Part shown: piece by piece, positions 1-64,000 of the stretch
Layout: each line of letters opens with the position of its first letter
How positions within the stretch are numbered: the first letter of the stretch is position 1
IMG/VR virus record: IMGVR_UViG_3300033120_000845
Coordinates: 32,001-96,000 of that record
DNA length: 64,000 bases
Strand: one strand, 5' to 3'
Source of the DNA: a virus
Lineage: Duplodnaviria; Caudoviricetes
Program-made: the position numbers and the translations under genes
Notes under the pieces: model-generated
Databases searched by the model: none
The model's input: the letters and a program-made list of their open reading frames with translations, nothing else
What the model was told of the DNA's origin: nothing

Positions 1-203
1 TTCAAATATAATTCAATTGTTAGTGGTCTCCCTAAATCCCAATAAATATCTCTAACGACTTCTATCTCTTTTCCATTATTTACAAATATAAATACATCTG
101 TTGTATCTGTATGTTCATTGTATTTTGATAACAGTGTTAGTAGTTTTTCTTTTGCTTCTGTTTCTTTGTTGCCGCGATAAATGAAATGATAGTAGTTTTT
201 CAA
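1..203 (-). CDS. hypothetical protein, partial (runs off window start)
   Basis: Hand-translated from TTG at 203 (MKNYYHFIYRGNKETEAKEK...); open to position 1 and directly follows the 207..383 ORF. Confidence 0.5.
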   Translation of the reverse strand, partial: MKNYYHFIYRGNKETEAKEKLLTLLSKYNEHTDTTDVFIFVNNGKEIEVVRDIYWDLGRPLTIELYL

Positions 204-206
204 AAG

Positions 207-383
207 TTAAAATGTTTTAATTTCTTTTTCTATTTCGTAAAGTCTGTTGCAATCTTCTTCTGTAATTCTTCCTGTAATTAGTTTCATTGATATAAATTGT
301 AATTCCCAATATAAATTATCATCATAGCAGAAGTACATACAATCATTTAATGTTTTTTCAAATTTTTTGTTTAATACTAACAT
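207..383 (-). CDS. hypothetical protein, 58 aa
   Basis: Hand-translated MLVLNKKFEKTLNDCMYFCYDDNLYWELQF...; lies just downstream of a canonical promoter. Confidence 0.6.
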   Translation of the reverse strand: MLVLNKKFEKTLNDCMYFCYDDNLYWELQFISMKLITGRITEEDCNRLYEIEKEIKTF

Positions 384-400
384 AATTATTAATTTAAAAG

Positions 401-432
401 CAAAAGTACAACTTAATTTTTAATTATGCAAA
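401..432 (-). promoter_or_regulatory. Bacteroidota sigma-A type promoter
   Basis: Minus strand TTTG (432-429), 20-nt spacer, TACTTTTG (408-401). Confidence 0.7.
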
Positions 433-1656
433 TTTCTCTGTTTTAATTTTAGGTATTATACTAAATTCTTTTTCAAATTTTTCTAACATCACATTTTCAA
501 CTAAATCTATATACTCCTCTGTAGTACTTATTGAATCGTGAACTGTAAATAGAGGTATTTGCTTTTTTGTTAAGTACATTAAAGTCTCTACGCATGAAAA
601 AATAAACCGACTTTCTGTTTTTTGTAACATTATTGCTACATCTTTGTACCGTTCTGTTTTTATTCTTCTGACAACATAAAATATTTCGGGGAACTCTTGT
701 TCAAACACTTTCTCATAATCTGATAAGTCTTTTCTATTTTTATCAAACAGCACACCTCCAAAAATCCTTTTCTTAAACTTACTTCTACTTTTTTCTGTTA
801 ATTTTATTCCCATTTTTTCGGCAAAAAATTCATAAAAACCGTATTTACAAACAACATCTCTGTATTTATTTAATTCTGTTTCTTTAATAGAGCAATTACT
901 TTTTAAAAAACAGTATAAGAAGAATGGTTGTGAATTTCTAATATCCGCTTGAAATAATGGTTTATTATCAAATGATAGGAATTTTCTAAATTCCGTAGGG
1001 GCGTTTGTTAAATTATTATGCAACCTGTCTCCTGTATCATCTTTAGTTGCAAATTTAGTATCAAATAATTCTATTACCATTTTGCAAAATTCAATCCTTT
1101 TGTCTTCAGATTTATCAATTTTATCTCTTACAAATCTTTGAGCCTTTTTTCTATCTAAGATTAGATTATCCATACATCTTGTAATATAACCATACCCATC
1201 AGTAGATTTTAATAAGTCAAATCTTGGTTTATTTAAAACGTCTGTGAGTTTTTTGTTGAGTTCGATATCTTCTATTTCAACTAATCTAAATTTTTCAGTT
1301 TTATATTTATCACTTAGCTTATATCCTTTGGACTTAGAAGATTTTATATAAAAATTATCCGTTTCTATAATGCCATACATTATTAAATCATCTAAGAATT
1401 TTTTAGCATAATCGTATGATACCAATTTACGAAGATGATTAATATTTAAATTTACGAAACCTTTAGAGTAAAATGTTCTGTCGTAATAAGGTGCGGTTCT
1501 AATATAAGAAACGATAAACAAATAATGCCAAGTAAAATCTTTATTTTTACCTTCATTATTTACTATCTTATTCACTATATCTATAATAATATTATTAGTA
1601 TATATCTTCATATTAATTTTAATAACTGTTCTTATGTCGTGGGGACGGATTTTCAA
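424..1656 (-). CDS. small superfamily-A polymerase-like protein (PolA/T7-RNAP fold, TV-Pol-like) with probable N-terminal wHTH; likely start ATG 1611
   Basis: DDTGDRLH (D-x-RGR-like), motif A FQADIRNSQP, motif B RSKFKKRIFGGVLF, LQKTES, motif C TVHDS; no exonuclease domain. Confidence 0.7.
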   Translation of the reverse strand: MKIRPHDIRTVIKINMKIYTNNIIIDIVNKIVNNEGKNKDFTWHYLFIVSYIRTAPYYDRTFYSKGFVNLNINHLRKLVSYDYAKKFLDDLIMYGIIETDNFYIKSSKSKGYKLSDKYKTEKFRLVEIEDIELNKKLTDVLNKPRFDLLKSTDGYGYITRCMDNLILDRKKAQRFVRDKIDKSEDKRIEFCKMVIELFDTKFATKDDTGDRLHNNLTNAPTEFRKFLSFDNKPLFQADIRNSQPFFLYCFLKSNCSIKETELNKYRDVVCKYGFYEFFAEKMGIKLTEKSRSKFKKRIFGGVLFDKNRKDLSDYEKVFEQEFPEIFYVVRRIKTERYKDVAIMLQKTESRFIFSCVETLMYLTKKQIPLFTVHDSISTTEEYIDLVENVMLEKFEKEFSIIPKIKTEKFA

Positions 1657-1729
1657 AAATCCTTATTTTTCAGTACTTCACGAGGGTCAAAAGAAAACAA
1701 AAAAACGAAAACTTGTAACCTATAAAATG

Positions 1730-1853
1730 ACGAAAGTCCAATAAACTGAGAACCCTAAATGTAGCTGCAAGGATTCTGTATTCAGTTTAAAGGACTTTAC
1801 GTGTTCTCTTTAATATTGTTTACAATTTAATTATAGGCAGCTACGTCTATAAT
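1730..1853. ncRNA. candidate cis-regulatory RNA: two hairpins with complementary loops (kissing loop)
   Basis: Hairpin 1730-1802 has loop GTAGCTGC (1761-1768); hairpin 1830-1853 has loop GCAGCTAC (1837-1844); the loops are exact reverse complements. Confidence 0.55.
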
Positions 1854-2003
1854 AAACTTTTGGTTTTAAATTTTAACGAGCCGAACAAAACGTGGTTAGT
1901 TAGGTGGGCTCGGTTGTTAAGTACAATTTCTAAACTATTCTATTTATCCGTGAACAATGTCACCAAGAATTATATCTTTTTTCATGCTTTCAATTTTAAA
2001 GTG

Positions 2004-2046
2004 CAAATATACAACATTAATTTTAAACCACCAAATTGATTAGCTG
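2004..2046 (-). promoter_or_regulatory. leftward promoter for polymerase-like gene, with degenerate phage motif
   Basis: Minus strand CAGCTAATCAATTTG (2046-2032), 20-nt spacer, TATATTTG (2011-2004). Confidence 0.7.
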
Positions 2047-2100
2047 AAAATAAATTATTTTTTATAAACTAATAAAATTCATAATATTATGTTAAAGTTC

Positions 2101-2131
2101 TTGCATGATAATAAAATACGTAGTATATTTG
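2101..2131 (+). promoter_or_regulatory. rightward Bacteroidota sigma-A type promoter
   Basis: TTG (2101-2103), 20-nt spacer, TATATTTG (2124-2131); 11 nt before ATG 2143. Confidence 0.7.
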
Positions 2132-2142
2132 CATTTTAAATT

Positions 2143-2502
2143 ATGGGTAAAAGGAGAAATTACTACTACATTCCACCCGAATACCACAGGGAAATCAGCT
2201 TCCAAAAATACATAAAGAAAAATAAAATATTCTTTAGAGATGCAACAAAACTCTTTAAAGGGTATGGATATGTTGTAACGGAAGAACATAAGAACTACAC
2301 AGCTTTTTCTAAAGACGGTATTACTTTTTATTTGCCGCGAATACAAGAATATTTCACTTGGGTATTTACAGAGCATAAGGATTTTATCTTTGAAGATTTA
2401 TATGGGGAATGGTCGGTTAAAAGACTGAAATTTAATTTAGACAGAATGAGTATGTTTAAATACAGAATAAAATACAATAAAGAATTTGGCTTATGCAAAT
2501 AG
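2143..2502 (+). CDS. hypothetical protein
   Basis: 119-aa ORF directly after promoter; overlaps next gene. Confidence 0.7.
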   Translation: MGKRRNYYYIPPEYHREISFQKYIKKNKIFFRDATKLFKGYGYVVTEEHKNYTAFSKDGITFYLPRIQEYFTWVFTEHKDFIFEDLYGEWSVKRLKFNLDRMSMFKYRIKYNKEFGLCK

Positions 2503-2903
2503 ACTTAACGGGGTTTACTTATGATTTTAAAACCTGCGGATATAAAAATGATGCGGAATTAACAGACATTATAATCAAACTGTATCAAATAACATCTAAA
2601 AAATTAGCACTTCAAGAAAAGGAAGAAAAGATACTTTTGTTTTACATTAAATACGGATATAATGAAAAAACTAAGAAAGCAATTCTAACATCTGTAGATA
2701 AAAGAAGTGGAGATTCGGCGGAAAAAATAACAAGAAAGCATTTGGATATGATTAACTTCTCTCTAAAAGAAAAAGGATATTTATTAAATCATCCTTCCAA
2801 TTACAGACAGAAATTAGTTGACCCGATGTTAGAAAAAATGTATAAAACATTTACAGGAGATAACGGAAATAAATTATTTATAATTGGATTAAAACAGAAT
2901 TGA
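2493..2903 (+). CDS. hypothetical protein, possible winged-helix DNA-binding protein
   Basis: Helical pattern ending MINFSLKEKGYL resembles a wHTH recognition helix and wing; similar small genes precede TerL in crAss-like phages. Confidence 0.45.
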   Translation: MQIDLTGFTYDFKTCGYKNDAELTDIIIKLYQITSKKLALQEKEEKILLFYIKYGYNEKTKKAILTSVDKRSGDSAEKITRKHLDMINFSLKEKGYLLNHPSNYRQKLVDPMLEKMYKTFTGDNGNKLFIIGLKQN

Positions 2904-2904
2904 A

Positions 2905-3087
2905 ATGGATAAAGAATCTTTAGAAGAAAGAAAAGATAGGTTTAATAATAAAATATTAGAAACTAAAGAACTTTTTAGAAATTTACCGTGTAATGAAGCT
3001 ATATATTTATTGAATTGTGTAATTGAAGATATTAAAAGTTTTAGAGATGAAAAAAGTAAAGATATTAATTTTACACCTTCAGAATGA
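2905..3087 (+). CDS. hypothetical protein
   Basis: 60-aa ORF tightly packed in operon (ATGA overlap with next). Confidence 0.6.
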   Translation: MDKESLEERKDRFNNKILETKELFRNLPCNEAIYLLNCVIEDIKSFRDEKSKDINFTPSE

Positions 3088-3446
3088 GTCAATTCGCAAT
3101 AAAAGATGATATAACATCAAAAGTCGCGGAAAGATGGAAAGATGTAGAGAAAAAAGATGTTGATGACTTACTAAGATGCTTTGTAGAATACTTAAACAAA
3201 TCAACAAAGTCAGATGAACATTACGCTTATGATTTTCCATACTTAGGAAAAATGTATTTGAAGTTGAATAAATATGAAAAGGGAGCAACACCTTTAGCGG
3301 TAGAAACACTAAAAGATATTTTATTTAATTCTCCAAATTATGAAAAACATCCGTCATACAGAAGAAGCACTTTATACAGAATTCGCACAAAAGATATGAC
3401 AAATGAAGAATTAATGTACAGACAAAATAATGCTGAACAAGATTAA
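3084..3446 (+). CDS. HU/IHF-like DNA-binding protein (divergent)
   Basis: IKDDITSKVAERW...DVDDLLRCFVEYL...DFPYLGKMYL matches the IHF helix-helix-(F)xxLGxF pattern; IHF-like genes precede TerL in crAss-like phages. Confidence 0.55.
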   Translation: MSQFAIKDDITSKVAERWKDVEKKDVDDLLRCFVEYLNKSTKSDEHYAYDFPYLGKMYLKLNKYEKGATPLAVETLKDILFNSPNYEKHPSYRRSTLYRIRTKDMTNEELMYRQNNAEQD

Positions 3447-3720
3447 AACAATAGTCCTTTCAAGGATAACAAAACCAAAAACCGATAAGTGGATAAAGGA
3501 CAGACGTAGTAAATGCAATGTTTGTCCTTTTAACACTAAGAACATGGAAAAAGTGCCACTAAAGATAAAAATAATAAAAGCACTTTCAGATTTTTACACT
3601 TGGATAACATTTAATAAAAAAACAGAATTGGGTAACTGTTCTTTGTGCGGATGTGATATTTATTATAAGACGGAAACAAAAATAGAAAAATGCGAAGATA
3701 ACCAATGGAACTTAGATTAA
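3430..3720 (+). CDS. Zn-finger protein
   Basis: RRSKCNVCPFN ... CSLCGC..YYKT...EKC...W. Confidence 0.65.
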   Translation: MLNKIKTIVLSRITKPKTDKWIKDRRSKCNVCPFNTKNMEKVPLKIKIIKALSDFYTWITFNKKTELGNCSLCGCDIYYKTETKIEKCEDNQWNLD

Positions 3721-4040
3721 GAGAAACAGATAAAGCAAAATTAGTAGGTAGCGTTATTGAATATAATGAACTACCTTATGCAGGAAATTCAAAAGTTATT
3801 TTAGACTTTATTTTCCCGCAAGATTCAAAAATTACAGACTTTTTACTAACTCCAACTTGCGGATGTACAATCACAAACACTTGGAAGAACACAGACGGAA
3901 GTTATTATACAGATGTTAAGTATGACACAAAAAGAGTCGGAGAATTTGAAAAAACAGTAAAAATCTCATACAAAGAGAACGGAAAAAATATTAATGGAAC
4001 ATTTAAAATAAAAGGTAAAGTAAGAGAGAATGGATTATAA
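3705..4040 (+). CDS. DUF1573-like Ig-fold protein
   Basis: PTCGCT signature and beta-rich YDT..VGEFEKTVKI. Confidence 0.6.
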   Translation: MELRLRETDKAKLVGSVIEYNELPYAGNSKVILDFIFPQDSKITDFLLTPTCGCTITNTWKNTDGSYYTDVKYDTKRVGEFEKTVKISYKENGKNINGTFKIKGKVRENGL

Positions 4041-4263
4041 AGGATTAATACAATTAGAATTAGATAAATTAATTGAAGAGAATAAGGATTTTACAATGGG
4101 AGAGATTTTCTACTCTTTTCTAAGACCATGTTTTTTAAATGGAAAAATTTTACTTGATGCTTCTGATGAAGATATTTTTAATTCTTTAGAGCGCGCAAGA
4201 AAAGTAGAAGGAACAGACACAGAAATGACAGACCAAGAAATACAAGCATTCATCAATGGATAA
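4030..4263 (+). CDS. hypothetical protein
   Basis: 77-aa ORF overlapping both neighbours. Confidence 0.65.
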   Translation: MDYKGLIQLELDKLIEENKDFTMGEIFYSFLRPCFLNGKILLDASDEDIFNSLERARKVEGTDTEMTDQEIQAFING

Positions 4264-4708
4264 AATAAACAAAACATTACTAAGTTCTTTTGAAGAGAGA
4301 TATCAGGAGTTTAAAGATTACTCAACATTCTACACTAAGTTTGTAGAAACCGCGAAAGAAAATTTAAAAGAAAGGGAAGAATTTATTCTTAAAAATATAG
4401 ACAGCCCTGAAGCAATTGAAAACTTCATTTTAGAAAATTCAACATTGCCTTATTACTACGCAAATGATTTAGAAATTCTAAAAGAAAGACTTATTGCGAC
4501 CTATGAGGCGGTAAAAGATTTTATTGAACTACCACAAGAAGTAATTGATGATATGTTTGTGACAATAAAACTAAAATCAAAGTTAGCGTTCAAAATTGTA
4601 GCAGGAAGCCCCGAACCAATTGACCCTAATTATATCGAACAAATAAAAGCCGAAATAAAAAAACAAGGAATAATTAAAAAAGTTCTTGAACCATTAGCCT
4701 CTAAATAG
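4256..4708 (+). CDS. hypothetical protein
   Basis: 150-aa ORF in operon. Confidence 0.7.
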   Translation: MDKINKTLLSSFEERYQEFKDYSTFYTKFVETAKENLKEREEFILKNIDSPEAIENFILENSTLPYYYANDLEILKERLIATYEAVKDFIELPQEVIDDMFVTIKLKSKLAFKIVAGSPEPIDPNYIEQIKAEIKKQGIIKKVLEPLASK

Positions 4709-4718
4709 GAGGCTTTTT
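4696..4718 (+). terminator. intrinsic terminator
   Basis: AGCCTC-TAAATAG-GAGGCT followed by T-run. Confidence 0.55.
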
Positions 4719-4730
4719 GCATTATATATT

Positions 4731-4892
4731 ATGGGAGAAGCGGGCTATATCTTTGATTTAGAAAACATATTACACAGACAATATAAAATTTATAAACATC
4801 GACCTGAAAATAAGTTTGCTGGGCATACCGAATGCTATAATATTAAACTTCCTATTGAGGAAATAATTAAATTAGGATGTCAGAAAGAATAG
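4731..4892 (+). pseudogene. remnant of T5orf172/MUG113 (GIY-YIG-like) homing endonuclease C-terminus, 53 aa
   Basis: Hand-translated MGEAGYIFDLENILHRQYKIYKHRPENKFAGHTECYNIKL...; has the LE..LH...F.G.TEC(F/Y) pattern but no N-terminal catalytic half. Confidence 0.55.
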
Positions 4893-7489
4893 ATAAATTT
4901 ATAAAACAGCATAAAGAGTATTTTAAAAGAAATGCTACTGCTATTGAAAGCAACTATTGGGATAAGGACGAAGAACTCGTAAGAAAAGTAAAATTATTTA
5001 AGCAAGAGAATAGCCTTACTACATCTATTGTTGGAAGATTGTCAGCATTTATAAAAATAGCGGAAGCTGATAGAAGATTACCTAAAACTCAAAAATTCAT
5101 AGAAGAAACTTTAGATATAATAAACATCCACATAAAAAAATGTGATAATTATTTAGATTATAAACTAGATGAGTTGATAGAATCAACAGACGATACTGAT
5201 GAGGAAATTGATTTAAAAACTCAAGAGATTGCCTTCCAAGATGATGTATTTAATCAGAAAATTGCAATACAAGATAAATTAGATTCTTTAAATCTTAAAA
5301 GTGAACCCGATGATTTAAAATTTAGTTTTTTCAGCGGACAAATAGCGTCACTACCAATGTCAGAAGTATTGACAGTTGTTAATAATGATATTAAAGAAGC
5401 AACAGACTCATTAAATTTAGCTAAAGAAATAACAGACAAAACTTTTTATAAGGATTTATTAGAGCAAGGAAAAGTTCCTCAATGGAATGAAAAAAAACAT
5501 TATTGGGAACAAGATAAAGAAACTTTAGCTTTTTGGCAAAACGAGTGGTTGAAAATAAAATATGGATTTGAGGTGGATGGGTATTTTATTCACCCTTGGT
5601 TATATTTTCACATAAACTTTTTTAAAACTCCAATTCCGCAATCTGATGGTTCTGAACCTATTGTGAGTCCTGATTTCAGAGATAATGAGTGGTTATTTGT
5701 TGAAGAAATAAAAAGAGCAGAAGAGGCTGGTAACAGAGGGGTTATGCTGTATGGAAGCCGCCGTTTAGGTAAATCTACACTAATGTCTTCTTATTGTTAT
5801 TGGAAAGCACTCACTAAACCAAATGCCTCTGCGACAATTACATCGGGGTCTGAAGGAGATTTGATTGACTTAACGCATAAGATAAAAACTGCTATGAAGT
5901 ATATACCAAAAGCATTTTATCTTTATATTCAGAGTCAAGAATGGTTAGGTGGGTCTGTTGAATTAGGATTAAAAACAACGGCAAGTAACTTAGTAGAGTA
6001 CTCAAGATTTAATATAAAAAACTTAGCAGGTGGTACAACTAAGGCTACCCAAAAGACTGCGGGTGGAGCTCCAAGTGTCTTCTTAATTGAAGAAATTGGA
6101 AAATTCAATTGGAAGAAGTCGTTTTTAGCAGCTAAACCATCTTTTGAAACAAAAGACAGATGGAAGTGTGTACCAATTGCTGTAGGTACAGGAGGAGAGG
6201 CTTCATTATCGGGTGATGCTATGTTAGCTTTATCAAATCCAAAATCTATGCATTTTTTAGAAATGGATTGGGATACTTTTGAATCTAAAATACCTGAAAA
6301 AGCAATTAGTTGGACAAGAAGAAAGTTTGCCACATTTGTTCCTGCTCAGATGTCATATAAAACAAATCTTAGGAGTATAAAAAGACCTTTTGGTGAATTT
6401 TTAGGGATACAGTCGGAAGAATTAGATAAAATTACAATATTTCAAGCTGATTGGGAGCACAATTTAAAAGTCTTATTAGAAGATAGAGATTTAGTAAAAG
6501 GTGATTCATTATTAGCACAACAAGAAGCTGTACAATATCCAATTGACCCGGAAGAATGTTTCCTGAGTTCAGAATCTAACCCATTCCCTTATGAAGAAGC
6601 AAGAACACATAAAGAATATCTACAGGCTACAGGTAAATGGGATAGAAGAAGGGAATTAATAAAGAACTCTCAAGGTAAGATAGAGGTACGATTATCAACA
6701 AAGGAATTAGTTGAATTTCCTTTTAAAGGTGGAAATCAAGATGCACCTTATCTTATTTTTGAAGACCCACCAGAAGAGAAACAAAGCAGATGGACTTATG
6801 TTGCATCAGGTGACTTTTATAAGCAAGAAGGTTCGGCTACAGAATCAGTGGGTACAATTTATATTTATAAATATGACCTATTTGATGACCCATTTGCTAA
6901 AAAATTAGTTGCCTCTTATTCAGCGAGACCTAAAACATACAGAGAATTTAATGAAAAAGTATTATTATTATTGGAAGCATATAATGCAGTAATTTTCCCA
7001 GAAAATGAAGATTTAGGTGTGTTCCAAACTTTTTTGGAAAATAAACATTTAGAAGATTATCTTGTAAAACACATTGATTTTAAAACAGCTTTAGATTTTA
7101 CAGAAAATGGAATTAGAAAATATGGATGGACTGCCGCACAATCTAAATCTAAATTAATAGCAATGTATGTTAATTATTGTAATGAGACAGTTAAAATTAT
7201 AAATGATGAAGGTATTGAAGTAGAAGTTAAAAGAATTCAAACCATTGATGATATTTGGCTATTAACAGAGATTATGAATTTCTCTTCTACTGGGAACTTT
7301 GATAGGATTTCAGGTTCACTTGGAGCAATTGGACTGTTACACGTATTGGAAAAAAACTATATTTATCCAAAACATGTAAAAAAACGAAGAGAAGAAAAAG
7401 AAGGAGAAGAAAAACCCAAAGACCGAACAAAAACTTTCTATGGAATGTCAAGCAGAAAAGCAGGTTTTTATTCAGGAAGAAGGCGTTAA
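4877..7489 (+). CDS. terL: terminase large subunit with ~190-aa N-terminal extension
   Basis: Walker A GSRRLGKST, Walker B FLIEEIGK, motif III VGTGG, RNase H-like SGDFYKQ and GNFDRI; directly upstream of portal. Confidence 0.92.
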   Translation: MSERIDKFIKQHKEYFKRNATAIESNYWDKDEELVRKVKLFKQENSLTTSIVGRLSAFIKIAEADRRLPKTQKFIEETLDIINIHIKKCDNYLDYKLDELIESTDDTDEEIDLKTQEIAFQDDVFNQKIAIQDKLDSLNLKSEPDDLKFSFFSGQIASLPMSEVLTVVNNDIKEATDSLNLAKEITDKTFYKDLLEQGKVPQWNEKKHYWEQDKETLAFWQNEWLKIKYGFEVDGYFIHPWLYFHINFFKTPIPQSDGSEPIVSPDFRDNEWLFVEEIKRAEEAGNRGVMLYGSRRLGKSTLMSSYCYWKALTKPNASATITSGSEGDLIDLTHKIKTAMKYIPKAFYLYIQSQEWLGGSVELGLKTTASNLVEYSRFNIKNLAGGTTKATQKTAGGAPSVFLIEEIGKFNWKKSFLAAKPSFETKDRWKCVPIAVGTGGEASLSGDAMLALSNPKSMHFLEMDWDTFESKIPEKAISWTRRKFATFVPAQMSYKTNLRSIKRPFGEFLGIQSEELDKITIFQADWEHNLKVLLEDRDLVKGDSLLAQQEAVQYPIDPEECFLSSESNPFPYEEARTHKEYLQATGKWDRRRELIKNSQGKIEVRLSTKELVEFPFKGGNQDAPYLIFEDPPEEKQSRWTYVASGDFYKQEGSATESVGTIYIYKYDLFDDPFAKKLVASYSARPKTYREFNEKVLLLLEAYNAVIFPENEDLGVFQTFLENKHLEDYLVKHIDFKTALDFTENGIRKYGWTAAQSKSKLIAMYVNYCNETVKIINDEGIEVEVKRIQTIDDIWLLTEIMNFSSTGNFDRISGSLGAIGLLHVLEKNYIYPKHVKKRREEKEGEEKPKDRTKTFYGMSSRKAGFYSGRRR

Positions 7490-7499
7490 TATTTCTAAC

Positions 7500-7542
7500 A
7501 AACTAACCAATTTTTTTAATCTTAGTTAAATTAGTAATTTTG
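7500..7542 (+). promoter_or_regulatory. phage late-type promoter (motif plus -7 box)
   Basis: AAACTAACCAATTTT (7500-7514) and TAATTTTG (7535-7542). Confidence 0.75.
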
Positions 7543-7562
7543 CAAATTAATTTTACAGAAAC

Positions 7563-10391
7563 ATGAGTAATTACGAAGGCTTTCACGCTTTTCAGAACGG
7601 TTTAAGCACCGCCACAGCTCTATCAGGATTACGACCACCAACGGCAATAGAAGACTCAAAGAAAAATAAACATTGGCGAAAAGCTACAATGGATTTCTTT
7701 GAAAGGTATGGTGTTCGTCAATTGCAGAAAAACCTAAGATTTAGAGAATATCGAAAAATGGTTGATGGACAATTCACCTATATCGGAACAGGTATGGGGG
7801 AGTTTCAAGAGATGCCTTGGTTCGACAATGAAATCAGAAAATTACGTGAAGATAAGGGTATCCCAACTTACGTAAAACATTTTGATTTCATAGGTATTGT
7901 TTGTAACGCCCTTTTAGGTGTTTATGACGAATTCTTAGACATGTTTGAGATAGACTCTACGGATGAATATGCCACTAATGAGTTTATAAGAATGAAGACA
8001 GAGATGATGCACCAATCTGCTTCACAAGTATTCCAAGAAGAGCTTCAAAGAATGCTTATGATGAGAGGTGTTGATGTTAATAAAAAAGATTTTCAGTCTG
8101 AGGAAGAAGCACAACAATACCAACAGTATGTTGCCGAACAATCAAAAGCATTAACACCTGAAGAAATAGAGGTAAGTCTTTCTAAAAACTTCAAAGTCTT
8201 AGCTGTGGAATGGGCGCAAAATACTATAACAACAGATAGAACGGAATTCCGCATAGATGAATTAGACAGAGAAAACTTCTTAGACTATTTATTAACAGGA
8301 AGATACTTTAAACATTTTCGAGTGGGCTATGATTCATACTCTGTCGAAAGATGGTCTCCTGAAGAAACATTCTTTTCTCAAGATGTAGAAGCAAAATATC
8401 CACAAGAAGGAGAGTTTATAGGTCGAATAAGAAATTTATCGCCTGACTCTATTTTAAATATTTACGGGCACTTATTAACTGCCAAAGAACAAGAACAAAT
8501 TTCAAATTATTGGAATCAGAGCTTGTATTATAGAAGTAGCAGTTCTATGAACGCAGGGGCTTTAACAAATACGCTATTTCCTGAAGCAAGAACAGTTCCG
8601 TTTCAAAATTATTATACTCACGATTTAATGACTCAATATGAGGATGCTTTAGGAGAACCTATGGCTATGCGTACTTTGAGAAATAAAGAAGGAGATGAAT
8701 ACACAATTGAAGATTGGATGCCTCGTTATTACGCAAACACCAATCCTCTAAACACAAATGTTTTCGCAAAATATTTAAGAAACGATATTGAAGTAAGACA
8801 GGATACTATTCAAGTCACCGAAGTGTATTTTAGAAACTATAAACGAATGGGACTCTTAACTTATGAAAATGAGATTGGAGCTATTGCACAAGTTTTAGTT
8901 ACGGACGATTTACTGAGTGGTTTTTTAACAGAAAATGAAATTGAAAAAATTAAAGACGTTTCATTAGAAGAAGTTAAAATCGCTACAGACCAAAATAGAC
9001 TTTCAGAATATGTAAATACAATTGTTTATACGTATCACCCTGAAGTTTGGAAAGGTGTAAAAATCAGAGGAAATAAAGCAGTACTTAAAAATGACCTTTA
9101 TTTAGACATCAGACCTTTAGATTTTCAAATTAAAGGCAGTAGAAGTAAAACTTATGATTTTCAATTACCTGTTGCAGGAATTATTACAACCTCTCCTGTC
9201 GCACAAAGATTAGAGCCATATCAGATTCTTCATAATATTTCCATGAATCAAATCACAGAATTATTAGAAAAAGAATTAGGGGTATTCTTTACATTTGATA
9301 TTTTATATCTTCCATCAGAATATAAAGACATGGATACTGAACAAGCTATCCTTGAAATGAGAGATATGATTAGAGATATTGGTTTAATGCCAATTGACAT
9401 GTCAAAACAAAATACAGCAGGAAATCAACCACTTGTAAATAGTTTCCAAAGACAAGATGTAACATTTGCTTCACAAGTACAGTATAGACAAGCTCTTGCG
9501 CAATATTACAAAATGGAAGGGCTTTCTCAAATTGGAATTACACCTCAATTATTAGGGCAAGCAAATACCTATGTAACTTCTGAAGGTGTTAAACAAGGTG
9601 CACAAGCGTCTTATGCATTATTAGCTCCAATCTTTGAAAAATTCAATACAGCGAAAGCTAAAGAAATGGAAGTTCATATTGCGGTGGCTCAATATTGCCA
9701 ATCATCAGGTAAAGACCAAACTGTTTTATATAGAAAAGGAGATGGTGAATTAAGTTTCCTTAATATTATGGTAGAGGACGGTGAACTATTTCCTCTTAGA
9801 CACTTAGGAGTTGCGCCAAAAACAAATGCAAAAGACAGAAAGATTTTAGAGACAGTTAGAAATCTAATGTTAAATGATAATACAATGCAACGTGACTTAA
9901 AAGACGTTATAGATGTATTAACTAATCCAAATCTTTTAGAGGTTAAAGATGCCGCGCAAAGAAATAGAATAAGACATCAAAAAGAAACAGAAGCACAAAG
10001 ACAGCATGAATCAGAAATGGCTGATAAACAAATTCAAGCTAATCAAGCAAGTATTCAAGAGCAAAGACAATTTGATTTATTAAAACAGAAAAATCAATTG
10101 GATTCTAATGAAAAGATTGCTTACATGAGCGGTATGGCTAAAGCTGTTGATACAAATGCTACAATAGACGAATTAAATCTGTATAAAACAGAGATGAGTG
10201 GCTTCCTATCTAAGACCAAAATGGATGCTGACATTGAACATAAGCAAAATGTATTAGAACAAAAGACTCAAAACGACATAGAGAAGAACAAAGCAACAAT
10301 ACAACAGTTAGGACTTAAAGCAAGAGAAATCTCAGTGAGAGAGCGTGAAGCAGAGAATAAAAGATTTGGAGATATAATTAATAAAAATTAG
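7563..10391 (+). CDS. portal protein
   Basis: 942 aa following TerL; crAss-like portal features (KHFDFIG, LEPYQILHNI, IGITPQLLG, C-terminal coiled coil). Confidence 0.85.
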   Translation: MSNYEGFHAFQNGLSTATALSGLRPPTAIEDSKKNKHWRKATMDFFERYGVRQLQKNLRFREYRKMVDGQFTYIGTGMGEFQEMPWFDNEIRKLREDKGIPTYVKHFDFIGIVCNALLGVYDEFLDMFEIDSTDEYATNEFIRMKTEMMHQSASQVFQEELQRMLMMRGVDVNKKDFQSEEEAQQYQQYVAEQSKALTPEEIEVSLSKNFKVLAVEWAQNTITTDRTEFRIDELDRENFLDYLLTGRYFKHFRVGYDSYSVERWSPEETFFSQDVEAKYPQEGEFIGRIRNLSPDSILNIYGHLLTAKEQEQISNYWNQSLYYRSSSSMNAGALTNTLFPEARTVPFQNYYTHDLMTQYEDALGEPMAMRTLRNKEGDEYTIEDWMPRYYANTNPLNTNVFAKYLRNDIEVRQDTIQVTEVYFRNYKRMGLLTYENEIGAIAQVLVTDDLLSGFLTENEIEKIKDVSLEEVKIATDQNRLSEYVNTIVYTYHPEVWKGVKIRGNKAVLKNDLYLDIRPLDFQIKGSRSKTYDFQLPVAGIITTSPVAQRLEPYQILHNISMNQITELLEKELGVFFTFDILYLPSEYKDMDTEQAILEMRDMIRDIGLMPIDMSKQNTAGNQPLVNSFQRQDVTFASQVQYRQALAQYYKMEGLSQIGITPQLLGQANTYVTSEGVKQGAQASYALLAPIFEKFNTAKAKEMEVHIAVAQYCQSSGKDQTVLYRKGDGELSFLNIMVEDGELFPLRHLGVAPKTNAKDRKILETVRNLMLNDNTMQRDLKDVIDVLTNPNLLEVKDAAQRNRIRHQKETEAQRQHESEMADKQIQANQASIQEQRQFDLLKQKNQLDSNEKIAYMSGMAKAVDTNATIDELNLYKTEMSGFLSKTKMDADIEHKQNVLEQKTQNDIEKNKATIQQLGLKAREISVREREAENKRFGDIINKN

Positions 10392-10415
10392 TAAATCTTC
10401 TAATCATTATAAAAT

Positions 10416-10477
10416 CAGCTAACCAATTGCTTACAAACTAACCAATTTTGAATATTAAAAATAAACCAATAAATTTG
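10416..10477 (+). promoter_or_regulatory. phage late-type promoter with tandem motif
   Basis: CAGCTAACCAATTG (10416-10429), AAACTAACCAATTTT (10435-10449) and TAAATTTG (10470-10477). Confidence 0.75.
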
Positions 10478-10487
10478 CACTAGAAAA

Positions 10488-11627
10488 ATGAATAACACCC
10501 AAGATTTTTCAACGGGAGATGACCTACTTAACTTTTTAGGTCAAGCCCCAAAAGAAACTACAAACGAGTTAGAAAACTTATTACAGACTCCTCCAAAATC
10601 AGAAGAAACTCCAAAAGAAGTTATTGAAGATAAGAAAGACGAAGTAGTAGTTGAAACTCCACCTCAAGTTCAAGCAGAAGGTCTTAAAGACATCGCAGAC
10701 ATATTACCGACACAACCACAAACAAACGCCGCAAAAAACGATTTGGTTAAAAGGTATTTAGAGGATGGATATTGGCAAGATGTAACAGTACAGATTCAAA
10801 CAGAAGAAGGATTAAAAGAAGTACCCTTGTCTGAAATGGATAATGTAGATGATGAAACCTTTTTACAATTAAAAGAGGCGCAGGATAAATTAAGAACAGA
10901 AGAATTCGACCAAAAATTCATTAGTAAAGAAGGACTTGATGAAAAGACTTTAAAACTAATTGAGATTGCAAGAAACGGAAGATTCGATGAAATCCAAGAT
11001 TTACTAAAAATTCAGGCAGAAATTGTTCACCCATTACAAGGATTGGACACATCTGATGAAAAAGTACAAGAATGGATTGTAGCGCAAACTTTAAAAAATC
11101 AAGGACTTGATGACGTTGTAATTTCTAATACAATTAAACAATACAAAGAAAATTTAGTCTTAGACCAAAAAGCCGAAGCAGTTGTACAGCAAATTGATAG
11201 AATGTATAATGAGCAGGTTGACAACAAACTTAAAGAAGTTGAAGATTCTAAGATTAAAGAAAAAGAAAATCAGAAACTGTTTAAAAAATCAGTATCTGAC
11301 GAATACAAAAAATTAGGCATTAAAGAAACACTACAAAAATCTTTAATTGAAAGTGCCACCAAGTATGACGAGTTCGGTCTGTCACAAACAGACAAATTAT
11401 ATTTTGAAGCGAAGAAAGACCCGCAATTTTTCGCAGATTTAAATTTCTTTTTAAATAACAGAGATGCATACAACGAATTTAAAGGAGTTAAGATAGCCAA
11501 CGAGGTAAATAAAAGAAATTTTATCACTATTGTTAAGTCCGATAAAAAAGTTGCATCTACTCTTGTTGAAACAAAAAAAGATGATAGTAAAGAGAACCCG
11601 TTGAATAGATTTTTAAACACTAATTAA
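10488..11627 (+). CDS. putative capsid scaffolding/assembly protein
   Basis: Acidic, low-complexity N-terminus and helical body; between portal and MCP as in crAss-like phages. Confidence 0.6.
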   Translation: MNNTQDFSTGDDLLNFLGQAPKETTNELENLLQTPPKSEETPKEVIEDKKDEVVVETPPQVQAEGLKDIADILPTQPQTNAAKNDLVKRYLEDGYWQDVTVQIQTEEGLKEVPLSEMDNVDDETFLQLKEAQDKLRTEEFDQKFISKEGLDEKTLKLIEIARNGRFDEIQDLLKIQAEIVHPLQGLDTSDEKVQEWIVAQTLKNQGLDDVVISNTIKQYKENLVLDQKAEAVVQQIDRMYNEQVDNKLKEVEDSKIKEKENQKLFKKSVSDEYKKLGIKETLQKSLIESATKYDEFGLSQTDKLYFEAKKDPQFFADLNFFLNNRDAYNEFKGVKIANEVNKRNFITIVKSDKKVASTLVETKKDDSKENPLNRFLNTN

Positions 11628-11650
11628 CATTAAACAAAAAATAACAAACA

Positions 11651-13357
11651 ATGAGTTTTTATAATCAAGGAGTACCTATGGTACGCAATAATGACCAAGT
11701 AATTGGCTTTGCTACTACGAAGAGTTTTCAGGACGTAGCAAAGGGAGGTTACATTGATTACACCTCGTTACAGTCTTGGTACGAAGAAGACCCTTTAAAA
11801 AACCACATGAGATTACAACCGTTTTTCGGACACCAATCTCAAGTTAAATATCCTATTTTTGAAGATATATTGCAAAACAATGCAATCTTAGAGGTAAATG
11901 GTTGGGAAGGTTCTTTCACTTATGATTTACCAATTGAAACAGATAATAGTGTCAAAACTATTGGTGATACTTCTTATCAAGAATATGCGGGAGCAGATAA
12001 TACACTATTTGAAATCATTTTAAATTATGAGTTTGCGCCGGGTACATCTTTAACTTGTGACGGACTTTACGGAGATACAATCGTTATAGATGATTCTCGT
12101 CCTGTTGAAGACGTTGGTGAAGGTTTTAAACATTGGGTTACTTTATTAACAAATGATGCTAATAAAACATACCCTAATTTCTTACTAAAGAAAAACGTTC
12201 AATACTTTGAAACAGGTCATGGAACATCTGAGTATGGTGAAAAATTTGCTATCACTCATATGCCAAAAGGAAGTTCTTATATGACTTTAGAATTCCGTTT
12301 AGGTTCTGTACAAGGAGCTGAAAGTTACATAACAGGAAAAGCCGACTCAGTTAACTTAGGTGGTGGTGTTGCAGCAACTAAAGACTACTTAGGAGAAATT
12401 GAAAGTTTCTATAAAGGAGGTAAAGAAATGGTAATCATCGGACAAAACGATGGTACAGGAAAAATGTCTTCAGGAGCTAAAGCAAAAGTTGGTACTATTA
12501 TGGAGTTCCTTACTTTGAAGAAATTTAACGAAAATATGTCAACTTCATTGATGTTCCAAAGAGGTGGTGTAGTTAAAGGTCAAAAAGGAGCTATCCGTTA
12601 CAACGAAGGATTGTGGCATCAAATGAGACGTGGTAAAATTGTTTCTTACGGTAAACGTTACGGAATCACCCGTTCTCACATTAAAGAAGCTGCTGATTAC
12701 GTATTTAGAATCAACCCTAACAAGCGTCCAATTGAGCGTAATATTAAATTCAAGTGTGGTACTGAGGCTTACAACAACATGCTTCAAATCTTTAAAGAAG
12801 AGACACAGGCACAGTTAACAGCTAATGCGGTATTAATCGGAGCACAATCTGTTGCTAACTTGAATCAAAAAATCGTTACAGGAAACGACATTTACAACTT
12901 GACAATGAATCCTGTACGTTTTACAAACGTTTATTTAGATGGAATCGGACACGTAGAAATTGAAGAAGATTACTCTCTAAACTACATGAACGTAACTGAC
13001 CGCCAGTTAGCAGGTATGAACCCTAAAGGATTCGACCACACTACTTACTCTATGATTATTTGGGATGCTTTAGACACTCAATACTCAAACAACCAAGAGA
13101 TGCCAAAAGGTACTCAATTAGTTGACCAAGGTAAGAAAGATGCTAACATCTACTTAGTAATGCCACAAGGAGAGAAAATCTATTGGGGTACTTCTACAGG
13201 ACGTTACGACAACAGAAGAGCTACAGGAATTATGGCTTCTCACAAAACTATGACGCAAGAATTCTTCGTTTACGGTTCGGGAGCTATTTGGATGAAAGAC
13301 CCTTCTAAATTTGTAATGATTGAGTTAGAACCATCTGCACGTAGAGGATTTAACTAA
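11651..13357 (+). CDS. major capsid protein
   Basis: 568 aa; canonical position after portal and scaffold; strong highly-expressed codon bias (AAC, TAC, CGT, ATC); GLWHQMRRG-type motif; followed by GC hairpin. Confidence 0.85.
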   Translation: MSFYNQGVPMVRNNDQVIGFATTKSFQDVAKGGYIDYTSLQSWYEEDPLKNHMRLQPFFGHQSQVKYPIFEDILQNNAILEVNGWEGSFTYDLPIETDNSVKTIGDTSYQEYAGADNTLFEIILNYEFAPGTSLTCDGLYGDTIVIDDSRPVEDVGEGFKHWVTLLTNDANKTYPNFLLKKNVQYFETGHGTSEYGEKFAITHMPKGSSYMTLEFRLGSVQGAESYITGKADSVNLGGGVAATKDYLGEIESFYKGGKEMVIIGQNDGTGKMSSGAKAKVGTIMEFLTLKKFNENMSTSLMFQRGGVVKGQKGAIRYNEGLWHQMRRGKIVSYGKRYGITRSHIKEAADYVFRINPNKRPIERNIKFKCGTEAYNNMLQIFKEETQAQLTANAVLIGAQSVANLNQKIVTGNDIYNLTMNPVRFTNVYLDGIGHVEIEEDYSLNYMNVTDRQLAGMNPKGFDHTTYSMIIWDALDTQYSNNQEMPKGTQLVDQGKKDANIYLVMPQGEKIYWGTSTGRYDNRRATGIMASHKTMTQEFFVYGSGAIWMKDPSKFVMIELEPSARRGFN

Positions 13358-13374
13358 TAAATAAAAGTCTTAAA

Positions 13375-13400
13375 GGGAGGGGGGTGTAATATCCCCTCCT
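13375..13400 (+). terminator. GC hairpin after MCP (terminator or stabiliser)
   Basis: GGAGGGG...CCCCTCC stem with a GTGTAA-containing loop; weak U-tract. Confidence 0.5.
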
Positions 13401-13439
13401 GAGTAGGACAAAACCAAAAAACCAAAAAGAATAACAAAA

Positions 13440-14399
13440 ATGGCAAAAAAAATTAAAGAGGATGAAATTTTAATCAAAGTACAAAATACTATGATTAAGA
13501 TTGGAGATTCCTATGAGGTAGTGGGAAAAATGGACTTAGATGCTCCTGACGAAGCCTTTAAAAAACACAACACAACAAAATATTTAATCAAAGGAATTGG
13601 GGATTCACGCTCTATACCATTTGATGATAAAAGAAATTTATGGGATACAGGATTTGATGTAAGAGACACTTCTAATAGAGATATGAAAGAAGAGGATAAA
13701 GCGTACGTTTCCGCCTATAACAAACATATAAAAGAACCATACGAAGAAAAATATAACGTAAAACTTGATGCCCTCGATAGAAAAGATTCACCTTGGTACG
13801 ATTTGATTATCGACATTCAAAAAGGAAGAATTTTTGACACAACAGATGAAAAAGATAGGCTTCAATTGTTTTTAGCATTGCAACATTATTTTGTTTGTGA
13901 AAAAGATGATAAGTCTTATAAAACAAGAAATGCTAACTACAATATTGTAAATAAAGCTAAATCTATTGATGTTAAAAAAGATAGATATGGTAAAAAATTA
14001 GAAGCAATTACAGTATTTAATAATTTACTAAATTCAGATATAGATACTCTTTATTTAATTTTAGAATGGATTGGATATGGAACTGTAAGAAATACACCTA
14101 AAGAATCTTTAATGCTTCAAGTTATGGAGTCATTCGAGCAGGAAGAGGGATACACTTCAGTTGAAAATTTCTTAGATATTTATAAAATGTCGCAAGATAA
14201 AACAAGAAAAGAAGAGTTAGATTTGTTCTCTTATTTGAATCAACTTAGATACACAAATAGGTTGAAATATGAAAGAAGAGAGTTCTTATTAGACGGCGAA
14301 GTAATTGGAAACAGTTTAAAAGATGCCGCGAAAAGAGCTTTAGCAAATCCTGAATTAAAAAGTAAGATTATCAATATAGCAGCAGACGTTTTAAAATAA
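13440..14399 (+). CDS. conserved crAss-like virion-module protein downstream of MCP
   Basis: 319 aa; synteny MCP - this gene - ring protein - auxiliary capsid protein. Confidence 0.6.
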   Translation: MAKKIKEDEILIKVQNTMIKIGDSYEVVGKMDLDAPDEAFKKHNTTKYLIKGIGDSRSIPFDDKRNLWDTGFDVRDTSNRDMKEEDKAYVSAYNKHIKEPYEEKYNVKLDALDRKDSPWYDLIIDIQKGRIFDTTDEKDRLQLFLALQHYFVCEKDDKSYKTRNANYNIVNKAKSIDVKKDRYGKKLEAITVFNNLLNSDIDTLYLILEWIGYGTVRNTPKESLMLQVMESFEQEEGYTSVENFLDIYKMSQDKTRKEELDLFSYLNQLRYTNRLKYERREFLLDGEVIGNSLKDAAKRALANPELKSKIINIAADVLK

Positions 14400-14406
14400 A
14401 TAAACA

Positions 14407-15072
14407 ATGTTAGTAGAAGAAGCATATATAAATTATCTGTCAAAAGTTGAAGAAAACTCTACAAACGACAATATCTCAACAGATAAGCAGAGATTTGTAT
14501 TACTTTTCAACGAAAATCAAAATAAATTTATAGAAGGATTATTAGATAGAAGAGGGGATGACGACATTAGATATATTCAAAAGTTTTTAGTCCCCGATTC
14601 AAATCTAACCTTTAAAAATAAAAAAGAGAATAGATATAATTTCAATCTTCCAGAAGATTATTTAGACTTATCAAGTTGTTTTGCAATGGGGTCTAAGGGT
14701 ACATGTACAAATCAAAGGATAGATTTATATGAAATAAAATCAGAAAATCTTGTACAAGTGTTACAGGATAGTTTTCAAAAACCCTCTTTTGAATGGAGAG
14801 AATCTCCTTACTTAGTCAATTCGGATTTAGTAGCAGTTTTTGTAGATGAATTTAAAATCGACAAAGTGTTACTTAGTTATTATAGATATCCACAATATAT
14901 TAGATTAGTTAGTCCTGATGACCCTGAGAGTCAATTTGACGAAACTTTTAAAATTGAGTGGGATGATAAAGCTACAAATCGTATTATTTCAGCTTGTGCG
15001 GGCGAGTTCGATATAAACGAGATGAGTCCTCGTTGGCAGTTACAAAAACAAAGAGTTACAAACAAAAATTAA
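14407..15072 (+). CDS. head-tail connector/tail ring protein
   Basis: FNENQNKF, FNLPEDYL and LSYYRYP motifs typical of P22 gp4-like ring proteins. Confidence 0.65.
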   Translation: MLVEEAYINYLSKVEENSTNDNISTDKQRFVLLFNENQNKFIEGLLDRRGDDDIRYIQKFLVPDSNLTFKNKKENRYNFNLPEDYLDLSSCFAMGSKGTCTNQRIDLYEIKSENLVQVLQDSFQKPSFEWRESPYLVNSDLVAVFVDEFKIDKVLLSYYRYPQYIRLVSPDDPESQFDETFKIEWDDKATNRIISACAGEFDINEMSPRWQLQKQRVTNKN

Positions 15073-15103
15073 AATTTAATAAACAATAAAATAATTAAAA
15101 AAG

Positions 15104-17344
15104 ATGAGTGGAATTCACAGTCCTATTAGTAGAGACTTCTTTACATTAAACGGTGCGGTTCGTACTTCAGGTGGTTCTAAGAACTTAGCTAAAGGAGAAT
15201 TTGCCGTGGTAAATAAAAACAAACCTACAGCAGATGGTGCTGCCGTTATTGGTAGTTTCGCAGGTTTACCAAAATCTACTGTATATGAGCTACGATTAGG
15301 AAAATCACCTGTAGCAGAAGTAAGAAGTGGGGATACATCAAATCCTTATGCATCTCATACATTTACAATTGAGGATGTAAAAGACATTAGAGTTTCTGCA
15401 CCAAAAGTAAAAAATCAAAAATTCGATAGTTATATTATTGGATATGATGGAATTAACGCAGATTCTGCAATTGTAGTTAATGAAGGAGCATCAACAGTTA
15501 TTGATTTAGTTCTTTATGGAGATGCAATTCGTTGGATTAACCCTGCTGATAAATACGGAGAATATAAAGTAAAACTTCACTTTAACAAAGAAGTTGGACA
15601 AACTGACCAAGAAGTAGTTAGAGCTGCGGTTAAAAGATTGCAAGCTGAGAGATTTCCAACACAAGTTCCTTTAACAGACTTTGTAGACATTAAATTAGTT
15701 GATAGTTCACATACAGCAGATTCAGGAACATTATACAATTTCTCAACGTTAACTTTAACTGACGCAGGAGATTCTAATTCATTAGCATTAGTTCAAGCTC
15801 AATATCCAACATATAAAGTACAAAGAACAGGTAGAGTAGGTTTAGTATCTACTTACAGCATCTTAGCTCCTGCTTCAGTATCTTTATCGGCTTATTCAGT
15901 TTCTATTCCTTCTTACATTAAAGATTGTGCAGACTGTTTAGCAGGATATAGTGCACTTACAGGAGGAGTAGTTTACTCAGTATCTATTGAAGATGACGGT
16001 GTAGATTTAACAACCACTGTAGATGACCTTCCGGGATTTGTAACAGGTTCGGCAGTAAAAATTGGACAAGACGTTAATAACAACGGTAGAGGATTATATT
16101 CTTTAGTTTTAGACAATGCTTTAACAGATGCTGAAATTACAACTTTCTTAACAGCTTCGGCGGTAAAAGGAACAGCAACAATTAAGTTTGTTGGAACAGT
16201 TGAGGCAGTTTGTTCAAACGCTACAACTACAAAAACTGCTTGGGTAACTGATAATACTTGTTATGCTTCAATTGAGCAATATAAAATTCAATTGAAAGAT
16301 ACAGATTGTGATGGAAGTCAGCTTACTAAATTACAAGCAGCTTATCCTCAATTAACAATTGAAGAAGGAGTACCTGATGGAACAGCTACTCAAACAATTA
16401 CATTATCAGGTGTTTCAGGAAATGCTTCAGTTATCATTAATGGTGTAACTTATACAACAGCGTTCAACGCAGATTTAACAACTACGGCAGCAGATTTCGT
16501 AACAGCACATGCATCAGCTATTTTAGCAGACACAGGAATTGTAGTTACTTCAGCTTTAGCAGTTATCACTTTAACAGGTGATGCAGTAGGCTTCCCATCA
16601 GTGGTAGCAGTAGCGGGAGGTTTAACAGAAGCGGTTTCAGCTTTAGACTTAGTAACAGATGCATCAACAGGGGGATGTCAGAGAGTATATTCAACTTCTG
16701 TAGTAACAGATGTAATGTGCGCAGATTGTGACCCAATCTTCACTTCATTATGGACAGCTACAGCACCTGCCGATTATGATTTTATTCCTTGGACTAAAGT
16801 AGTACCAGCTTCTGATGCAACAGCTAAAATGGGTATCTTAATTACAGGTAAACCTTTTATCTTAGACCCTGCTGAAGCGTTGCGTGACCAAATGCCTTTC
16901 ATGGAAACTTCTGTAAGATTTAAAATTGCAGGTGGTTATATTGAAGAGCCTAACTGGTCTAACGAGCCTGTTTACGATAATGGATTGTTTAAAGTAAAAC
17001 AATTATCTCGTGCGGAAGATAGAGACCACTTAGGAGGACATCTAAGATATAGAGAAGACATGTCAATGGTTTATTTCAATGGTATTCCACGTCACAGAAA
17101 CAACTTAGTTGCTAAAGCAGTTTTAGGTGAAGAGTCTGTATTGGATGCAAGAAAACAATATGTAGATTATACAATTGTAATCAAAGACAATAAGTACTCT
17201 CAAGGTGTTGGTAAATCTTCTGATATGGGTATCGCTTATATTGTTCACGCGGAAGTAGGTAAACATACAGCTATTGAAGCATTGATTAACAAAGTTGCAG
17301 CGAAAGCAGGTTTGGACGCAGTTCAGGCATTCGCAAACGTTTAA
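15104..17344 (+). CDS. auxiliary capsid (decoration) protein
   Basis: 746 aa, Ala/Thr/Val rich with highly-expressed codon bias; crAss-like synteny; C-terminal YVDYTI..KD motif. Confidence 0.65.
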   Translation: MSGIHSPISRDFFTLNGAVRTSGGSKNLAKGEFAVVNKNKPTADGAAVIGSFAGLPKSTVYELRLGKSPVAEVRSGDTSNPYASHTFTIEDVKDIRVSAPKVKNQKFDSYIIGYDGINADSAIVVNEGASTVIDLVLYGDAIRWINPADKYGEYKVKLHFNKEVGQTDQEVVRAAVKRLQAERFPTQVPLTDFVDIKLVDSSHTADSGTLYNFSTLTLTDAGDSNSLALVQAQYPTYKVQRTGRVGLVSTYSILAPASVSLSAYSVSIPSYIKDCADCLAGYSALTGGVVYSVSIEDDGVDLTTTVDDLPGFVTGSAVKIGQDVNNNGRGLYSLVLDNALTDAEITTFLTASAVKGTATIKFVGTVEAVCSNATTTKTAWVTDNTCYASIEQYKIQLKDTDCDGSQLTKLQAAYPQLTIEEGVPDGTATQTITLSGVSGNASVIINGVTYTTAFNADLTTTAADFVTAHASAILADTGIVVTSALAVITLTGDAVGFPSVVAVAGGLTEAVSALDLVTDASTGGCQRVYSTSVVTDVMCADCDPIFTSLWTATAPADYDFIPWTKVVPASDATAKMGILITGKPFILDPAEALRDQMPFMETSVRFKIAGGYIEEPNWSNEPVYDNGLFKVKQLSRAEDRDHLGGHLRYREDMSMVYFNGIPRHRNNLVAKAVLGEESVLDARKQYVDYTIVIKDNKYSQGVGKSSDMGIAYIVHAEVGKHTAIEALINKVAAKAGLDAVQAFANV

Positions 17345-17356
17345 CATTAAAAATAT

Positions 17357-17386
17357 GGGAGGGTGTAAAAATCCCTCCCTACTTTT
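17357..17386 (+). terminator. intrinsic terminator
   Basis: GGGAGGG-TGTAAAAAT-CCCTCCC then TACTTTT. Confidence 0.6.
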
Positions 17387-17404
17387 AAAATATGAAACCA
17401 AAAC

Positions 17405-17911
17405 ATGTCGGAACAACACCGCGAACCCCAAAACCTAAGAAACCAAAAAAATAAGATAATATTAATAATTACTTTTTTAATAGCCATTGTCGGGTATTCT
17501 TTATGGGAACATCTACAACAACTATTAGAAATGTTTTTAACGAAAGAAGAAGCTGAAATAAAAGCAGTAAATTTCTTTTTCTTATGTATAGAGCTTGCTT
17601 TTGTAGGATATACATTTGTAATAAAAGAATTGATTAAAAATGACGAAGATAAATATTTCAAATACATTTCTGAATTTATATTCTGCACTACTGTCGCAAC
17701 AGTTATTGACAGGATTTTTGGAGACCCTTATACTGTTTCTTTCTATGATTACCTTATATTTTTCATAAATATATTATTAACCTTCAGATGGAAGATTATA
17801 GAATTACTACATTGGAACAAAAGATTGATAATTTTGAGGAAAAAATTGACAACTTTGAAGATAAAATTGACAGTCTTGAAATTAAACTTGATAAGATACT
17901 TTTCTACATGA
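17405..17911 (+). CDS. multi-pass membrane protein (lysis cassette?)
   Basis: 3-4 hydrophobic segments; overlaps next gene by 124 nt. Confidence 0.55.
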   Translation: MSEQHREPQNLRNQKNKIILIITFLIAIVGYSLWEHLQQLLEMFLTKEEAEIKAVNFFFLCIELAFVGYTFVIKELIKNDEDKYFKYISEFIFCTTVATVIDRIFGDPYTVSFYDYLIFFINILLTFRWKIIELLHWNKRLIILRKKLTTLKIKLTVLKLNLIRYFST

Positions 17912-18099
17912 ACAATGACCCACAAACGGGTAAAAAAGGCGTAATAGCTGAAATGGAAGATTTAAAGAAAACTATTTCAGAATTACTTACTCGCGAAAAA
18001 GTATATCAAGCAAAGGCGAGTGTATACGGAGTAGTTGGAGGTGCATTAGTTATAGTAGCAGGTAAAGTCATAGCGTTTTTAATACCCTTTATAAAATGA
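17788..18099 (+). CDS. coiled-coil protein with C-terminal TM helix (holin/antiholin-like)
   Basis: Heptads IDNFEEK/IDNFEDK/IDSLEIK; TM VYGVVGGALVIVAGKVIAFLIPF. Confidence 0.6.
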   Translation: MEDYRITTLEQKIDNFEEKIDNFEDKIDSLEIKLDKILFYMNNDPQTGKKGVIAEMEDLKKTISELLTREKVYQAKASVYGVVGGALVIVAGKVIAFLIPFIK

Positions 18100-18350
18100 A
18101 AAAGCTCATACAAACAATACTTAACGACACACTAAAATCACCAAATGGAAAATTTAGTAGGAAATCTCTAACTATGTTTGTTTCATTTGGAATGTCAGTT
18201 TTATTAGGAGGGTATATGGTCTACATAAGACCACAAGACGGAGTACAAATCTTTTATGGATTTTTAGCTTTAGGCGGTGGAATAACAGGTATGAGTATCT
18301 ATGATAAGTATAAAAACGGCGGACAAAATAAAGAAGAAATAAATGGATGA
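18096..18350 (+). CDS. putative holin (2 TM)
   Basis: Two hydrophobic helices and charged C-terminus; directly upstream of endolysin. Confidence 0.6.
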   Translation: MKKLIQTILNDTLKSPNGKFSRKSLTMFVSFGMSVLLGGYMVYIRPQDGVQIFYGFLALGGGITGMSIYDKYKNGGQNKEEING

Positions 18351-18873
18351 GATTTCGCTAAAGCGTGCGCAGGAAGCACACCCCAAGATTAGACAAAAAC
18401 TGATTGACACGTATATTAAAGCAAATAATAAATTAGGTAAAGGGTGTAGATTAAGATTATCTTATGTATACCGTTCACCTGAAGAACAGGATGCTTTATA
18501 CGAACAAGGAAGAACAACGAAAGGTTCTAAAGTTACAAATAGTAAGGCTTGGCAAAGTATACATCAATATTGTTTAGCATTAGATATTGTATTGCTTTAT
18601 GATAAAGATGGCGATGGTAAATTTGAAGAAGTTTCGTGGGATATGAAAAGAGACCAAGATAAAGACGGAGTTGCAGATTGGCTCGAAGTGACAAAAGTAT
18701 TTTTAGAAGCGGGGTTTACAAACGGATTTATATCTAAGGGTAAAAAATGGGATTTTCCGCATTTTCAAATTGATTTTGGTTTATCATGGAAACAAATGAA
18801 AGCAAAAATTGATGGTGGAGAATATACAGAGGAAATACAAAACGGCAAAAAAATTAAATACATAAAAATATAA
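18343..18873 (+). CDS. endolysin, M15 family (L-Ala-D-Glu) peptidase
   Basis: YRSPEEQDALYEQGR, SIH...ALD and DFPHFQ zinc-peptidase motifs. Confidence 0.85.
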   Translation: MDEISLKRAQEAHPKIRQKLIDTYIKANNKLGKGCRLRLSYVYRSPEEQDALYEQGRTTKGSKVTNSKAWQSIHQYCLALDIVLLYDKDGDGKFEEVSWDMKRDQDKDGVADWLEVTKVFLEAGFTNGFISKGKKWDFPHFQIDFGLSWKQMKAKIDGGEYTEEIQNGKKIKYIKI

Positions 18874-18874
18874 A

Positions 18875-19396
18875 ATGGCAACTTACGACTATTCAAAATT
18901 CACTCTAATAGAATTAATCAAAAAAATAGGTAATTCAAGATATTGGAATCTTCCTAAAATGTTAGAGGAAGTTTTAATGAAACTTAACAATAAAGAAAAT
19001 GCCGCAAATAAAGTTTATAGAGCTTCTATAACACAAACAGGAACTAATCCTCCTGTAGCTATAGTTTTAGAAAATAATACAGGTAGAGAAATATCTTATC
19101 TCTACGATTCACAAGGGTTTTATATAGTCAATGTAAGCGGAGATTATGATTTAAATAAGATATTTATAAGTCTATCTTGTATTGAGGAGTTTTCAGATGG
19201 ATATATAACAGATGTAGAAGTTTTAGGACAAACGGGTAAGTCACAAGTAAAAACAATATATGCATATACATACCCTAATCATATTTGGATAGAAAATGGA
19301 TACAGATACGCAGATGATACAGGGGGATTAAAACTATATTTTGCAGACTCTGTTATGGATAAACCTGTTATGGTTACAATAGAAATCTTTGAATAA
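18875..19396 (+). CDS. virion fibre/decoration protein (paralog of 28070..28510)
   Basis: Shared N-terminus and KVY.A..TQTGT..PVA.VLEN motif. Confidence 0.55.
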   Translation: MATYDYSKFTLIELIKKIGNSRYWNLPKMLEEVLMKLNNKENAANKVYRASITQTGTNPPVAIVLENNTGREISYLYDSQGFYIVNVSGDYDLNKIFISLSCIEEFSDGYITDVEVLGQTGKSQVKTIYAYTYPNHIWIENGYRYADDTGGLKLYFADSVMDKPVMVTIEIFE

Positions 19397-19398
19397 AT

Positions 19399-19965
19399 AT
19401 GGCAACAGTAGGAACAATAAATATTAATTTTGATACCTTTTCAAATAGCCCCTTATACTTAGCTGTCATTGATTTATCAGAATGGCTCTATTCAGAAGAC
19501 AAACCCTCATATATAGAAATTACTGTTCCGGGCTCTAAAAAACCAAAGAGATTTTCTTTTAAGAAATATAAAACAAATATTTTCAATTCTCATAATTTAG
19601 GACTCAGCTGTTTGAGAGGAGATTGTACTGAAGAAACTTATGTTGACCTTCCTGACGGTATCTACACAATTAAATTAATGTCAGGATTTGAAGGAATTGA
19701 TGAAACAAAGTACTACCTAAAGACAGACAGATTTGAGATTGAATATCAAAAAGTTTTAATAGCTTATGGTACAAATGTAGACCAAAATTTTATAAACTTT
19801 ATGACTAAAGTGAAATATATTTTGGATGTAGCTAAATCTCACACTATGAATGGTAATTTTGTTGATTCACATAAGTACTTTCAAGAAGCTAAGAAACTTT
19901 TAAAGAGATTTGCAGAATGCAAAGATTGTCTCGGAGGCTCTGAAAAACATCATCATAAATATTAA
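19399..19965 (+). CDS. putative tail hub/collar protein
   Basis: DLPDGIYTIK motif and C-terminal CxxC; sits ahead of fibre genes. Confidence 0.5.
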   Translation: MATVGTININFDTFSNSPLYLAVIDLSEWLYSEDKPSYIEITVPGSKKPKRFSFKKYKTNIFNSHNLGLSCLRGDCTEETYVDLPDGIYTIKLMSGFEGIDETKYYLKTDRFEIEYQKVLIAYGTNVDQNFINFMTKVKYILDVAKSHTMNGNFVDSHKYFQEAKKLLKRFAECKDCLGGSEKHHHKY

Positions 19966-19976
19966 AAGAATAAGTA

Positions 19977-20309
19977 GTGGCTGGACAGAACCAAATAAAA
20001 CAGTACAACCAAGAAACACTATTCAATAAGTATAATAAAGAGCTTATGAATCAAGTGAAGATGTGGTATATAGAAGACAAGTTCGCCATAAAAACTGATT
20101 ATGACGAATATAAGACTTTAGAAACATTTCTTTTTAAAGAATTATATGCAACAGAAGATTGCGAAGTAAAAAAGTTTCTAAGAAAAAAATTCAGAGGGGC
20201 TTTAGATAAAAATATAAAAATTGTAGATTTAAAATCACTACAAACAGAACACAGGGATATTAATAATTATTTTTATTCCGCAGCAAATTACGAAACAGTA
20301 GAGTTTTAA
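19977..20309 (+). CDS. putative tail hub partner / hypothetical virion protein
   Basis: GTG start, 110 aa, in structural operon. Confidence 0.5.
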   Translation: MAGQNQIKQYNQETLFNKYNKELMNQVKMWYIEDKFAIKTDYDEYKTLETFLFKELYATEDCEVKKFLRKKFRGALDKNIKIVDLKSLQTEHRDINNYFYSAANYETVEF

Positions 20310-20312
20310 AAA

Positions 20313-22451
20313 ATGACAGATATACCTATTAAAATACAATTTGTAAAGGCTTTATCCAATTTAAAGCCAAATAGGTTAATTGTCAAAAAAGCTGACAATG
20401 AATCCGTTTTTTCATTATTTATAACAGATAAAAACTCGCTTCCTTTTTCCATAAAAGACAATACTTCCATAGGTTCGGGAATACAAACTTTAATCAATAT
20501 TGATGGCACTTTATCTATAACAAGTGGATTAAATAAAGTTATTAATATTTCACCTACCACAATGGCTGTAATAAACTCAGCTTTACAAAGTGGGGATAAT
20601 ATATCAACACTTAATAATAATGTTGGATATATTACTTTAGCGGATTTACCTGATACAAAAGCCGAATTTAATTCCCTGTTATCAGATGGTAATTTTTTAT
20701 TTGAAAACGATATTTTTCAATATACAGATGAACAAGCTCAAGACGCTGTAGGAGGCATATTAACAGACACAGCTACAATTGATTTAAGTTATAATGACTT
20801 AACAAATCAAATTTCAGCAACTGTACAAGCCAATTCCATTACTGCAAATGAACTTTCCGATACAATAAATATTAGCGAGTTTGTAAATGATGAAAATTTT
20901 GTCACAGGAACTAACTTAACAACTACACATAATAGTACAAATGTTATAGTGAATTCTGATAATGGAACAGATGCAACAATTAGTCTTGCCAACGGAATAA
21001 CAGCAGGAGTATCAGAAAACAACTTTACTTCCGCAGAAAAAGCTAATTTAGCCAATCAATCAGGAGTAAATAGTGGTGACCAAACGAGTATAGTTGGTAT
21101 AACAGGCACAAAAGCCCAGTTCAACACTGCTGTAACAGACGGAGATATTTTATATGTAGGAGACATAACTCAATATACAAATGAAGATGCTCAAGATGCT
21201 GTCGGTAATATCTTAACTAATAGTAGCACAATAGATTTCACTTATAGTGACGGAGGGAACACAATTTCAGCAAGTGTAAAACCAAACTCAATCACTGCAT
21301 CTGAATTAGCAAACACTATAAATGTCTCAGAGTTTACAAATGACTCTAACTATATTAATCACGCTGATTTATCTGTTACACATAATCCATCAAACGTTGT
21401 TGTTAACTCGGATGTAGGAGCAGATGGTACAATCAACTTAGGTAACGGCACTACTGCGGGGGTAAGTTTAAATAACTACACAACAGCAGAGAAAACAAAG
21501 CTAGCAGGAATTGAAGCAGGAATTACAATTAAAAATACCGACATTTTATCGAGCGTATTAACAACAAAAGACGCGGACGGATTTGTCGCTTATATTAACG
21601 CTTTACCAAGTTCTTTTGCTGTTGCTTCAAACGAAATTCAATACTATTCGATTACGGATATAGGCATGAAATTCATGTTTAAATTAAACGGTCGGTCTTT
21701 CGGTGGTTCTGAGCCGGATATTACTACAATTGATGTACTTCAATTTGGATTGGACTATTTCGATAATCATTTTTTTAAAGATTACCAAGTGCAATCAAGG
21801 GGCGATGCAACATTAACAACAATTGGGGCTACTGCATTATCAGCAACAGGAACGGCAGCGAATATTGTGGGCGGAAGTGGTATTTATGCAAATATCACAC
21901 ATAAAACAGGAGTTACAAGCGCGACGGCAACAGCAGGGAGTTCGTGCGGGTATAGAGAAGGAAGTTTCAAACCATTCAATTTTACGCTTGGTTTTAAGAT
22001 TAATTTTAAATTTGCTAATTCAGACGCTGCAACCGTATCCGATGCTCGTTGTTTTGTTGGATGTTACCTCAGCAATTCACAAATAGGTAATGTAAATCCT
22101 TCGACATTGCTTAATATGTTTGGTATTGGGTCTGATAATGGCGAAACGAACTTTTCAATTATGCATAACGACGGTAGTGGAACAGCGACAAAAATACCAT
22201 TAGGCATAAACTTCCCCGCCAATACTTCTAAAGTAGACGTTTATTCTGTGACATTTTGGGTTTACCCCGGAACGACAACTCTATATTACGAAGTTAAACG
22301 AGAAAATACAGGGCATATCGCAAGCGGTAAAATTACCACTGATATTAACACATCCGCAGTTTTCGCGCCTCATTTTTTCAGAAACAATGGATCGACAGCA
22401 TTGGCGGTAAATCAAACATTCATTTCATTAATAGCAAAACTACCATTCTAA
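20313..22451 (+). CDS. tail fibre / receptor-binding protein
   Basis: Thr/Ser/Asn rich, QAQDAVG and TAEKTKLAGI fibre motifs, internal duplication, beta-rich C-terminal domain. Confidence 0.7.
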   Translation: MTDIPIKIQFVKALSNLKPNRLIVKKADNESVFSLFITDKNSLPFSIKDNTSIGSGIQTLINIDGTLSITSGLNKVINISPTTMAVINSALQSGDNISTLNNNVGYITLADLPDTKAEFNSLLSDGNFLFENDIFQYTDEQAQDAVGGILTDTATIDLSYNDLTNQISATVQANSITANELSDTINISEFVNDENFVTGTNLTTTHNSTNVIVNSDNGTDATISLANGITAGVSENNFTSAEKANLANQSGVNSGDQTSIVGITGTKAQFNTAVTDGDILYVGDITQYTNEDAQDAVGNILTNSSTIDFTYSDGGNTISASVKPNSITASELANTINVSEFTNDSNYINHADLSVTHNPSNVVVNSDVGADGTINLGNGTTAGVSLNNYTTAEKTKLAGIEAGITIKNTDILSSVLTTKDADGFVAYINALPSSFAVASNEIQYYSITDIGMKFMFKLNGRSFGGSEPDITTIDVLQFGLDYFDNHFFKDYQVQSRGDATLTTIGATALSATGTAANIVGGSGIYANITHKTGVTSATATAGSSCGYREGSFKPFNFTLGFKINFKFANSDAATVSDARCFVGCYLSNSQIGNVNPSTLLNMFGIGSDNGETNFSIMHNDGSGTATKIPLGINFPANTSKVDVYSVTFWVYPGTTTLYYEVKRENTGHIASGKITTDINTSAVFAPHFFRNNGSTALAVNQTFISLIAKLPF
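20652..21506 (+). repeat. intragenic duplication, 453-nt (151-aa) period
   Basis: TKAEFN...QYTDEQAQDAVG...NNFTSAEKANLA versus TKAQFN...QYTNEDAQDAVG...NNYTTAEKTKLA. Confidence 0.85.
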
Positions 22452-22452
22452 T

Positions 22453-22959
22453 ATGTATCAGATTTCTAATTATAGCGGAAAAATAAAACACGTTCCAAGT
22501 GGTATCGTGTTTTTAAATGATTCAACAGATATTAATTATCCTGATTATTTAGAATGGCTACAATCGGGCAACAGTCCTGAAATGATTGATTTCTTTGAAG
22601 GTGAAGAAGCGGAGAAAACTGCCTTAGATAAACTATCGATAGAAACAGCAAAATACATTCAGCGTTCAAATGATGGGCGCGATGCATACGCAAAAATAAG
22701 TGCTGAGTTTCGTTTAGCTAAACTATATGGACAGATAACCGAAGAAGCTCACGCAATTGTCGAAAAGATACTTATTCCGGTCAGAAATGAAATTTTAGCC
22801 GGGCAATGGATAAGTGGACAAAATGAACTTGTTTTAATTGGTTCTTCGGTAATAGGTCAGCAATTATACGATAGACTTTATAATCAAATGGATGCTTACA
22901 TTCAAGTAAGCTATACAGTAGATGAAATAAATTCCAACAAATCAATTATCAAAAAATAA
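22453..22959 (+). CDS. tail fibre assembly/chaperone-like protein
   Basis: YPDYLEWLQSGNSP motif typical of fibre-assembly proteins; directly follows fibre gene. Confidence 0.55.
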   Translation: MYQISNYSGKIKHVPSGIVFLNDSTDINYPDYLEWLQSGNSPEMIDFFEGEEAEKTALDKLSIETAKYIQRSNDGRDAYAKISAEFRLAKLYGQITEEAHAIVEKILIPVRNEILAGQWISGQNELVLIGSSVIGQQLYDRLYNQMDAYIQVSYTVDEINSNKSIIKK

Positions 22960-22965
22960 TTGTAA

Positions 22966-23142
22966 TTATGGGATAATATAGTAGTAGCTGAGACTGGAAT
23001 TTTAGACGCATTAACTTCCTCCATTCATTTAAAAGATAATATATTACAAAGACTTGTAGAATTTACTTTCATACAATTAGAACAAGAAACAAATACAAAT
23101 TATGCAACTACTGTAAGCGATTGGGAATTAGTAATAGAATAA
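22966..23142 (+). pseudogene. start-less 3' remnant of a displaced gene (58 codons)
   Basis: LWDNIVVAETGILD...SDWELVIE*, in frame with but beyond two stops of the 22453 ORF; no ATG. Confidence 0.45.
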
Positions 23143-23147
23143 AAAAC

Positions 23148-23585
23148 ATGAAAAATTGTAATAAAGAAAAACATACCTGTGGCGAAGCAGTTTCTTTCGC
23201 AACCTGCATTTCGTATGAAACAGCACTTCCCGATTTTTCTGAAATTGGAAATTGCCCAGATTTAGATGCCACCACAGCAGAATTATATGAATTAGTCGGT
23301 GACATAAGAGAACAGATTGATTTAACGACATTAGCTGAATCTTGTTTAGAATACATAAAAGATGCAGAAGAAAGAATAGTTGTAAAGAATGTTCTTTTAA
23401 AACACCAAGAAGAGATTTGCGCATTAAAAACAAAAGTAGAGGAATTAGAGAACAGACCTTTATGTAACTTACCTTTAGGAGATTGCATTGATACAAAATG
23501 TTTAACCGATGCATGTAACAATACTATAAATACTTGGGGTGAGTTAGCACAAGCCCTTATAGATAATGCTTGTCCAACACCTTAA
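23148..23585 (+). CDS. Cys-rich tail spike/fibre docking protein (ATG 23148)
   Basis: Multiple Cys, central coiled coil; A-rich leader before ATG 23148. Confidence 0.6.
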   Translation: MKNCNKEKHTCGEAVSFATCISYETALPDFSEIGNCPDLDATTAELYELVGDIREQIDLTTLAESCLEYIKDAEERIVVKNVLLKHQEEICALKTKVEELENRPLCNLPLGDCIDTKCLTDACNNTINTWGELAQALIDNACPTP

Positions 23586-23597
23586 AAATAATAAAAT

Positions 23598-23822
23598 ATG
23601 TCAATACCTTGCAATTTAAGCACCCCTACGGTCTTTGAACAGGATGAATGTATGGGGGAAAGAAAATCGGCAGCGTGTGTCAACGATACAACAGCCTATG
23701 TTGAATTATCATTGCCTCCCAATTCAACACAACAACAAATTAATCAAGCCTTATACACGGCTTTTTTAAACCTAAAAGCAACAGTAGAGAACTTACAGCA
23801 ACAGATATATAATTTACCATAA
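23598..23822 (+). CDS. small Cys-rich coiled-coil tail protein
   Basis: 74 aa; C...C...C followed by heptads. Confidence 0.55.
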   Translation: MSIPCNLSTPTVFEQDECMGERKSAACVNDTTAYVELSLPPNSTQQQINQALYTAFLNLKATVENLQQQIYNLP

Positions 23823-23824
23823 AT

Positions 23825-25930
23825 ATGTGTAACAAATGTAACCAAACAAATACAAATACTAAATGTGGTGGATGTAACGACACCTATCAATACCAAAATA
23901 TTTGTAATGAATGCCCTCCGCAACCCTGCGACTGCCCGGTGGTTGATTTGTCAACAGATTGTGTTTTATACAATCAAGACGACATTCTTTGTGGAGCAAC
24001 AGTTGTAGTCCCTAAGAATACAATCCTTTCAGATGCTTTAAACTTAATTATTACTTGGGTTTGTTCAGGATTTGAGGAAGTTAAAAAATACCTACGATTA
24101 AAAAATGTAGGAACAGGTGCTGAAATTTATGCAGGAGATACACTTCTCGGCGAAAAAAAATTAAGAACCCTAACAACTACTTCAAGCATAATAACTATAA
24201 ACCAAGCTACAGATGAAATTGAGTTTGGAATAGATACTGACGAACTAAACGATTTTGTAAGTATTTCAAATGTTGGGACAGGGGTTCAATCATATAAAGG
24301 ATTTAACTCTCTAACAAGCACTCACGAGTTTAGAACAGTAACAACAGAAAGCTTGGGAATGGGAGAAAGTTTCCTAAGAGACATTCAACAAAATACTAAT
24401 GAGTTAAATGTAAGGGTAAAAACTTTAGTTTCTGACAACTTATCAATTACATCAACAGATGATGAGATAAGGATAGAAACACCAACTACAGCAGCTATAC
24501 CTGCATTATATGTTAATAATTTATATGAACCATCTTATGAAGAATGGTTAGCAGAAAACACAATACAAAATGGCGGAACACCTATAGTAGGTTTTGTATT
24601 TAGAGGAAAAGGAACCTTAGCACAACCCTTCACAGATTCAGTAGTTTACCCCTTAGCAGGAGGTTCACCAACTACAACACCAAATACAGCTATTCAAAAT
24701 GCCTTAGATGGGGATACAGCCTATACGACACCATATAGTTATGTGGGAACAGATAGTAGATTACGCCCATCCAGAAACGGGGAAAAGATAATCATACAAA
24801 GTAATAATTCAAGTTACACTTTTACAGGAGATTTCGGGTATAGTAACATAGATGTTAAGATAGAAGGTGCTGTTATTTCTACAACTACAGGATATATTAT
24901 TGACATGGATAATGCCGCACATTTCAATGCGTTATCAGACTTGGCAAAAATAGAAGTTTCAAAAGGGTGTTTTTTAACAGTACAGGGGGAAGGTTTTAAA
25001 AACGATGGCACAACTGTAGCTACAAACTTATTTAGTCAATTTAGACTATTAAAATTAATAGGTGACGGTACAATAATAAGTACAGGAACAGATATTACAA
25101 AATATATTTTAACATCAGATAAAACATCTTCAGGAAATACAACAGTAGGATTTTACAACGATGGTATTTGGCATTTTGAAATAAGCTGTCTGTTAGTATC
25201 AGAGTTTCAAGGAATTTTAGCAATTGGAGGAAAAGCTCAAGTTTTTAGTTTTGGAGGTAAATTTCGATCAGGGTCTATATCAAGTGATGTTGATATAAAC
25301 TTAAAAGCCTTCTATTTAAAAGGCGGGGTTTTTAAGCTACAAGACAACTCTAAAATTATTTTATACGGGTTTAACACAACTACTCGTTTAGAAGGTATAA
25401 CATTTGAATCAACGAATGGTTTTACAGCAACTATGTATTCAAGCGGAACAGAGATGACAGGTGAATTGGACACACTGTTTAATAAAGTAAACACTTCAAA
25501 TGCAATTCTTGAATTTACTTCATCTAATAGTGGACTTCAATTTTACCCAACAGAAGTATTTAATTCGCCAAATTTATGGCAGGTAATATTTAAGAACAAT
25601 GTTTTCTCTTTAGGAAATATTGACAACACTAAAGTTGATTTAACATTCGGTAATGCCATTTCAGCTATAAACACAATTGGTAACAATGTTTTAGAACATC
25701 TTAGAAGTTTTACAAGTAAGGAGTTAGCAAGAGTGTCAGGTATGCCTGTAAACTCAGCATATCTTTTAGTAAGACCTGTTACGGCAACAAATTTAATACA
25801 AGGAACAGAATATAAAGTTACCACTTTTGGTGATGGAGCTTTAGGAGCTTTAGGTACTTATTTCATAGCAACAGGCTCAGAAACAGGTACGGGAGTGGGT
25901 TCTTTAATAGAAAGATGTATTTTAATATAA
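23825..25930 (+). CDS. tail spike / receptor-binding protein
   Basis: Cys-rich N-terminus (CNKC, CGGC, CNEC, CDC), two NVGTG fibre repeats, beta-helix-like Gly/Thr-rich C-terminal region. Confidence 0.7.
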   Translation: MCNKCNQTNTNTKCGGCNDTYQYQNICNECPPQPCDCPVVDLSTDCVLYNQDDILCGATVVVPKNTILSDALNLIITWVCSGFEEVKKYLRLKNVGTGAEIYAGDTLLGEKKLRTLTTTSSIITINQATDEIEFGIDTDELNDFVSISNVGTGVQSYKGFNSLTSTHEFRTVTTESLGMGESFLRDIQQNTNELNVRVKTLVSDNLSITSTDDEIRIETPTTAAIPALYVNNLYEPSYEEWLAENTIQNGGTPIVGFVFRGKGTLAQPFTDSVVYPLAGGSPTTTPNTAIQNALDGDTAYTTPYSYVGTDSRLRPSRNGEKIIIQSNNSSYTFTGDFGYSNIDVKIEGAVISTTTGYIIDMDNAAHFNALSDLAKIEVSKGCFLTVQGEGFKNDGTTVATNLFSQFRLLKLIGDGTIISTGTDITKYILTSDKTSSGNTTVGFYNDGIWHFEISCLLVSEFQGILAIGGKAQVFSFGGKFRSGSISSDVDINLKAFYLKGGVFKLQDNSKIILYGFNTTTRLEGITFESTNGFTATMYSSGTEMTGELDTLFNKVNTSNAILEFTSSNSGLQFYPTEVFNSPNLWQVIFKNNVFSLGNIDNTKVDLTFGNAISAINTIGNNVLEHLRSFTSKELARVSGMPVNSAYLLVRPVTATNLIQGTEYKVTTFGDGALGALGTYFIATGSETGTGVGSLIERCILI

Positions 25931-25964
25931 TATAAAGATTTTTGGTTTATTTTTGTTATTCTTG

Positions 25965-25995
25965 AAAGGCGGGGGAAGAAATTCTTCCGTCTTTT
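25965..25995 (+). terminator. intrinsic terminator
   Basis: AAAGGCGGGGGAA-GAAA-TTCTTCCGTCTTTT. Confidence 0.6.
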
Positions 25996-26004
25996 ATTTT
26001 TAAT

Positions 26005-26047
26005 AAACTAACCAATTTTTTACATTAAAAACTAATTTGTAATTTTG
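26005..26047 (+). promoter_or_regulatory. phage late-type promoter
   Basis: AAACTAACCAATTTT (26005-26019) and TAATTTTG (26040-26047). Confidence 0.75.
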
Positions 26048-26051
26048 CATA

Positions 26052-26717
26052 ATGAATAATAGAGAAGCAGTATCGGTAATAGAAAATTCAGTGAGAGGTG
26101 TGTCGAAAGATTTAGCTGTCCCAAGAAGATATATTTTAAAAGTTTTGCGAGATAATGCTAAAATGTTAATCTCTCAAAAATTACTTGACAGAACATTAAC
26201 ACAAGAAGAAAATCTATACACTCAAATAAGTTGTATTGAATTAGAAAGAATTGAGATTAAAAAATGTCCGGTGATTGAATTTAGAATGTGTAGAGTTGTA
26301 ATGCGTTCAGTAGAGCCTCTACCAACACCTATTTATAGCAGACTTGGTTCAAGTATTAGAGAGGTTGTTTCGGTAGATGGACTATTCGATTTCACTATAG
26401 TTTCGCCGCAGCAATATAGAAGAAACAAAAAAAGACAACATACCTTAAGTAATATAATTTACACCTATATAGACAGCGACAATTACCTTTGGATTTTAGA
26501 TAAAGAGATATTTGCTGTAGATTTAAAAATGATTACTTTAGAATCAGAAAAGGTAATGGATTGCGAGAAAGATGATTGTAAAAACAATTGGGAAGGAATA
26601 TTTACTTGTCCCGATAAACTTTTAACAGCGGTTATTTCTCAAGCAACAGAATTTATTTTAAGAACTTATAAGTCTGTACCTGCTGACCCTAATCCAAACA
26701 CAATAGAAAATGTTTAA
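26052..26717 (+). CDS. tail ring protein
   Basis: Y.QISC.EL...CP...RS..PLP and final P.D..N.. motifs of crAss-like ring proteins; synteny before IHF, tube and muzzle genes. Confidence 0.6.
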   Translation: MNNREAVSVIENSVRGVSKDLAVPRRYILKVLRDNAKMLISQKLLDRTLTQEENLYTQISCIELERIEIKKCPVIEFRMCRVVMRSVEPLPTPIYSRLGSSIREVVSVDGLFDFTIVSPQQYRRNKKRQHTLSNIIYTYIDSDNYLWILDKEIFAVDLKMITLESEKVMDCEKDDCKNNWEGIFTCPDKLLTAVISQATEFILRTYKSVPADPNPNTIENV

Positions 26718-27171
26718 TTTTTTAAGGGAAAAAGATGTTTTAGATAAAGATTTTTATGACTATTACATAAAGCATCGAAAGAAATATGTAAAAACTTTTT
26801 GTAGATACGCATATTGGAAAAAGGCTATCTGTTCGATTCTCAGAGAAATCCAAATGGAAATGACAGAGAATGAAGGAGGTGTTTACATAAAAGATTGGGG
26901 TTACTTTGCTCATTATATGGCGGTGGATAAGAAAAGAGTAAGACATAAAAAAATCCGCGATATAGCTTATATAAGAAAAAAGAGGACTTACAGATATTTC
27001 CCACACTTCTACCCTGATGATAACTTTAGAGAGTGGACTATGGAGAACACAATGCTTAAATTAAAAATACGAAATAAGAGGTATTTTAAAAGAGGAAAAA
27101 GATATAAATTACATTTCGAGCTTATAAAAACGGCGGAAGAAATGATTAGAAACAATAAAAAACGAATCTGA
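26710..27171 (+). CDS. IHF-like basic protein of the tail module
   Basis: Very basic; EGGVYIKDWGYF resembles the IHF strand motif; syntenic with crAss-like IHF before tail tube. Confidence 0.5.
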   Translation: MFNFLREKDVLDKDFYDYYIKHRKKYVKTFCRYAYWKKAICSILREIQMEMTENEGGVYIKDWGYFAHYMAVDKKRVRHKKIRDIAYIRKKRTYRYFPHFYPDDNFREWTMENTMLKLKIRNKRYFKRGKRYKLHFELIKTAEEMIRNNKKRI

Positions 27172-28064
27172 TGTATTTAGAAGAATTTATAGCAGAGATA
27201 GAATCAGATTTATCTTCTTATGCAGAGTCAGGGGATATAGATAAAGTTTCCATAAAAAGATGGGTTATGAATGAGCTCAAAAGATTTGGAAATGATTTAC
27301 TCGAAACAGGGGAAGAAATATTAGAAGTTAAGAATTCATCCACCACATTACCACAGACATTCAAGAGCTTAAAATTAGCTATGAGATTGGACAGAGATGA
27401 TGACAGATATTTTGACGATGATAGTGATGATAGTTCCTATTCAATAAAGCAGTTTATAAAAAATCCCGCTTATTTCATGGAAACCACAGGAGAATATCAA
27501 ACAGACTGTAATTCTGAAATAATCACAGAAAAAACAAAGATTAGAAACAGAAGTCCCTATTACAAATACAGAAATCCAAAATTCTTATCGTTAACCAAAG
27601 GAATTAAAACCACAGGAGTTATTGACCCCGATTGTTACAATTTAAACCCTTATATTAGAGAAAATGCGGAATATGAAATAAGTATTACAGGGAATCAAAT
27701 TAATGCAAATTTCAGAGAAGGGTTTATCTATTTACAATACACAATGCTCCCAACAGATGAAAATGGAGAATTGTACATACCTGAAACAAGAAACGGATTT
27801 TTAGAAAAGTATTTAGAATTTTATGTAAAATCCCGCATTGTAGAAAACTTAATTGCAAACAATAGAAGTCCACAAACAATAGGACAATTACTCTCATTAT
27901 ACAAACAAGAGGCTCAGAATTATTTACCATTAGCTTTAAGAGAATCTAAATTCAAAGGACTTGGACAGCATTGGGCTAAACGATTTAAAAGACTTTCTCA
28001 CAGAAACATTATTACTTACGACTTACCAAAACTATTAAGAATCCCTAACCCACGTTATTATTAA
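27171..28064 (+). CDS. tail tubular (ring) protein
   Basis: NFREGFIYLQY...PTDENG..YIP motif; immediately upstream of muzzle. Confidence 0.7.
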   Translation: MYLEEFIAEIESDLSSYAESGDIDKVSIKRWVMNELKRFGNDLLETGEEILEVKNSSTTLPQTFKSLKLAMRLDRDDDRYFDDDSDDSSYSIKQFIKNPAYFMETTGEYQTDCNSEIITEKTKIRNRSPYYKYRNPKFLSLTKGIKTTGVIDPDCYNLNPYIRENAEYEISITGNQINANFREGFIYLQYTMLPTDENGELYIPETRNGFLEKYLEFYVKSRIVENLIANNRSPQTIGQLLSLYKQEAQNYLPLALRESKFKGLGQHWAKRFKRLSHRNIITYDLPKLLRIPNPRYY

Positions 28065-28069
28065 AAATC

Positions 28070-28510
28070 ATGGCAAAAATTGATTACACAAAATACACAT
28101 TTCAAGAATTAATTGACAGAATAGAGTTTGCAAGATTCTTTGACTTACCAAGAATGACTCGCGAGGCTTTAAAGAGACTGAAGGCTTTAATTGACACAAA
28201 TGAACCAAAGTATAAAGTTTACACAGCTTTATTAACACAAACAGGAACAGATGCTCCTGTAGCCACAGTTTTAGAGAATACATTAGGTGTAGATGTTGTG
28301 TGGAATTATGACGAAAAAGGTATGTATAGTACCTCCCTTATAGGTGAAAAAGCCGTGTTTATACCTAACGATTTTACACAAGATTTTAATGTTACAGGAA
28401 TTTCAATCAGCACTTCTATTATAACACTAATAACTTTAAAATTAGCAGAGCTTACAACAGAAAATGAAATTTTAAATAACACACCAATAGAAATAAGAGT
28501 ATACAACTAA
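28070..28510 (+). CDS. virion fibre/decoration protein (paralog of 18875..19396)
   Basis: YKVYTALLTQTGTDAPVATVLEN and C-terminal PIEIRVY. Confidence 0.55.
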   Translation: MAKIDYTKYTFQELIDRIEFARFFDLPRMTREALKRLKALIDTNEPKYKVYTALLTQTGTDAPVATVLENTLGVDVVWNYDEKGMYSTSLIGEKAVFIPNDFTQDFNVTGISISTSIITLITLKLAELTTENEILNNTPIEIRVYN

Positions 28511-28519
28511 ACAAATTAA

Positions 28520-31500
28520 ATGAAAAAGAATACAACAGTATCTTCACCTAAAATAGGTATGAATAGAACCACACATGGTTCTCTCTTAAAGCAAGAGGAG
28601 TATTCTTTTGCTTTAAATGCCAACAACACAACAGAACAAGGTGAACGCTTAAATATCACCAACGAACCATCTAATATCCTTGCGGTTGAATTTCCGCAGG
28701 GATATATCGTTATTGGGTATAAGTACAATTCATTATTAAATAAAACATATTTATTATTGACAAATCCTGAAACAGGCTTTAGTTCAATAGGATACATTGA
28801 CTACGATTTTCAATATGTGTACACCCCAGATGAAGAAAATTCTTGTGGAGATTGTTATCAAACACAATTACAATTAGGTACTCCATTAGAAGATTTAATA
28901 CAAACAGCAAACCAAACTTATGTTGAGTTGTTGAATGATGAATGTAATGGAGACTTAGCTTTTGATATAAATTATCCTTTTCTAACAATAGAAATAAAAA
29001 CAGAAAAGAACCATAATGTAATGTATTTTACAAATGGTAAAAATACAGGATATTATTTGAATTTAAGTGATATTGAATATTACAAATACGAGGGTGAGTA
29101 TATTTGTGGAGTAGATGTTCTACCAACCACTTGCATTGACGTATCTAAAATGAAGATATTTCCTTCTCATAGAATACTCCAAATTGACCCTGAAACAATT
29201 CAGAACAGTGGAAATTTAAAATTAGGAACATATACATTCTATGCTTCTTATTGTGACGCGCAAGGAAATGAAATAACGAACTATTCAACACCTACAAATC
29301 CAGTAAGAATCTTTGATGAAAATAACTTCATTTTAGAACAGCCTGATTTAGATAACGCTACAAATTTCGCAATAAAATTAAAAATAAATAATCTTGACAC
29401 ACAACATTTTAAATATTATAAAGTAATTGTTCAAGAAATATCAACAGTTGCAAAAGGGTATTCTTATTTTGTTGCGGGAATTTACCCTACGACAAATAAC
29501 ACTGTATTATACACTTCAAATTTAGAAAAAGACAGAGCAAGCGTTGACAACATAAAAATAGTAAAACCAACTTATGAAACTATTGATAAATTAGTAGCTT
29601 CAAACAACACTTTATTCCTATACGGACTTAAAGAGAAAAGGCAATTCAATTTACAACCTGTAGTTAATTTATTTTCATCTTTACTTAAATGGAGCAGTTC
29701 AATAGCTAAAGAAGCATTATACAAAAATCCAATCCCAACTTCTAAATATGTTGGATATAGAAGAGATGAAGTACAGCCATTCAGCATTAGATTTAGATAT
29801 AAAGATGGAGGACTTTCTCCTGTTTACCCGTTTATTGGCAGACCTGCGAACACAACAGATTTAGAAACAATTTCTGTGGATGACATTAATTATCAATCTA
29901 TCCACGATTACGATTCAAGTTGTACCGAGAATGATAGAACTAAGAGATGGCAATTGTTCAACACAGCTTCTGTAACAGATGTTTGTAGCACCCCTACAGA
30001 TAATGCAATTGAAGTTGTGGATGATTACACAAGAACGTGTCTAATAGAGAATGTGGCAACAATTCCAACAGATGTCATAACATTTGAACCACCTGTGGGG
30101 TACACCGATTTTGAAACATTTTTAAATGAATACAGAGATGACCCCTCTTACTATATTCCTGAGATAGCTCCATATTTAACAGACACCTATCCTGATGACC
30201 ATTGTACACCAATATTTCAGGGCGAATGCTCGACACCTGTTCTTTCATCCTCTGTAAATTTAGTAGGGTCGGTTAACGGAGAAGTAGTAACTAACATTTA
30301 TAAAAGAGAAGCCGAGTATCAAAGGTCTGTTGCACCTAAATTCTGTAATAACTTTTTAGTTAGTATGGAAGATGGGAAAAAAGTAAAAGATACAGCTTTT
30401 ATAGCAGACTTTTTACCATGTGGGGTTACGGTGTATGAAAGAAACTCAACGGATGTTACAAATGAAAGTTGTGCTTATGCTGTAGATATTATAAACTATC
30501 CAACATATCAAAGTAATTTAGCGGGATATTATCACAATTATTATGGTAATAGTAATGCAAATCCACTTTTATCTACATTAGTTTCAGATGGAGATTTGGT
30601 TCAGAATGTAAGTATTGTTTCAGGAACTACAGGAAGTATAACAGTGGTAATTGATGGTACTTCTTATGCTCAAGCATACTTAGGGACACCTGCCGCTACA
30701 ATGACAGCATTTTTCTCAACACATGAAGCCGCAATAGAAACACAAACAGGTGGAACTTTAACTTATAGTTCAGGTGTAATATCTTTAACAAACGCTTTAA
30801 TACTAATAGATACAGTTATACCTTCGGGAGATGTAATACCTTCATACACAGTTACGGGAAATTTTGCGGAAAAACTCCATAAAAATGCTTTATTCTTCAA
30901 AGGCATAAGAAACGGTAGAAATGAATTAGTATTAGAGATAACGAAAAATAGCAATTGTGCAACAGAAGATTACTTAACTAATAGTAATTTTTCAAGAGTA
31001 TCTATTTTTGATAGTTGTTCTTCAGGAACATTATTACACACAGAAATAATTAATACAAATAGTGGGTTATTAAAAGTAATCGATACTTCTGCATATCTAA
31101 GTACGTTCATAGTTGCAATTGACACACCTTTAAAAAAAGAGGTAAGTTTAGTTGATGAGTGTGGAACTTGTGGGGGAGATGACCAACCCGCTTGTACTTA
31201 TGAAAACACTCATGTTTTATACACAAATTGTGGATGCTTCGCGGTACTTATCAGAGACACCGAAGTAAAAGAAAAAACAGTAGAGTGGGAGAGTATCATA
31301 ATTGACAAACAAGAAACTTACACCTCTACATGTACTACATATTTACCACAAGTGGGAGAATGTGATACAGTGCCGTTTCAAAAAGGTGAATTTTCATACT
31401 GGGAATCAACGGAAACTTACCCTAATAATTCAGAAGTTTATGACAGCTCTAATTTAATTGTATTAGAATCTGATTTAAACCTGTCTCCTGCGGATAAAGC

Positions 31501-34500
31501 AAAATTCAAGGAATATTATACAGAAAGTGTAATAGATGGCACTTATACGTTAAAAACAACAACAGATTTTAGATGTGCTCATATCAGACATTTCAAAATG
31601 CCCGATAATAGAGTTTCACCTTTCATGTATGAATCAACCCTTCCCGAATTTGCAGGGTCGTTTATATTTCCTTTAGGTGTGGAATTAGATTCCTCTGTTG
31701 TGAACACAATGCTTAGTGTGGCTGTAAGAAACAATTTAATCTCTCAAGAAGAATTAAATAACATTGACAGCTATGAAATATTAAGAGGGGATACGGCAAT
31801 TTCTAAGTCTATTATAAGCAGTGGGTTAGCGTATGACATGTATAAGTACGAGGAGCGTGGAAAAGTAGTGCATTATCCAAATTACCCACACAATGACCTT
31901 TCAGACGATAAATTACATTACACGGATGGAAGTAGAAACCAATTAATAAAACACCCAAATAATAGAACAGGGAATAGTAAATACAGCTATATATCACCCG
32001 ATATTTTCTACAACAGAATAACAAACCCAACAGAATTAACAATAGACGGTTATCAATTAGGAAATTCTAGGGGTAGTTTTCAACCAGTAAACGGGCATCC
32101 AAAATGGACAATATTATCTTCAAAAGGAAGAGACACTGCAACATTATTAGGTGTAGGAGAAGCAACTTTAGAATTAGCGGCTCAGACTTCTAATATGATT
32201 GTCAATGGTTCAGGACAGTCTTGGTTTACAGCAGGGGTATCAAGTGGTACAAATATAGCAGGTACAGTGATATCTGCAATTGCTTTAGCAGTGTATTTAG
32301 GGACAGCAGTTTCAAATACGTTTATTAAGGCAGGAAAATACAGATATGAGTGGCTTAAAATACTACGAGATTTAGGGCAACCTAAAAATTTCTCAAGCTA
32401 TTATGTTTCAGAGGGCTATCATAACAGCTTTTCTACAAATACAGACCAACCGGATAGCTTATTAAGAGCGATTACAGTGAGTAAGTTTTTAAAAGACGGT
32501 AAATATTCTTTCCGTGATGAAAAGACAGCAGAAGCAATCAAAGTAAATAGTTGGATGAGAGAGCATTCAATGTTCATTTCTTTAGGTGACTATGACATCA
32601 CTTACCCAACAACTATTAGAAATTGGGATAACAGTAGAGTTATTGCCTCAGATTTTGGATGTACATCTGCCGAAGAAAGCAGATTAATAGCCACACCTTA
32701 CATCACTTTAAAAAATTATGTACCTGACCAACATGGAACAATTGATTCTGTAAATTGGTTAACGACTAATTACATTAGAAGTCTATCAGACAATACTATA
32801 TGTGACCCTATTTTTGGGGGAACAGTTTTTGTATCAAGGTTTACTTGGAAAAGAAAGTTACCTATTTTTAAGGAAACAGCTATGGGAGAGCCTAATTTAC
32901 TCCCATACAGTTATAGCCTTAGCCCTAACATAGGAAATCCAAGATTCTTCTGTGATTATGAAACAGGTGGGGATGTAAACGTAGTATCGGCTATTTTTCC
33001 TGATATTAAGTCAAATACTTTTTTTGACTGTGATAAAAGCGACAGTTTCTATAAAGTAGAGCCGAGTAAATTTTATTTATATTATTATGGAATTACAAAC
33101 TTCTTAGTTGAATCAGAGATAAATTGTAATTTTAGATACGGAAGAAAAGATGCTCACGACCAATTCTATCCTGCTGTTGGTGATATGGTGGAATGGACAC
33201 AAGAAAAAAATACAACAATAAAAGAACCTAATACATTCTTCTATAATAATATTTATTCTCAATCTGTGTTTCCAACCAAATACACTATTTTAGATAGGGT
33301 GTGGTCAACAGCTCAGGACGAGATAAGAAGAAGTCAAGAGAATGGTGTAATCTACTCAATTGAAGATAGAAGTGAAAATGATTTAGTTGACCCTTGGTTA
33401 GTATTTAAACCTTTGAATTGGTATGAATTCCCTAAAAAATATGGAAAACTTGTTCATCTAAAAGATTTAGAATCGGCGCAAATTTTAGGAAGATTTGAAA
33501 ATCAAATGGTGTTATTTAATGCAATAGACACTGTACAGAAGAATACAAATATGACTTTAACACAAGTTGTAGGTACAGGTGGAATATTTGCACAAAGACC
33601 ATTAGAATTTAAAGCAACAGATTTAGGGTTCGCAGGAACGCAACACACTGACATGGTTAGCACACCTTATGGACACTTTTCAGTGGATGCTAAGAGAGGT
33701 AAAATATTCCAATTAGACTCTAATGGTAAAGACTTACAACCTATTTCAGATATTTTAGGGAATAGGGAAAGTGGTATGAAACAATGGTTTCAAGAAAACC
33801 TGCCGTTTAGAATTTTAAAATCAATTCCTGAATTAGATATCGACAACAAATTTAAAGGTGTCGGTATTTCTATGGGGTGGGATGCTAAATTTGAAAGAGT
33901 GTTCATAACTAAAAAGGATTATGTTTTAAAATCAGGTATAAATAAAAATAATTTTACAGTAACTGCGGATAAAAAACTAATGTATCAAGAAGAGGAAGTA
34001 TTTTTCACAAATACAAACTTATTTGAAGACGTTTCTTGGACAATAGCTTATAAAGTTTCAGACGGTGTGTGGATTAGCTATTACAGTTTTATGCCAAATT
34101 TCTACATAGGACTTAATGACCACTTTCAAACATATCACAATGATAAACTTTGGTCGCATTTATTAACAAATCAAAGTTATTGTGTTTTCTACGGTGAAAA
34201 ACACCCTTTCATAATAGAAGTACCAATTGTAAATGAAAATGCAAATAAAGTGCTTGAATCCGTAAAATTAGAGGTAGAAGGTAAAAGATATCAGAATAAG
34301 TGGGATTTCGCGCAAATGAAAGATGTAGGATTTAATCAAGCCGTTATTTACAACAATACAAATAACAGTGGAATGTTAAATCTTAAACAAAGAAAATCAT
34401 TGAAAGACCATGCAAGATATCCAATAACAAACAGCAATAATTCGCAAGATATTTTGTACACATCTCAAGATGGAGAACATACTTTCAATTATTTCTACAA

Positions 34501-34720
34501 TAGAGCGATTAATCAGGATAATAATGTCCCGCAATGGTTGAATGATAGAAATAGAATTCATAAAACTATCAATCCAATGGCAGTTAATTTCAGTTTTAAA
34601 AAGAAATTAAACGAACGGTTGAGAGGAGATTATTTCTATTTAAGATTAATTAAAAATGATGATTCAAGATATAATGTAATTTTGAGAAATCTAATGTTTA
34701 ACGAACAATTGTCACAATAA
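28520..34720 (+). CDS. tail muzzle / tail stabilisation protein (P22 gp10-like)
   Basis: 2066 aa; GMN...YSFALNA start, GYRRDEV, IRHFKMP, FLVESEINCNFR, RLRGDY end; crAss-like synteny. Confidence 0.8.
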   Translation: MKKNTTVSSPKIGMNRTTHGSLLKQEEYSFALNANNTTEQGERLNITNEPSNILAVEFPQGYIVIGYKYNSLLNKTYLLLTNPETGFSSIGYIDYDFQYVYTPDEENSCGDCYQTQLQLGTPLEDLIQTANQTYVELLNDECNGDLAFDINYPFLTIEIKTEKNHNVMYFTNGKNTGYYLNLSDIEYYKYEGEYICGVDVLPTTCIDVSKMKIFPSHRILQIDPETIQNSGNLKLGTYTFYASYCDAQGNEITNYSTPTNPVRIFDENNFILEQPDLDNATNFAIKLKINNLDTQHFKYYKVIVQEISTVAKGYSYFVAGIYPTTNNTVLYTSNLEKDRASVDNIKIVKPTYETIDKLVASNNTLFLYGLKEKRQFNLQPVVNLFSSLLKWSSSIAKEALYKNPIPTSKYVGYRRDEVQPFSIRFRYKDGGLSPVYPFIGRPANTTDLETISVDDINYQSIHDYDSSCTENDRTKRWQLFNTASVTDVCSTPTDNAIEVVDDYTRTCLIENVATIPTDVITFEPPVGYTDFETFLNEYRDDPSYYIPEIAPYLTDTYPDDHCTPIFQGECSTPVLSSSVNLVGSVNGEVVTNIYKREAEYQRSVAPKFCNNFLVSMEDGKKVKDTAFIADFLPCGVTVYERNSTDVTNESCAYAVDIINYPTYQSNLAGYYHNYYGNSNANPLLSTLVSDGDLVQNVSIVSGTTGSITVVIDGTSYAQAYLGTPAATMTAFFSTHEAAIETQTGGTLTYSSGVISLTNALILIDTVIPSGDVIPSYTVTGNFAEKLHKNALFFKGIRNGRNELVLEITKNSNCATEDYLTNSNFSRVSIFDSCSSGTLLHTEIINTNSGLLKVIDTSAYLSTFIVAIDTPLKKEVSLVDECGTCGGDDQPACTYENTHVLYTNCGCFAVLIRDTEVKEKTVEWESIIIDKQETYTSTCTTYLPQVGECDTVPFQKGEFSYWESTETYPNNSEVYDSSNLIVLESDLNLSPADKAKFKEYYTESVIDGTYTLKTTTDFRCAHIRHFKMPDNRVSPFMYESTLPEFAGSFIFPLGVELDSSVVNTMLSVAVRNNLISQEELNNIDSYEILRGDTAISKSIISSGLAYDMYKYEERGKVVHYPNYPHNDLSDDKLHYTDGSRNQLIKHPNNRTGNSKYSYISPDIFYNRITNPTELTIDGYQLGNSRGSFQPVNGHPKWTILSSKGRDTATLLGVGEATLELAAQTSNMIVNGSGQSWFTAGVSSGTNIAGTVISAIALAVYLGTAVSNTFIKAGKYRYEWLKILRDLGQPKNFSSYYVSEGYHNSFSTNTDQPDSLLRAITVSKFLKDGKYSFRDEKTAEAIKVNSWMREHSMFISLGDYDITYPTTIRNWDNSRVIASDFGCTSAEESRLIATPYITLKNYVPDQHGTIDSVNWLTTNYIRSLSDNTICDPIFGGTVFVSRFTWKRKLPIFKETAMGEPNLLPYSYSLSPNIGNPRFFCDYETGGDVNVVSAIFPDIKSNTFFDCDKSDSFYKVEPSKFYLYYYGITNFLVESEINCNFRYGRKDAHDQFYPAVGDMVEWTQEKNTTIKEPNTFFYNNIYSQSVFPTKYTILDRVWSTAQDEIRRSQENGVIYSIEDRSENDLVDPWLVFKPLNWYEFPKKYGKLVHLKDLESAQILGRFENQMVLFNAIDTVQKNTNMTLTQVVGTGGIFAQRPLEFKATDLGFAGTQHTDMVSTPYGHFSVDAKRGKIFQLDSNGKDLQPISDILGNRESGMKQWFQENLPFRILKSIPELDIDNKFKGVGISMGWDAKFERVFITKKDYVLKSGINKNNFTVTADKKLMYQEEEVFFTNTNLFEDVSWTIAYKVSDGVWISYYSFMPNFYIGLNDHFQTYHNDKLWSHLLTNQSYCVFYGEKHPFIIEVPIVNENANKVLESVKLEVEGKRYQNKWDFAQMKDVGFNQAVIYNNTNNSGMLNLKQRKSLKDHARYPITNSNNSQDILYTSQDGEHTFNYFYNRAINQDNNVPQWLNDRNRIHKTINPMAVNFSFKKKLNERLRGDYFYLRLIKNDDSRYNVILRNLMFNEQLSQ

Positions 34721-37700
34721 TGGCATTACTATCAAATAAGAACATAAGTCCAACATACTATTCTAAAATAGCACAAGCAGAATCAGGTAATAACCCAAAT
34801 GCAAAAAATCCCGGAAAGGGGCAAACAGCAAGTGGGTTATACCAATTCACAGCAGGAACTTGGAATGGAATGGTAAAAGAATTAGGACTTAATTACACAT
34901 TAGAAGACAGATTCAACCCTGAAAAATCAAAAACAGTAATGGAGGCGTTCACTAAAAAGAACGCTTCCTATTTACAAAAGAATTTAGGAAGGGAGTTGAA
35001 CGATGCTGATTTATATATGGCGCATTTTTTAGGGGCAGGGGGAGCGTCAACTTTTTTAAAAGATTTGTCAGCTAATCCTAACGCAGGTGTTAACATGTCA
35101 GGAGAAGTAATTAATGCAAACAAGAACGTTTTTTATAAAAAGAATGGGCAGTTGAGGACTAATAAGGAAGTGTATGAGGAGATGGGTAAAAGGATAAATC
35201 AACCTACTAATATTACAAATCAAGCAGTTGAAAACTCACATCCTGAAGTTCCAAATATTTCTAATGGACTAACTAATTTTGAGGGGCAGTATAGTTTACC
35301 TACCTTTGTATCTAATGAAGAAGAGCCTAAAAAAACAAAAGAGGAGGAAGTAGTAGAACAAAAAACTAACGAACTTAATCTTTTGAAGGACTTTTATGCA
35401 GGAAGAACGAAAATACAACCACAACAAGAGCAAATGATTGAAGAAGCTCCACAAGAAATTCCAAGTATGGATGTAATGGGGGAATTTAATCAAATATCTA
35501 ACTTTTTAGAACAAGCAAGAGAAGGGGGGTTTTTTGAAGGATGGGCTTTTGAAACTATGCAACAAGGGGGTACTTGGAATGCTCAACAAGCGTCTGTTAA
35601 AGAAGAAAAAGATAGAAAATTAAGAGAATTACTATCAAAAAACAGACCTGATTTTTCTAAAAAGTCAATTGATGAGAAAATCAAAGAAAAAAATTTAAAA
35701 GAAGTACTTACTCAAAAAGATAATACAAGAGTAGACTCAATAAAGAGTGCTGACAACATTTCTAAAGTAGCGAGAAATAAAACAAATAAGGAAATAGCAC
35801 AAGAGAGGGAACATAGAATACAAGAAAGTGTAAAAGCTCAAAGTATTCCAATGACTCAAGATAATTGGCGAGAAGTTTTAGCAAAACAAACTCAGTCAAC
35901 AGGAGACAAATTCAGAGTTTCACAAGAACCAAATGTATTTGATGATTATTTGAATCCTGCTGTAATGGTTGGTGATATGGCTTCTAATTTAGGGCAAGCC
36001 CCATTACGAGCAGAACAGACAGATTCTTTTATGCCTTATATAACATCTGTAGGAGCACCATTAGCAGTTGGAGCAACCGCAGGTTTAGGTACAAAATCAA
36101 CAGGTCAGTTTATAAACAACTTAGCAAACCCTTTAGCAGGGGTAAAAACACCAAATATTTCTACATTATATAAAATTAATGATGATGAAATACCTATAAA
36201 CTTTATGAGGAAATTAGGTAATAAAAATGAAGCAATGTCTGCAATAGAAAATGCTAAATCAGATTTATTAGACCCTGAAACAATAAGAAGGGCGGAAGCA
36301 TTAGGGGTAAACCCAGAGGTATTTGAACAAGCTTCAAAAAACATGTCTTATAGTACAAATATATCTCCAAGCTCTTATAGTGGAGAAAATTTACATATAA
36401 ATATAAATCCAAATCAAATAGGAGTATCTGAGCAGGATGCAATTATGCAAGGAGTTATGGGAGCAAAGGCTCCAAACTTTACGGGAAATGAAATAAGTTC
36501 TCACGAAATAGGGCATTTTTTACAAGATAGGATGTATTATACCACACCTTATCCAAAAACGTTAGAAGGTTTTGAAAAAAAATTATTTTCGAAATACAAA
36601 AGTTTCCCTAAAGAGCATCAAGAGGCTATTTTAAACAAACACAAAGATTTTTCAACAAGAAGTACAGCACCTACTAAAATAGATGAAATGTTAGGTGAGT
36701 TACAAATAAAGCCCGATTTAGATTATTTTGGACAAAAAAATACAAATTATTTTACAGATGCTAATAAGCAATATGGGACAAACATTGATAATATGGTTGA
36801 AAGATTCCCAATGTTTAGAGAGTATCGCCAAGGTATGAGGGACAGTGGGGTCTTGAAAAATAAATGGGATGAAATTACCCCAGAAATGGTAGATGAGTAT
36901 TATAGTCTAAAACCAGAAAATAGGTTGAACTCTTTTATGGAGTTGAATGATAAAAATAAAAATCTTTTGAGGGATATTAGTAAAATAGCCCCTGCAATAG
37001 CTCCAATATCAGGAGCAGCATACCTATCTACACAAGAAACGCCAACATATCAACAAGGTGGAACAATAGAAGAAGATAAAAAATGGTTACAAAATTGGTA
37101 TACAAATAGAGTAATACCTAATATAGATATTCAAAATTTATATTTAGAGGATAAGGATATTTATAAAGATAGGATGACCACTCCACCACCTATTGAAAAT
37201 GTTGAAAATATTGATAATAATCCTTATATAACAGGTAGGTATGATTCAAAGGAGAATAAAATATTTTTAACACCCAAATCTGAAAAAAACACTCATTTAC
37301 ATGAATTAACTCATTACTCCGATAGTTTTCCATCAGCTATGAGAACTGTTCATCAAAATGTAGTTAACCAGAACATTGCCCCTAAAGAAGGGGTTTCAGG
37401 TGTATATAAAGATAAGTATGAATATTTTACAGACCCAGATGAAGTACATGCTAGGATACAAGTTCTCAGAAAAGAAGCGGGTATAAAACCAAATCAAGAA
37501 GTGACTCCCGATTTTTTAAATAACTTTTTAAAAAGTTATAATGGAGAAGACGAAAATATTAATGACTTATTGAATATAGCTGACCCACCACATTTATTAG
37601 AAATGCTTAATTATATGGCGGACAATACTAAAGTTAAAAATAGAAGTTTTGCACAACAAGGCGGAGAAATAAAAACAACACCTTACGGACAATGGGAATT

Positions 37701-37908
37701 CCCAAATCAAATTACTAAAGTGCCAAGCAATAACATTACAATGGAGAATGTACCAAGAGCACTAATGGGAATCGCAGATACAGGAGAACAAAGAGTAATG
37801 CTTCCTGAAGAAAAAAATCACATTTTTGAAGGAGCAACAGAAGTGACAGAAGTACCCTTAACTTTTGCACAACTATATAAAATAAAAACAGGTAAAGAAT
37901 TAAAGTAA
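34720..37908 (+). CDS. cargo/ejection protein: N-terminal lytic transglycosylase-like domain plus two zincin domains
   Basis: IAQAESGNNPNA..ASGLYQF..TW..LYMAHFLG (SLT/lysozyme-like); SHEIGH; LHELTH...EVHAR. Confidence 0.75.
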   Translation: MALLSNKNISPTYYSKIAQAESGNNPNAKNPGKGQTASGLYQFTAGTWNGMVKELGLNYTLEDRFNPEKSKTVMEAFTKKNASYLQKNLGRELNDADLYMAHFLGAGGASTFLKDLSANPNAGVNMSGEVINANKNVFYKKNGQLRTNKEVYEEMGKRINQPTNITNQAVENSHPEVPNISNGLTNFEGQYSLPTFVSNEEEPKKTKEEEVVEQKTNELNLLKDFYAGRTKIQPQQEQMIEEAPQEIPSMDVMGEFNQISNFLEQAREGGFFEGWAFETMQQGGTWNAQQASVKEEKDRKLRELLSKNRPDFSKKSIDEKIKEKNLKEVLTQKDNTRVDSIKSADNISKVARNKTNKEIAQEREHRIQESVKAQSIPMTQDNWREVLAKQTQSTGDKFRVSQEPNVFDDYLNPAVMVGDMASNLGQAPLRAEQTDSFMPYITSVGAPLAVGATAGLGTKSTGQFINNLANPLAGVKTPNISTLYKINDDEIPINFMRKLGNKNEAMSAIENAKSDLLDPETIRRAEALGVNPEVFEQASKNMSYSTNISPSSYSGENLHININPNQIGVSEQDAIMQGVMGAKAPNFTGNEISSHEIGHFLQDRMYYTTPYPKTLEGFEKKLFSKYKSFPKEHQEAILNKHKDFSTRSTAPTKIDEMLGELQIKPDLDYFGQKNTNYFTDANKQYGTNIDNMVERFPMFREYRQGMRDSGVLKNKWDEITPEMVDEYYSLKPENRLNSFMELNDKNKNLLRDISKIAPAIAPISGAAYLSTQETPTYQQGGTIEEDKKWLQNWYTNRVIPNIDIQNLYLEDKDIYKDRMTTPPPIENVENIDNNPYITGRYDSKENKIFLTPKSEKNTHLHELTHYSDSFPSAMRTVHQNVVNQNIAPKEGVSGVYKDKYEYFTDPDEVHARIQVLRKEAGIKPNQEVTPDFLNNFLKSYNGEDENINDLLNIADPPHLLEMLNYMADNTKVKNRSFAQQGGEIKTTPYGQWEFPNQITKVPSNNITMENVPRALMGIADTGEQRVMLPEEKNHIFEGATEVTEVPLTFAQLYKIKTGKELK

Positions 37909-39908
37909 TGGATAAGAACGATTTCATTTCAAGAAAAATAAGTATTTTAAAAGATGAACACCCTGATTGGTCACACGATAAACTTATCGCGGTGGCTTTT
38001 TCGTACTATAATAAAATGCAACAAGGGGGTATAGTAGATAAAACGCAACTTTTAAATCTAAACTTATCTCAAGACCCATCTTTACCACCAACTACAGCAG
38101 TCCCTATGTCATTTGAAGAACAGCAAAGAACAATTGCACCTCAAATGCCAATTGACCGTATTTTATATAATGTCCAAACACAAGAACCGAAGCAAGGATT
38201 ACCTGAAGGTACATACACTCGCGTAGATTACAAGGGGGGCAGACAAAGCGACTACTTAACCCCTGAAGGGCTGGAAAACTTCAAAAGAATGAATAATTAC
38301 AGATTATTCATGGAGCAACAAGCACAGAAGAAAATGCAACAAGGGGGGACATTAAAAATAGAACCTACTTTACCTCCTTATGGACATGAGATAATCAACC
38401 CTATAAAATCTGTACAAAAAGGAGTTAATCAAGGCAATGAAGGGTATTATGTATATTATGGTGACCCAAATGACCCACAATCAGATAAAGTGTTTTTTAC
38501 AAATTCTGAGTATGAATTAAAAAAATCTCTACAGAAACCGACTTCAATGTATCCGGGTCAATATGAACCACTATTACAAGCATATCTTAAAAAGAATAAT
38601 GTGAAAATGGAAGAGGGTGGGTTTATGAATTTACCTGTAATGCAACAAGGAAGTCAATTTTTTGACATCAATTCTCAAACACTTTCTCCCCAACAAGATT
38701 TTTCTGTACAAAATCAGGACAGACTAAGAAGTTATCATACACCTGCACAACCACAACAAGCAGTGGCGCAACAGTATCCAATAGCACCAAATCAATTCCC
38801 TGCTCCGACATTCCAAAAAGCGGATGTAAATGACATAGAATTACCACAAGGACAAGCACCCTCTCAGCAAGAATACGCATCAACATTAAAAGACGGAATG
38901 ATGACTGACTATGGAGAGAATTTAAGATATAACACAGAGCAAGGAACGGTGGGTGAAAGAACACCAACAGGAAAAACTCTAACAAAAGAAGAGTACTTTA
39001 ATAAAATTAAATTATTAAACCCTTATGGTGATGTTGATATTCCTGTGGCTGCTAATATGTTAGGACAATCAATTGGATATGAAGGTGACCAAAAAGGATG
39101 GAATGCTGTTCGTGGTATTGCTTCAGCAGGTAAAATAGTGGCAGGACTTGGTAGAGGAATTCTATCGGGAGTGGCTTCACAAAAATCTTGGAATCAATCT
39201 TACCAAGACTATTTAGCAAATCAAAAAGACCAAGGTAATGTTTATACAGCCTTACAAGAAGGGGGTAAGATTACAGTTGCTGATAGTTTAACAGGTGCGT
39301 ATACAACTGAAGATTTGAATGGAGCAAATGTGGAAGTTGAAAATGGGGAAATTATAAAAGACGGACAAACTCAAGAAGTAACAAAAGCTGTTGGTGAAAC
39401 ACATGAAAATGGAGGCATCAAAACTAATCTCCCTGACCAATCAAAAGTTATTTCTGACCACACTCAAATCGGCGCAAAAAACGCTAAAAAATATAGAGAC
39501 GAGTTTGGAGTAACGGTTAAAGCCTCTGATACATTTGCTAAGGTGATGGATAAAGTCCAAACTAAAATTGGACTTAAGAAAATTATAAAAGACGAAGCGG
39601 ACATTATTAAAGAGATTGACAAAGCAACAACTAAAGGCACAGCAAATGATACTTTAGATGTTAATATGAAATTTCTACAAAGTAAGATGTTAGAGCTACA
39701 AGCTAAGAAACAACCTTTAGAAGATTTACAAAAAGTTGCTTTTGAATCTGTTTTTGCCGACCAAGAGAGAATTCCGAAAAAGGGAACTAAAGAAGGTGAA
39801 GCTCAATTAGGAGGAATGATGTATAATGACCAAATAATTGGATTATCAAAACAATACAATGTCGCTCCTGAAAGAGTGCAAGAGCTTTTGAAAATGGAAG
39901 ATGGCGGA
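35515..39908 (+). repeat. dispersed protein motif [M/Y/A/L]-x-x-G-G (11 copies)
   Basis: AREGG, MQQGG, YQQGG, AQQGG in ORF 34720; MQQGG x2, MEEGG, MQQGS, LQEGG, AQLGG, MEDGG in ORF 37908. Confidence 0.75.
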
Positions 39909-41216
39909 GGTATTGATTTAAATAATGTCAGAGTATCAAACAGATACGAAGATAAAAATAAATATACATATCAAAACCCTTCAGATACAGATTGGCAAAC
40001 ATTTGGGGATTTACTAAAATCCAATCCTAAAGAAGTTTTAGCGGAAATTAAAAGAACACAACCTGAACTTTACGATAAATTCTTAAAGGACGGAAAATAT
40101 AAAGACCAAAAAAACATAGAGGCTTATCAGAAAGGTATTAATGATAATTACACTAAAGTTTTAAAATCAGCAGAAGTAAGATTTGGTAAAGATTCAGAAG
40201 CATATAATAAAATTAAACAAGATATTGAGGCTTCAAACTTTCTGCCTGTAAAAACAGAATTCAGAAAAGATAAAGGTAAAGAGTTAAATACAGAAGTGAG
40301 GGGATTTGATTCTAAATTCGGTAACTTTACTTCAACTCGTCCAAATTATGAAATCCCAACTCTTCCAAAAGAGGATTATGAAAAAGTAAAAAAGGCAGGG
40401 GTAAATTCAAGTTATGAGTTGCAAAACAAGTTTCCTGAATTATACGATAAGTATGTTAAAAAAGCAGGATTAGAGGGAGATTTCTATATAGGGCAATTTA
40501 ATCCTGAAGAAGCTAAAACAAATACTACCCCAACAGAAAAATCACCTGAAACACTTTATAAAGAAAGAACTTTGACAACAATGCCAATGTTTCCAAGTGA
40601 TATGATTCTGACTCCAAGTAATATAATGCCAATTAAAAAGCATGAAATAGCTTTGGAAAGAATGACTCCTGTTAAACAATCTATTGAGCCTAACATCGTA
40701 GAAGCGCAAAGACAAACACAAGCAGCCGTAAATAATTTCAGTTATCTTCCTGATAATCAAAGAGCAGCGATGTTATCTGAATATATGACAAATCAAGGAA
40801 GTGCTGTTAATGATGCCCTAAGTAAAGCCGAACAAACAAATGTTATGGCGCAACAACAAGCAGACCAATTCAACATAGGACAGCGCGCAAAAGAAGATAT
40901 GATGAATATTCAATTTGCTCAAAACTATGAACAAAGAGCTTTAATGGGCTTAGATAATTATGAAAGAAGACTTCAGGGTTATTATAATAAACTAAGCGCA
41001 GAGAACAAACAGAAATATGCTGACACAAGAGATTTGAATTTGTTAAACGCCATGAATGAAAACTTCCAAACAACAGGAAATGACATTGTGTTTATGAATA
41101 ATCCTTTGATGATGCAAGCTAATACTAAAGCCTCGCCATTCACAGCAGAGGAACAAAAACAATGGGCGGCATTAAATAATAAATGGAGAGAGGCTAATAA
41201 AGCTAAAAAATCTTAA
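37908..41216 (+). CDS. cargo/ejection protein
   Basis: 1102 aa; ANVEVENGE...GETHENGG motif, Q/N-rich helical C-terminus; no Cys seen. Confidence 0.7.
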   Translation: MDKNDFISRKISILKDEHPDWSHDKLIAVAFSYYNKMQQGGIVDKTQLLNLNLSQDPSLPPTTAVPMSFEEQQRTIAPQMPIDRILYNVQTQEPKQGLPEGTYTRVDYKGGRQSDYLTPEGLENFKRMNNYRLFMEQQAQKKMQQGGTLKIEPTLPPYGHEIINPIKSVQKGVNQGNEGYYVYYGDPNDPQSDKVFFTNSEYELKKSLQKPTSMYPGQYEPLLQAYLKKNNVKMEEGGFMNLPVMQQGSQFFDINSQTLSPQQDFSVQNQDRLRSYHTPAQPQQAVAQQYPIAPNQFPAPTFQKADVNDIELPQGQAPSQQEYASTLKDGMMTDYGENLRYNTEQGTVGERTPTGKTLTKEEYFNKIKLLNPYGDVDIPVAANMLGQSIGYEGDQKGWNAVRGIASAGKIVAGLGRGILSGVASQKSWNQSYQDYLANQKDQGNVYTALQEGGKITVADSLTGAYTTEDLNGANVEVENGEIIKDGQTQEVTKAVGETHENGGIKTNLPDQSKVISDHTQIGAKNAKKYRDEFGVTVKASDTFAKVMDKVQTKIGLKKIIKDEADIIKEIDKATTKGTANDTLDVNMKFLQSKMLELQAKKQPLEDLQKVAFESVFADQERIPKKGTKEGEAQLGGMMYNDQIIGLSKQYNVAPERVQELLKMEDGGGIDLNNVRVSNRYEDKNKYTYQNPSDTDWQTFGDLLKSNPKEVLAEIKRTQPELYDKFLKDGKYKDQKNIEAYQKGINDNYTKVLKSAEVRFGKDSEAYNKIKQDIEASNFLPVKTEFRKDKGKELNTEVRGFDSKFGNFTSTRPNYEIPTLPKEDYEKVKKAGVNSSYELQNKFPELYDKYVKKAGLEGDFYIGQFNPEEAKTNTTPTEKSPETLYKERTLTTMPMFPSDMILTPSNIMPIKKHEIALERMTPVKQSIEPNIVEAQRQTQAAVNNFSYLPDNQRAAMLSEYMTNQGSAVNDALSKAEQTNVMAQQQADQFNIGQRAKEDMMNIQFAQNYEQRALMGLDNYERRLQGYYNKLSAENKQKYADTRDLNLLNAMNENFQTTGNDIVFMNNPLMMQANTKASPFTAEEQKQWAALNNKWREANKAKKS

Positions 41217-41227
41217 TTATTTCTGTC

Positions 41228-41270
41228 AAACTAACCAATTTTCAAAATCTAATTAAATTAACTAATTTTG
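41228..41270 (+). promoter_or_regulatory. phage late-type promoter
   Basis: AAACTAACCAATTTT (41228-41242) and TAATTTTG (41263-41270). Confidence 0.75.
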
Positions 41271-41299
41271 CCCTCTAAACCCATAGGAGGGCATTTTTT
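41269..41299 (+). terminator. intrinsic terminator overlapping promoter start site
   Basis: TGCCCTC-TAAACCCATAG-GAGGGCA-TTTTTT. Confidence 0.6.
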
Positions 41300-41302
41300 A
41301 TT

Positions 41303-44134
41303 ATGAGCAGTTACGTTTCAACACAACCAATCCAATACAATCAAACAACTTCCAACATAAATTTACCGTTAACCAACACGGTACTTTCCACTATGGAAGG
41401 AAGATATAATCAGAATAAAGCGCAAATACAACAAGTGTTAGATGCTTACGGTTCTATTGATTTATTACGAGATGAAGATAAGCAATACTTGGCGGGGAAG
41501 CTAAATGATATAACAAATGAGATAAATCAGTCAGGAAATAGAAACTTGGCTAAATCTTATGTGGCACAAAATATTTTCAGCAAAGTAAAAACTGTTGCCC
41601 AAGATGCCGTTGTTTTAGATGCTATGGAATCCACTTCAAAGTACAATAACTTTGTGAAGCAGGTGCAGGAAACAAAAGAAAAGAAGCCTGAATTATATAA
41701 CGATGCAAACTATAATTTTGCATTATATGAGGGAGGTTTTAATGACTATATGCAAGGGAAGACTAATAAAGTAGGTACTTTGAATTATACTCCATTTAAA
41801 GATGTTCAGAAAAAATTAAATGATGAGATTTACAAAATAGAACAGCTTTCAAAAGAACAAACTATCCAATATATAGATAATGAGGGGTATATTAAAGAGG
41901 TGAAAAAACAAATGCTTACTCCTGATGAAGTTAGGCAAATAGCAGCATCAAATTTAAACAATGATGATTTTAAACAGATTGAAATCAATGGTTGGGTAAA
42001 TACAGGAGGATATCAAGACACTTCTATTGTAGATAGTGCAAAAGCCTATGTCAAAGAGAAAGTTGATTATAATAGCGCAAAAGCCCTTTCAATACAAGCT
42101 CTGATTGACAATGGAGGTTTAGATAAGGATACGGAAGCGAGTTATAAAAATCAAGTGCAGGCATATACAAATCAAGTAAAAGAATTAGAAAGGTATGGAA
42201 ACAGTTTATCTTCAGTAAAACAAGCGGCAAGCTATGTAGAAAAAGAGAGAACTGTTGAAAATGCAGTTAAAACTTTTGGTGGACTACATGTTCAGAGCAC
42301 TTCTTGGAAAAAAAATGATGTGTTTTGGGAACAAAGGAATTATGAATTAAAACAAGCGGAGCTTAAATATCAAATAGAGAAAGATGCAAAAGCAGAAAAA
42401 GTAAAACAAGCGGGTGTATCAGATTTAATTGTCAGTAATTTACCATTAACTTCTGAAGAAATGCCAGATATTGATAATTTAGAATCAAAAGTAGATGCTG
42501 AAGCAACTATATATCAGACTTCTTATGACACTACATTAAAAGAATACAGAACTAAAATAGAAGACTTATCTAAAAAAGGAGATAAGGAAGCCATTGCAGT
42601 AATGGCGCTATATAAAGAAAATTTAAAAACTCAGACAGAAGCAGATGCATTTTTTAATGCCGCACAAAAACAGATTCAAACAAATAGTGGACTCAGAATT
42701 TTAGAAAACAAAGATGGAGTACCTACTAATTATATGAGTTTAATTTCAGATAGCAGAAATAAGTATAAAAAATTAATTGAAGCTAAAGTTCAAGCATCAG
42801 AAGAAGCTGAAAAACAACATACAGACTCCACTATAAACACAGATGAAACCTTTTCCGCATTTTATAATAATCCAAATACAAAGATGATGTGGAAGGATGT
42901 AAACGGAGTTGAAAAAGCAATGCCTGTTTACAAAGTCCTACAAGCTAATGGATTAATGGATGCAAAGGGTAAGAAAATTGGAGACTTGAATGACAAAAAA
43001 GAAGTTTTAAACACTCTTAAAAAATCATACTATGCGGATAAGATTTTAACCAGAACAAATGAAAATTCAAGAGATACAAGTTGGAGTTCTGTTAGAGAAC
43101 TTGCTAAAATGTTTGGAGAAAAAGCTGACGATGTAACTTTTGGTGGAACGATATGGGAAGATACTGTGACATTTAATCCTAAAACAAAAACAGGACAATT
43201 TTTATTACAAGCCAGAAAAAATGGAGTGTATGACACATTTAATTTTTCTGACCAATCCTTGTCTTCGGATGATGCAACAATCGGCAGATTTTTAAAATCT
43301 AATTATAGAGAAAATGAATCTTACAAACAAAAACTGAAATCTTTATATGGTAATTTACCTTCTAACAAATCAGTTGGAGTTACAAAAGAGGATAAAACTA
43401 ACTTTGATAGATTATTAGAGGTAGCTAAAAGCGATGCCTCTGAAGATAAATTTGCCATTAATAGTAATGCCAACACTATCAATGTAAAACTTGACGGAGA
43501 TTATGTTGTAATGTCACAAGTAGAAGGCACAGGAGAAAAAGCTACAGCTACCCAAACAAGAGTACCAAAAGCAGATTTTATAAAAAATGCGCCGGGATTG
43601 GCTCAAAAGTTGGATTTTGAAACAGAGGCTTCCTTTTATCAACTAGGAAGGATAGATAACTCAGATTTGGTTTCAGAACCAGTTAAATTTTATGGTAAAG
43701 AAACATCATCTAGGCTCTTTAAATACGGAAGTCAAATAGTTTTAAAAGGAGATATCGAAAAATCCGCTTATCTTAGAAAAGAGGACGCTATAAAAAAAAT
43801 AAGTGCCTTATACCCGGGAAATGAAGAGAGTGTAGAAAAAGTTATAGAAAATTCATCAAAATTCAGTTTGAATGGGGAGGTGGGTAAAAATTTTGATGGA
43901 AGCTCCTATTTAACAATATATTTAAGAAATAGTGAAGGCGGTATTATAGACCAAACTGAAGTTGATAATATTACTAATGTAGATAATTTTAAACAGATTA
44001 TTGATGAAATTCCTCAAGTCTATTATGGATATTTTGCTGAAAGAATATTTAAAGACCAATATTACTCAAAAGCAGCTAGTGGAAGGGACAGTGAAACATA
44101 TACTAAACTAATGAAAAATATAAATGGAAAATAA
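41303..44134 (+). CDS. cargo/ejection protein
   Basis: 943 aa, helical, in cargo cluster; no Cys seen. Confidence 0.65.
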   Translation: MSSYVSTQPIQYNQTTSNINLPLTNTVLSTMEGRYNQNKAQIQQVLDAYGSIDLLRDEDKQYLAGKLNDITNEINQSGNRNLAKSYVAQNIFSKVKTVAQDAVVLDAMESTSKYNNFVKQVQETKEKKPELYNDANYNFALYEGGFNDYMQGKTNKVGTLNYTPFKDVQKKLNDEIYKIEQLSKEQTIQYIDNEGYIKEVKKQMLTPDEVRQIAASNLNNDDFKQIEINGWVNTGGYQDTSIVDSAKAYVKEKVDYNSAKALSIQALIDNGGLDKDTEASYKNQVQAYTNQVKELERYGNSLSSVKQAASYVEKERTVENAVKTFGGLHVQSTSWKKNDVFWEQRNYELKQAELKYQIEKDAKAEKVKQAGVSDLIVSNLPLTSEEMPDIDNLESKVDAEATIYQTSYDTTLKEYRTKIEDLSKKGDKEAIAVMALYKENLKTQTEADAFFNAAQKQIQTNSGLRILENKDGVPTNYMSLISDSRNKYKKLIEAKVQASEEAEKQHTDSTINTDETFSAFYNNPNTKMMWKDVNGVEKAMPVYKVLQANGLMDAKGKKIGDLNDKKEVLNTLKKSYYADKILTRTNENSRDTSWSSVRELAKMFGEKADDVTFGGTIWEDTVTFNPKTKTGQFLLQARKNGVYDTFNFSDQSLSSDDATIGRFLKSNYRENESYKQKLKSLYGNLPSNKSVGVTKEDKTNFDRLLEVAKSDASEDKFAINSNANTINVKLDGDYVVMSQVEGTGEKATATQTRVPKADFIKNAPGLAQKLDFETEASFYQLGRIDNSDLVSEPVKFYGKETSSRLFKYGSQIVLKGDIEKSAYLRKEDAIKKISALYPGNEESVEKVIENSSKFSLNGEVGKNFDGSSYLTIYLRNSEGGIIDQTEVDNITNVDNFKQIIDEIPQVYYGYFAERIFKDQYYSKAASGRDSETYTKLMKNINGK

Positions 44135-46961
44135 TAATCCCAATCCTATGGGATTTACACCATTAGATTTTAGTAGTGTAACTCCACAGGAAAATTTACA
44201 AAGACAACAATTACAATCAGTAGGTACAGCTATAAAAGCAAGCTACTCAGAGGATTATTTAAAACTCCTGAACAAAGCTTCGGGGAATGACCCATTTAAA
44301 GATTTTGAGGACAAACGTGTAAAATTTAAAGATTATACAACCTCTTTTGATGCTGTATATGCGCCCCTTTCTGATAACAATTCGTTTGTTGCAAGGTATG
44401 AATCGTATTTACCAAATGTTAATAACGAAGAGAGGCTTGCACGACAACAATCAGCAGGAGAACAGTGGGCTAACGGATTTAGTAAATTAGGTTTAAAGAC
44501 ATTAACAGCAGTTGGTGGAGGCACGGTTGGTATCGTAGACTCTTTGGTTACAGGAATAAAAGAAGGTAGCTTATCCGCTGCATATAATAGCGATTTCAAT
44601 AAGTGGTTAGATGACCTAAACACTAAAATGGATTACAAACTCCCAAATTACTACACAGAAGAAGACAGAAATAAAAGTTTCTTCAGTCAAATGGGTACAG
44701 TTAATTTTTGGGCTGATAAAGTGTTTGGAGGACTTTCTTTTACTATTGGTGCAATAGGTTCAGAAGCAATTTGGGCTTCGGTAACAGGAGGTACAAGTTT
44801 GTTAGCTAAAGGTCTTGGTGGAGGGTTAGCAAGATTCAGTTCAAGAGCTATGACACCTGCCGCTACAAGAGAGGCTATGGCGGCGTGGAAAGGGATAGCA
44901 ACAGCACCAATTATAGACGCAACAAACGCCGCTAATTTTGCAGAGTCAGCTATAAGAGGAGCTAATATAGCAAAAGCTTTAGACACAGGTCGTTTCTTAG
45001 TGACATCTTCAGGGTATGAAGCAGGTGTAGAAGCTCGCCAATATATGAAACAGACAGAGGTAGATTGGCTTGAAAACTTTGAAAATACCAATGGTAGACA
45101 GCCTGATGCTTCTGAATTAGCGGGATTCAGAGATAAACTTACTTCAGCAGGGAACGTAGTATTTGCAGCGAATGTTGGAATTGTAGGTCTCTCTAACATG
45201 CTAACAATAGGAAAGTTAGTAAGAGGTAAATCAATTTCACCTGATGTTAACAATGGGTGGATGAATAGAAACTTATTTGGAATAGGATTCACTCAAACAG
45301 AGGGTGCTGGAATAAGAGCTATAGAAGCCACAACAAAACAAAAATTAGCGGGAAGAGCTTATGGGTTACTAAAAGTAGGAGCGACAGAAGGGGTATTTGA
45401 AGAAGGTATGCAAGGAGTGGCTTCAAGGTCAGCTCAAGATTATATCCTTTCAGCCTATGATGAGAATAAAATAAAACAGGGTTACAATATTATTGACAGT
45501 ATTGCTCATGGATTTAAAGAGTCTTACGGTTCTAAAGAAGGTCTTGAAGAAGTTGGAATTGGTGTTCTTGTAGGTCTTATAGGTGGTGGGGGTACTTCTT
45601 TGGCTTCGGGTAAAGGGTTGTTTAATGAGAAGGGCGTTGAAAGAGATATTGTTCAACAAAGAGTTGAGTACTATAATCAATTTCATGCAGACAATTTAAT
45701 TGAAGCTCAAAAAACCCTTGCAAAAGTTTCCGCAGCATCAGAAAGGTCAGATGTAGCAAAAGCTAATGGAGATTTATTTGGGGAGGTAAGAGCAGATACA
45801 GATGTAATGTTAGCTTCCATAGAAAGAAGTCACCAACTTTTAGATTTAGATAGGACTAAACAACAGTATGCCACAGCTTTAAACACGGTGAATAATGAAG
45901 AGTTTGCTAAAGAAATGGGTATTCCTGTTGAAGAAGTTCAGGCTTGGAAAGAGTCAAAATTAGAACAATTCAACACTTTAGTTGACAATTATGACAAAGG
46001 TACAAAAGTAGCTCAAGCATATTTAGGAGATTTTCAAATCAAAGAGATAGGGGATAAAGAAAATGTAGCGAGAGCTATTGCTTACACCTATGCTTCAGGC
46101 ATGCAAAGTCAACAAGCAGAAAAAGACCTCACCGAGACTATTTCTAAATTAGTTGGAGAGGAGTTTGGACAAGGTAAGTTTGAATCAACAATACAAGCAG
46201 ATTTACTTTTAGATAAAGTTGATAAACAAACTTTGATAGAGTTTGAAAGGTTATCAAAATCGGAGCAAGTTTTAATGACGCGGGAGAAAAAGATAACAGA
46301 ACAAACCGTTGCTACCCCAACAAGCCGAGAAGACAATCAAAAAAAAGCAACTAAAGCAGAGAATGTTAGAAGACAACTTTTAGAAGTTACAGACCAATTA
46401 GCAGAAGTACGAGGTAAAAAACAAGCCCTATCTGAAGTAATTAATCTAAACAACACTTCAAATTTACCATTAACAGTTGAAACTTTAGATAGACAAAAAG
46501 GAAACTTAGAGCAATTGAAAAGAGCTTTAGAATCTTTAAAAGAAACTAACCCTCACAAGTATGCTTTAATTAACAATTTAATTACCGCACAATCTAAAGC
46601 AATTGAATCCACTAAGTCTTTTGATAATATGTTTAGAGATTTAGCTGACCCTAAAAACAGAGTTACAGTTGTTAGAGGATTTTTAGATAAGCTGTTAAAA
46701 GCCAGACAAGGTAAAGACGATTACACTTTCTTTTCAGATATAGCTAAAACTTATGATGAAAGAGATGAACAGTTTATTGAAAAAGTACCAACACAGGAAG
46801 AAGATACAGATAGAGTAGAATTAGCAGAAGAGGAAACCCAACAGCAAGAGATAAACGCTGAGACAGTTTTTGAAGAGTTGAAGACAACAGAATCTGTAAA
46901 TAGAAGACAAGAGTTATTAAAACAATTAGAAGAACTAAACATAATTAAATTAAAATGTTAA
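44124..46961 (+). CDS. cargo/ejection protein with Gly/Ala-rich membrane-inserting helices
   Basis: Hydrophobic Gly-rich segments, EAGVEAR, TEGVFEEGMQ; sole Cys is the last residue. Confidence 0.7.
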   Translation: MENNNPNPMGFTPLDFSSVTPQENLQRQQLQSVGTAIKASYSEDYLKLLNKASGNDPFKDFEDKRVKFKDYTTSFDAVYAPLSDNNSFVARYESYLPNVNNEERLARQQSAGEQWANGFSKLGLKTLTAVGGGTVGIVDSLVTGIKEGSLSAAYNSDFNKWLDDLNTKMDYKLPNYYTEEDRNKSFFSQMGTVNFWADKVFGGLSFTIGAIGSEAIWASVTGGTSLLAKGLGGGLARFSSRAMTPAATREAMAAWKGIATAPIIDATNAANFAESAIRGANIAKALDTGRFLVTSSGYEAGVEARQYMKQTEVDWLENFENTNGRQPDASELAGFRDKLTSAGNVVFAANVGIVGLSNMLTIGKLVRGKSISPDVNNGWMNRNLFGIGFTQTEGAGIRAIEATTKQKLAGRAYGLLKVGATEGVFEEGMQGVASRSAQDYILSAYDENKIKQGYNIIDSIAHGFKESYGSKEGLEEVGIGVLVGLIGGGGTSLASGKGLFNEKGVERDIVQQRVEYYNQFHADNLIEAQKTLAKVSAASERSDVAKANGDLFGEVRADTDVMLASIERSHQLLDLDRTKQQYATALNTVNNEEFAKEMGIPVEEVQAWKESKLEQFNTLVDNYDKGTKVAQAYLGDFQIKEIGDKENVARAIAYTYASGMQSQQAEKDLTETISKLVGEEFGQGKFESTIQADLLLDKVDKQTLIEFERLSKSEQVLMTREKKITEQTVATPTSREDNQKKATKAENVRRQLLEVTDQLAEVRGKKQALSEVINLNNTSNLPLTVETLDRQKGNLEQLKRALESLKETNPHKYALINNLITAQSKAIESTKSFDNMFRDLADPKNRVTVVRGFLDKLLKARQGKDDYTFFSDIAKTYDERDEQFIEKVPTQEEDTDRVELAEEETQQQEINAETVFEELKTTESVNRRQELLKQLEELNIIKLKC

Positions 46962-47458
46962 CACCAAGAAAATTACCTGAAGAAGTTTGCAATTTACTAA
47001 ATTCAAGACTTTATGATGAATATGATGCTCATTATACTTATAGAGCCGCATCAAATTGGCTACAAAATAAGGGGTTTGTAAAAGCCGCTGAATATTTTGC
47101 AAAAGAAGCTCAAGACGAGTTAGAACATGCACAGATATTACAAAAATATATTGTAGATTGGAACGATATGCCGAAATTAATGCCTGTTGAAAACGTACCT
47201 TCGGATTTTAGAAGTTTAATAGAAATCATTGAAAAGGCTTATGAAAAAGAGACCAATCTATACGATTTATACATAGAGACAGCTAAAGAAGTTTTTGAAA
47301 TGAATGAGCTTGGAACGTACCAGTTTTTACAACAATTCATCGAAATTCAGAATAACTCTGTAATTGAATATTCAGACATGTTTAATGTTTTAGAGGATGT
47401 GGATGTAACAGATAAATATAAACTTCTAAAATTAGAGGAATTTTTATTTGGAGAATAA
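46955..47458 (+). CDS. ftn: non-haem ferritin-like protein
   Basis: DEYDAHYTY...WL...GF..AAEYF..EAQDELEHA...EKE...FLQQFIEIQ...EY; ferroxidase ligand pattern present. Confidence 0.85.
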   Translation: MLTPRKLPEEVCNLLNSRLYDEYDAHYTYRAASNWLQNKGFVKAAEYFAKEAQDELEHAQILQKYIVDWNDMPKLMPVENVPSDFRSLIEIIEKAYEKETNLYDLYIETAKEVFEMNELGTYQFLQQFIEIQNNSVIEYSDMFNVLEDVDVTDKYKLLKLEEFLFGE

Positions 47459-47478
47459 ATTTCTTTTTCTTAACTTTG
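47447..47478 (+). promoter_or_regulatory. Bacteroidota sigma-A type promoter
   Basis: TTTG (47447-47450), 20-nt spacer, TAACTTTG (47471-47478). Confidence 0.6.
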
Positions 47479-47495
47479 CCAAATAAAATTATAGA

Positions 47496-50400
47496 ATGGC
47501 TTGTGAAATAATTTACAACGGAAAAACATACACTGAACAAGAGTTCATGCAATTTATAAAAGGAGGAGGATTAGATGTAGTATCTAATCTTACCTCCAAA
47601 TCTGCTTTACAGAAAAAGATAAAAGACATTTTAAATGGTACAAGTTATGCGCTCCACTATTTTGGTAATGAAGTAGATGAAATATCCGCAAAAAAACCAA
47701 CAGAAGAGGAGATAACAGAGTACCAAACATTATTAGAAAATAAACAATTTAGGTCTCCAAGATATAAAGAACTTCGTCAAAAACTAAATGATTGGCAAAT
47801 TATTGACGGAACTATGGATAATGAACAAAACTCTTCAATTGCAGATTATGTAGAAATGTATAACTCCATTGAGGAAAATGCCAATAATCCACAACAAGGG
47901 GAAGTTACGCAAGTTACAGAATCTGATTATAATGCATTAGACCAAGTGGATGAATCAACAGAAAGAGGGGGATTTGACCCTTACTCTTCTTTATCTACCC
48001 CTGACGTAGCATTGGCTTACAATCCACCAAATAGTGAAAATAAATTACAATTTTCTTATATTAATATTGAAACTTTAGCTTCCTTTTTTCCTAACCATGA
48101 AGTGGTGATGTTGGATGAAAATGGTATTGAAGTTCCATTTGAGAGTAGAAAAGAAATTGGCACAACTTATGTTTTTAAAGGAGTAAATGAAGATTTCCAA
48201 GTGAAGGTGGTGGATAAGTCCCGCCTTGAAATGGAAGACTCAGATTTTGCTAAAAATGCTGTCGGAGTTAGAATTAAAACATCGGGAGTAAGTGCGTTTA
48301 GGACAGTTTTTAAAGAAGGTGAACCTGTAAAATCAGATTTTGAATTAAAAGATTTCAGCAGAAGCACTGCAAACTCTTTGGAAAAAGGGGAAGAACTCTC
48401 TATAATGGTTGACCCAAATAATGAATATAATAGACAGGTGTTGTATGATTTAGAAAATGGTAAGATAACAGAAGAAGAGGCAACAAATAAACTTAACATT
48501 GTAATGGTTAAGGATGGGAATGTTGTTGGTAATTTTACAGCTATTGGAGAAAAACCAAAAGGCTTTCCAACTTTAGATAAGAACAAAGCAATAAGAGAAG
48601 AGGCTTTAAAACAAGCGCGAGGTTCAGTTACACCTGTAACATTATCAGTCAAAGCTAAAGTTAATATGACATTGGTGGGAAATCCAAATACAAGGTTAAA
48701 CCCTGATGGAAGCATAATAGAACAAGAAATATCAATAGACAGTCTTAATAATATTGTGTCTGTAGGTACAATGACAGATAAAGTAGCAGAAGGAAATCAT
48801 CCTAAAGACACTGTGTTTGCTTATGTAAATTCAATGTCTACCAAAAATAAAGGAAAGAAGATACCGTTTGTTGTAATACGTTATAATAATAAAAATATTG
48901 CTTTCCCTATTTCAATTAAAACAGAGAATGTTGATAATTCACAAGCATTGTTGAGTATCATCACGTCTTCTTTATCTCCATCACAAAAATCTTTAAAAAC
49001 AATTGAGTTATTAAATTCTTTGAAGGTGGACTATTCTGCAATTGATTTTACAAATCCCGCATGGATTCAATCTCAAGCAACTCAGGAGCTATTAGAAGCT
49101 TTAAGGTCTGTAACCACACCTACGATAACGATTGACTCTTTAAAAGATAAAAATCAATTGGTGGGTAATACAACTATAGGACTTGATTTAGAAAATTTTC
49201 CATTTTTTAATAACAAAATTTTATTAGAGCTTCCTGAAATATCTACAAAAGAGCAGATTAAAAAAGAAGAAACAGTAGCTACGGTTCAACCTAAAGTTAA
49301 AAAAACTAAAGATGCTGTTGTTAATAGAGAAGTATTTATAGATGGAAAATCTACGGGATATTTTGCAGTTCCAACAAGTTCCTCTAATACTCCGGGATAT
49401 ATTATAATAGACAAAAGAACATATAGTAAATGGAAAACCTTAGATGATGAGCAACAACGAATTGTAGAGAGAGAAGAGACTAACGGAATATCGCAAGAAC
49501 AGAAAGAAAAACTTAAAAAAGGAGCTGTAATGAAATTTGCAGCAGAAAAAAGAAAATTATTAGGTTTTCAAATCTCTGATGAATTACAAAAAGTAGATGT
49601 GTCTAAAATTCAGGTTGGGGATACAGCTAAGATTGGGGAAGATTTGTACGAAGTTAAGGGTTTTGCTTTTGGACAACCAATGGTTTCATTAAATGGAGAA
49701 AAGTCTAAAAAATTAAACAGTTTTAAAAACGAAGTTCAGATACAAGATGGTATTTTAAATGAGAAATCTGCATTGTACGAAAGAGCTTTAAATAACCAAG
49801 GTGTAAAACAATTTGGTTATGGGCTCTCAGAATCAGATGCAATTGAAAGTTTTAAAGAGGAAATTATTTCTCCACAACCAAAAACCAAGGAATCAAAAAA
49901 AGCAGAGGCTAAACAAGGAGAGAATACAAAAATTGAAAATATTGTATATAATAACGATGAATTTGAAGGCTCGTTTTTAGAGGATTATGAATTCCTTGCA
50001 CAAGGTAGTGAAAGTACAGTTTATAGAAGTAAAGATGGTTCGCATGTTATTAAAATATCTGAACCTTATACTTCAAAAGAAGAGAGTCTGTATAAGGCAA
50101 GAATCGCTAACACTTTATTAAGAGAAATTATTGGTAATTCAGGCTTAGAAGTAATTGGTTATTATGAATATAACGGAGTTAAAAATCCAATATTTAAGCA
50201 GAATTATGTAGAAGGAAGGACATTGTCTAAAAAAGAAGTTGAAGATTATTTAAGAACGGTTAAAGGTGTGATTGAGATAGAGGGTAGTTTCTATTTTAGA
50301 AACGCAGGTAAAATGTACGCCATAGCTGATTTTACAGATAATGTAATTCAAGATGCAGAGGGTAACATAGTTCCAATAGATTTAGATGTATATGAAGTAA

Positions 50401-50720
50401 CAGACCCTAAATTAACAGAAGCCACACCTACAAAAACAGAGAACAGGAGTTTTACAGTTGAGAATCCTTATGGACATATACAAACAATACATTATAAGAA
50501 TGGAGCTTGGGGTACTATAAACTCAAGGACAAAAGAGTTTCAAAAAGAATATCCTAAAAATCAAGAATATTTTGAGTGGTTATATGAAAAATCTTTAAAT
50601 TCATCAGGCAAGATAAAAGAACAGACAGATAATCAATTCAAAAAAGAATTTGAGCAGGAAAAGGCTAATACAGAAACTGCAAAATTAAATAATGAGTTAA
50701 ACAACGAAGATTGTAAATAG
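47496..50720 (+). CDS. polyvalent cargo protein with C-terminal kinase-like domain
   Basis: LAQGSESTVY (Gly-loop), VIKIS, ADFTDNV, PIDLD; begins MAC, ends DCK. Confidence 0.7.
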   Translation: MACEIIYNGKTYTEQEFMQFIKGGGLDVVSNLTSKSALQKKIKDILNGTSYALHYFGNEVDEISAKKPTEEEITEYQTLLENKQFRSPRYKELRQKLNDWQIIDGTMDNEQNSSIADYVEMYNSIEENANNPQQGEVTQVTESDYNALDQVDESTERGGFDPYSSLSTPDVALAYNPPNSENKLQFSYINIETLASFFPNHEVVMLDENGIEVPFESRKEIGTTYVFKGVNEDFQVKVVDKSRLEMEDSDFAKNAVGVRIKTSGVSAFRTVFKEGEPVKSDFELKDFSRSTANSLEKGEELSIMVDPNNEYNRQVLYDLENGKITEEEATNKLNIVMVKDGNVVGNFTAIGEKPKGFPTLDKNKAIREEALKQARGSVTPVTLSVKAKVNMTLVGNPNTRLNPDGSIIEQEISIDSLNNIVSVGTMTDKVAEGNHPKDTVFAYVNSMSTKNKGKKIPFVVIRYNNKNIAFPISIKTENVDNSQALLSIITSSLSPSQKSLKTIELLNSLKVDYSAIDFTNPAWIQSQATQELLEALRSVTTPTITIDSLKDKNQLVGNTTIGLDLENFPFFNNKILLELPEISTKEQIKKEETVATVQPKVKKTKDAVVNREVFIDGKSTGYFAVPTSSSNTPGYIIIDKRTYSKWKTLDDEQQRIVEREETNGISQEQKEKLKKGAVMKFAAEKRKLLGFQISDELQKVDVSKIQVGDTAKIGEDLYEVKGFAFGQPMVSLNGEKSKKLNSFKNEVQIQDGILNEKSALYERALNNQGVKQFGYGLSESDAIESFKEEIISPQPKTKESKKAEAKQGENTKIENIVYNNDEFEGSFLEDYEFLAQGSESTVYRSKDGSHVIKISEPYTSKEESLYKARIANTLLREIIGNSGLEVIGYYEYNGVKNPIFKQNYVEGRTLSKKEVEDYLRTVKGVIEIEGSFYFRNAGKMYAIADFTDNVIQDAEGNIVPIDLDVYEVTDPKLTEATPTKTENRSFTVENPYGHIQTIHYKNGAWGTINSRTKEFQKEYPKNQEYFEWLYEKSLNSSGKIKEQTDNQFKKEFEQEKANTETAKLNNELNNEDCK

Positions 50721-53700
50721 ATGAGTTGCGGAATAACATACGATAAAAACGGAAAAATAGTAGAAGTCTTAAATGAGCAAGGAAAACCTTCAAAGCTATA
50801 TAAAGATGCTCTAAAAGCCACAGGAAGTGAACAGCAAGCTAAAAGACTTTTTCTGTTGACAAAAACCCCTATGTTTAAAGAAGATGTAATAGATGTTGAT
50901 AATAAAAGACGTGCTATTCAGATTAAGAAACAAATTTTAGGGGAAAAAGGTGCGCAAAATCTCGACAGAGTAGAAGAAGCTTCTTTTAGAATGGACAATT
51001 TACGAGTTGCTAAAGATATGGAAAAAGCAGGTAAATCTGCTAAAGAAATTAAATTTGCAACTAATTGGGAAAAAGGGGCAGACTCCAAATGGAGATACGA
51101 AGCAGAAGACTTACAACTAAAACTTGATGAAGTTGAAGTAGATAGAGAGTATAAATTTATAGACATTGTAAAAGAACAAGGGATTGTGAAAGCATATCCT
51201 AAATTAAAAGATGTTAAAATAAAGTTTGAAGATGGAAAAGGATTACACGGAGCACGAATTACAGGAGATGGCTCACTTATTACTATATTTACCCGAAGAG
51301 ATTTTGTATTCGGAGGTGAAGAACACGGGATTGAGTCCCTTCTTGGCATTGAAACACCCAACGGAGGAGGAAGGACATATAGATTATCACGAGTGGATAT
51401 ACGAAGTTTGGAGCACGAAACAACTCACATTGTACAACAACAGGAAGGTTTCAGTAAAGGAGGCAGTCCAAATGATATTAGAGAAGAAGCCTTTAGATTA
51501 TCAAAAATTAGTGGAGAAAGTAGACCACAGGTTATTGTAGATGCTTTGGTTAAGACTCTTAAGAATGAAAAAAATGAGAGGAATAGAAGTATCTTGACGG
51601 CGACATTGAGTCATTTTGTTAGTAACGATATTTTATTAACAGATGAATATAAGAAAATTGCAGGAGAAGTAGAAGCGCGTTCAGTTGAATCAAGAATAGG
51701 ATTAACTCCTGAACAAAGAAGACAATCGCTGTTATCTGAAGAATTAGGTATTTCTCCAGAAGACCAAATATTTTTAGATGGCGCTTTCGATATGCAAAAT
51801 TTAATTAACCCCTTAATTAATCGTTTAGAACAAACAGGATTAGCGGATAATGTATATCAGATGTCTTCTAAGCAAATAGAAGAAAAACTTAGAGATATTG
51901 GTATTGATGAAGACATAGCTAAACAAATATCTGTGTGGCATGGCTCTCCACACTCCTTTAACCGTTTTACAACTGAAAGAATAGGCACAGGAGAAGGTGC
52001 TCAAGCTTTTGGATGGGGATTGTATTTTACTGATTTGGAGAGTATTGCTAAGAATTACGCAGAAGTGTTATCAGATTCTTCGCTTGATAATTATATAAAA
52101 GAGTTTGATGTTAAGTTAAATACCAAATATGAAAATTTTCACGATATAGCAAATAATTTATCAGAAGGTAAGTTTTTAAACGAGTCTTGGAGAAAAGAGG
52201 CGGATAAGTTAATTAAAGGAGAGATTAAATTTTACAAAGATGAATATAAAGATGTAGGTATTTCTGATAAAGAAGCGCAAGAAAATTTAAAATTACTTAA
52301 TGAGTTAATATTAGATATAAATAATACGCCTAATAAAAACCTTTATAAAGTATCCCTACACAAAGGTAAAACACCTTCTGAATACACTTGGTTAGAGTGG
52401 GATAAACCTATAAACAAAGACGAAGCAAAAAAGATAGCAGAAGGCTTTGTAAAAAATAACCCAACTAAGTATGTTGATACAGATGCTCAATATCAAGAAT
52501 CTTTTAGAGAAGTTGAAAATGAGGATGGTGATATAGATTTAGTAACTGATATCATAAACTCTAAAGAATCTTTAATCAGGTTTTTTACAGGAATGAATGG
52601 GAAAGATATTTATGATTTTATAAATGATGGATTTTCTAACGAAATATTATCTCAAGAAGAGGAAATATACCAATCAGTTTATGGAAAAGAGAATAACAAT
52701 CAAAAAGACACATCATTATTTTTACTTGAGAACGGCATTGACGGAATAAAGTACCCAACGGAAAGTATATCTCGTGGAGCGACTTCGGATACAGCAAGAG
52801 GGTTCAACTACGTTGTTTTTGATGAAAATGTTATAACAATAGAAGAACAAATACAATTTCAAAAATTAGGAATTGAGTTAACACCAAATGGGTTTACTTA
52901 TAAAGGCGATGTATATTTAAACAAGGATACTTTAACACAAGACACTCCTATTCACGAGTTTCAACATCTTTTCAGCGATTTCCTAAAGAAAAACAATATA
53001 GAAATCTACAATAGAGGTATTGAACTTGTAAAACAAGAGTTAAGTAAATCAAACAGCGAAATAAAAGACATTATAGGATTTGTAAAAGCAAATCAACCAA
53101 AATTAAAAGGTGAAGCACTTTATGAAGAAATTTTAGCGGAACTTGTTGGGAGACGAGGGGTAGAACTTTTAAATTCCAAAAAGAAATCAGGAATCATTAA
53201 CTGGATTAAGGAAGCTTGGTCTGAAATAGCTAAAATGTTAGGGTTGAATAATTATTCAAGTGAACAAGTTGCTAATATGACTTTAAAAGAGTTTGCTGAT
53301 GCTTCTGCTGTACAATTATTGAAAGGAGAAAACATTTCAGAAGAATATCCTTTGAAACAAGTTTATGACTATTACCAAGCTAAAAACTACGAAGGTGAAA
53401 TTTTAAATGAGTTTGAAGTTGAAGAGGCTAAAGATGTGATGCTTGTAAATAATATTGAGAATTCTAATAAACTGTTTGATAAATTAACAAAGGCTTTTAT
53501 TGTTGATGGCGTATTTAACCCCACAATAAGCTCTTTAAAAACATTTTATTCTGATTTAGAAGTTAGGAGAGCATTTGAAAGTTTAGGCAGCTTAAAAAGC
53601 TTCTATTACAGATTTAAGAATACAACGCCGTTTGTAAACAATCAAATTGAGTCTGATAAAAGATTTCTATATAGACGTTCTTTTGAAACAAATAGTTTAG

Positions 53701-54830
53701 GTAAGTTTTCTTATTACAACCCTTTAATTGAACAAGAGAAGTTTAGATTAGAGTTTGGCGGGATAAAAGATGAAATGAGATTTGAAGATAAAAGTCTGTT
53801 TGAACAGTATTCTAAATTAAAAAGGGTTAAAGTAGTGGACAAAAACAATCAGGAAGTTCCACAAAACAAAACTAAAGAATTTTTAGAAATCACTTTAAAA
53901 GATGATAGTGACGGCTCATTTAGAAGAATGATTCGCACACTTTTAAATGCCCCAACAGAATTATGGAATGACGCGGACGTAAGAAAGTTAAAACAGAAGA
54001 TATACCAAACAGCAATTAAGCACTCCTTAGATTTAAAATCATTTGAAGATTTAAATGAAAAAGATTCAAGACAATTGATGACAGCTTTGGTAGATGCTTT
54101 TGAAACTTCCGAATTAGATAATTTTGCAGAGGTTTATGATGAAATTTTTGCTATAAATAAAAAAGCAAGGGAGTTTGTAACCTCTGAAACAAGACCTGTA
54201 GTAAAACTGTATGATAAAACAAACGATTATAATTTATTTCAACAGTTTGGGTATCTTCCATTAGGTGATAGAGTTTATTTAAAAACAGATGCTTTGGAAA
54301 AATCACTACAGGAAGTAAAAGATATTTTAGGAGAACCTGATGCAAAACTTGTTAAGAGTATTAATTTAGAAGGTGCTGAGAATGTAGATATTGAGACAAT
54401 GCAAAAAATGGCATTATATTCAAAACGATTTAATACGCTTTTAGAAGATAATACAAAACAAGATGAAAAAGTAAAAGGAGAATTCTTTAGCAATTTGTAT
54501 GGAGAGTATTTAAAAAATCCAAATAGTCCAGAATATGAAAATTTTATTTTTACAGAAAAAGGATTAGATTACTACATTAACAAAAAAGATAATATAGATT
54601 ATAGTAAACCTCCAATTTACACAGGAAATTATTTTAAAGTATCAGAAACAGAAATTCAGGCAGATGAAATACACCCTGAAATAAGAACACAAGACGGAAG
54701 AATATACTATCCTACATCTAATAATGTATACTCTATAAACAAAGAAGATTATTTAAATAAATATGAACCTCTTGTAAACAATCAACCAATTGTTATAAGA
54801 AAAGGTAAAAATGATTTGGATTGTAAATAA
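50721..54830 (+). CDS. polyvalent cargo protein: LPD23-like, zincin, ART-like and second zincin domains
   Basis: ATNWEKGADSKWRYE, HETTHIVQQQEGF, GEVEAR; WHGS..F...GEGAQAFGWGLYFT...NYVVFD; PIHEFQH...EEILA; begins MSC, ends DCK. Confidence 0.75.
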   Translation: MSCGITYDKNGKIVEVLNEQGKPSKLYKDALKATGSEQQAKRLFLLTKTPMFKEDVIDVDNKRRAIQIKKQILGEKGAQNLDRVEEASFRMDNLRVAKDMEKAGKSAKEIKFATNWEKGADSKWRYEAEDLQLKLDEVEVDREYKFIDIVKEQGIVKAYPKLKDVKIKFEDGKGLHGARITGDGSLITIFTRRDFVFGGEEHGIESLLGIETPNGGGRTYRLSRVDIRSLEHETTHIVQQQEGFSKGGSPNDIREEAFRLSKISGESRPQVIVDALVKTLKNEKNERNRSILTATLSHFVSNDILLTDEYKKIAGEVEARSVESRIGLTPEQRRQSLLSEELGISPEDQIFLDGAFDMQNLINPLINRLEQTGLADNVYQMSSKQIEEKLRDIGIDEDIAKQISVWHGSPHSFNRFTTERIGTGEGAQAFGWGLYFTDLESIAKNYAEVLSDSSLDNYIKEFDVKLNTKYENFHDIANNLSEGKFLNESWRKEADKLIKGEIKFYKDEYKDVGISDKEAQENLKLLNELILDINNTPNKNLYKVSLHKGKTPSEYTWLEWDKPINKDEAKKIAEGFVKNNPTKYVDTDAQYQESFREVENEDGDIDLVTDIINSKESLIRFFTGMNGKDIYDFINDGFSNEILSQEEEIYQSVYGKENNNQKDTSLFLLENGIDGIKYPTESISRGATSDTARGFNYVVFDENVITIEEQIQFQKLGIELTPNGFTYKGDVYLNKDTLTQDTPIHEFQHLFSDFLKKNNIEIYNRGIELVKQELSKSNSEIKDIIGFVKANQPKLKGEALYEEILAELVGRRGVELLNSKKKSGIINWIKEAWSEIAKMLGLNNYSSEQVANMTLKEFADASAVQLLKGENISEEYPLKQVYDYYQAKNYEGEILNEFEVEEAKDVMLVNNIENSNKLFDKLTKAFIVDGVFNPTISSLKTFYSDLEVRRAFESLGSLKSFYYRFKNTTPFVNNQIESDKRFLYRRSFETNSLGKFSYYNPLIEQEKFRLEFGGIKDEMRFEDKSLFEQYSKLKRVKVVDKNNQEVPQNKTKEFLEITLKDDSDGSFRRMIRTLLNAPTELWNDADVRKLKQKIYQTAIKHSLDLKSFEDLNEKDSRQLMTALVDAFETSELDNFAEVYDEIFAINKKAREFVTSETRPVVKLYDKTNDYNLFQQFGYLPLGDRVYLKTDALEKSLQEVKDILGEPDAKLVKSINLEGAENVDIETMQKMALYSKRFNTLLEDNTKQDEKVKGEFFSNLYGEYLKNPNSPEYENFIFTEKGLDYYINKKDNIDYSKPPIYTGNYFKVSETEIQADEIHPEIRTQDGRIYYPTSNNVYSINKEDYLNKYEPLVNNQPIVIRKGKNDLDCK

Positions 54831-54846
54831 TAAATTCATACTTTTG
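54815..54846 (+). promoter_or_regulatory. Bacteroidota sigma-A type promoter
   Basis: TTTG (54815-54818), 20-nt spacer, TACTTTTG (54839-54846). Confidence 0.55.
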
Positions 54847-54850
54847 TCTT

Positions 54851-55027
54851 ATGGATAAAATAATGGAAACTTTAAAAGCACTCGGATTTAATGTGGAGAA
54901 TAAAACTCCCGAAGAGTGCTTTTCTCTTTTAATAGAGGAATATATTCTACTTTGTCAAGAAATAGAAAAGAGTAACGAAGAACAATTTAAAAAAGAAATA
55001 CAAAGACTTTTAAAACCAAATAATTAA
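54851..55027 (+). CDS. hypothetical protein, 58 aa
   Basis: Hand-translated MDKIMETLKALGFNVENKTPEECFSLLIEEYILLCQEIEK...; TAATG overlap with next gene. Confidence 0.6.
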   Translation: MDKIMETLKALGFNVENKTPEECFSLLIEEYILLCQEIEKSNEEQFKKEIQRLLKPNN

Positions 55028-58000
55028 TGGCTTGTCAAATAGTGTATGATAAACAAGGTAAAATAAAACTTGTTTTAGATAAACAGAAAAGAGAATCTAA
55101 GATTTACAATCAATTAAAGAGTCATCCTATGATAGATGACCCACTAACAGCGTATACGAACTTTCCTGAAGATATTAAGGATGAGTCTGCGTATAATGTT
55201 ATACATAAAGTTGGAGATAAATTTTACAACTCTTATAAAGAGGCTTTAAAAGCCACGAATGAAAATGGTAAGATTGAAATTGTTTTTCAAGGAGAGGGAC
55301 AGACTAAAGTGTTGTCCACAATTACAAAATCTACTGATGTAGAGACAAAAGACGGTTTTATTAATTTTTATATTGAAAATAATTTAATCGCTGATAAAAG
55401 GAAAAATGGAAAATTAACAGGGCAAGGAATTTCAAATAAAGAAAGGCTTTTTAATGCTTTAGAGATTCAAAGATTGGCAGTTTCTACATTGGGAGTGGAT
55501 TCGTTTAACTTAGACTATTATTCATTTGAAATTTCAGAACCAACTTTAGGGAAAACAAAACTGACTCTTAAAAATGGAGAAGAAGTTTTTGTATCGCCCG
55601 AAGAAATCACAAATATTAACGATTTTAGAAATCCCGAAGAAGCAAATATAGTAAAAAACTATAAAGAGCCTGTATATCGAGATTTACCAAAACCTCAGTC
55701 ACAATCTGAGGAAAGTTTGCAACTAAAATTAATGGATGTTCTTAATAACTTAGGAGTATCTGTTATGTCAATTACAGACTATACTAAAAGATATAGAATT
55801 AAAAACGGTGTTAATCCTTCTGCAAGAGCTTTAGCTGATATTGCTAATGGTGTAATTGCTTTGGAAGAAGGTGTTGCCACTATAGAAGATTTTATTGAAG
55901 AGGTGGCTCATTTTATTGAAAGCGCAACTTCGGCAGAGAAAAAAGAAAACATCCTTAGAAATATTCATAAAACTAAGGAATATATTGAACATGCGGAGGC
56001 TTACAGAACTATTTATTCCGAAGATTATTCAGGAGAAGAATTAGAAAATATTGTGAGAAGAGAAGTTCTTGGAAAAGTGATAAAAAATTCCATTCAAGAA
56101 AACGAGCAAAGAAACGAAACGGAAAGAAATATTCTTCAAAGAGCTTTTGATTTAATTGTAGATTTCGTAAATAGTATTACCTCCAATAATGAGCTTAAAA
56201 TATATTTGAATGATATTAACGATGCCATAGAACAAAATACTTCGGGACTAATTGACAGGAAAAACATCAACTCAATCTACACATTTTATTCTACTGCCAA
56301 AAGTCCTATTACAAAAGAAGTTTTAAGAATTATTGGACATTTGAATAATGTAAGAACAAATCTACCAAAAACAGACATAGCTTCCATTGTTAAAATAGAG
56401 CAACAAATTAATACTTCAGAAGAGGTGTATAGTGTTGTGGCACTTTTAGATGTAATTAACCATGCTGTAAAAAAACTACAAAACGCTTTAAAAGATTCAG
56501 AAGTGAATAATAAAGATTATGCTTTCACTTTAGAAGAAACCTCTTTATATTTTGAAACTTTGAATATTGCGGAATCATTGCCAAGAATTGCAGAGGCTTT
56601 AAGGTCACAACCGTTTGAAATCGGCAAAAAAGATTTAAAAGAAGCAACTATCTCAAGATTGCAAGAGGTTAAACAAAATCTTGACACATTAAAAGCACAG
56701 AAAGAATCTATTGTAAATACCACCACTAAAAGAATTGTGGATGAATTGATGCGAGATAGTAATAATCAGCAATCAAGGGAATATTATGAAGAAGCTATTA
56801 TAAGAGCAAAAAATGATGCAACAATCTTGTCTTCAACATTTGGAACTTTAGCAAACTCCACTGATGGTATGTTAAATATTATTGGTAAATTATTAGTTTC
56901 GATGACGGGTCAGGCACATAGAAATATGTATAATGATTATCAAGATTATGTCAATCAAATGGAATCTTTAGGATTTAAAGCTAAGGATGTTGCTGAGTTT
57001 TTGGACGGAAACTATATGATTTCTGAATTCAATTTAACAGAATTTGATAATGATAATGACAAGGATTTTATCCCTGCTTATAGAGAAATAACACAAGATA
57101 GTGAAATAACAGATGAAGAAATTATTAAGCAAAAAAATAGCAATTCTTTAAAAATTGATAGCGATATTTTCCAACAAGTTTCTGCGCGAGCTATGGAACT
57201 TTCAGATGTCAGAGTGGAGAAAAGTAGAAAGCCCGAATTCTATGAAAAAATTGAGCAACGTTATCAAAACGCAGGAATAGAAAAAGACAGCCCCACAAGA
57301 GCATATCTCAGTGTATTCCTATCGGAAGTTAGCAAGTTTAAAAATAAAGCAACAGATGAGAACGGCAAAACAGACTACACAAAACTATCCTTACAAGAGT
57401 ATGAAACTCTAAAACAGTTACAACAAGACAGAAAACTAAAAAAGGATTATTTTGATATTACATCAGGAGAACTTAAAAAAGGATTAGAATACAAAGGGCT
57501 TGATGAAAAAGGAAAACCTATTTATACTTTAGCTGATACTAATGTTTCTGATGAGGCGCGTATTGCTTTTGAGTTAAATAAATTAGATGCCCTCACTTTA
57601 GAGGAACTTAAACAAGGCGGTGATAGAGACAATACAAAAGCATTAAGAGATTTCAAAGATAGTTTAAAAGGACTAAGTAGAGAAGCACAAGTTAGATTTA
57701 TTGAAGTGAATGCCACTTTAGGTTTTACAGAGGCTTATTATGAAGCAATTCAAGCTAAGGTTTTAAATGAAGACGGAAGCGTGTCTGACAAGCCGAGTAT
57801 TCTATCTCAAATGTTAGAGCAAGGTAAGGATGAGCAAGCTAAAAGATTAGCGGAGATTAATTCTCAAATTAATACTTTACTTAAGGCTTACACAAGTAAA
57901 ACAAACCCAACAGAAATTGTTGCCGATGATATTCCTGAAACAACAAAAGAATTAATCAGACAATTACATTCTGAACGCACAGCTATTATTCAAGATTTTT

Positions 58001-60525
58001 CGGGCGAAACATTTGAAACAGAAAGACAAATTGATTTAATAACCGACACTAATGAGTCGTTCAATAAGGAATTAGATAAATACGAAAATTATAAAGATAA
58101 ACTTCAATTTATAATGGATAATACAACAGATGCTGATGCTATGTTGATTAGAAAAATGGAAGTATATTTTGATGAGTTTTTAAAAGGCAATAGAACAAAA
58201 CCGCCAAAGTCTTTAGAGCGTTTTTATAGTGGGCAAGAAACAAAAGAAAAAGTTATTTTAGAATATGCGAAAACTAAAGTGTTGCCATACTATAAGAGAA
58301 CAGCCTCTGATGAGTATTTCGAGATAGTAAACCGTTTAAAGAATAGCTCGGAAGACATTAATAAAATTATTGATGATATTAATAACTCTGAATTTTTAAA
58401 ATTACAGCCAAATCCATCGTTCTTCACAAAAGAGGAAGATGACAGTTTGAATCCAAATTACAGACCAAACCTAAGAACAGGATGGAGACAACCAAAGGCT
58501 TCTTTATATAGAAATGCTGACTTTTTTAAACTTTTCGGCGAGGGTACAAAAACAGACGACAAAGGATTTATTATTGTAGAAACAGCATCTAACAAGAAAA
58601 AGGCAGAATTTTATAACGCCACTTTAGCATTCAGATTTAAAACTTTAGATTATATGGATGTGTCTAAAGGATATAACTATTACACCGCGCCACAAATTAG
58701 GGCAAAAGGAGTGGAAAGATGGGCTAAAATATTTAATGTAGACAATTTGAAGGGTGCTGTTAAAGACCTTACAACATTTACGGAGGACGATATGATTTTA
58801 GGGGACAACTCTTTAGGAACAGACATTAGAATCATTCCTAAAATGTACACTCGAAAATTAGATGACCCTGAAGATATGTCTAAAAACTTATTCACTTCTA
58901 TGATGATGCAACATAATGAGGCAACGTTAAGGGATAGTAGGGTTAAGTATTTAGGACAGATTAATTCTGTTATGGAAACTATTCAGACAAGAGAGCAGTT
59001 TAAAGGCAAGCCTGCTGAAACAACTAATGCTTACAAACAAGCTAAGTCAGCAGTTGATTATGCGGTGTTTGGCAAACAACAAGAGTTCACAATGCCTGTA
59101 AAAACAGCTTTAGGGGAATTTGATGCTGTTAAAGTGTTGCAAGGATTTAGTAGTTTAATTAGGTTTAAAAACTTAGGTGGGTCGGTTGTAATTCCTCTAA
59201 CATCTGCAATGTCGGCAAAAGTTGTACAGCAAATTGAAAGAGTAGTTGGGCAATATTACGAGTCTAACACTTACAATTTAGCAACAAAGGATTTCTTAAA
59301 ACATGTTGCAAAAGGAACATCTGAGGCGGGTAAAATAAACCAGTCGGCTTACATTAACGTAGCGGGAAGATATTTTGGTTCTTTTGATATGGAAGAGGGG
59401 ATTAAAAACTCTAATTATAGTCCATTTCTAAAAAATCTACCAAGAAGTACAATGGCTTTATATTCTGCCTCAATGTATGGCTTGTTTGGAAAAAACTTAT
59501 TCTACACATTTAAAAATACAAGAGTAGTAGATGGTGGTGTAACGACATATCAGAAGTTTAGAGCTAATAACATCGCGCTAAAAGAAAGTGAAATCAAGCA
59601 AAAGTGGAAACAATATGAAAATGCCACAATTGATAACTATTTCGAGGTAAAAGATGGTAAGATAGTTTGGAATACAGAAAAATTAGGAAAGGATGTTGTG
59701 GACTTCAATATTGAAGACATTGAGAATTCCATTAGAGCGCAAGTGAAAAACCTTAATATCCGAGTGGATAACCAATTATCTAAAGAGGATAAGGTATTGG
59801 CTCAAAGACATGGATTACTAAATTTATTGATGATTCACCGAGGATGGTTGGTAGCAGCCACAGAAAACAGATTTAAAGGAATGCACCACAATACACAAAC
59901 GGATATGTGGGAAGAAGGAAGCTACCGTTCTTTTTATAATTATTTAGGCGGGGTGATAAAAGAATGGAGAAGAAATGGACATAGTGTAGTTAAAGCATTT
60001 AAAACAGAGTGGGATAACGCAGGTAAATTAGATAATCCCGAATTAACCTATTTGAGAAGAAGTAATCTTAAAAGAGTTGGTATTGAATTCGCAGTTTTAA
60101 ATACTTTAGCTTTAGTTTCATTAGTTATACAAGGATATGCAGATGATGACGAAAACAAAGATTTGTATGCTTTACAAATGACTAATCTACTTCTTTACAG
60201 AACAGCTTTGGAAAGTAACTCAGCTTCATTTGGAATTGGAAGTTCATACTCATCTGTAATTGATGACCCACTATTAGCTTGGCAGACTGCAAAAGATTTA
60301 TCAAAAGTTACAGATATTTTTGATTCAGGTGAAATTAGTACAGGAGCTTGGTCAGGTTACACTAAAGGGGAGCAATTCCTATTCAAGAATACGCCATTAT
60401 TAAAGCAATATAAGGACATGAGCAATCCATATGAAAAATTCAACTCAACGAAGTATTTTTCAGAGGTTAGAAATAATCAAATGGCAACAGTTCCTTTGTA
60501 TAATTTCTTAAATAAAGAAGAATAA
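55027..60525 (+). CDS. giant cargo/ejection protein
   Basis: 1832 aa; begins MAC; degenerate zincin EEVAH; helical; C-terminal hydrophobic helix (IEFAVLNTLALVSLVIQG). Confidence 0.7.
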   Translation: MACQIVYDKQGKIKLVLDKQKRESKIYNQLKSHPMIDDPLTAYTNFPEDIKDESAYNVIHKVGDKFYNSYKEALKATNENGKIEIVFQGEGQTKVLSTITKSTDVETKDGFINFYIENNLIADKRKNGKLTGQGISNKERLFNALEIQRLAVSTLGVDSFNLDYYSFEISEPTLGKTKLTLKNGEEVFVSPEEITNINDFRNPEEANIVKNYKEPVYRDLPKPQSQSEESLQLKLMDVLNNLGVSVMSITDYTKRYRIKNGVNPSARALADIANGVIALEEGVATIEDFIEEVAHFIESATSAEKKENILRNIHKTKEYIEHAEAYRTIYSEDYSGEELENIVRREVLGKVIKNSIQENEQRNETERNILQRAFDLIVDFVNSITSNNELKIYLNDINDAIEQNTSGLIDRKNINSIYTFYSTAKSPITKEVLRIIGHLNNVRTNLPKTDIASIVKIEQQINTSEEVYSVVALLDVINHAVKKLQNALKDSEVNNKDYAFTLEETSLYFETLNIAESLPRIAEALRSQPFEIGKKDLKEATISRLQEVKQNLDTLKAQKESIVNTTTKRIVDELMRDSNNQQSREYYEEAIIRAKNDATILSSTFGTLANSTDGMLNIIGKLLVSMTGQAHRNMYNDYQDYVNQMESLGFKAKDVAEFLDGNYMISEFNLTEFDNDNDKDFIPAYREITQDSEITDEEIIKQKNSNSLKIDSDIFQQVSARAMELSDVRVEKSRKPEFYEKIEQRYQNAGIEKDSPTRAYLSVFLSEVSKFKNKATDENGKTDYTKLSLQEYETLKQLQQDRKLKKDYFDITSGELKKGLEYKGLDEKGKPIYTLADTNVSDEARIAFELNKLDALTLEELKQGGDRDNTKALRDFKDSLKGLSREAQVRFIEVNATLGFTEAYYEAIQAKVLNEDGSVSDKPSILSQMLEQGKDEQAKRLAEINSQINTLLKAYTSKTNPTEIVADDIPETTKELIRQLHSERTAIIQDFSGETFETERQIDLITDTNESFNKELDKYENYKDKLQFIMDNTTDADAMLIRKMEVYFDEFLKGNRTKPPKSLERFYSGQETKEKVILEYAKTKVLPYYKRTASDEYFEIVNRLKNSSEDINKIIDDINNSEFLKLQPNPSFFTKEEDDSLNPNYRPNLRTGWRQPKASLYRNADFFKLFGEGTKTDDKGFIIVETASNKKKAEFYNATLAFRFKTLDYMDVSKGYNYYTAPQIRAKGVERWAKIFNVDNLKGAVKDLTTFTEDDMILGDNSLGTDIRIIPKMYTRKLDDPEDMSKNLFTSMMMQHNEATLRDSRVKYLGQINSVMETIQTREQFKGKPAETTNAYKQAKSAVDYAVFGKQQEFTMPVKTALGEFDAVKVLQGFSSLIRFKNLGGSVVIPLTSAMSAKVVQQIERVVGQYYESNTYNLATKDFLKHVAKGTSEAGKINQSAYINVAGRYFGSFDMEEGIKNSNYSPFLKNLPRSTMALYSASMYGLFGKNLFYTFKNTRVVDGGVTTYQKFRANNIALKESEIKQKWKQYENATIDNYFEVKDGKIVWNTEKLGKDVVDFNIEDIENSIRAQVKNLNIRVDNQLSKEDKVLAQRHGLLNLLMIHRGWLVAATENRFKGMHHNTQTDMWEEGSYRSFYNYLGGVIKEWRRNGHSVVKAFKTEWDNAGKLDNPELTYLRRSNLKRVGIEFAVLNTLALVSLVIQGYADDDENKDLYALQMTNLLLYRTALESNSASFGIGSSYSSVIDDPLLAWQTAKDLSKVTDIFDSGEISTGAWSGYTKGEQFLFKNTPLLKQYKDMSNPYEKFNSTKYFSEVRNNQMATVPLYNFLNKEE

Positions 60526-60533
60526 TTTAAATT

Positions 60534-60563
60534 TCCCTTGTAAAAATTTGCAAGGGATTTTTT
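60534..60563 (+). terminator. intrinsic terminator ending virion module
   Basis: TCCCTTG-TAAAAATTTG-CAAGGGA-TTTTTT. Confidence 0.65.
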
Positions 60564-60578
60564 ATTTTACTATATTTG
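60547..60578 (+). promoter_or_regulatory. Bacteroidota sigma-A type promoter
   Basis: TTTG (60547-60550), 20-nt spacer, TATATTTG (60571-60578). Confidence 0.65.
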
Positions 60579-60596
60579 CAAATAAAATAAATCAAT

Positions 60597-61370
60597 ATGT
60601 CACCAAAGAAAGGAAAAAACAGCCCCTATTTTAAAGACAAGACAGGTGAAAAACACATTACTAACGAGGGATATGAGATAGAAATTGTAGAATATTTTGG
60701 AGCATTCGATTGTACAATAGTATTCAGTGATGTATATAAGGCGGTATTATATAATGTACACTATAGCAATATTAAAATAGGTCAAGTTAGAAATCCATAT
60801 CATCCTGCTCTCTATGGGATAGGGTATTATGGACAAGGTAAATATGAACATTACAAAGATAAAACTCCTACTATATGTTGTCGTAGATGGAGAAGTTTAA
60901 TAGAGAGAAGTGGTTCAATTAAACTTAAAGAGATATATACTACTTACAAAGACGTTACCGTTTGTGAAGAGTGGAAATGTTTTCAAAACTTTGCAGAGTG
61001 GTTTGAGAAAAACTATATCGATGGGTGGGACTTAGATAAAGATATTTTAGTAAAAGGAAACAAAGTTTATAGCCCTGAAACTTGCTGTTTTATACCACAT
61101 GAAGTCAATTCAATGATTGTTAAATCTGATAAAAATAGAGGAGAATGCCCCATAGGTGTTAGAAAAATATACAACAGATTTCAAGCAAGAATTAATAAAG
61201 GAGACCAATTAATAAATTTAGGACGATTTGATAAAAAAGAAGAAGCCTTCCGAGCATATAAAATCGCAAAAGAGGATTACATTAAAGAAGTGGCGGACAA
61301 ATATAAGCACCAATTACCCGAAAAAGTTTATGAAGCACTTTACAACTACCAAGTAGAAATAACAGATTAA
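60597..61370 (+). CDS. HNH-type homing endonuclease with AP2-like DNA-binding domain
   Basis: YKDVTVCEEWKCFQNFAEWF...WDLDKDIL..GNKVYSPETCCFIP; FQARI....INLGRF...EEAF.AY. Confidence 0.8.
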   Translation: MSPKKGKNSPYFKDKTGEKHITNEGYEIEIVEYFGAFDCTIVFSDVYKAVLYNVHYSNIKIGQVRNPYHPALYGIGYYGQGKYEHYKDKTPTICCRRWRSLIERSGSIKLKEIYTTYKDVTVCEEWKCFQNFAEWFEKNYIDGWDLDKDILVKGNKVYSPETCCFIPHEVNSMIVKSDKNRGECPIGVRKIYNRFQARINKGDQLINLGRFDKKEEAFRAYKIAKEDYIKEVADKYKHQLPEKVYEALYNYQVEITD

Positions 61371-61371
61371 T

Positions 61372-61590
61372 ATGAGAAATAAAGGGAAAACGCGCCAAGA
61401 AATAGAACAATTAAAAGAATCGCTTGATGAAGGTAAGAAAGTATTGTGTTATGGACTGTTAGAGTCAAATAGATATTTAGACCAACTCGGTAAAGAATAT
61501 TTAGCAGAAGAGGTGTTTAGAACAGAGTTTAATATTGAAACAGAACAAGAGGTAAAGACTTTAATTGGTAATAGGCTTTATAAAATATGA
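61372..61590 (+). CDS. hypothetical protein
   Basis: 72-aa ORF in operon. Confidence 0.6.
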   Translation: MRNKGKTRQEIEQLKESLDEGKKVLCYGLLESNRYLDQLGKEYLAEEVFRTEFNIETEQEVKTLIGNRLYKI

Positions 61591-62054
61591 GCGCAGTAGC
61601 TTTTACAGGAAATAGGGATATAAAACCCGAAAAACAATTGATGTGGCATCTTCATGACGTAATTGTTGACCACATAGAAAACAAAGGATGTGATGTATTC
61701 TATAACGGTTTAGCCATTGGTTTTGATTTTCACTCCGCAAGAATAGTAATAAAACTAAAAGAAAAATATCCTCACATAAAGTTGATTGGTTGCGTCCCAT
61801 GTAAAGACCAAGATAAACTTTGGAGTAAAGAGGATAAGGAAATGTATCAACACATTCTAAAAAACTGCGATAGTATAGTTTATGTAAGTGAAGAAGAATA
61901 TAAACCTTATCTCATGCAACGCAGAAATGAGTACATGATAATGCATTGCCAATATGTAATAAGTGTTTATAATTACAGCGGTAAAGGAGGAACGTTTCAA
62001 ACTTTAAATTTTGCCGAGAAAAAAGATAAAGAAATAACAATTATAAAACCGTAA
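61587..62054 (+). CDS. YspA/DUF1273 SLOG-family nucleotide-binding protein
   Basis: VAFTGNR, GLAIGFD, QRRNEYMI, GGT..T motifs. Confidence 0.8.
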   Translation: MSAVAFTGNRDIKPEKQLMWHLHDVIVDHIENKGCDVFYNGLAIGFDFHSARIVIKLKEKYPHIKLIGCVPCKDQDKLWSKEDKEMYQHILKNCDSIVYVSEEEYKPYLMQRRNEYMIMHCQYVISVYNYSGKGGTFQTLNFAEKKDKEITIIKP

Positions 62055-62056
62055 AA

Positions 62057-62182
62057 ATGAAAACAATAATTAAAAGAACAGAAAAAGGAAGCTATCAAAT
62101 AGATAATATTAAAGTAAATACAACTTATATTATAACACATTTAGAAGGAGAAGAACCTAAAATAGAAGAAAAAGAAAACTAA
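62057..62182 (+). CDS. hypothetical protein, 41 aa
   Basis: Hand-translated MKTIIKRTEKGSYQIDNIK...; fills the gap between neighbours exactly. Confidence 0.45.
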   Translation: MKTIIKRTEKGSYQIDNIKVNTTYIITHLEGEEPKIEEKEN

Positions 62183-62184
62183 AA

Positions 62185-62382
62185 ATGTTAGAATTTAAAA
62201 ATCCAATCCCAATAATAGTAAAAGAAACGGGACAAGAAGGATATGCTATATACACAACAAATAATGGAACTTACGAAAATGATTGTTGGACAATAGTGTT
62301 ATGTAAAGGAGGAGACATTATAACAGTGACTGTTGACCAAATTAAAACACATTGTAACAAAACTTTTGGAATAGAGAAATGA
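62185..62382 (+). CDS. hypothetical protein
   Basis: 65-aa ORF in operon. Confidence 0.65.
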   Translation: MLEFKNPIPIIVKETGQEGYAIYTTNNGTYENDCWTIVLCKGGDIITVTVDQIKTHCNKTFGIEK

Positions 62383-62660
62383 GGAGCAGTAGAGAAAAGC
62401 AAATAAATAGGTACGTTTCAGATTGGTGTTGGAATAATTTAGGCGGAGATATAGATTGGGATAATAATGTTTATGCCCACGTTCTGAAAGGAGTAGAAAT
62501 CGCCGAAAAAGAATTTAAAAAGAAGATTAAAGACAAGTACAACGCTTTAAACTCACAACTACAAGAAACAGAACACATAAAACTAGGTAAAAGAGTTAAT
62601 TTAGAAAAAGTGGCGGAATTAAAAGTCAAATTAGAATTATTAAAACAATTGATGAAATGA
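62379..62660 (+). CDS. hypothetical protein
   Basis: 93 aa, ATGA overlap; last gene of + strand block. Confidence 0.6.
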   Translation: MRSSREKQINRYVSDWCWNNLGGDIDWDNNVYAHVLKGVEIAEKEFKKKIKDKYNALNSQLQETEHIKLGKRVNLEKVAELKVKLELLKQLMK

Positions 62661-62693
62661 AATATAGAAAATTAAAAAGCAAACCCTCTTCCT

Positions 62694-62879
62694 TTATTTG
62701 GTTGAGGGTTTTCTGTATTCTGTTATTTTTGGACTACTTGTTAAATACCATTTACCATCTTTATCGAGGTATGTTCTGCAAGGCTTCTTATCTTCTTTTT
62801 TCCAAGGTTTTCTCTGTGTGGTTAAAATCCTCTCCAATTCTGCTCGTGCCTCTTCCTCTGTATCAAAAGCTATTTTCAT
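62694..62879 (-). CDS. hypothetical protein
   Basis: KIAFDTEEEA...PCRTY....WYLTS, a common small phage protein pattern. Confidence 0.6.
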   Translation of the reverse strand: MKIAFDTEEEARAELERILTTQRKPWKKEDKKPCRTYLDKDGKWYLTSSPKITEYRKPSTK

Positions 62880-63154
62880 AGTTCCTCTTTTTCATTAATA
62901 ACTTCTATTTTATAACCCTCTTCTTTCTGCATATATTTAAGAATAATACCTAAATACAATGCTTCAGAGTAATTCAATTTACCAATTTTCTCTGTTCTGT
63001 ATTTTAATTCGTTGCCTGTATTTCTCACTTTAAAAGCAAGTGTGTTTGGATGTGACCATTCAGGGTCGCCGGGAGAATAGAATAAACAATAGTCTTGTTC
63101 ATTTATTTCAAGATAAAAACTATTTACACTATCTACAATTATTTCTTTTCTCAT
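62876..63154 (-). CDS. hypothetical protein
   Basis: 92 aa with ATGA overlaps. Confidence 0.6.
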   Translation of the reverse strand: MRKEIIVDSVNSFYLEINEQDYCLFYSPGDPEWSHPNTLAFKVRNTGNELKYRTEKIGKLNYSEALYLGIILKYMQKEEGYKIEVINEKEEL

Positions 63155-63360
63155 AATGTGTCTCCAACTTTAAATTTACCTTTCTCATCAAAAAATTGCA
63201 TTTTAATTCCGTTCTTGTCTTGATACTCGTACCTGCTATATTTTGTTGAGTTGATGCAAGGGTCGGATAGTATTATTGTAAAAGGTTTTTCTAATGGTTT
63301 TTGACTACAACTAATCGCCGCCAAAGAAATAAGAACAACGATAATAACTCTATAATTCAT
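63151..63360 (-). CDS. putative lipoprotein
   Basis: Signal peptide with lipobox-like LAAISC. Confidence 0.55.
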   Translation of the reverse strand: MNYRVIIVVLISLAAISCSQKPLEKPFTIILSDPCINSTKYSRYEYQDKNGIKMQFFDEKGKFKVGDTL

Positions 63361-63580
63361 CTTTCAAATTTTTTAAAAATTTATCTGCATATACTCCTGC
63401 TCTCTTAACAGAAGATTCATAACTGTCTTTACTATGAGAAACATAATTTATCTCGTATACTAATGTTTCCACTAAATTACATAAAGTAACTAAATTGTTA
63501 AACCTTTCACCATCTCTTGAAGCGTCTCCTGCTGGGTTAATGTTTCCCACCAATTTTAAAACTATTTCTCTTATTTCCAT
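63350..63580 (-). CDS. hypothetical protein
   Basis: 76-aa ORF in leftward operon. Confidence 0.6.
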   Translation of the reverse strand: MEIREIVLKLVGNINPAGDASRDGERFNNLVTLCNLVETLVYEINYVSHSKDSYESSVKRAGVYADKFLKNLKDEL

Positions 63581-63589
63581 ATTTCTAAT

Positions 63590-63775
63590 TTATTTAATTT
63601 TATAAATATAAATTGTATCTATTGTTTTACCATCAGTTGTTAATAATTTTTCAGGTGTAATAATGACATTGCTTCTAATTTCTTGTGTGTCACCTGAAAA
63701 AGTAAAAATAGCAATACCCCCTGCCATAATCATACCAACAACCCAACCTGCTGTAAAAATGTCAAATTCTCTCAT
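63590..63775 (-). CDS. small membrane protein (likely start ATG 63775)
   Basis: MREFDIFTAGWVVGMIMAGGIAIFTF TM helix; the upstream in-frame start falls inside the promoter. Confidence 0.55.
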   Translation of the reverse strand: MREFDIFTAGWVVGMIMAGGIAIFTFSGDTQEIRSNVIITPEKLLTTDGKTIDTIYIYKIK

Positions 63776-63802
63776 GTTATAAATTTTTAAAAGTTTATGT
63801 AG

Positions 63803-63833
63803 CAAATATAAATATAATAAATGATATAAACAA
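63803..63833 (-). promoter_or_regulatory. Bacteroidota sigma-A type promoter
   Basis: Minus strand TTG (63833-63831), 20-nt spacer, TATATTTG (63810-63803). Confidence 0.6.
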
Positions 63834-63890
63834 GCAAACTACGTAAATATTTTAAAATTTCGCCGAAAAAAGAATAAAGAACGGAAAACA

Positions 63891-63918
63891 AAAAAGCCCC
63901 TCTATTAAGAAAGGCTTA
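63891..63918 (-). terminator. intrinsic terminator
   Basis: Minus strand AAGCCTTTC-TTAATA-GAGGGGCTT followed by T-run. Confidence 0.55.
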
Positions 63919-64000
63919 GTGTTAGTTAATTTGGAGTAGCAATTGTAATGTTTTTACCTTTAGGTTTAGCTGTTCTACTTCTACCAATACTTCCACACTT

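What the first reader, a model, noticed from the sequence alone, without database searches (positions are those of the whole stretch)
44124..60525. Head-to-tail terminal cysteines across four giant cargo proteins: candidate covalently chained ejection system
Seen: the four consecutive cargo proteins (945+1074+1369+1832 = 5,220 aa) contain, by my reading, only six Cys, each within 3 residues of a terminus. A (44124) ends IKLKC. B (47496) starts MACEIIY and ends NEDCK. C (50721) starts MSCGITY and ends DLDCK. D (55027) starts MACQIVY and has no C-terminal Cys; A has no N-terminal Cys. This leaves exactly one C-terminal/N-terminal Cys pair per junction, in gene order A-B-C-D. The N-termini of C and D are homologous over about 30 aa (CxIxYDKxGKIxxVLxxQxxxSKxY). 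The three upstream cargo proteins have no Cys that I can see. Inference: the proteins are linked C-to-N by disulfides or a shared metal into one ~590-kDa chain. It could be threaded through the tail in fixed order, led by membrane-inserting protein A, and released on reduction in the cell. The chain would behave like a split polyprotein whose effector modules (kinase, ART, zincins) can be swapped. I know of no description of such a mechanism.
Basis: partly seen in the sequence, partly recalled or inferred. Interest (0 to 1): 0.92.

Follow-up and report, generated by a model that had tools for sequence, protein, structure and literature searches.

The report
Terminal cysteines chain phage cargo proteins
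Four giant proteins that this crAss-related marine phage probably packs and injects have cysteines only at the ends that face the next protein. Hundreds of relatives keep this rule, which points to end-to-end disulfide clasps like the single one already seen by cryo-EM in cyanophage A4.

Summary
A, B, C and D total 5,220 aa (593 kDa) and hold six Cys: A945 (last residue), B3, B1073, C3, C1368 and D3. The three upstream cargo proteins (3,107 aa) have none.

It is not chance. In 25 lineages below 60% identity, 72 giant proteins (103,154 aa) hold 77 Cys, and 70 lie within 6 residues of an end. A C-terminal Cys is always followed by an N-terminal Cys on the next chain protein (32 junctions, no exception). 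Where relatives have the genes fused, the junction has no Cys; a close relative with one more link (modules rearranged) has one more pair. The rule holds in phi4:1, phi14:2 (gp67, gp66 RNAP, gp65), ΦcrAss001 (gp47, gp50, gp49), DAC15, IAS, crAss002 and a Leptolyngbya phage.

Best reading: tail-to-head disulfide clasps join the cargo proteins into a linear chain. A precedent exists. Cryo-EM of cyanopodophage A4 shows a gp27 Cys1715–gp26 Cys5 disulfide (PMC12002296), and I confirmed these are each protein's only Cys. The bond itself, ordered threading and reductive release are untested here. I found no paper stating the rule for crAss-like phages. This scan has already noted the same pattern in many other crAss-like genomes.

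The parts
44124..46961 (+). Link 1 (A, 945 aa, 104 kDa). It has no N-terminal Cys; its single Cys is the last residue (codon 46956-46958). It is a homologue of the N-terminal part of crAss001 gp47 and of the first half of phi4:1 gp038.
46955..47458 (+). Ferritin-like gene (167 aa) at the A|B split, overlapping A's Cys and stop codons. It is not a chain link (one internal Cys, at residue 12). A relative, L088, has it at the same place.
47496..50720 (+). Link 2 (B, 1074 aa). Cys3 (47502-47504) and Cys1073 (50712-50714). It has a type-2 head (MACEIIYNGKTYTE). The Kinase-PolyVal domain (residues 807-966) lies in a segment, residues ~604-968, that the 55%-identity relative lacks.
50721..54830 (+). 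Link 3 (C, 1369 aa). Cys3 (50727-50729) and Cys1368 (54822-54824). It has a type-1 head, LPD23 (87-135), an ART-PolyVal-like region (403-496, below the Pfam cut-off), two HExxH motifs (232, 745), and a conserved small beta tail domain followed by a flexible tail of ~20 aa that carries the Cys.
54851..55027 (+). Small 58-aa ORF between C and D with 2 Cys. It is not a chain link and its function is unknown.
55027..60525 (+). Last link (D, 1832 aa). Cys3 only (55033-55035) and no C-terminal Cys. It is a homologue of phi4:1 gp035, crAss001 gp49 and phi14:2 gp65. Its N-terminal 160 aa fold confidently, with Cys3 at the start of the first beta strand.
34720..44134 (+). Three Cys-free upstream cargo or ejection proteins: 1062 aa with an N-terminal SLT transglycosylase and two HExxH motifs; 1102 aa; 943 aa. 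They are not part of the Cys chain.
26052..34720 (+). Context: crAss-type tail ring proteins R2 (26052-26717) and R1 (27171-28064), then a Cys-rich 2066-aa protein (30 Cys) in the position of the muzzle protein. It is a folded tail part, not cargo. The muzzle assignment rests on gene order only.

Best explanation
A, B, C and D are virion-packed cargo or ejection proteins of a crAss-related podophage. They are kept free of cysteine except for one Cys at each terminus that faces the next protein. Inside the particle, the flexible C-terminal tail of each protein docks on the folded N-terminal head of the next. The two Cys then form an intermolecular disulfide. This gives a linear A-B-C-D concatemer of about 593 kDa, a polyprotein re-joined after translation.

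Each protein has at most one thiol per end, so the only possible products are unbranched chains (or rings of middle links). The bonds lie within 0-5 residues of the ends, so the product can still pass a narrow channel end to end.

Shown here: the pattern, its conservation, its coupling to gene fission and fusion, and the head and tail modules. Shown elsewhere by cryo-EM: such a bond in phage A4. Inferred: that the bond forms in this phage; that it fixes 1:1 stoichiometry and the order of exit; and that it is opened by the reducing host cytoplasm to free the kinase, ART-like and zincin-like (HExxH) modules.
For: (1) All six Cys of 5,220 aa sit 1-3 residues from an end, arranged as one tail/head pair per junction.

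(2) In 25 lineages below 60% identity, 70 of 77 Cys in 103,154 aa lie within 6 residues of an end. The junction table is 32 (tail Cys + head Cys), 13 (neither), 0 (tail only) and 2 (head only, both caused by my size/Cys filter). Fisher p = 7e-10.

(3) A profile search of 1.84 billion representatives gave 539 hits. Among the best 150, all 118 proteins of at least 1200 aa have a Cys within the first 7 residues, and 91 have no other Cys.

(4) Fission and fusion. A and B are one protein in 11 other lineages, with no Cys at the site. Relative L088 has five links instead of four, with one extra Cys pair; its modules are rearranged relative to C, so it is not a simple split of C. Longer fused D-like proteins hold an internal head copy without Cys.

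(5) The same rule holds in cultured crassviruses whose proteins were detected in virions. phi14:2: gp67 ..TIC / gp66 RNAP Cys3 and Cys2179 only / gp65 Cys3 only. crAss001: gp47 Cys-3 / gp50 Cys5 and Cys-9 (plus one internal Cys, 1334) / gp49 Cys5. In crAss001 gp47 lies on the opposite strand, and in the gut clade the chain genes are kilobases apart. Both facts rule out a translational-coupling artefact.

(6) Cryo-EM of cyanopodophage A4 shows a disulfide between gp27 Cys1715 and gp26 Cys5 (PMC12002296). I confirmed these are the only Cys of the 1717-aa and 1114-aa proteins.

(7) crAss001 virions do contain disulfides, in the tail (PMC10172136).

(8) Anatomy. The head folds at pLDDT 91 with Cys3 at the edge of a beta hairpin. 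The tail Cys sits on a low-confidence extension of ~20 residues.

(9) Tail class and head class covary: hydrophobic ..II..KC tails precede type-2 heads (5 junctions, Mann-Whitney p = 7e-4).
Against: There is no direct chemical evidence for this phage or any crAss-like phage. Phage assembly takes place in a reducing cytoplasm, so the bond would have to form after packaging or after lysis; gut relatives live without oxygen. The window's proteins show no sequence or profile similarity to A4 gp26 or gp27, so the precedent is an analogy. The heads of C and D are nearly the same type, so a strict order B-to-C versus C-to-D is not explained by sequence alone. Some relatives tolerate a few internal Cys: the gut epsilon clade, DAC15 and IAS.
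Confidence: 0.68

Rival explanations
1. The facing terminal Cys do bring tail and head together, but through a shared metal ion or another thiol chemistry rather than a disulfide.
For: Acidic residues often flank the tail Cys (..NEDCK..DLDCK..DENQDC). A ferritin-like gene sits at the A|B junction. Sequence alone cannot distinguish the chemistries.
Against: There is only one Cys per side and no conserved His or second Cys nearby. The only solved example is a disulfide.
Confidence: 0.1
2. The terminal Cys make like-with-like bonds (tail-tail and head-head homodimers), or bonds to other virion parts such as the portal or inner capsid proteins, not tail-to-head bonds.
For: Sequence cannot exclude other partners. 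crAss001 has homodimeric disulfides in gp57.
Against: This does not explain why the first link always lacks a head Cys and the last always lacks a tail Cys. Nor does it explain why pair number tracks link number: one more link, one more pair (L088), and fused genes with no Cys at the junction. The A4 structure shows the tail-to-head type.
Confidence: 0.07
3. The terminal Cys have separate roles unrelated to linking, such as lipidation, catalysis, or packaging or degradation signals. The general lack of Cys simply reflects selection on proteins that must be ejected.
For: Ejected proteins of other podophages are Cys-free without terminal pairs. N4 vRNAP has 0 Cys in 3500 aa, T7 gp15 and gp16 have 0, and T7 gp14 has a lone Cys2. 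Lbo-JY46 has one orphan head-type Cys5 protein.
Against: The strict pairing and its coupling to fission and fusion would be unexplained. There is no signal peptide or lipobox, and no intein or Hint domain.
Confidence: 0.05

Closest known systems
Cyanopodophage A4 (Anabaena phage A-4L) pre-ejectosome, gp27-gp26 disulfide (PNAS 2025, PMC12002296)
   Same: The upstream giant ejection protein has its only Cys 3 residues from the C-terminus, and the next protein has its only Cys at residue 5. Cryo-EM shows that these two form a disulfide that locks the C-terminal helix of gp27 into gp26. An SLT plus metallopeptidase ejection protein lies upstream, as it does here.
   Different: A4 has one junction, here there are three (up to four in a relative). 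There is no detectable sequence or profile similarity. A4 gp26 is all-alpha, whereas the head here is alpha/beta. The paper treats the bond as a local stabiliser, not as a rule or a chain. A4's proteins carry no kinase or ART modules.
RNAP-associated cargo block of Crassvirales: crAss001 gp47/gp50/gp49 (PMC10172136) and phi14:2 gp67/gp66/gp65 (bioRxiv 10.1101/2020.03.07.982082)
   Same: The first link (A ~ gp47) and the last link (D ~ gp49/gp65) are homologous. The terminal-Cys rule is the same. The block lies after crAss-type tail ring genes. These proteins are known to be packed in virions and are fused into one polyprotein in some phages.
   Different: This phage has no DFDxD RNA polymerase anywhere in its 132-kb record. 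Its middle links carry kinase, ART-like and HExxH modules instead. Neither paper mentions the cysteines.
Polyvalent proteins of phages and conjugative elements (Iyer, Burroughs, Anand, de Souza and Aravind 2017; cited from my own knowledge; Pfam Kinase-PolyVal, ART-PolyVal, LPD23)
   Same: They are giant multi-domain proteins delivered with the DNA that combine effector and peptidase modules. B and C hit these Pfam families.
   Different: In that work, as I recall it, polyvalent proteins were proposed to be single chains cut by their own peptidases. Here the chain is split at the gene level and apparently re-joined through terminal Cys.
Ejection proteins of T7 (gp14/15/16) and N4 (vRNAP gp50)
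   Same: They are large internal proteins that must unfold to leave the capsid, and they are nearly or wholly Cys-free.
   Different: They have no facing terminal Cys pairs.

Membership tests
crAss-type cargo block (gp47-like first link ... gp49/gp65-like last link) | Last link homologous to crAss001 gp49 / phi14:2 gp65 | tested here: met
   By tblastn, D matches crassvirus genes annotated as RNAP subunit. crAss001 gp49 in turn hits phi4:1, phi17:2 and phi14:2 g065. P0035, a D homologue, starts MAKQCAIIP like gp49.
crAss-type cargo block (gp47-like first link ... gp49/gp65-like last link) | First link homologous to gp47 | tested here: met
   phmmer of A against crAss001 gp47 gives E = 8e-11.
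crAss-type cargo block (gp47-like first link ... gp49/gp65-like last link) | Middle link is the two-barrel virion RNA polymerase with a DFDxD motif | tested here: not met
   No D[FY]DxD motif occurs in any frame of the window or of the whole 132,413-bp record.
crAss-type cargo block (gp47-like first link ... gp49/gp65-like last link) | Proteins present in the virion | not testable with these tools
   The phi4:1 homologues gp035, gp037, gp038, gp039 and gp040 are annotated as virion proteins from MS/MS. There are no data for this uncultured phage.
crAss-type cargo block (gp47-like first link ... gp49/gp65-like last link) | Lies downstream of crAss-type tail ring and muzzle genes | tested here: met
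   Pfam CrAss_Ring_2 (E = 1e-22) and CrAss_Ring_1 (E = 2e-10) hit at 26052-28064. The muzzle assignment of 28520-34720 rests on position only (one search found no PDB relative).
A4-type tail-to-head disulfide clasp of ejection proteins | Sole or near-sole Cys within a few residues of the facing termini of consecutive giant internal proteins | tested here: met
   for the window; for A-4L gp27 (Cys -3) and gp26 (Cys5).
A4-type tail-to-head disulfide clasp of ejection proteins | Sequence homology to A4 gp27/gp26 | tested here: not met
   blastp and phmmer gave no hit at E <= 0.01. hhalign of the D family against gp26 gave probability 0.1%.
A4-type tail-to-head disulfide clasp of ejection proteins | Disulfide actually present in the particle | not testable with these tools
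   This needs virions. It has been shown only for A4.
Polyvalent proteins | Giant proteins that combine PolyVal-type effector domains and LPD domains | tested here: met
   Kinase-PolyVal E = 1e-10 in B and LPD23 E = 6e-10 in C. ART-PolyVal E = 1e-5 in C is below the curated cut-off.
Split inteins / protein trans-splicing | N-intein (~100 aa) at the C-terminus and C-intein (~35 aa) before a +1 Cys at the next N-terminus | tested here: not met
   The Cys lie 0-5 residues from the ends. There are no Hint or intein Pfam hits.

The most novel reading that the evidence does not exclude
Terminal-Cys clasps are a general and programmable joining system of crAss-like and some other podophages. Distinct tail and head classes would specify which protein follows which. 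Any number of effector or polymerase modules, encoded as separate and even scattered genes, would then be daisy-chained in a set order, packed at 1:1, pulled through the tail as one thread, and released by host reductases. For the most abundant human gut viruses, this would mean the virion RNA polymerase enters the cell covalently tethered between two partner proteins.
Probability: 0.3. Interest if true: 0.85.

Novelty: new variant of a known kind. Interest (0 to 1): 0.72.

Why it matters
How crAss-like phages pack and inject about 0.6-0.9 MDa of protein, including their virion RNA polymerase, is an open question. The crAss001 structure paper could only say that exit order is likely set by packing and by interactions among the proteins.

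A conserved one-thiol-per-end rule offers a concrete and cheap test with phages already in culture: non-reducing gels and cross-link mass spectrometry on phi14:2, phi4:1 and crAss001.

It also has practical uses. It flags wrong start codons, for example crAss002 gp33. It identifies which genes belong to the cargo set even when they are scattered. It explains why these genes split and fuse so freely.

Tried and rejected
Complex prediction of C's last 120 aa with D's first 160 aa, each with a 22-row alignment, gave no verdict (ipSAE 0.02). This is neither support nor evidence against binding.

A Foldseek search of the head model against the PDB found no match at E <= 0.001.

megablast of the region against the phage collection found nothing. 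A single-sequence locus search in IMG/VR found nothing; the alignment query was needed.

I looked for an Erv1/ALR sulfhydryl oxidase in the phage record. There was none, but the control genomes gave no hit either, so the result is uninformative. A thioredoxin-like ORF exists outside the window. I did not count it as evidence, because phage thioredoxins usually serve nucleotide reduction.

I tried to find the retained head module at the RNAP/zincin fusion point of crAss002 gp33. The sequence there is too diverged to judge.

Translational coupling or a nucleotide-level signal was rejected, because paired genes lie on opposite strands in crAss001 and kilobases apart in the gut clade.

Inteins were rejected (see the membership test).

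Literature searches for a prior description in crAss-like phages found none. The library lacks most subscription journals.

p-crAssphage NC_024711 is not in the collection.
Full report
**What is in the window**

| Protein | Coordinates | Length | Cys positions |
|---|---|---|---|
| A | 44124-46961 | 945 aa | 945 (last residue) |
| B | 47496-50720 | 1074 aa | 3 and 1073 |
| C | 50721-54830 | 1369 aa | 3 and 1368 |
| D | 55027-60525 | 1832 aa | 3 |

- Together these make 5,220 aa (593 kDa) with six Cys, each 1-3 residues from an end.
- The three preceding giant proteins (34720-44134, 3,107 aa) have no Cys.
- In-frame stops lie 1-4 codons upstream of the starts of B, C and D, which fixes their N-termini.
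- Uniform placement would put six Cys in the 24 terminal positions with probability about 9e-15.
A ferritin-like gene (46955-47458) lies between A and B, and a 58-aa ORF (54851-55027) lies between C and D.

**What the genes are**

- Pfam finds Kinase-PolyVal in B, and in C LPD23 plus a sub-threshold ART-PolyVal match. It also finds an SLT transglycosylase at the start of the first Cys-free protein. HExxH motifs occur in C and in that SLT protein.
- PHROGs ties the Cys-free proteins and D to families named 'virion structural protein'. It ties A and B to one 1957-position family, so the two are fused elsewhere.
- crAss-type tail ring proteins R2 and R1 lie just upstream. A Cys-rich 2066-aa protein sits where the muzzle protein would be.
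- The window is bases 32001-96000 of a 132,413-bp virus record.
- The nearest cultured relatives are Cellulophaga phages phi4:1 and phi17:2, at 25-30% identity.
- D is a homologue of crAss001 gp49 and phi14:2 gp65. A is a homologue of the N-terminal part of crAss001 gp47.
- No DFDxD polymerase motif exists anywhere in the record. In this clade the middle links carry effector-type modules, where Crassvirales carry the virion RNA polymerase.

**Is the pattern conserved?**

*phi4:1.* All the proteins below except gp041 (annotated 'tail protein') were annotated as virion structural proteins on the basis of MS/MS.

| Protein | Length | Cys |
|---|---|---|
| gp038 (A+B fused) | 1957 aa | last residue only |
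| gp037 | 517 aa | 4 and 516 |
| gp035 (D homologue) | 1914 aa | 3 only |
| gp039-041 | | none |

*D homologues.* Among 35 D homologues down to 21% identity, Cys3, 4 or 5 is present in every protein with an intact start, and there is almost no other Cys.

*IMG/VR loci.* Eighty loci with 10 kb of upstream DNA show one grammar throughout:

- a first link with only a C-terminal Cys;
- zero to three middle links with an N-terminal Cys (position 3-6) and a C-terminal Cys (-1 to -6);
- a D-type last link with only the N-terminal Cys.

I reduced these loci to 25 clusters below 60% identity.

- 72 giant proteins (103,154 aa) hold 77 Cys, which is 0.075% against 1.18% in neighbouring ORFs.
- 70 of the 77 lie within 6 residues of an end.
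- The junction table is 32 both / 13 neither / 0 tail-only / 2 head-only. Both head-only cases arise because my size and Cys filter dropped short links.
- The sequences are related, so the nominal P-values (1e-136; Fisher 7e-10) overstate independence. The number of links does differ among the lineages.

*Profile search.* A profile of the head (A2) searched against 1.84 billion cluster representatives gave 539 hits. Among the best 150, all 118 proteins of at least 1200 aa have a Cys in the first 7 residues, and 91 have no other Cys.

**The rule reaches the model crassviruses**

| Phage | First link | Middle link | Last link |
|---|---|---|---|
| phi14:2 | gp67 ends ..SNTIC | gp66 (crystallised 2180-aa RNAP): Cys3 and Cys2179 only | gp65: Cys3 only |
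| crAss001 | gp47: one Cys at -3 | gp50: Cys5 and Cys-9, plus one internal | gp49: Cys5 only |

- DAC15, IAS virus and crAss002 fit the rule.
- So does Leptolyngbya phage Lbo-JY46: a 1552-aa protein ending in Cys is followed by a 2748-aa protein with Cys4 only.
- In crAss002 the rule predicts that gp33 starts 32 codons downstream of its annotated start, at MSC.
- In crAss001, gp47 lies on the opposite strand from gp50 and gp49. In the gut epsilon clade the chain genes are separated by 2-8 kb of unrelated Cys-rich genes. The pairing is therefore a property of the proteins, not of adjacent translation.

**Natural fission and fusion tests**

- A and B are a single protein in 11 other lineages, and there is no Cys at the corresponding site.
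- The split in the window's clade carries the pair ..IKLKC / MAC.., with the ferritin gene in the gap.
- Relative L088 (55% identity) has five links. Its modules are rearranged relative to C, and the extra junction carries a new pair..TKTDC / MKC...
- B's kinase module lies in a segment (~604-968) with no counterpart in L088's B-type protein, between conserved head and tail ends.
- Longer D-like proteins (2.4-3.6 kaa) keep an internal copy of the D head domain without any Cys. Their own extreme N-terminus carries the Cys hairpin.

**Anatomy of a junction**

- Heads come in at least two conserved types:
  - type 1: M-x-C-x-[IV]-x-[YR]-N-x-x-G-x-I-x-x-V-x(4)-G-x-E-S-x-L-F;
  - type 2: C-x-I-I-Y-x-G-K-x-Y-T-E.
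- The protein before D always ends with a conserved domain of ~100 aa. In most lineages this is followed by a Y-Y-S-K-x-E-L-x-x-I-x(4)-F-x-C tail.
- AF2 models D's first 160 aa at pLDDT 91. Cys3 immediately precedes the first strand of a beta hairpin. No PDB fold match was found.
- In C's last 120 aa, a small beta domain (pLDDT above 90) is followed by about 20 low-confidence residues that end in the Cys.
- Hydrophobic ..II..KC tails precede type-2 heads in 5 junctions from 4 genomes (Mann-Whitney p = 7e-4). This is a first hint of pairing specificity.

**Precedent**

A look-up of earlier notes of this scan showed that the same pattern has been reported on many other crAss-like genomes. It also pointed to a paper, which I read.

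- Cryo-EM of cyanopodophage A4 shows the C-terminal helix of gp27 inserted into gp26 and locked by a disulfide between gp27 Cys1715 and gp26 Cys5 (PMC12002296).
- From the A-4L genome I verified that gp27 (1717 aa) has only Cys1715 and gp26 (1114 aa) has only Cys5. gp29 has no Cys.
- No sequence or profile similarity links these proteins to the window's proteins.
- crAss001 virions also contain disulfides, in the tail (PMC10172136).
- N4 vRNAP (3500 aa), T7 gp15 and T7 gp16 have no Cys at all. Avoiding Cys is therefore common in ejected proteins, and the facing terminal pair is the special feature.

**Interpretation**

The most economical reading is a tail-to-head disulfide clasp at each junction, giving a linear A-B-C-D chain. 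One thiol per end guarantees unbranched products. Placement at the very ends keeps the product threadable through channel constrictions below 50 Å, which force partial unfolding (PMC10172136).

Three steps are inference:

- that oxidation occurs inside the particle or after lysis;
- that the chain fixes stoichiometry and exit order;
- that host reductases release the modules.

The rivals each have low odds, because none explains the parity and the fission/fusion coupling. They are a metal bridge, like-with-like or other partners, and unrelated roles for the Cys.

The complex prediction gave no verdict and counts for nothing either way.

**Novelty**

- A single such bond is published for A4.
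- None of my nine literature searches found three things: the rule across crAss-like phages, multi-link chains, and the coupling to gene splitting.
- Neither the crAss001 nor the phi14:2 paper mentions the cysteines.
- I therefore class this as a new variant of a known kind.

Noticed in passing
window 46955-47458: A ferritin-like gene (Pfam Ferritin, E = 3e-20) sits exactly at the A|B split, and its ATG overlaps A's final Cys codon. The 55%-identity relative L088 has it at the same place (L088:1486-1986). Whether it bears on redox or iron chemistry at the junction is unknown.
   Followed up: partly
window 61587-62054; L089:7469-7936; L001 (phi4:1 gp036): A YpsA/SLOG-family gene recurs next to the D-type gene in several relatives. 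Its function here is unknown.
   Followed up: no
L085 (crAss002 NC_055828) 9270-22007: The annotated gp33 start is probably 32 codons too early. An internal Met gives MSCTPSN.., which matches the head rule, and gp32 upstream ends ..SFVCS.
   Followed up: partly
L093 (N4) and L095 (T7): N4 vRNAP (3500 aa) and T7 gp15 and gp16 contain no cysteine at all. T7 gp14 has one, at residue 2. Cys avoidance looks general for ejected podophage proteins.
   Followed up: partly
L039-L081 (gut epsilon-crAss-like contigs): Between the middle link (..NKLEC[KR]) and the D-type gene lie 2-8 kb of highly variable, Cys-rich small genes that differ from contig to contig. This looks like a hypervariable insertion zone inside the cargo block.
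   Followed up: no
G000:C1:28719-28949 (-), outside the window: The phage record has a thioredoxin-like ORF (Pfam PF00085, 33.7 bits).
   Followed up: no
whole record G000 (132,413 bp): No DFDxD or DYDxD two-barrel RNA polymerase motif occurs in any frame. Unlike Crassvirales, this phi4:1-like phage seems to lack the virion RNAP although it keeps the gp47-like and gp49-like links.
   Followed up: partly
L087 (Leptolyngbya phage Lbo-JY46) 2626-4650: A 674-aa protein has a single Cys, at residue 5, but no upstream protein with a tail Cys was found. This is an orphan head-type Cys.
   Followed up: partly
L086 (IAS virus) 11019-20001: gp055 and gp056 overlap and contain ambiguous residues (X). They look like one RNAP gene broken by sequence ambiguities. 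Read together, they fit the head-Cys5 and tail-Cys-3 rule.
   Followed up: no
window 34720-37908: The first Cys-free cargo protein combines an N-terminal SLT transglycosylase with two HExxH motifs (residues 595 and 861). This is the same domain mix as A4 gp28, though no sequence similarity was found.
   Followed up: partly
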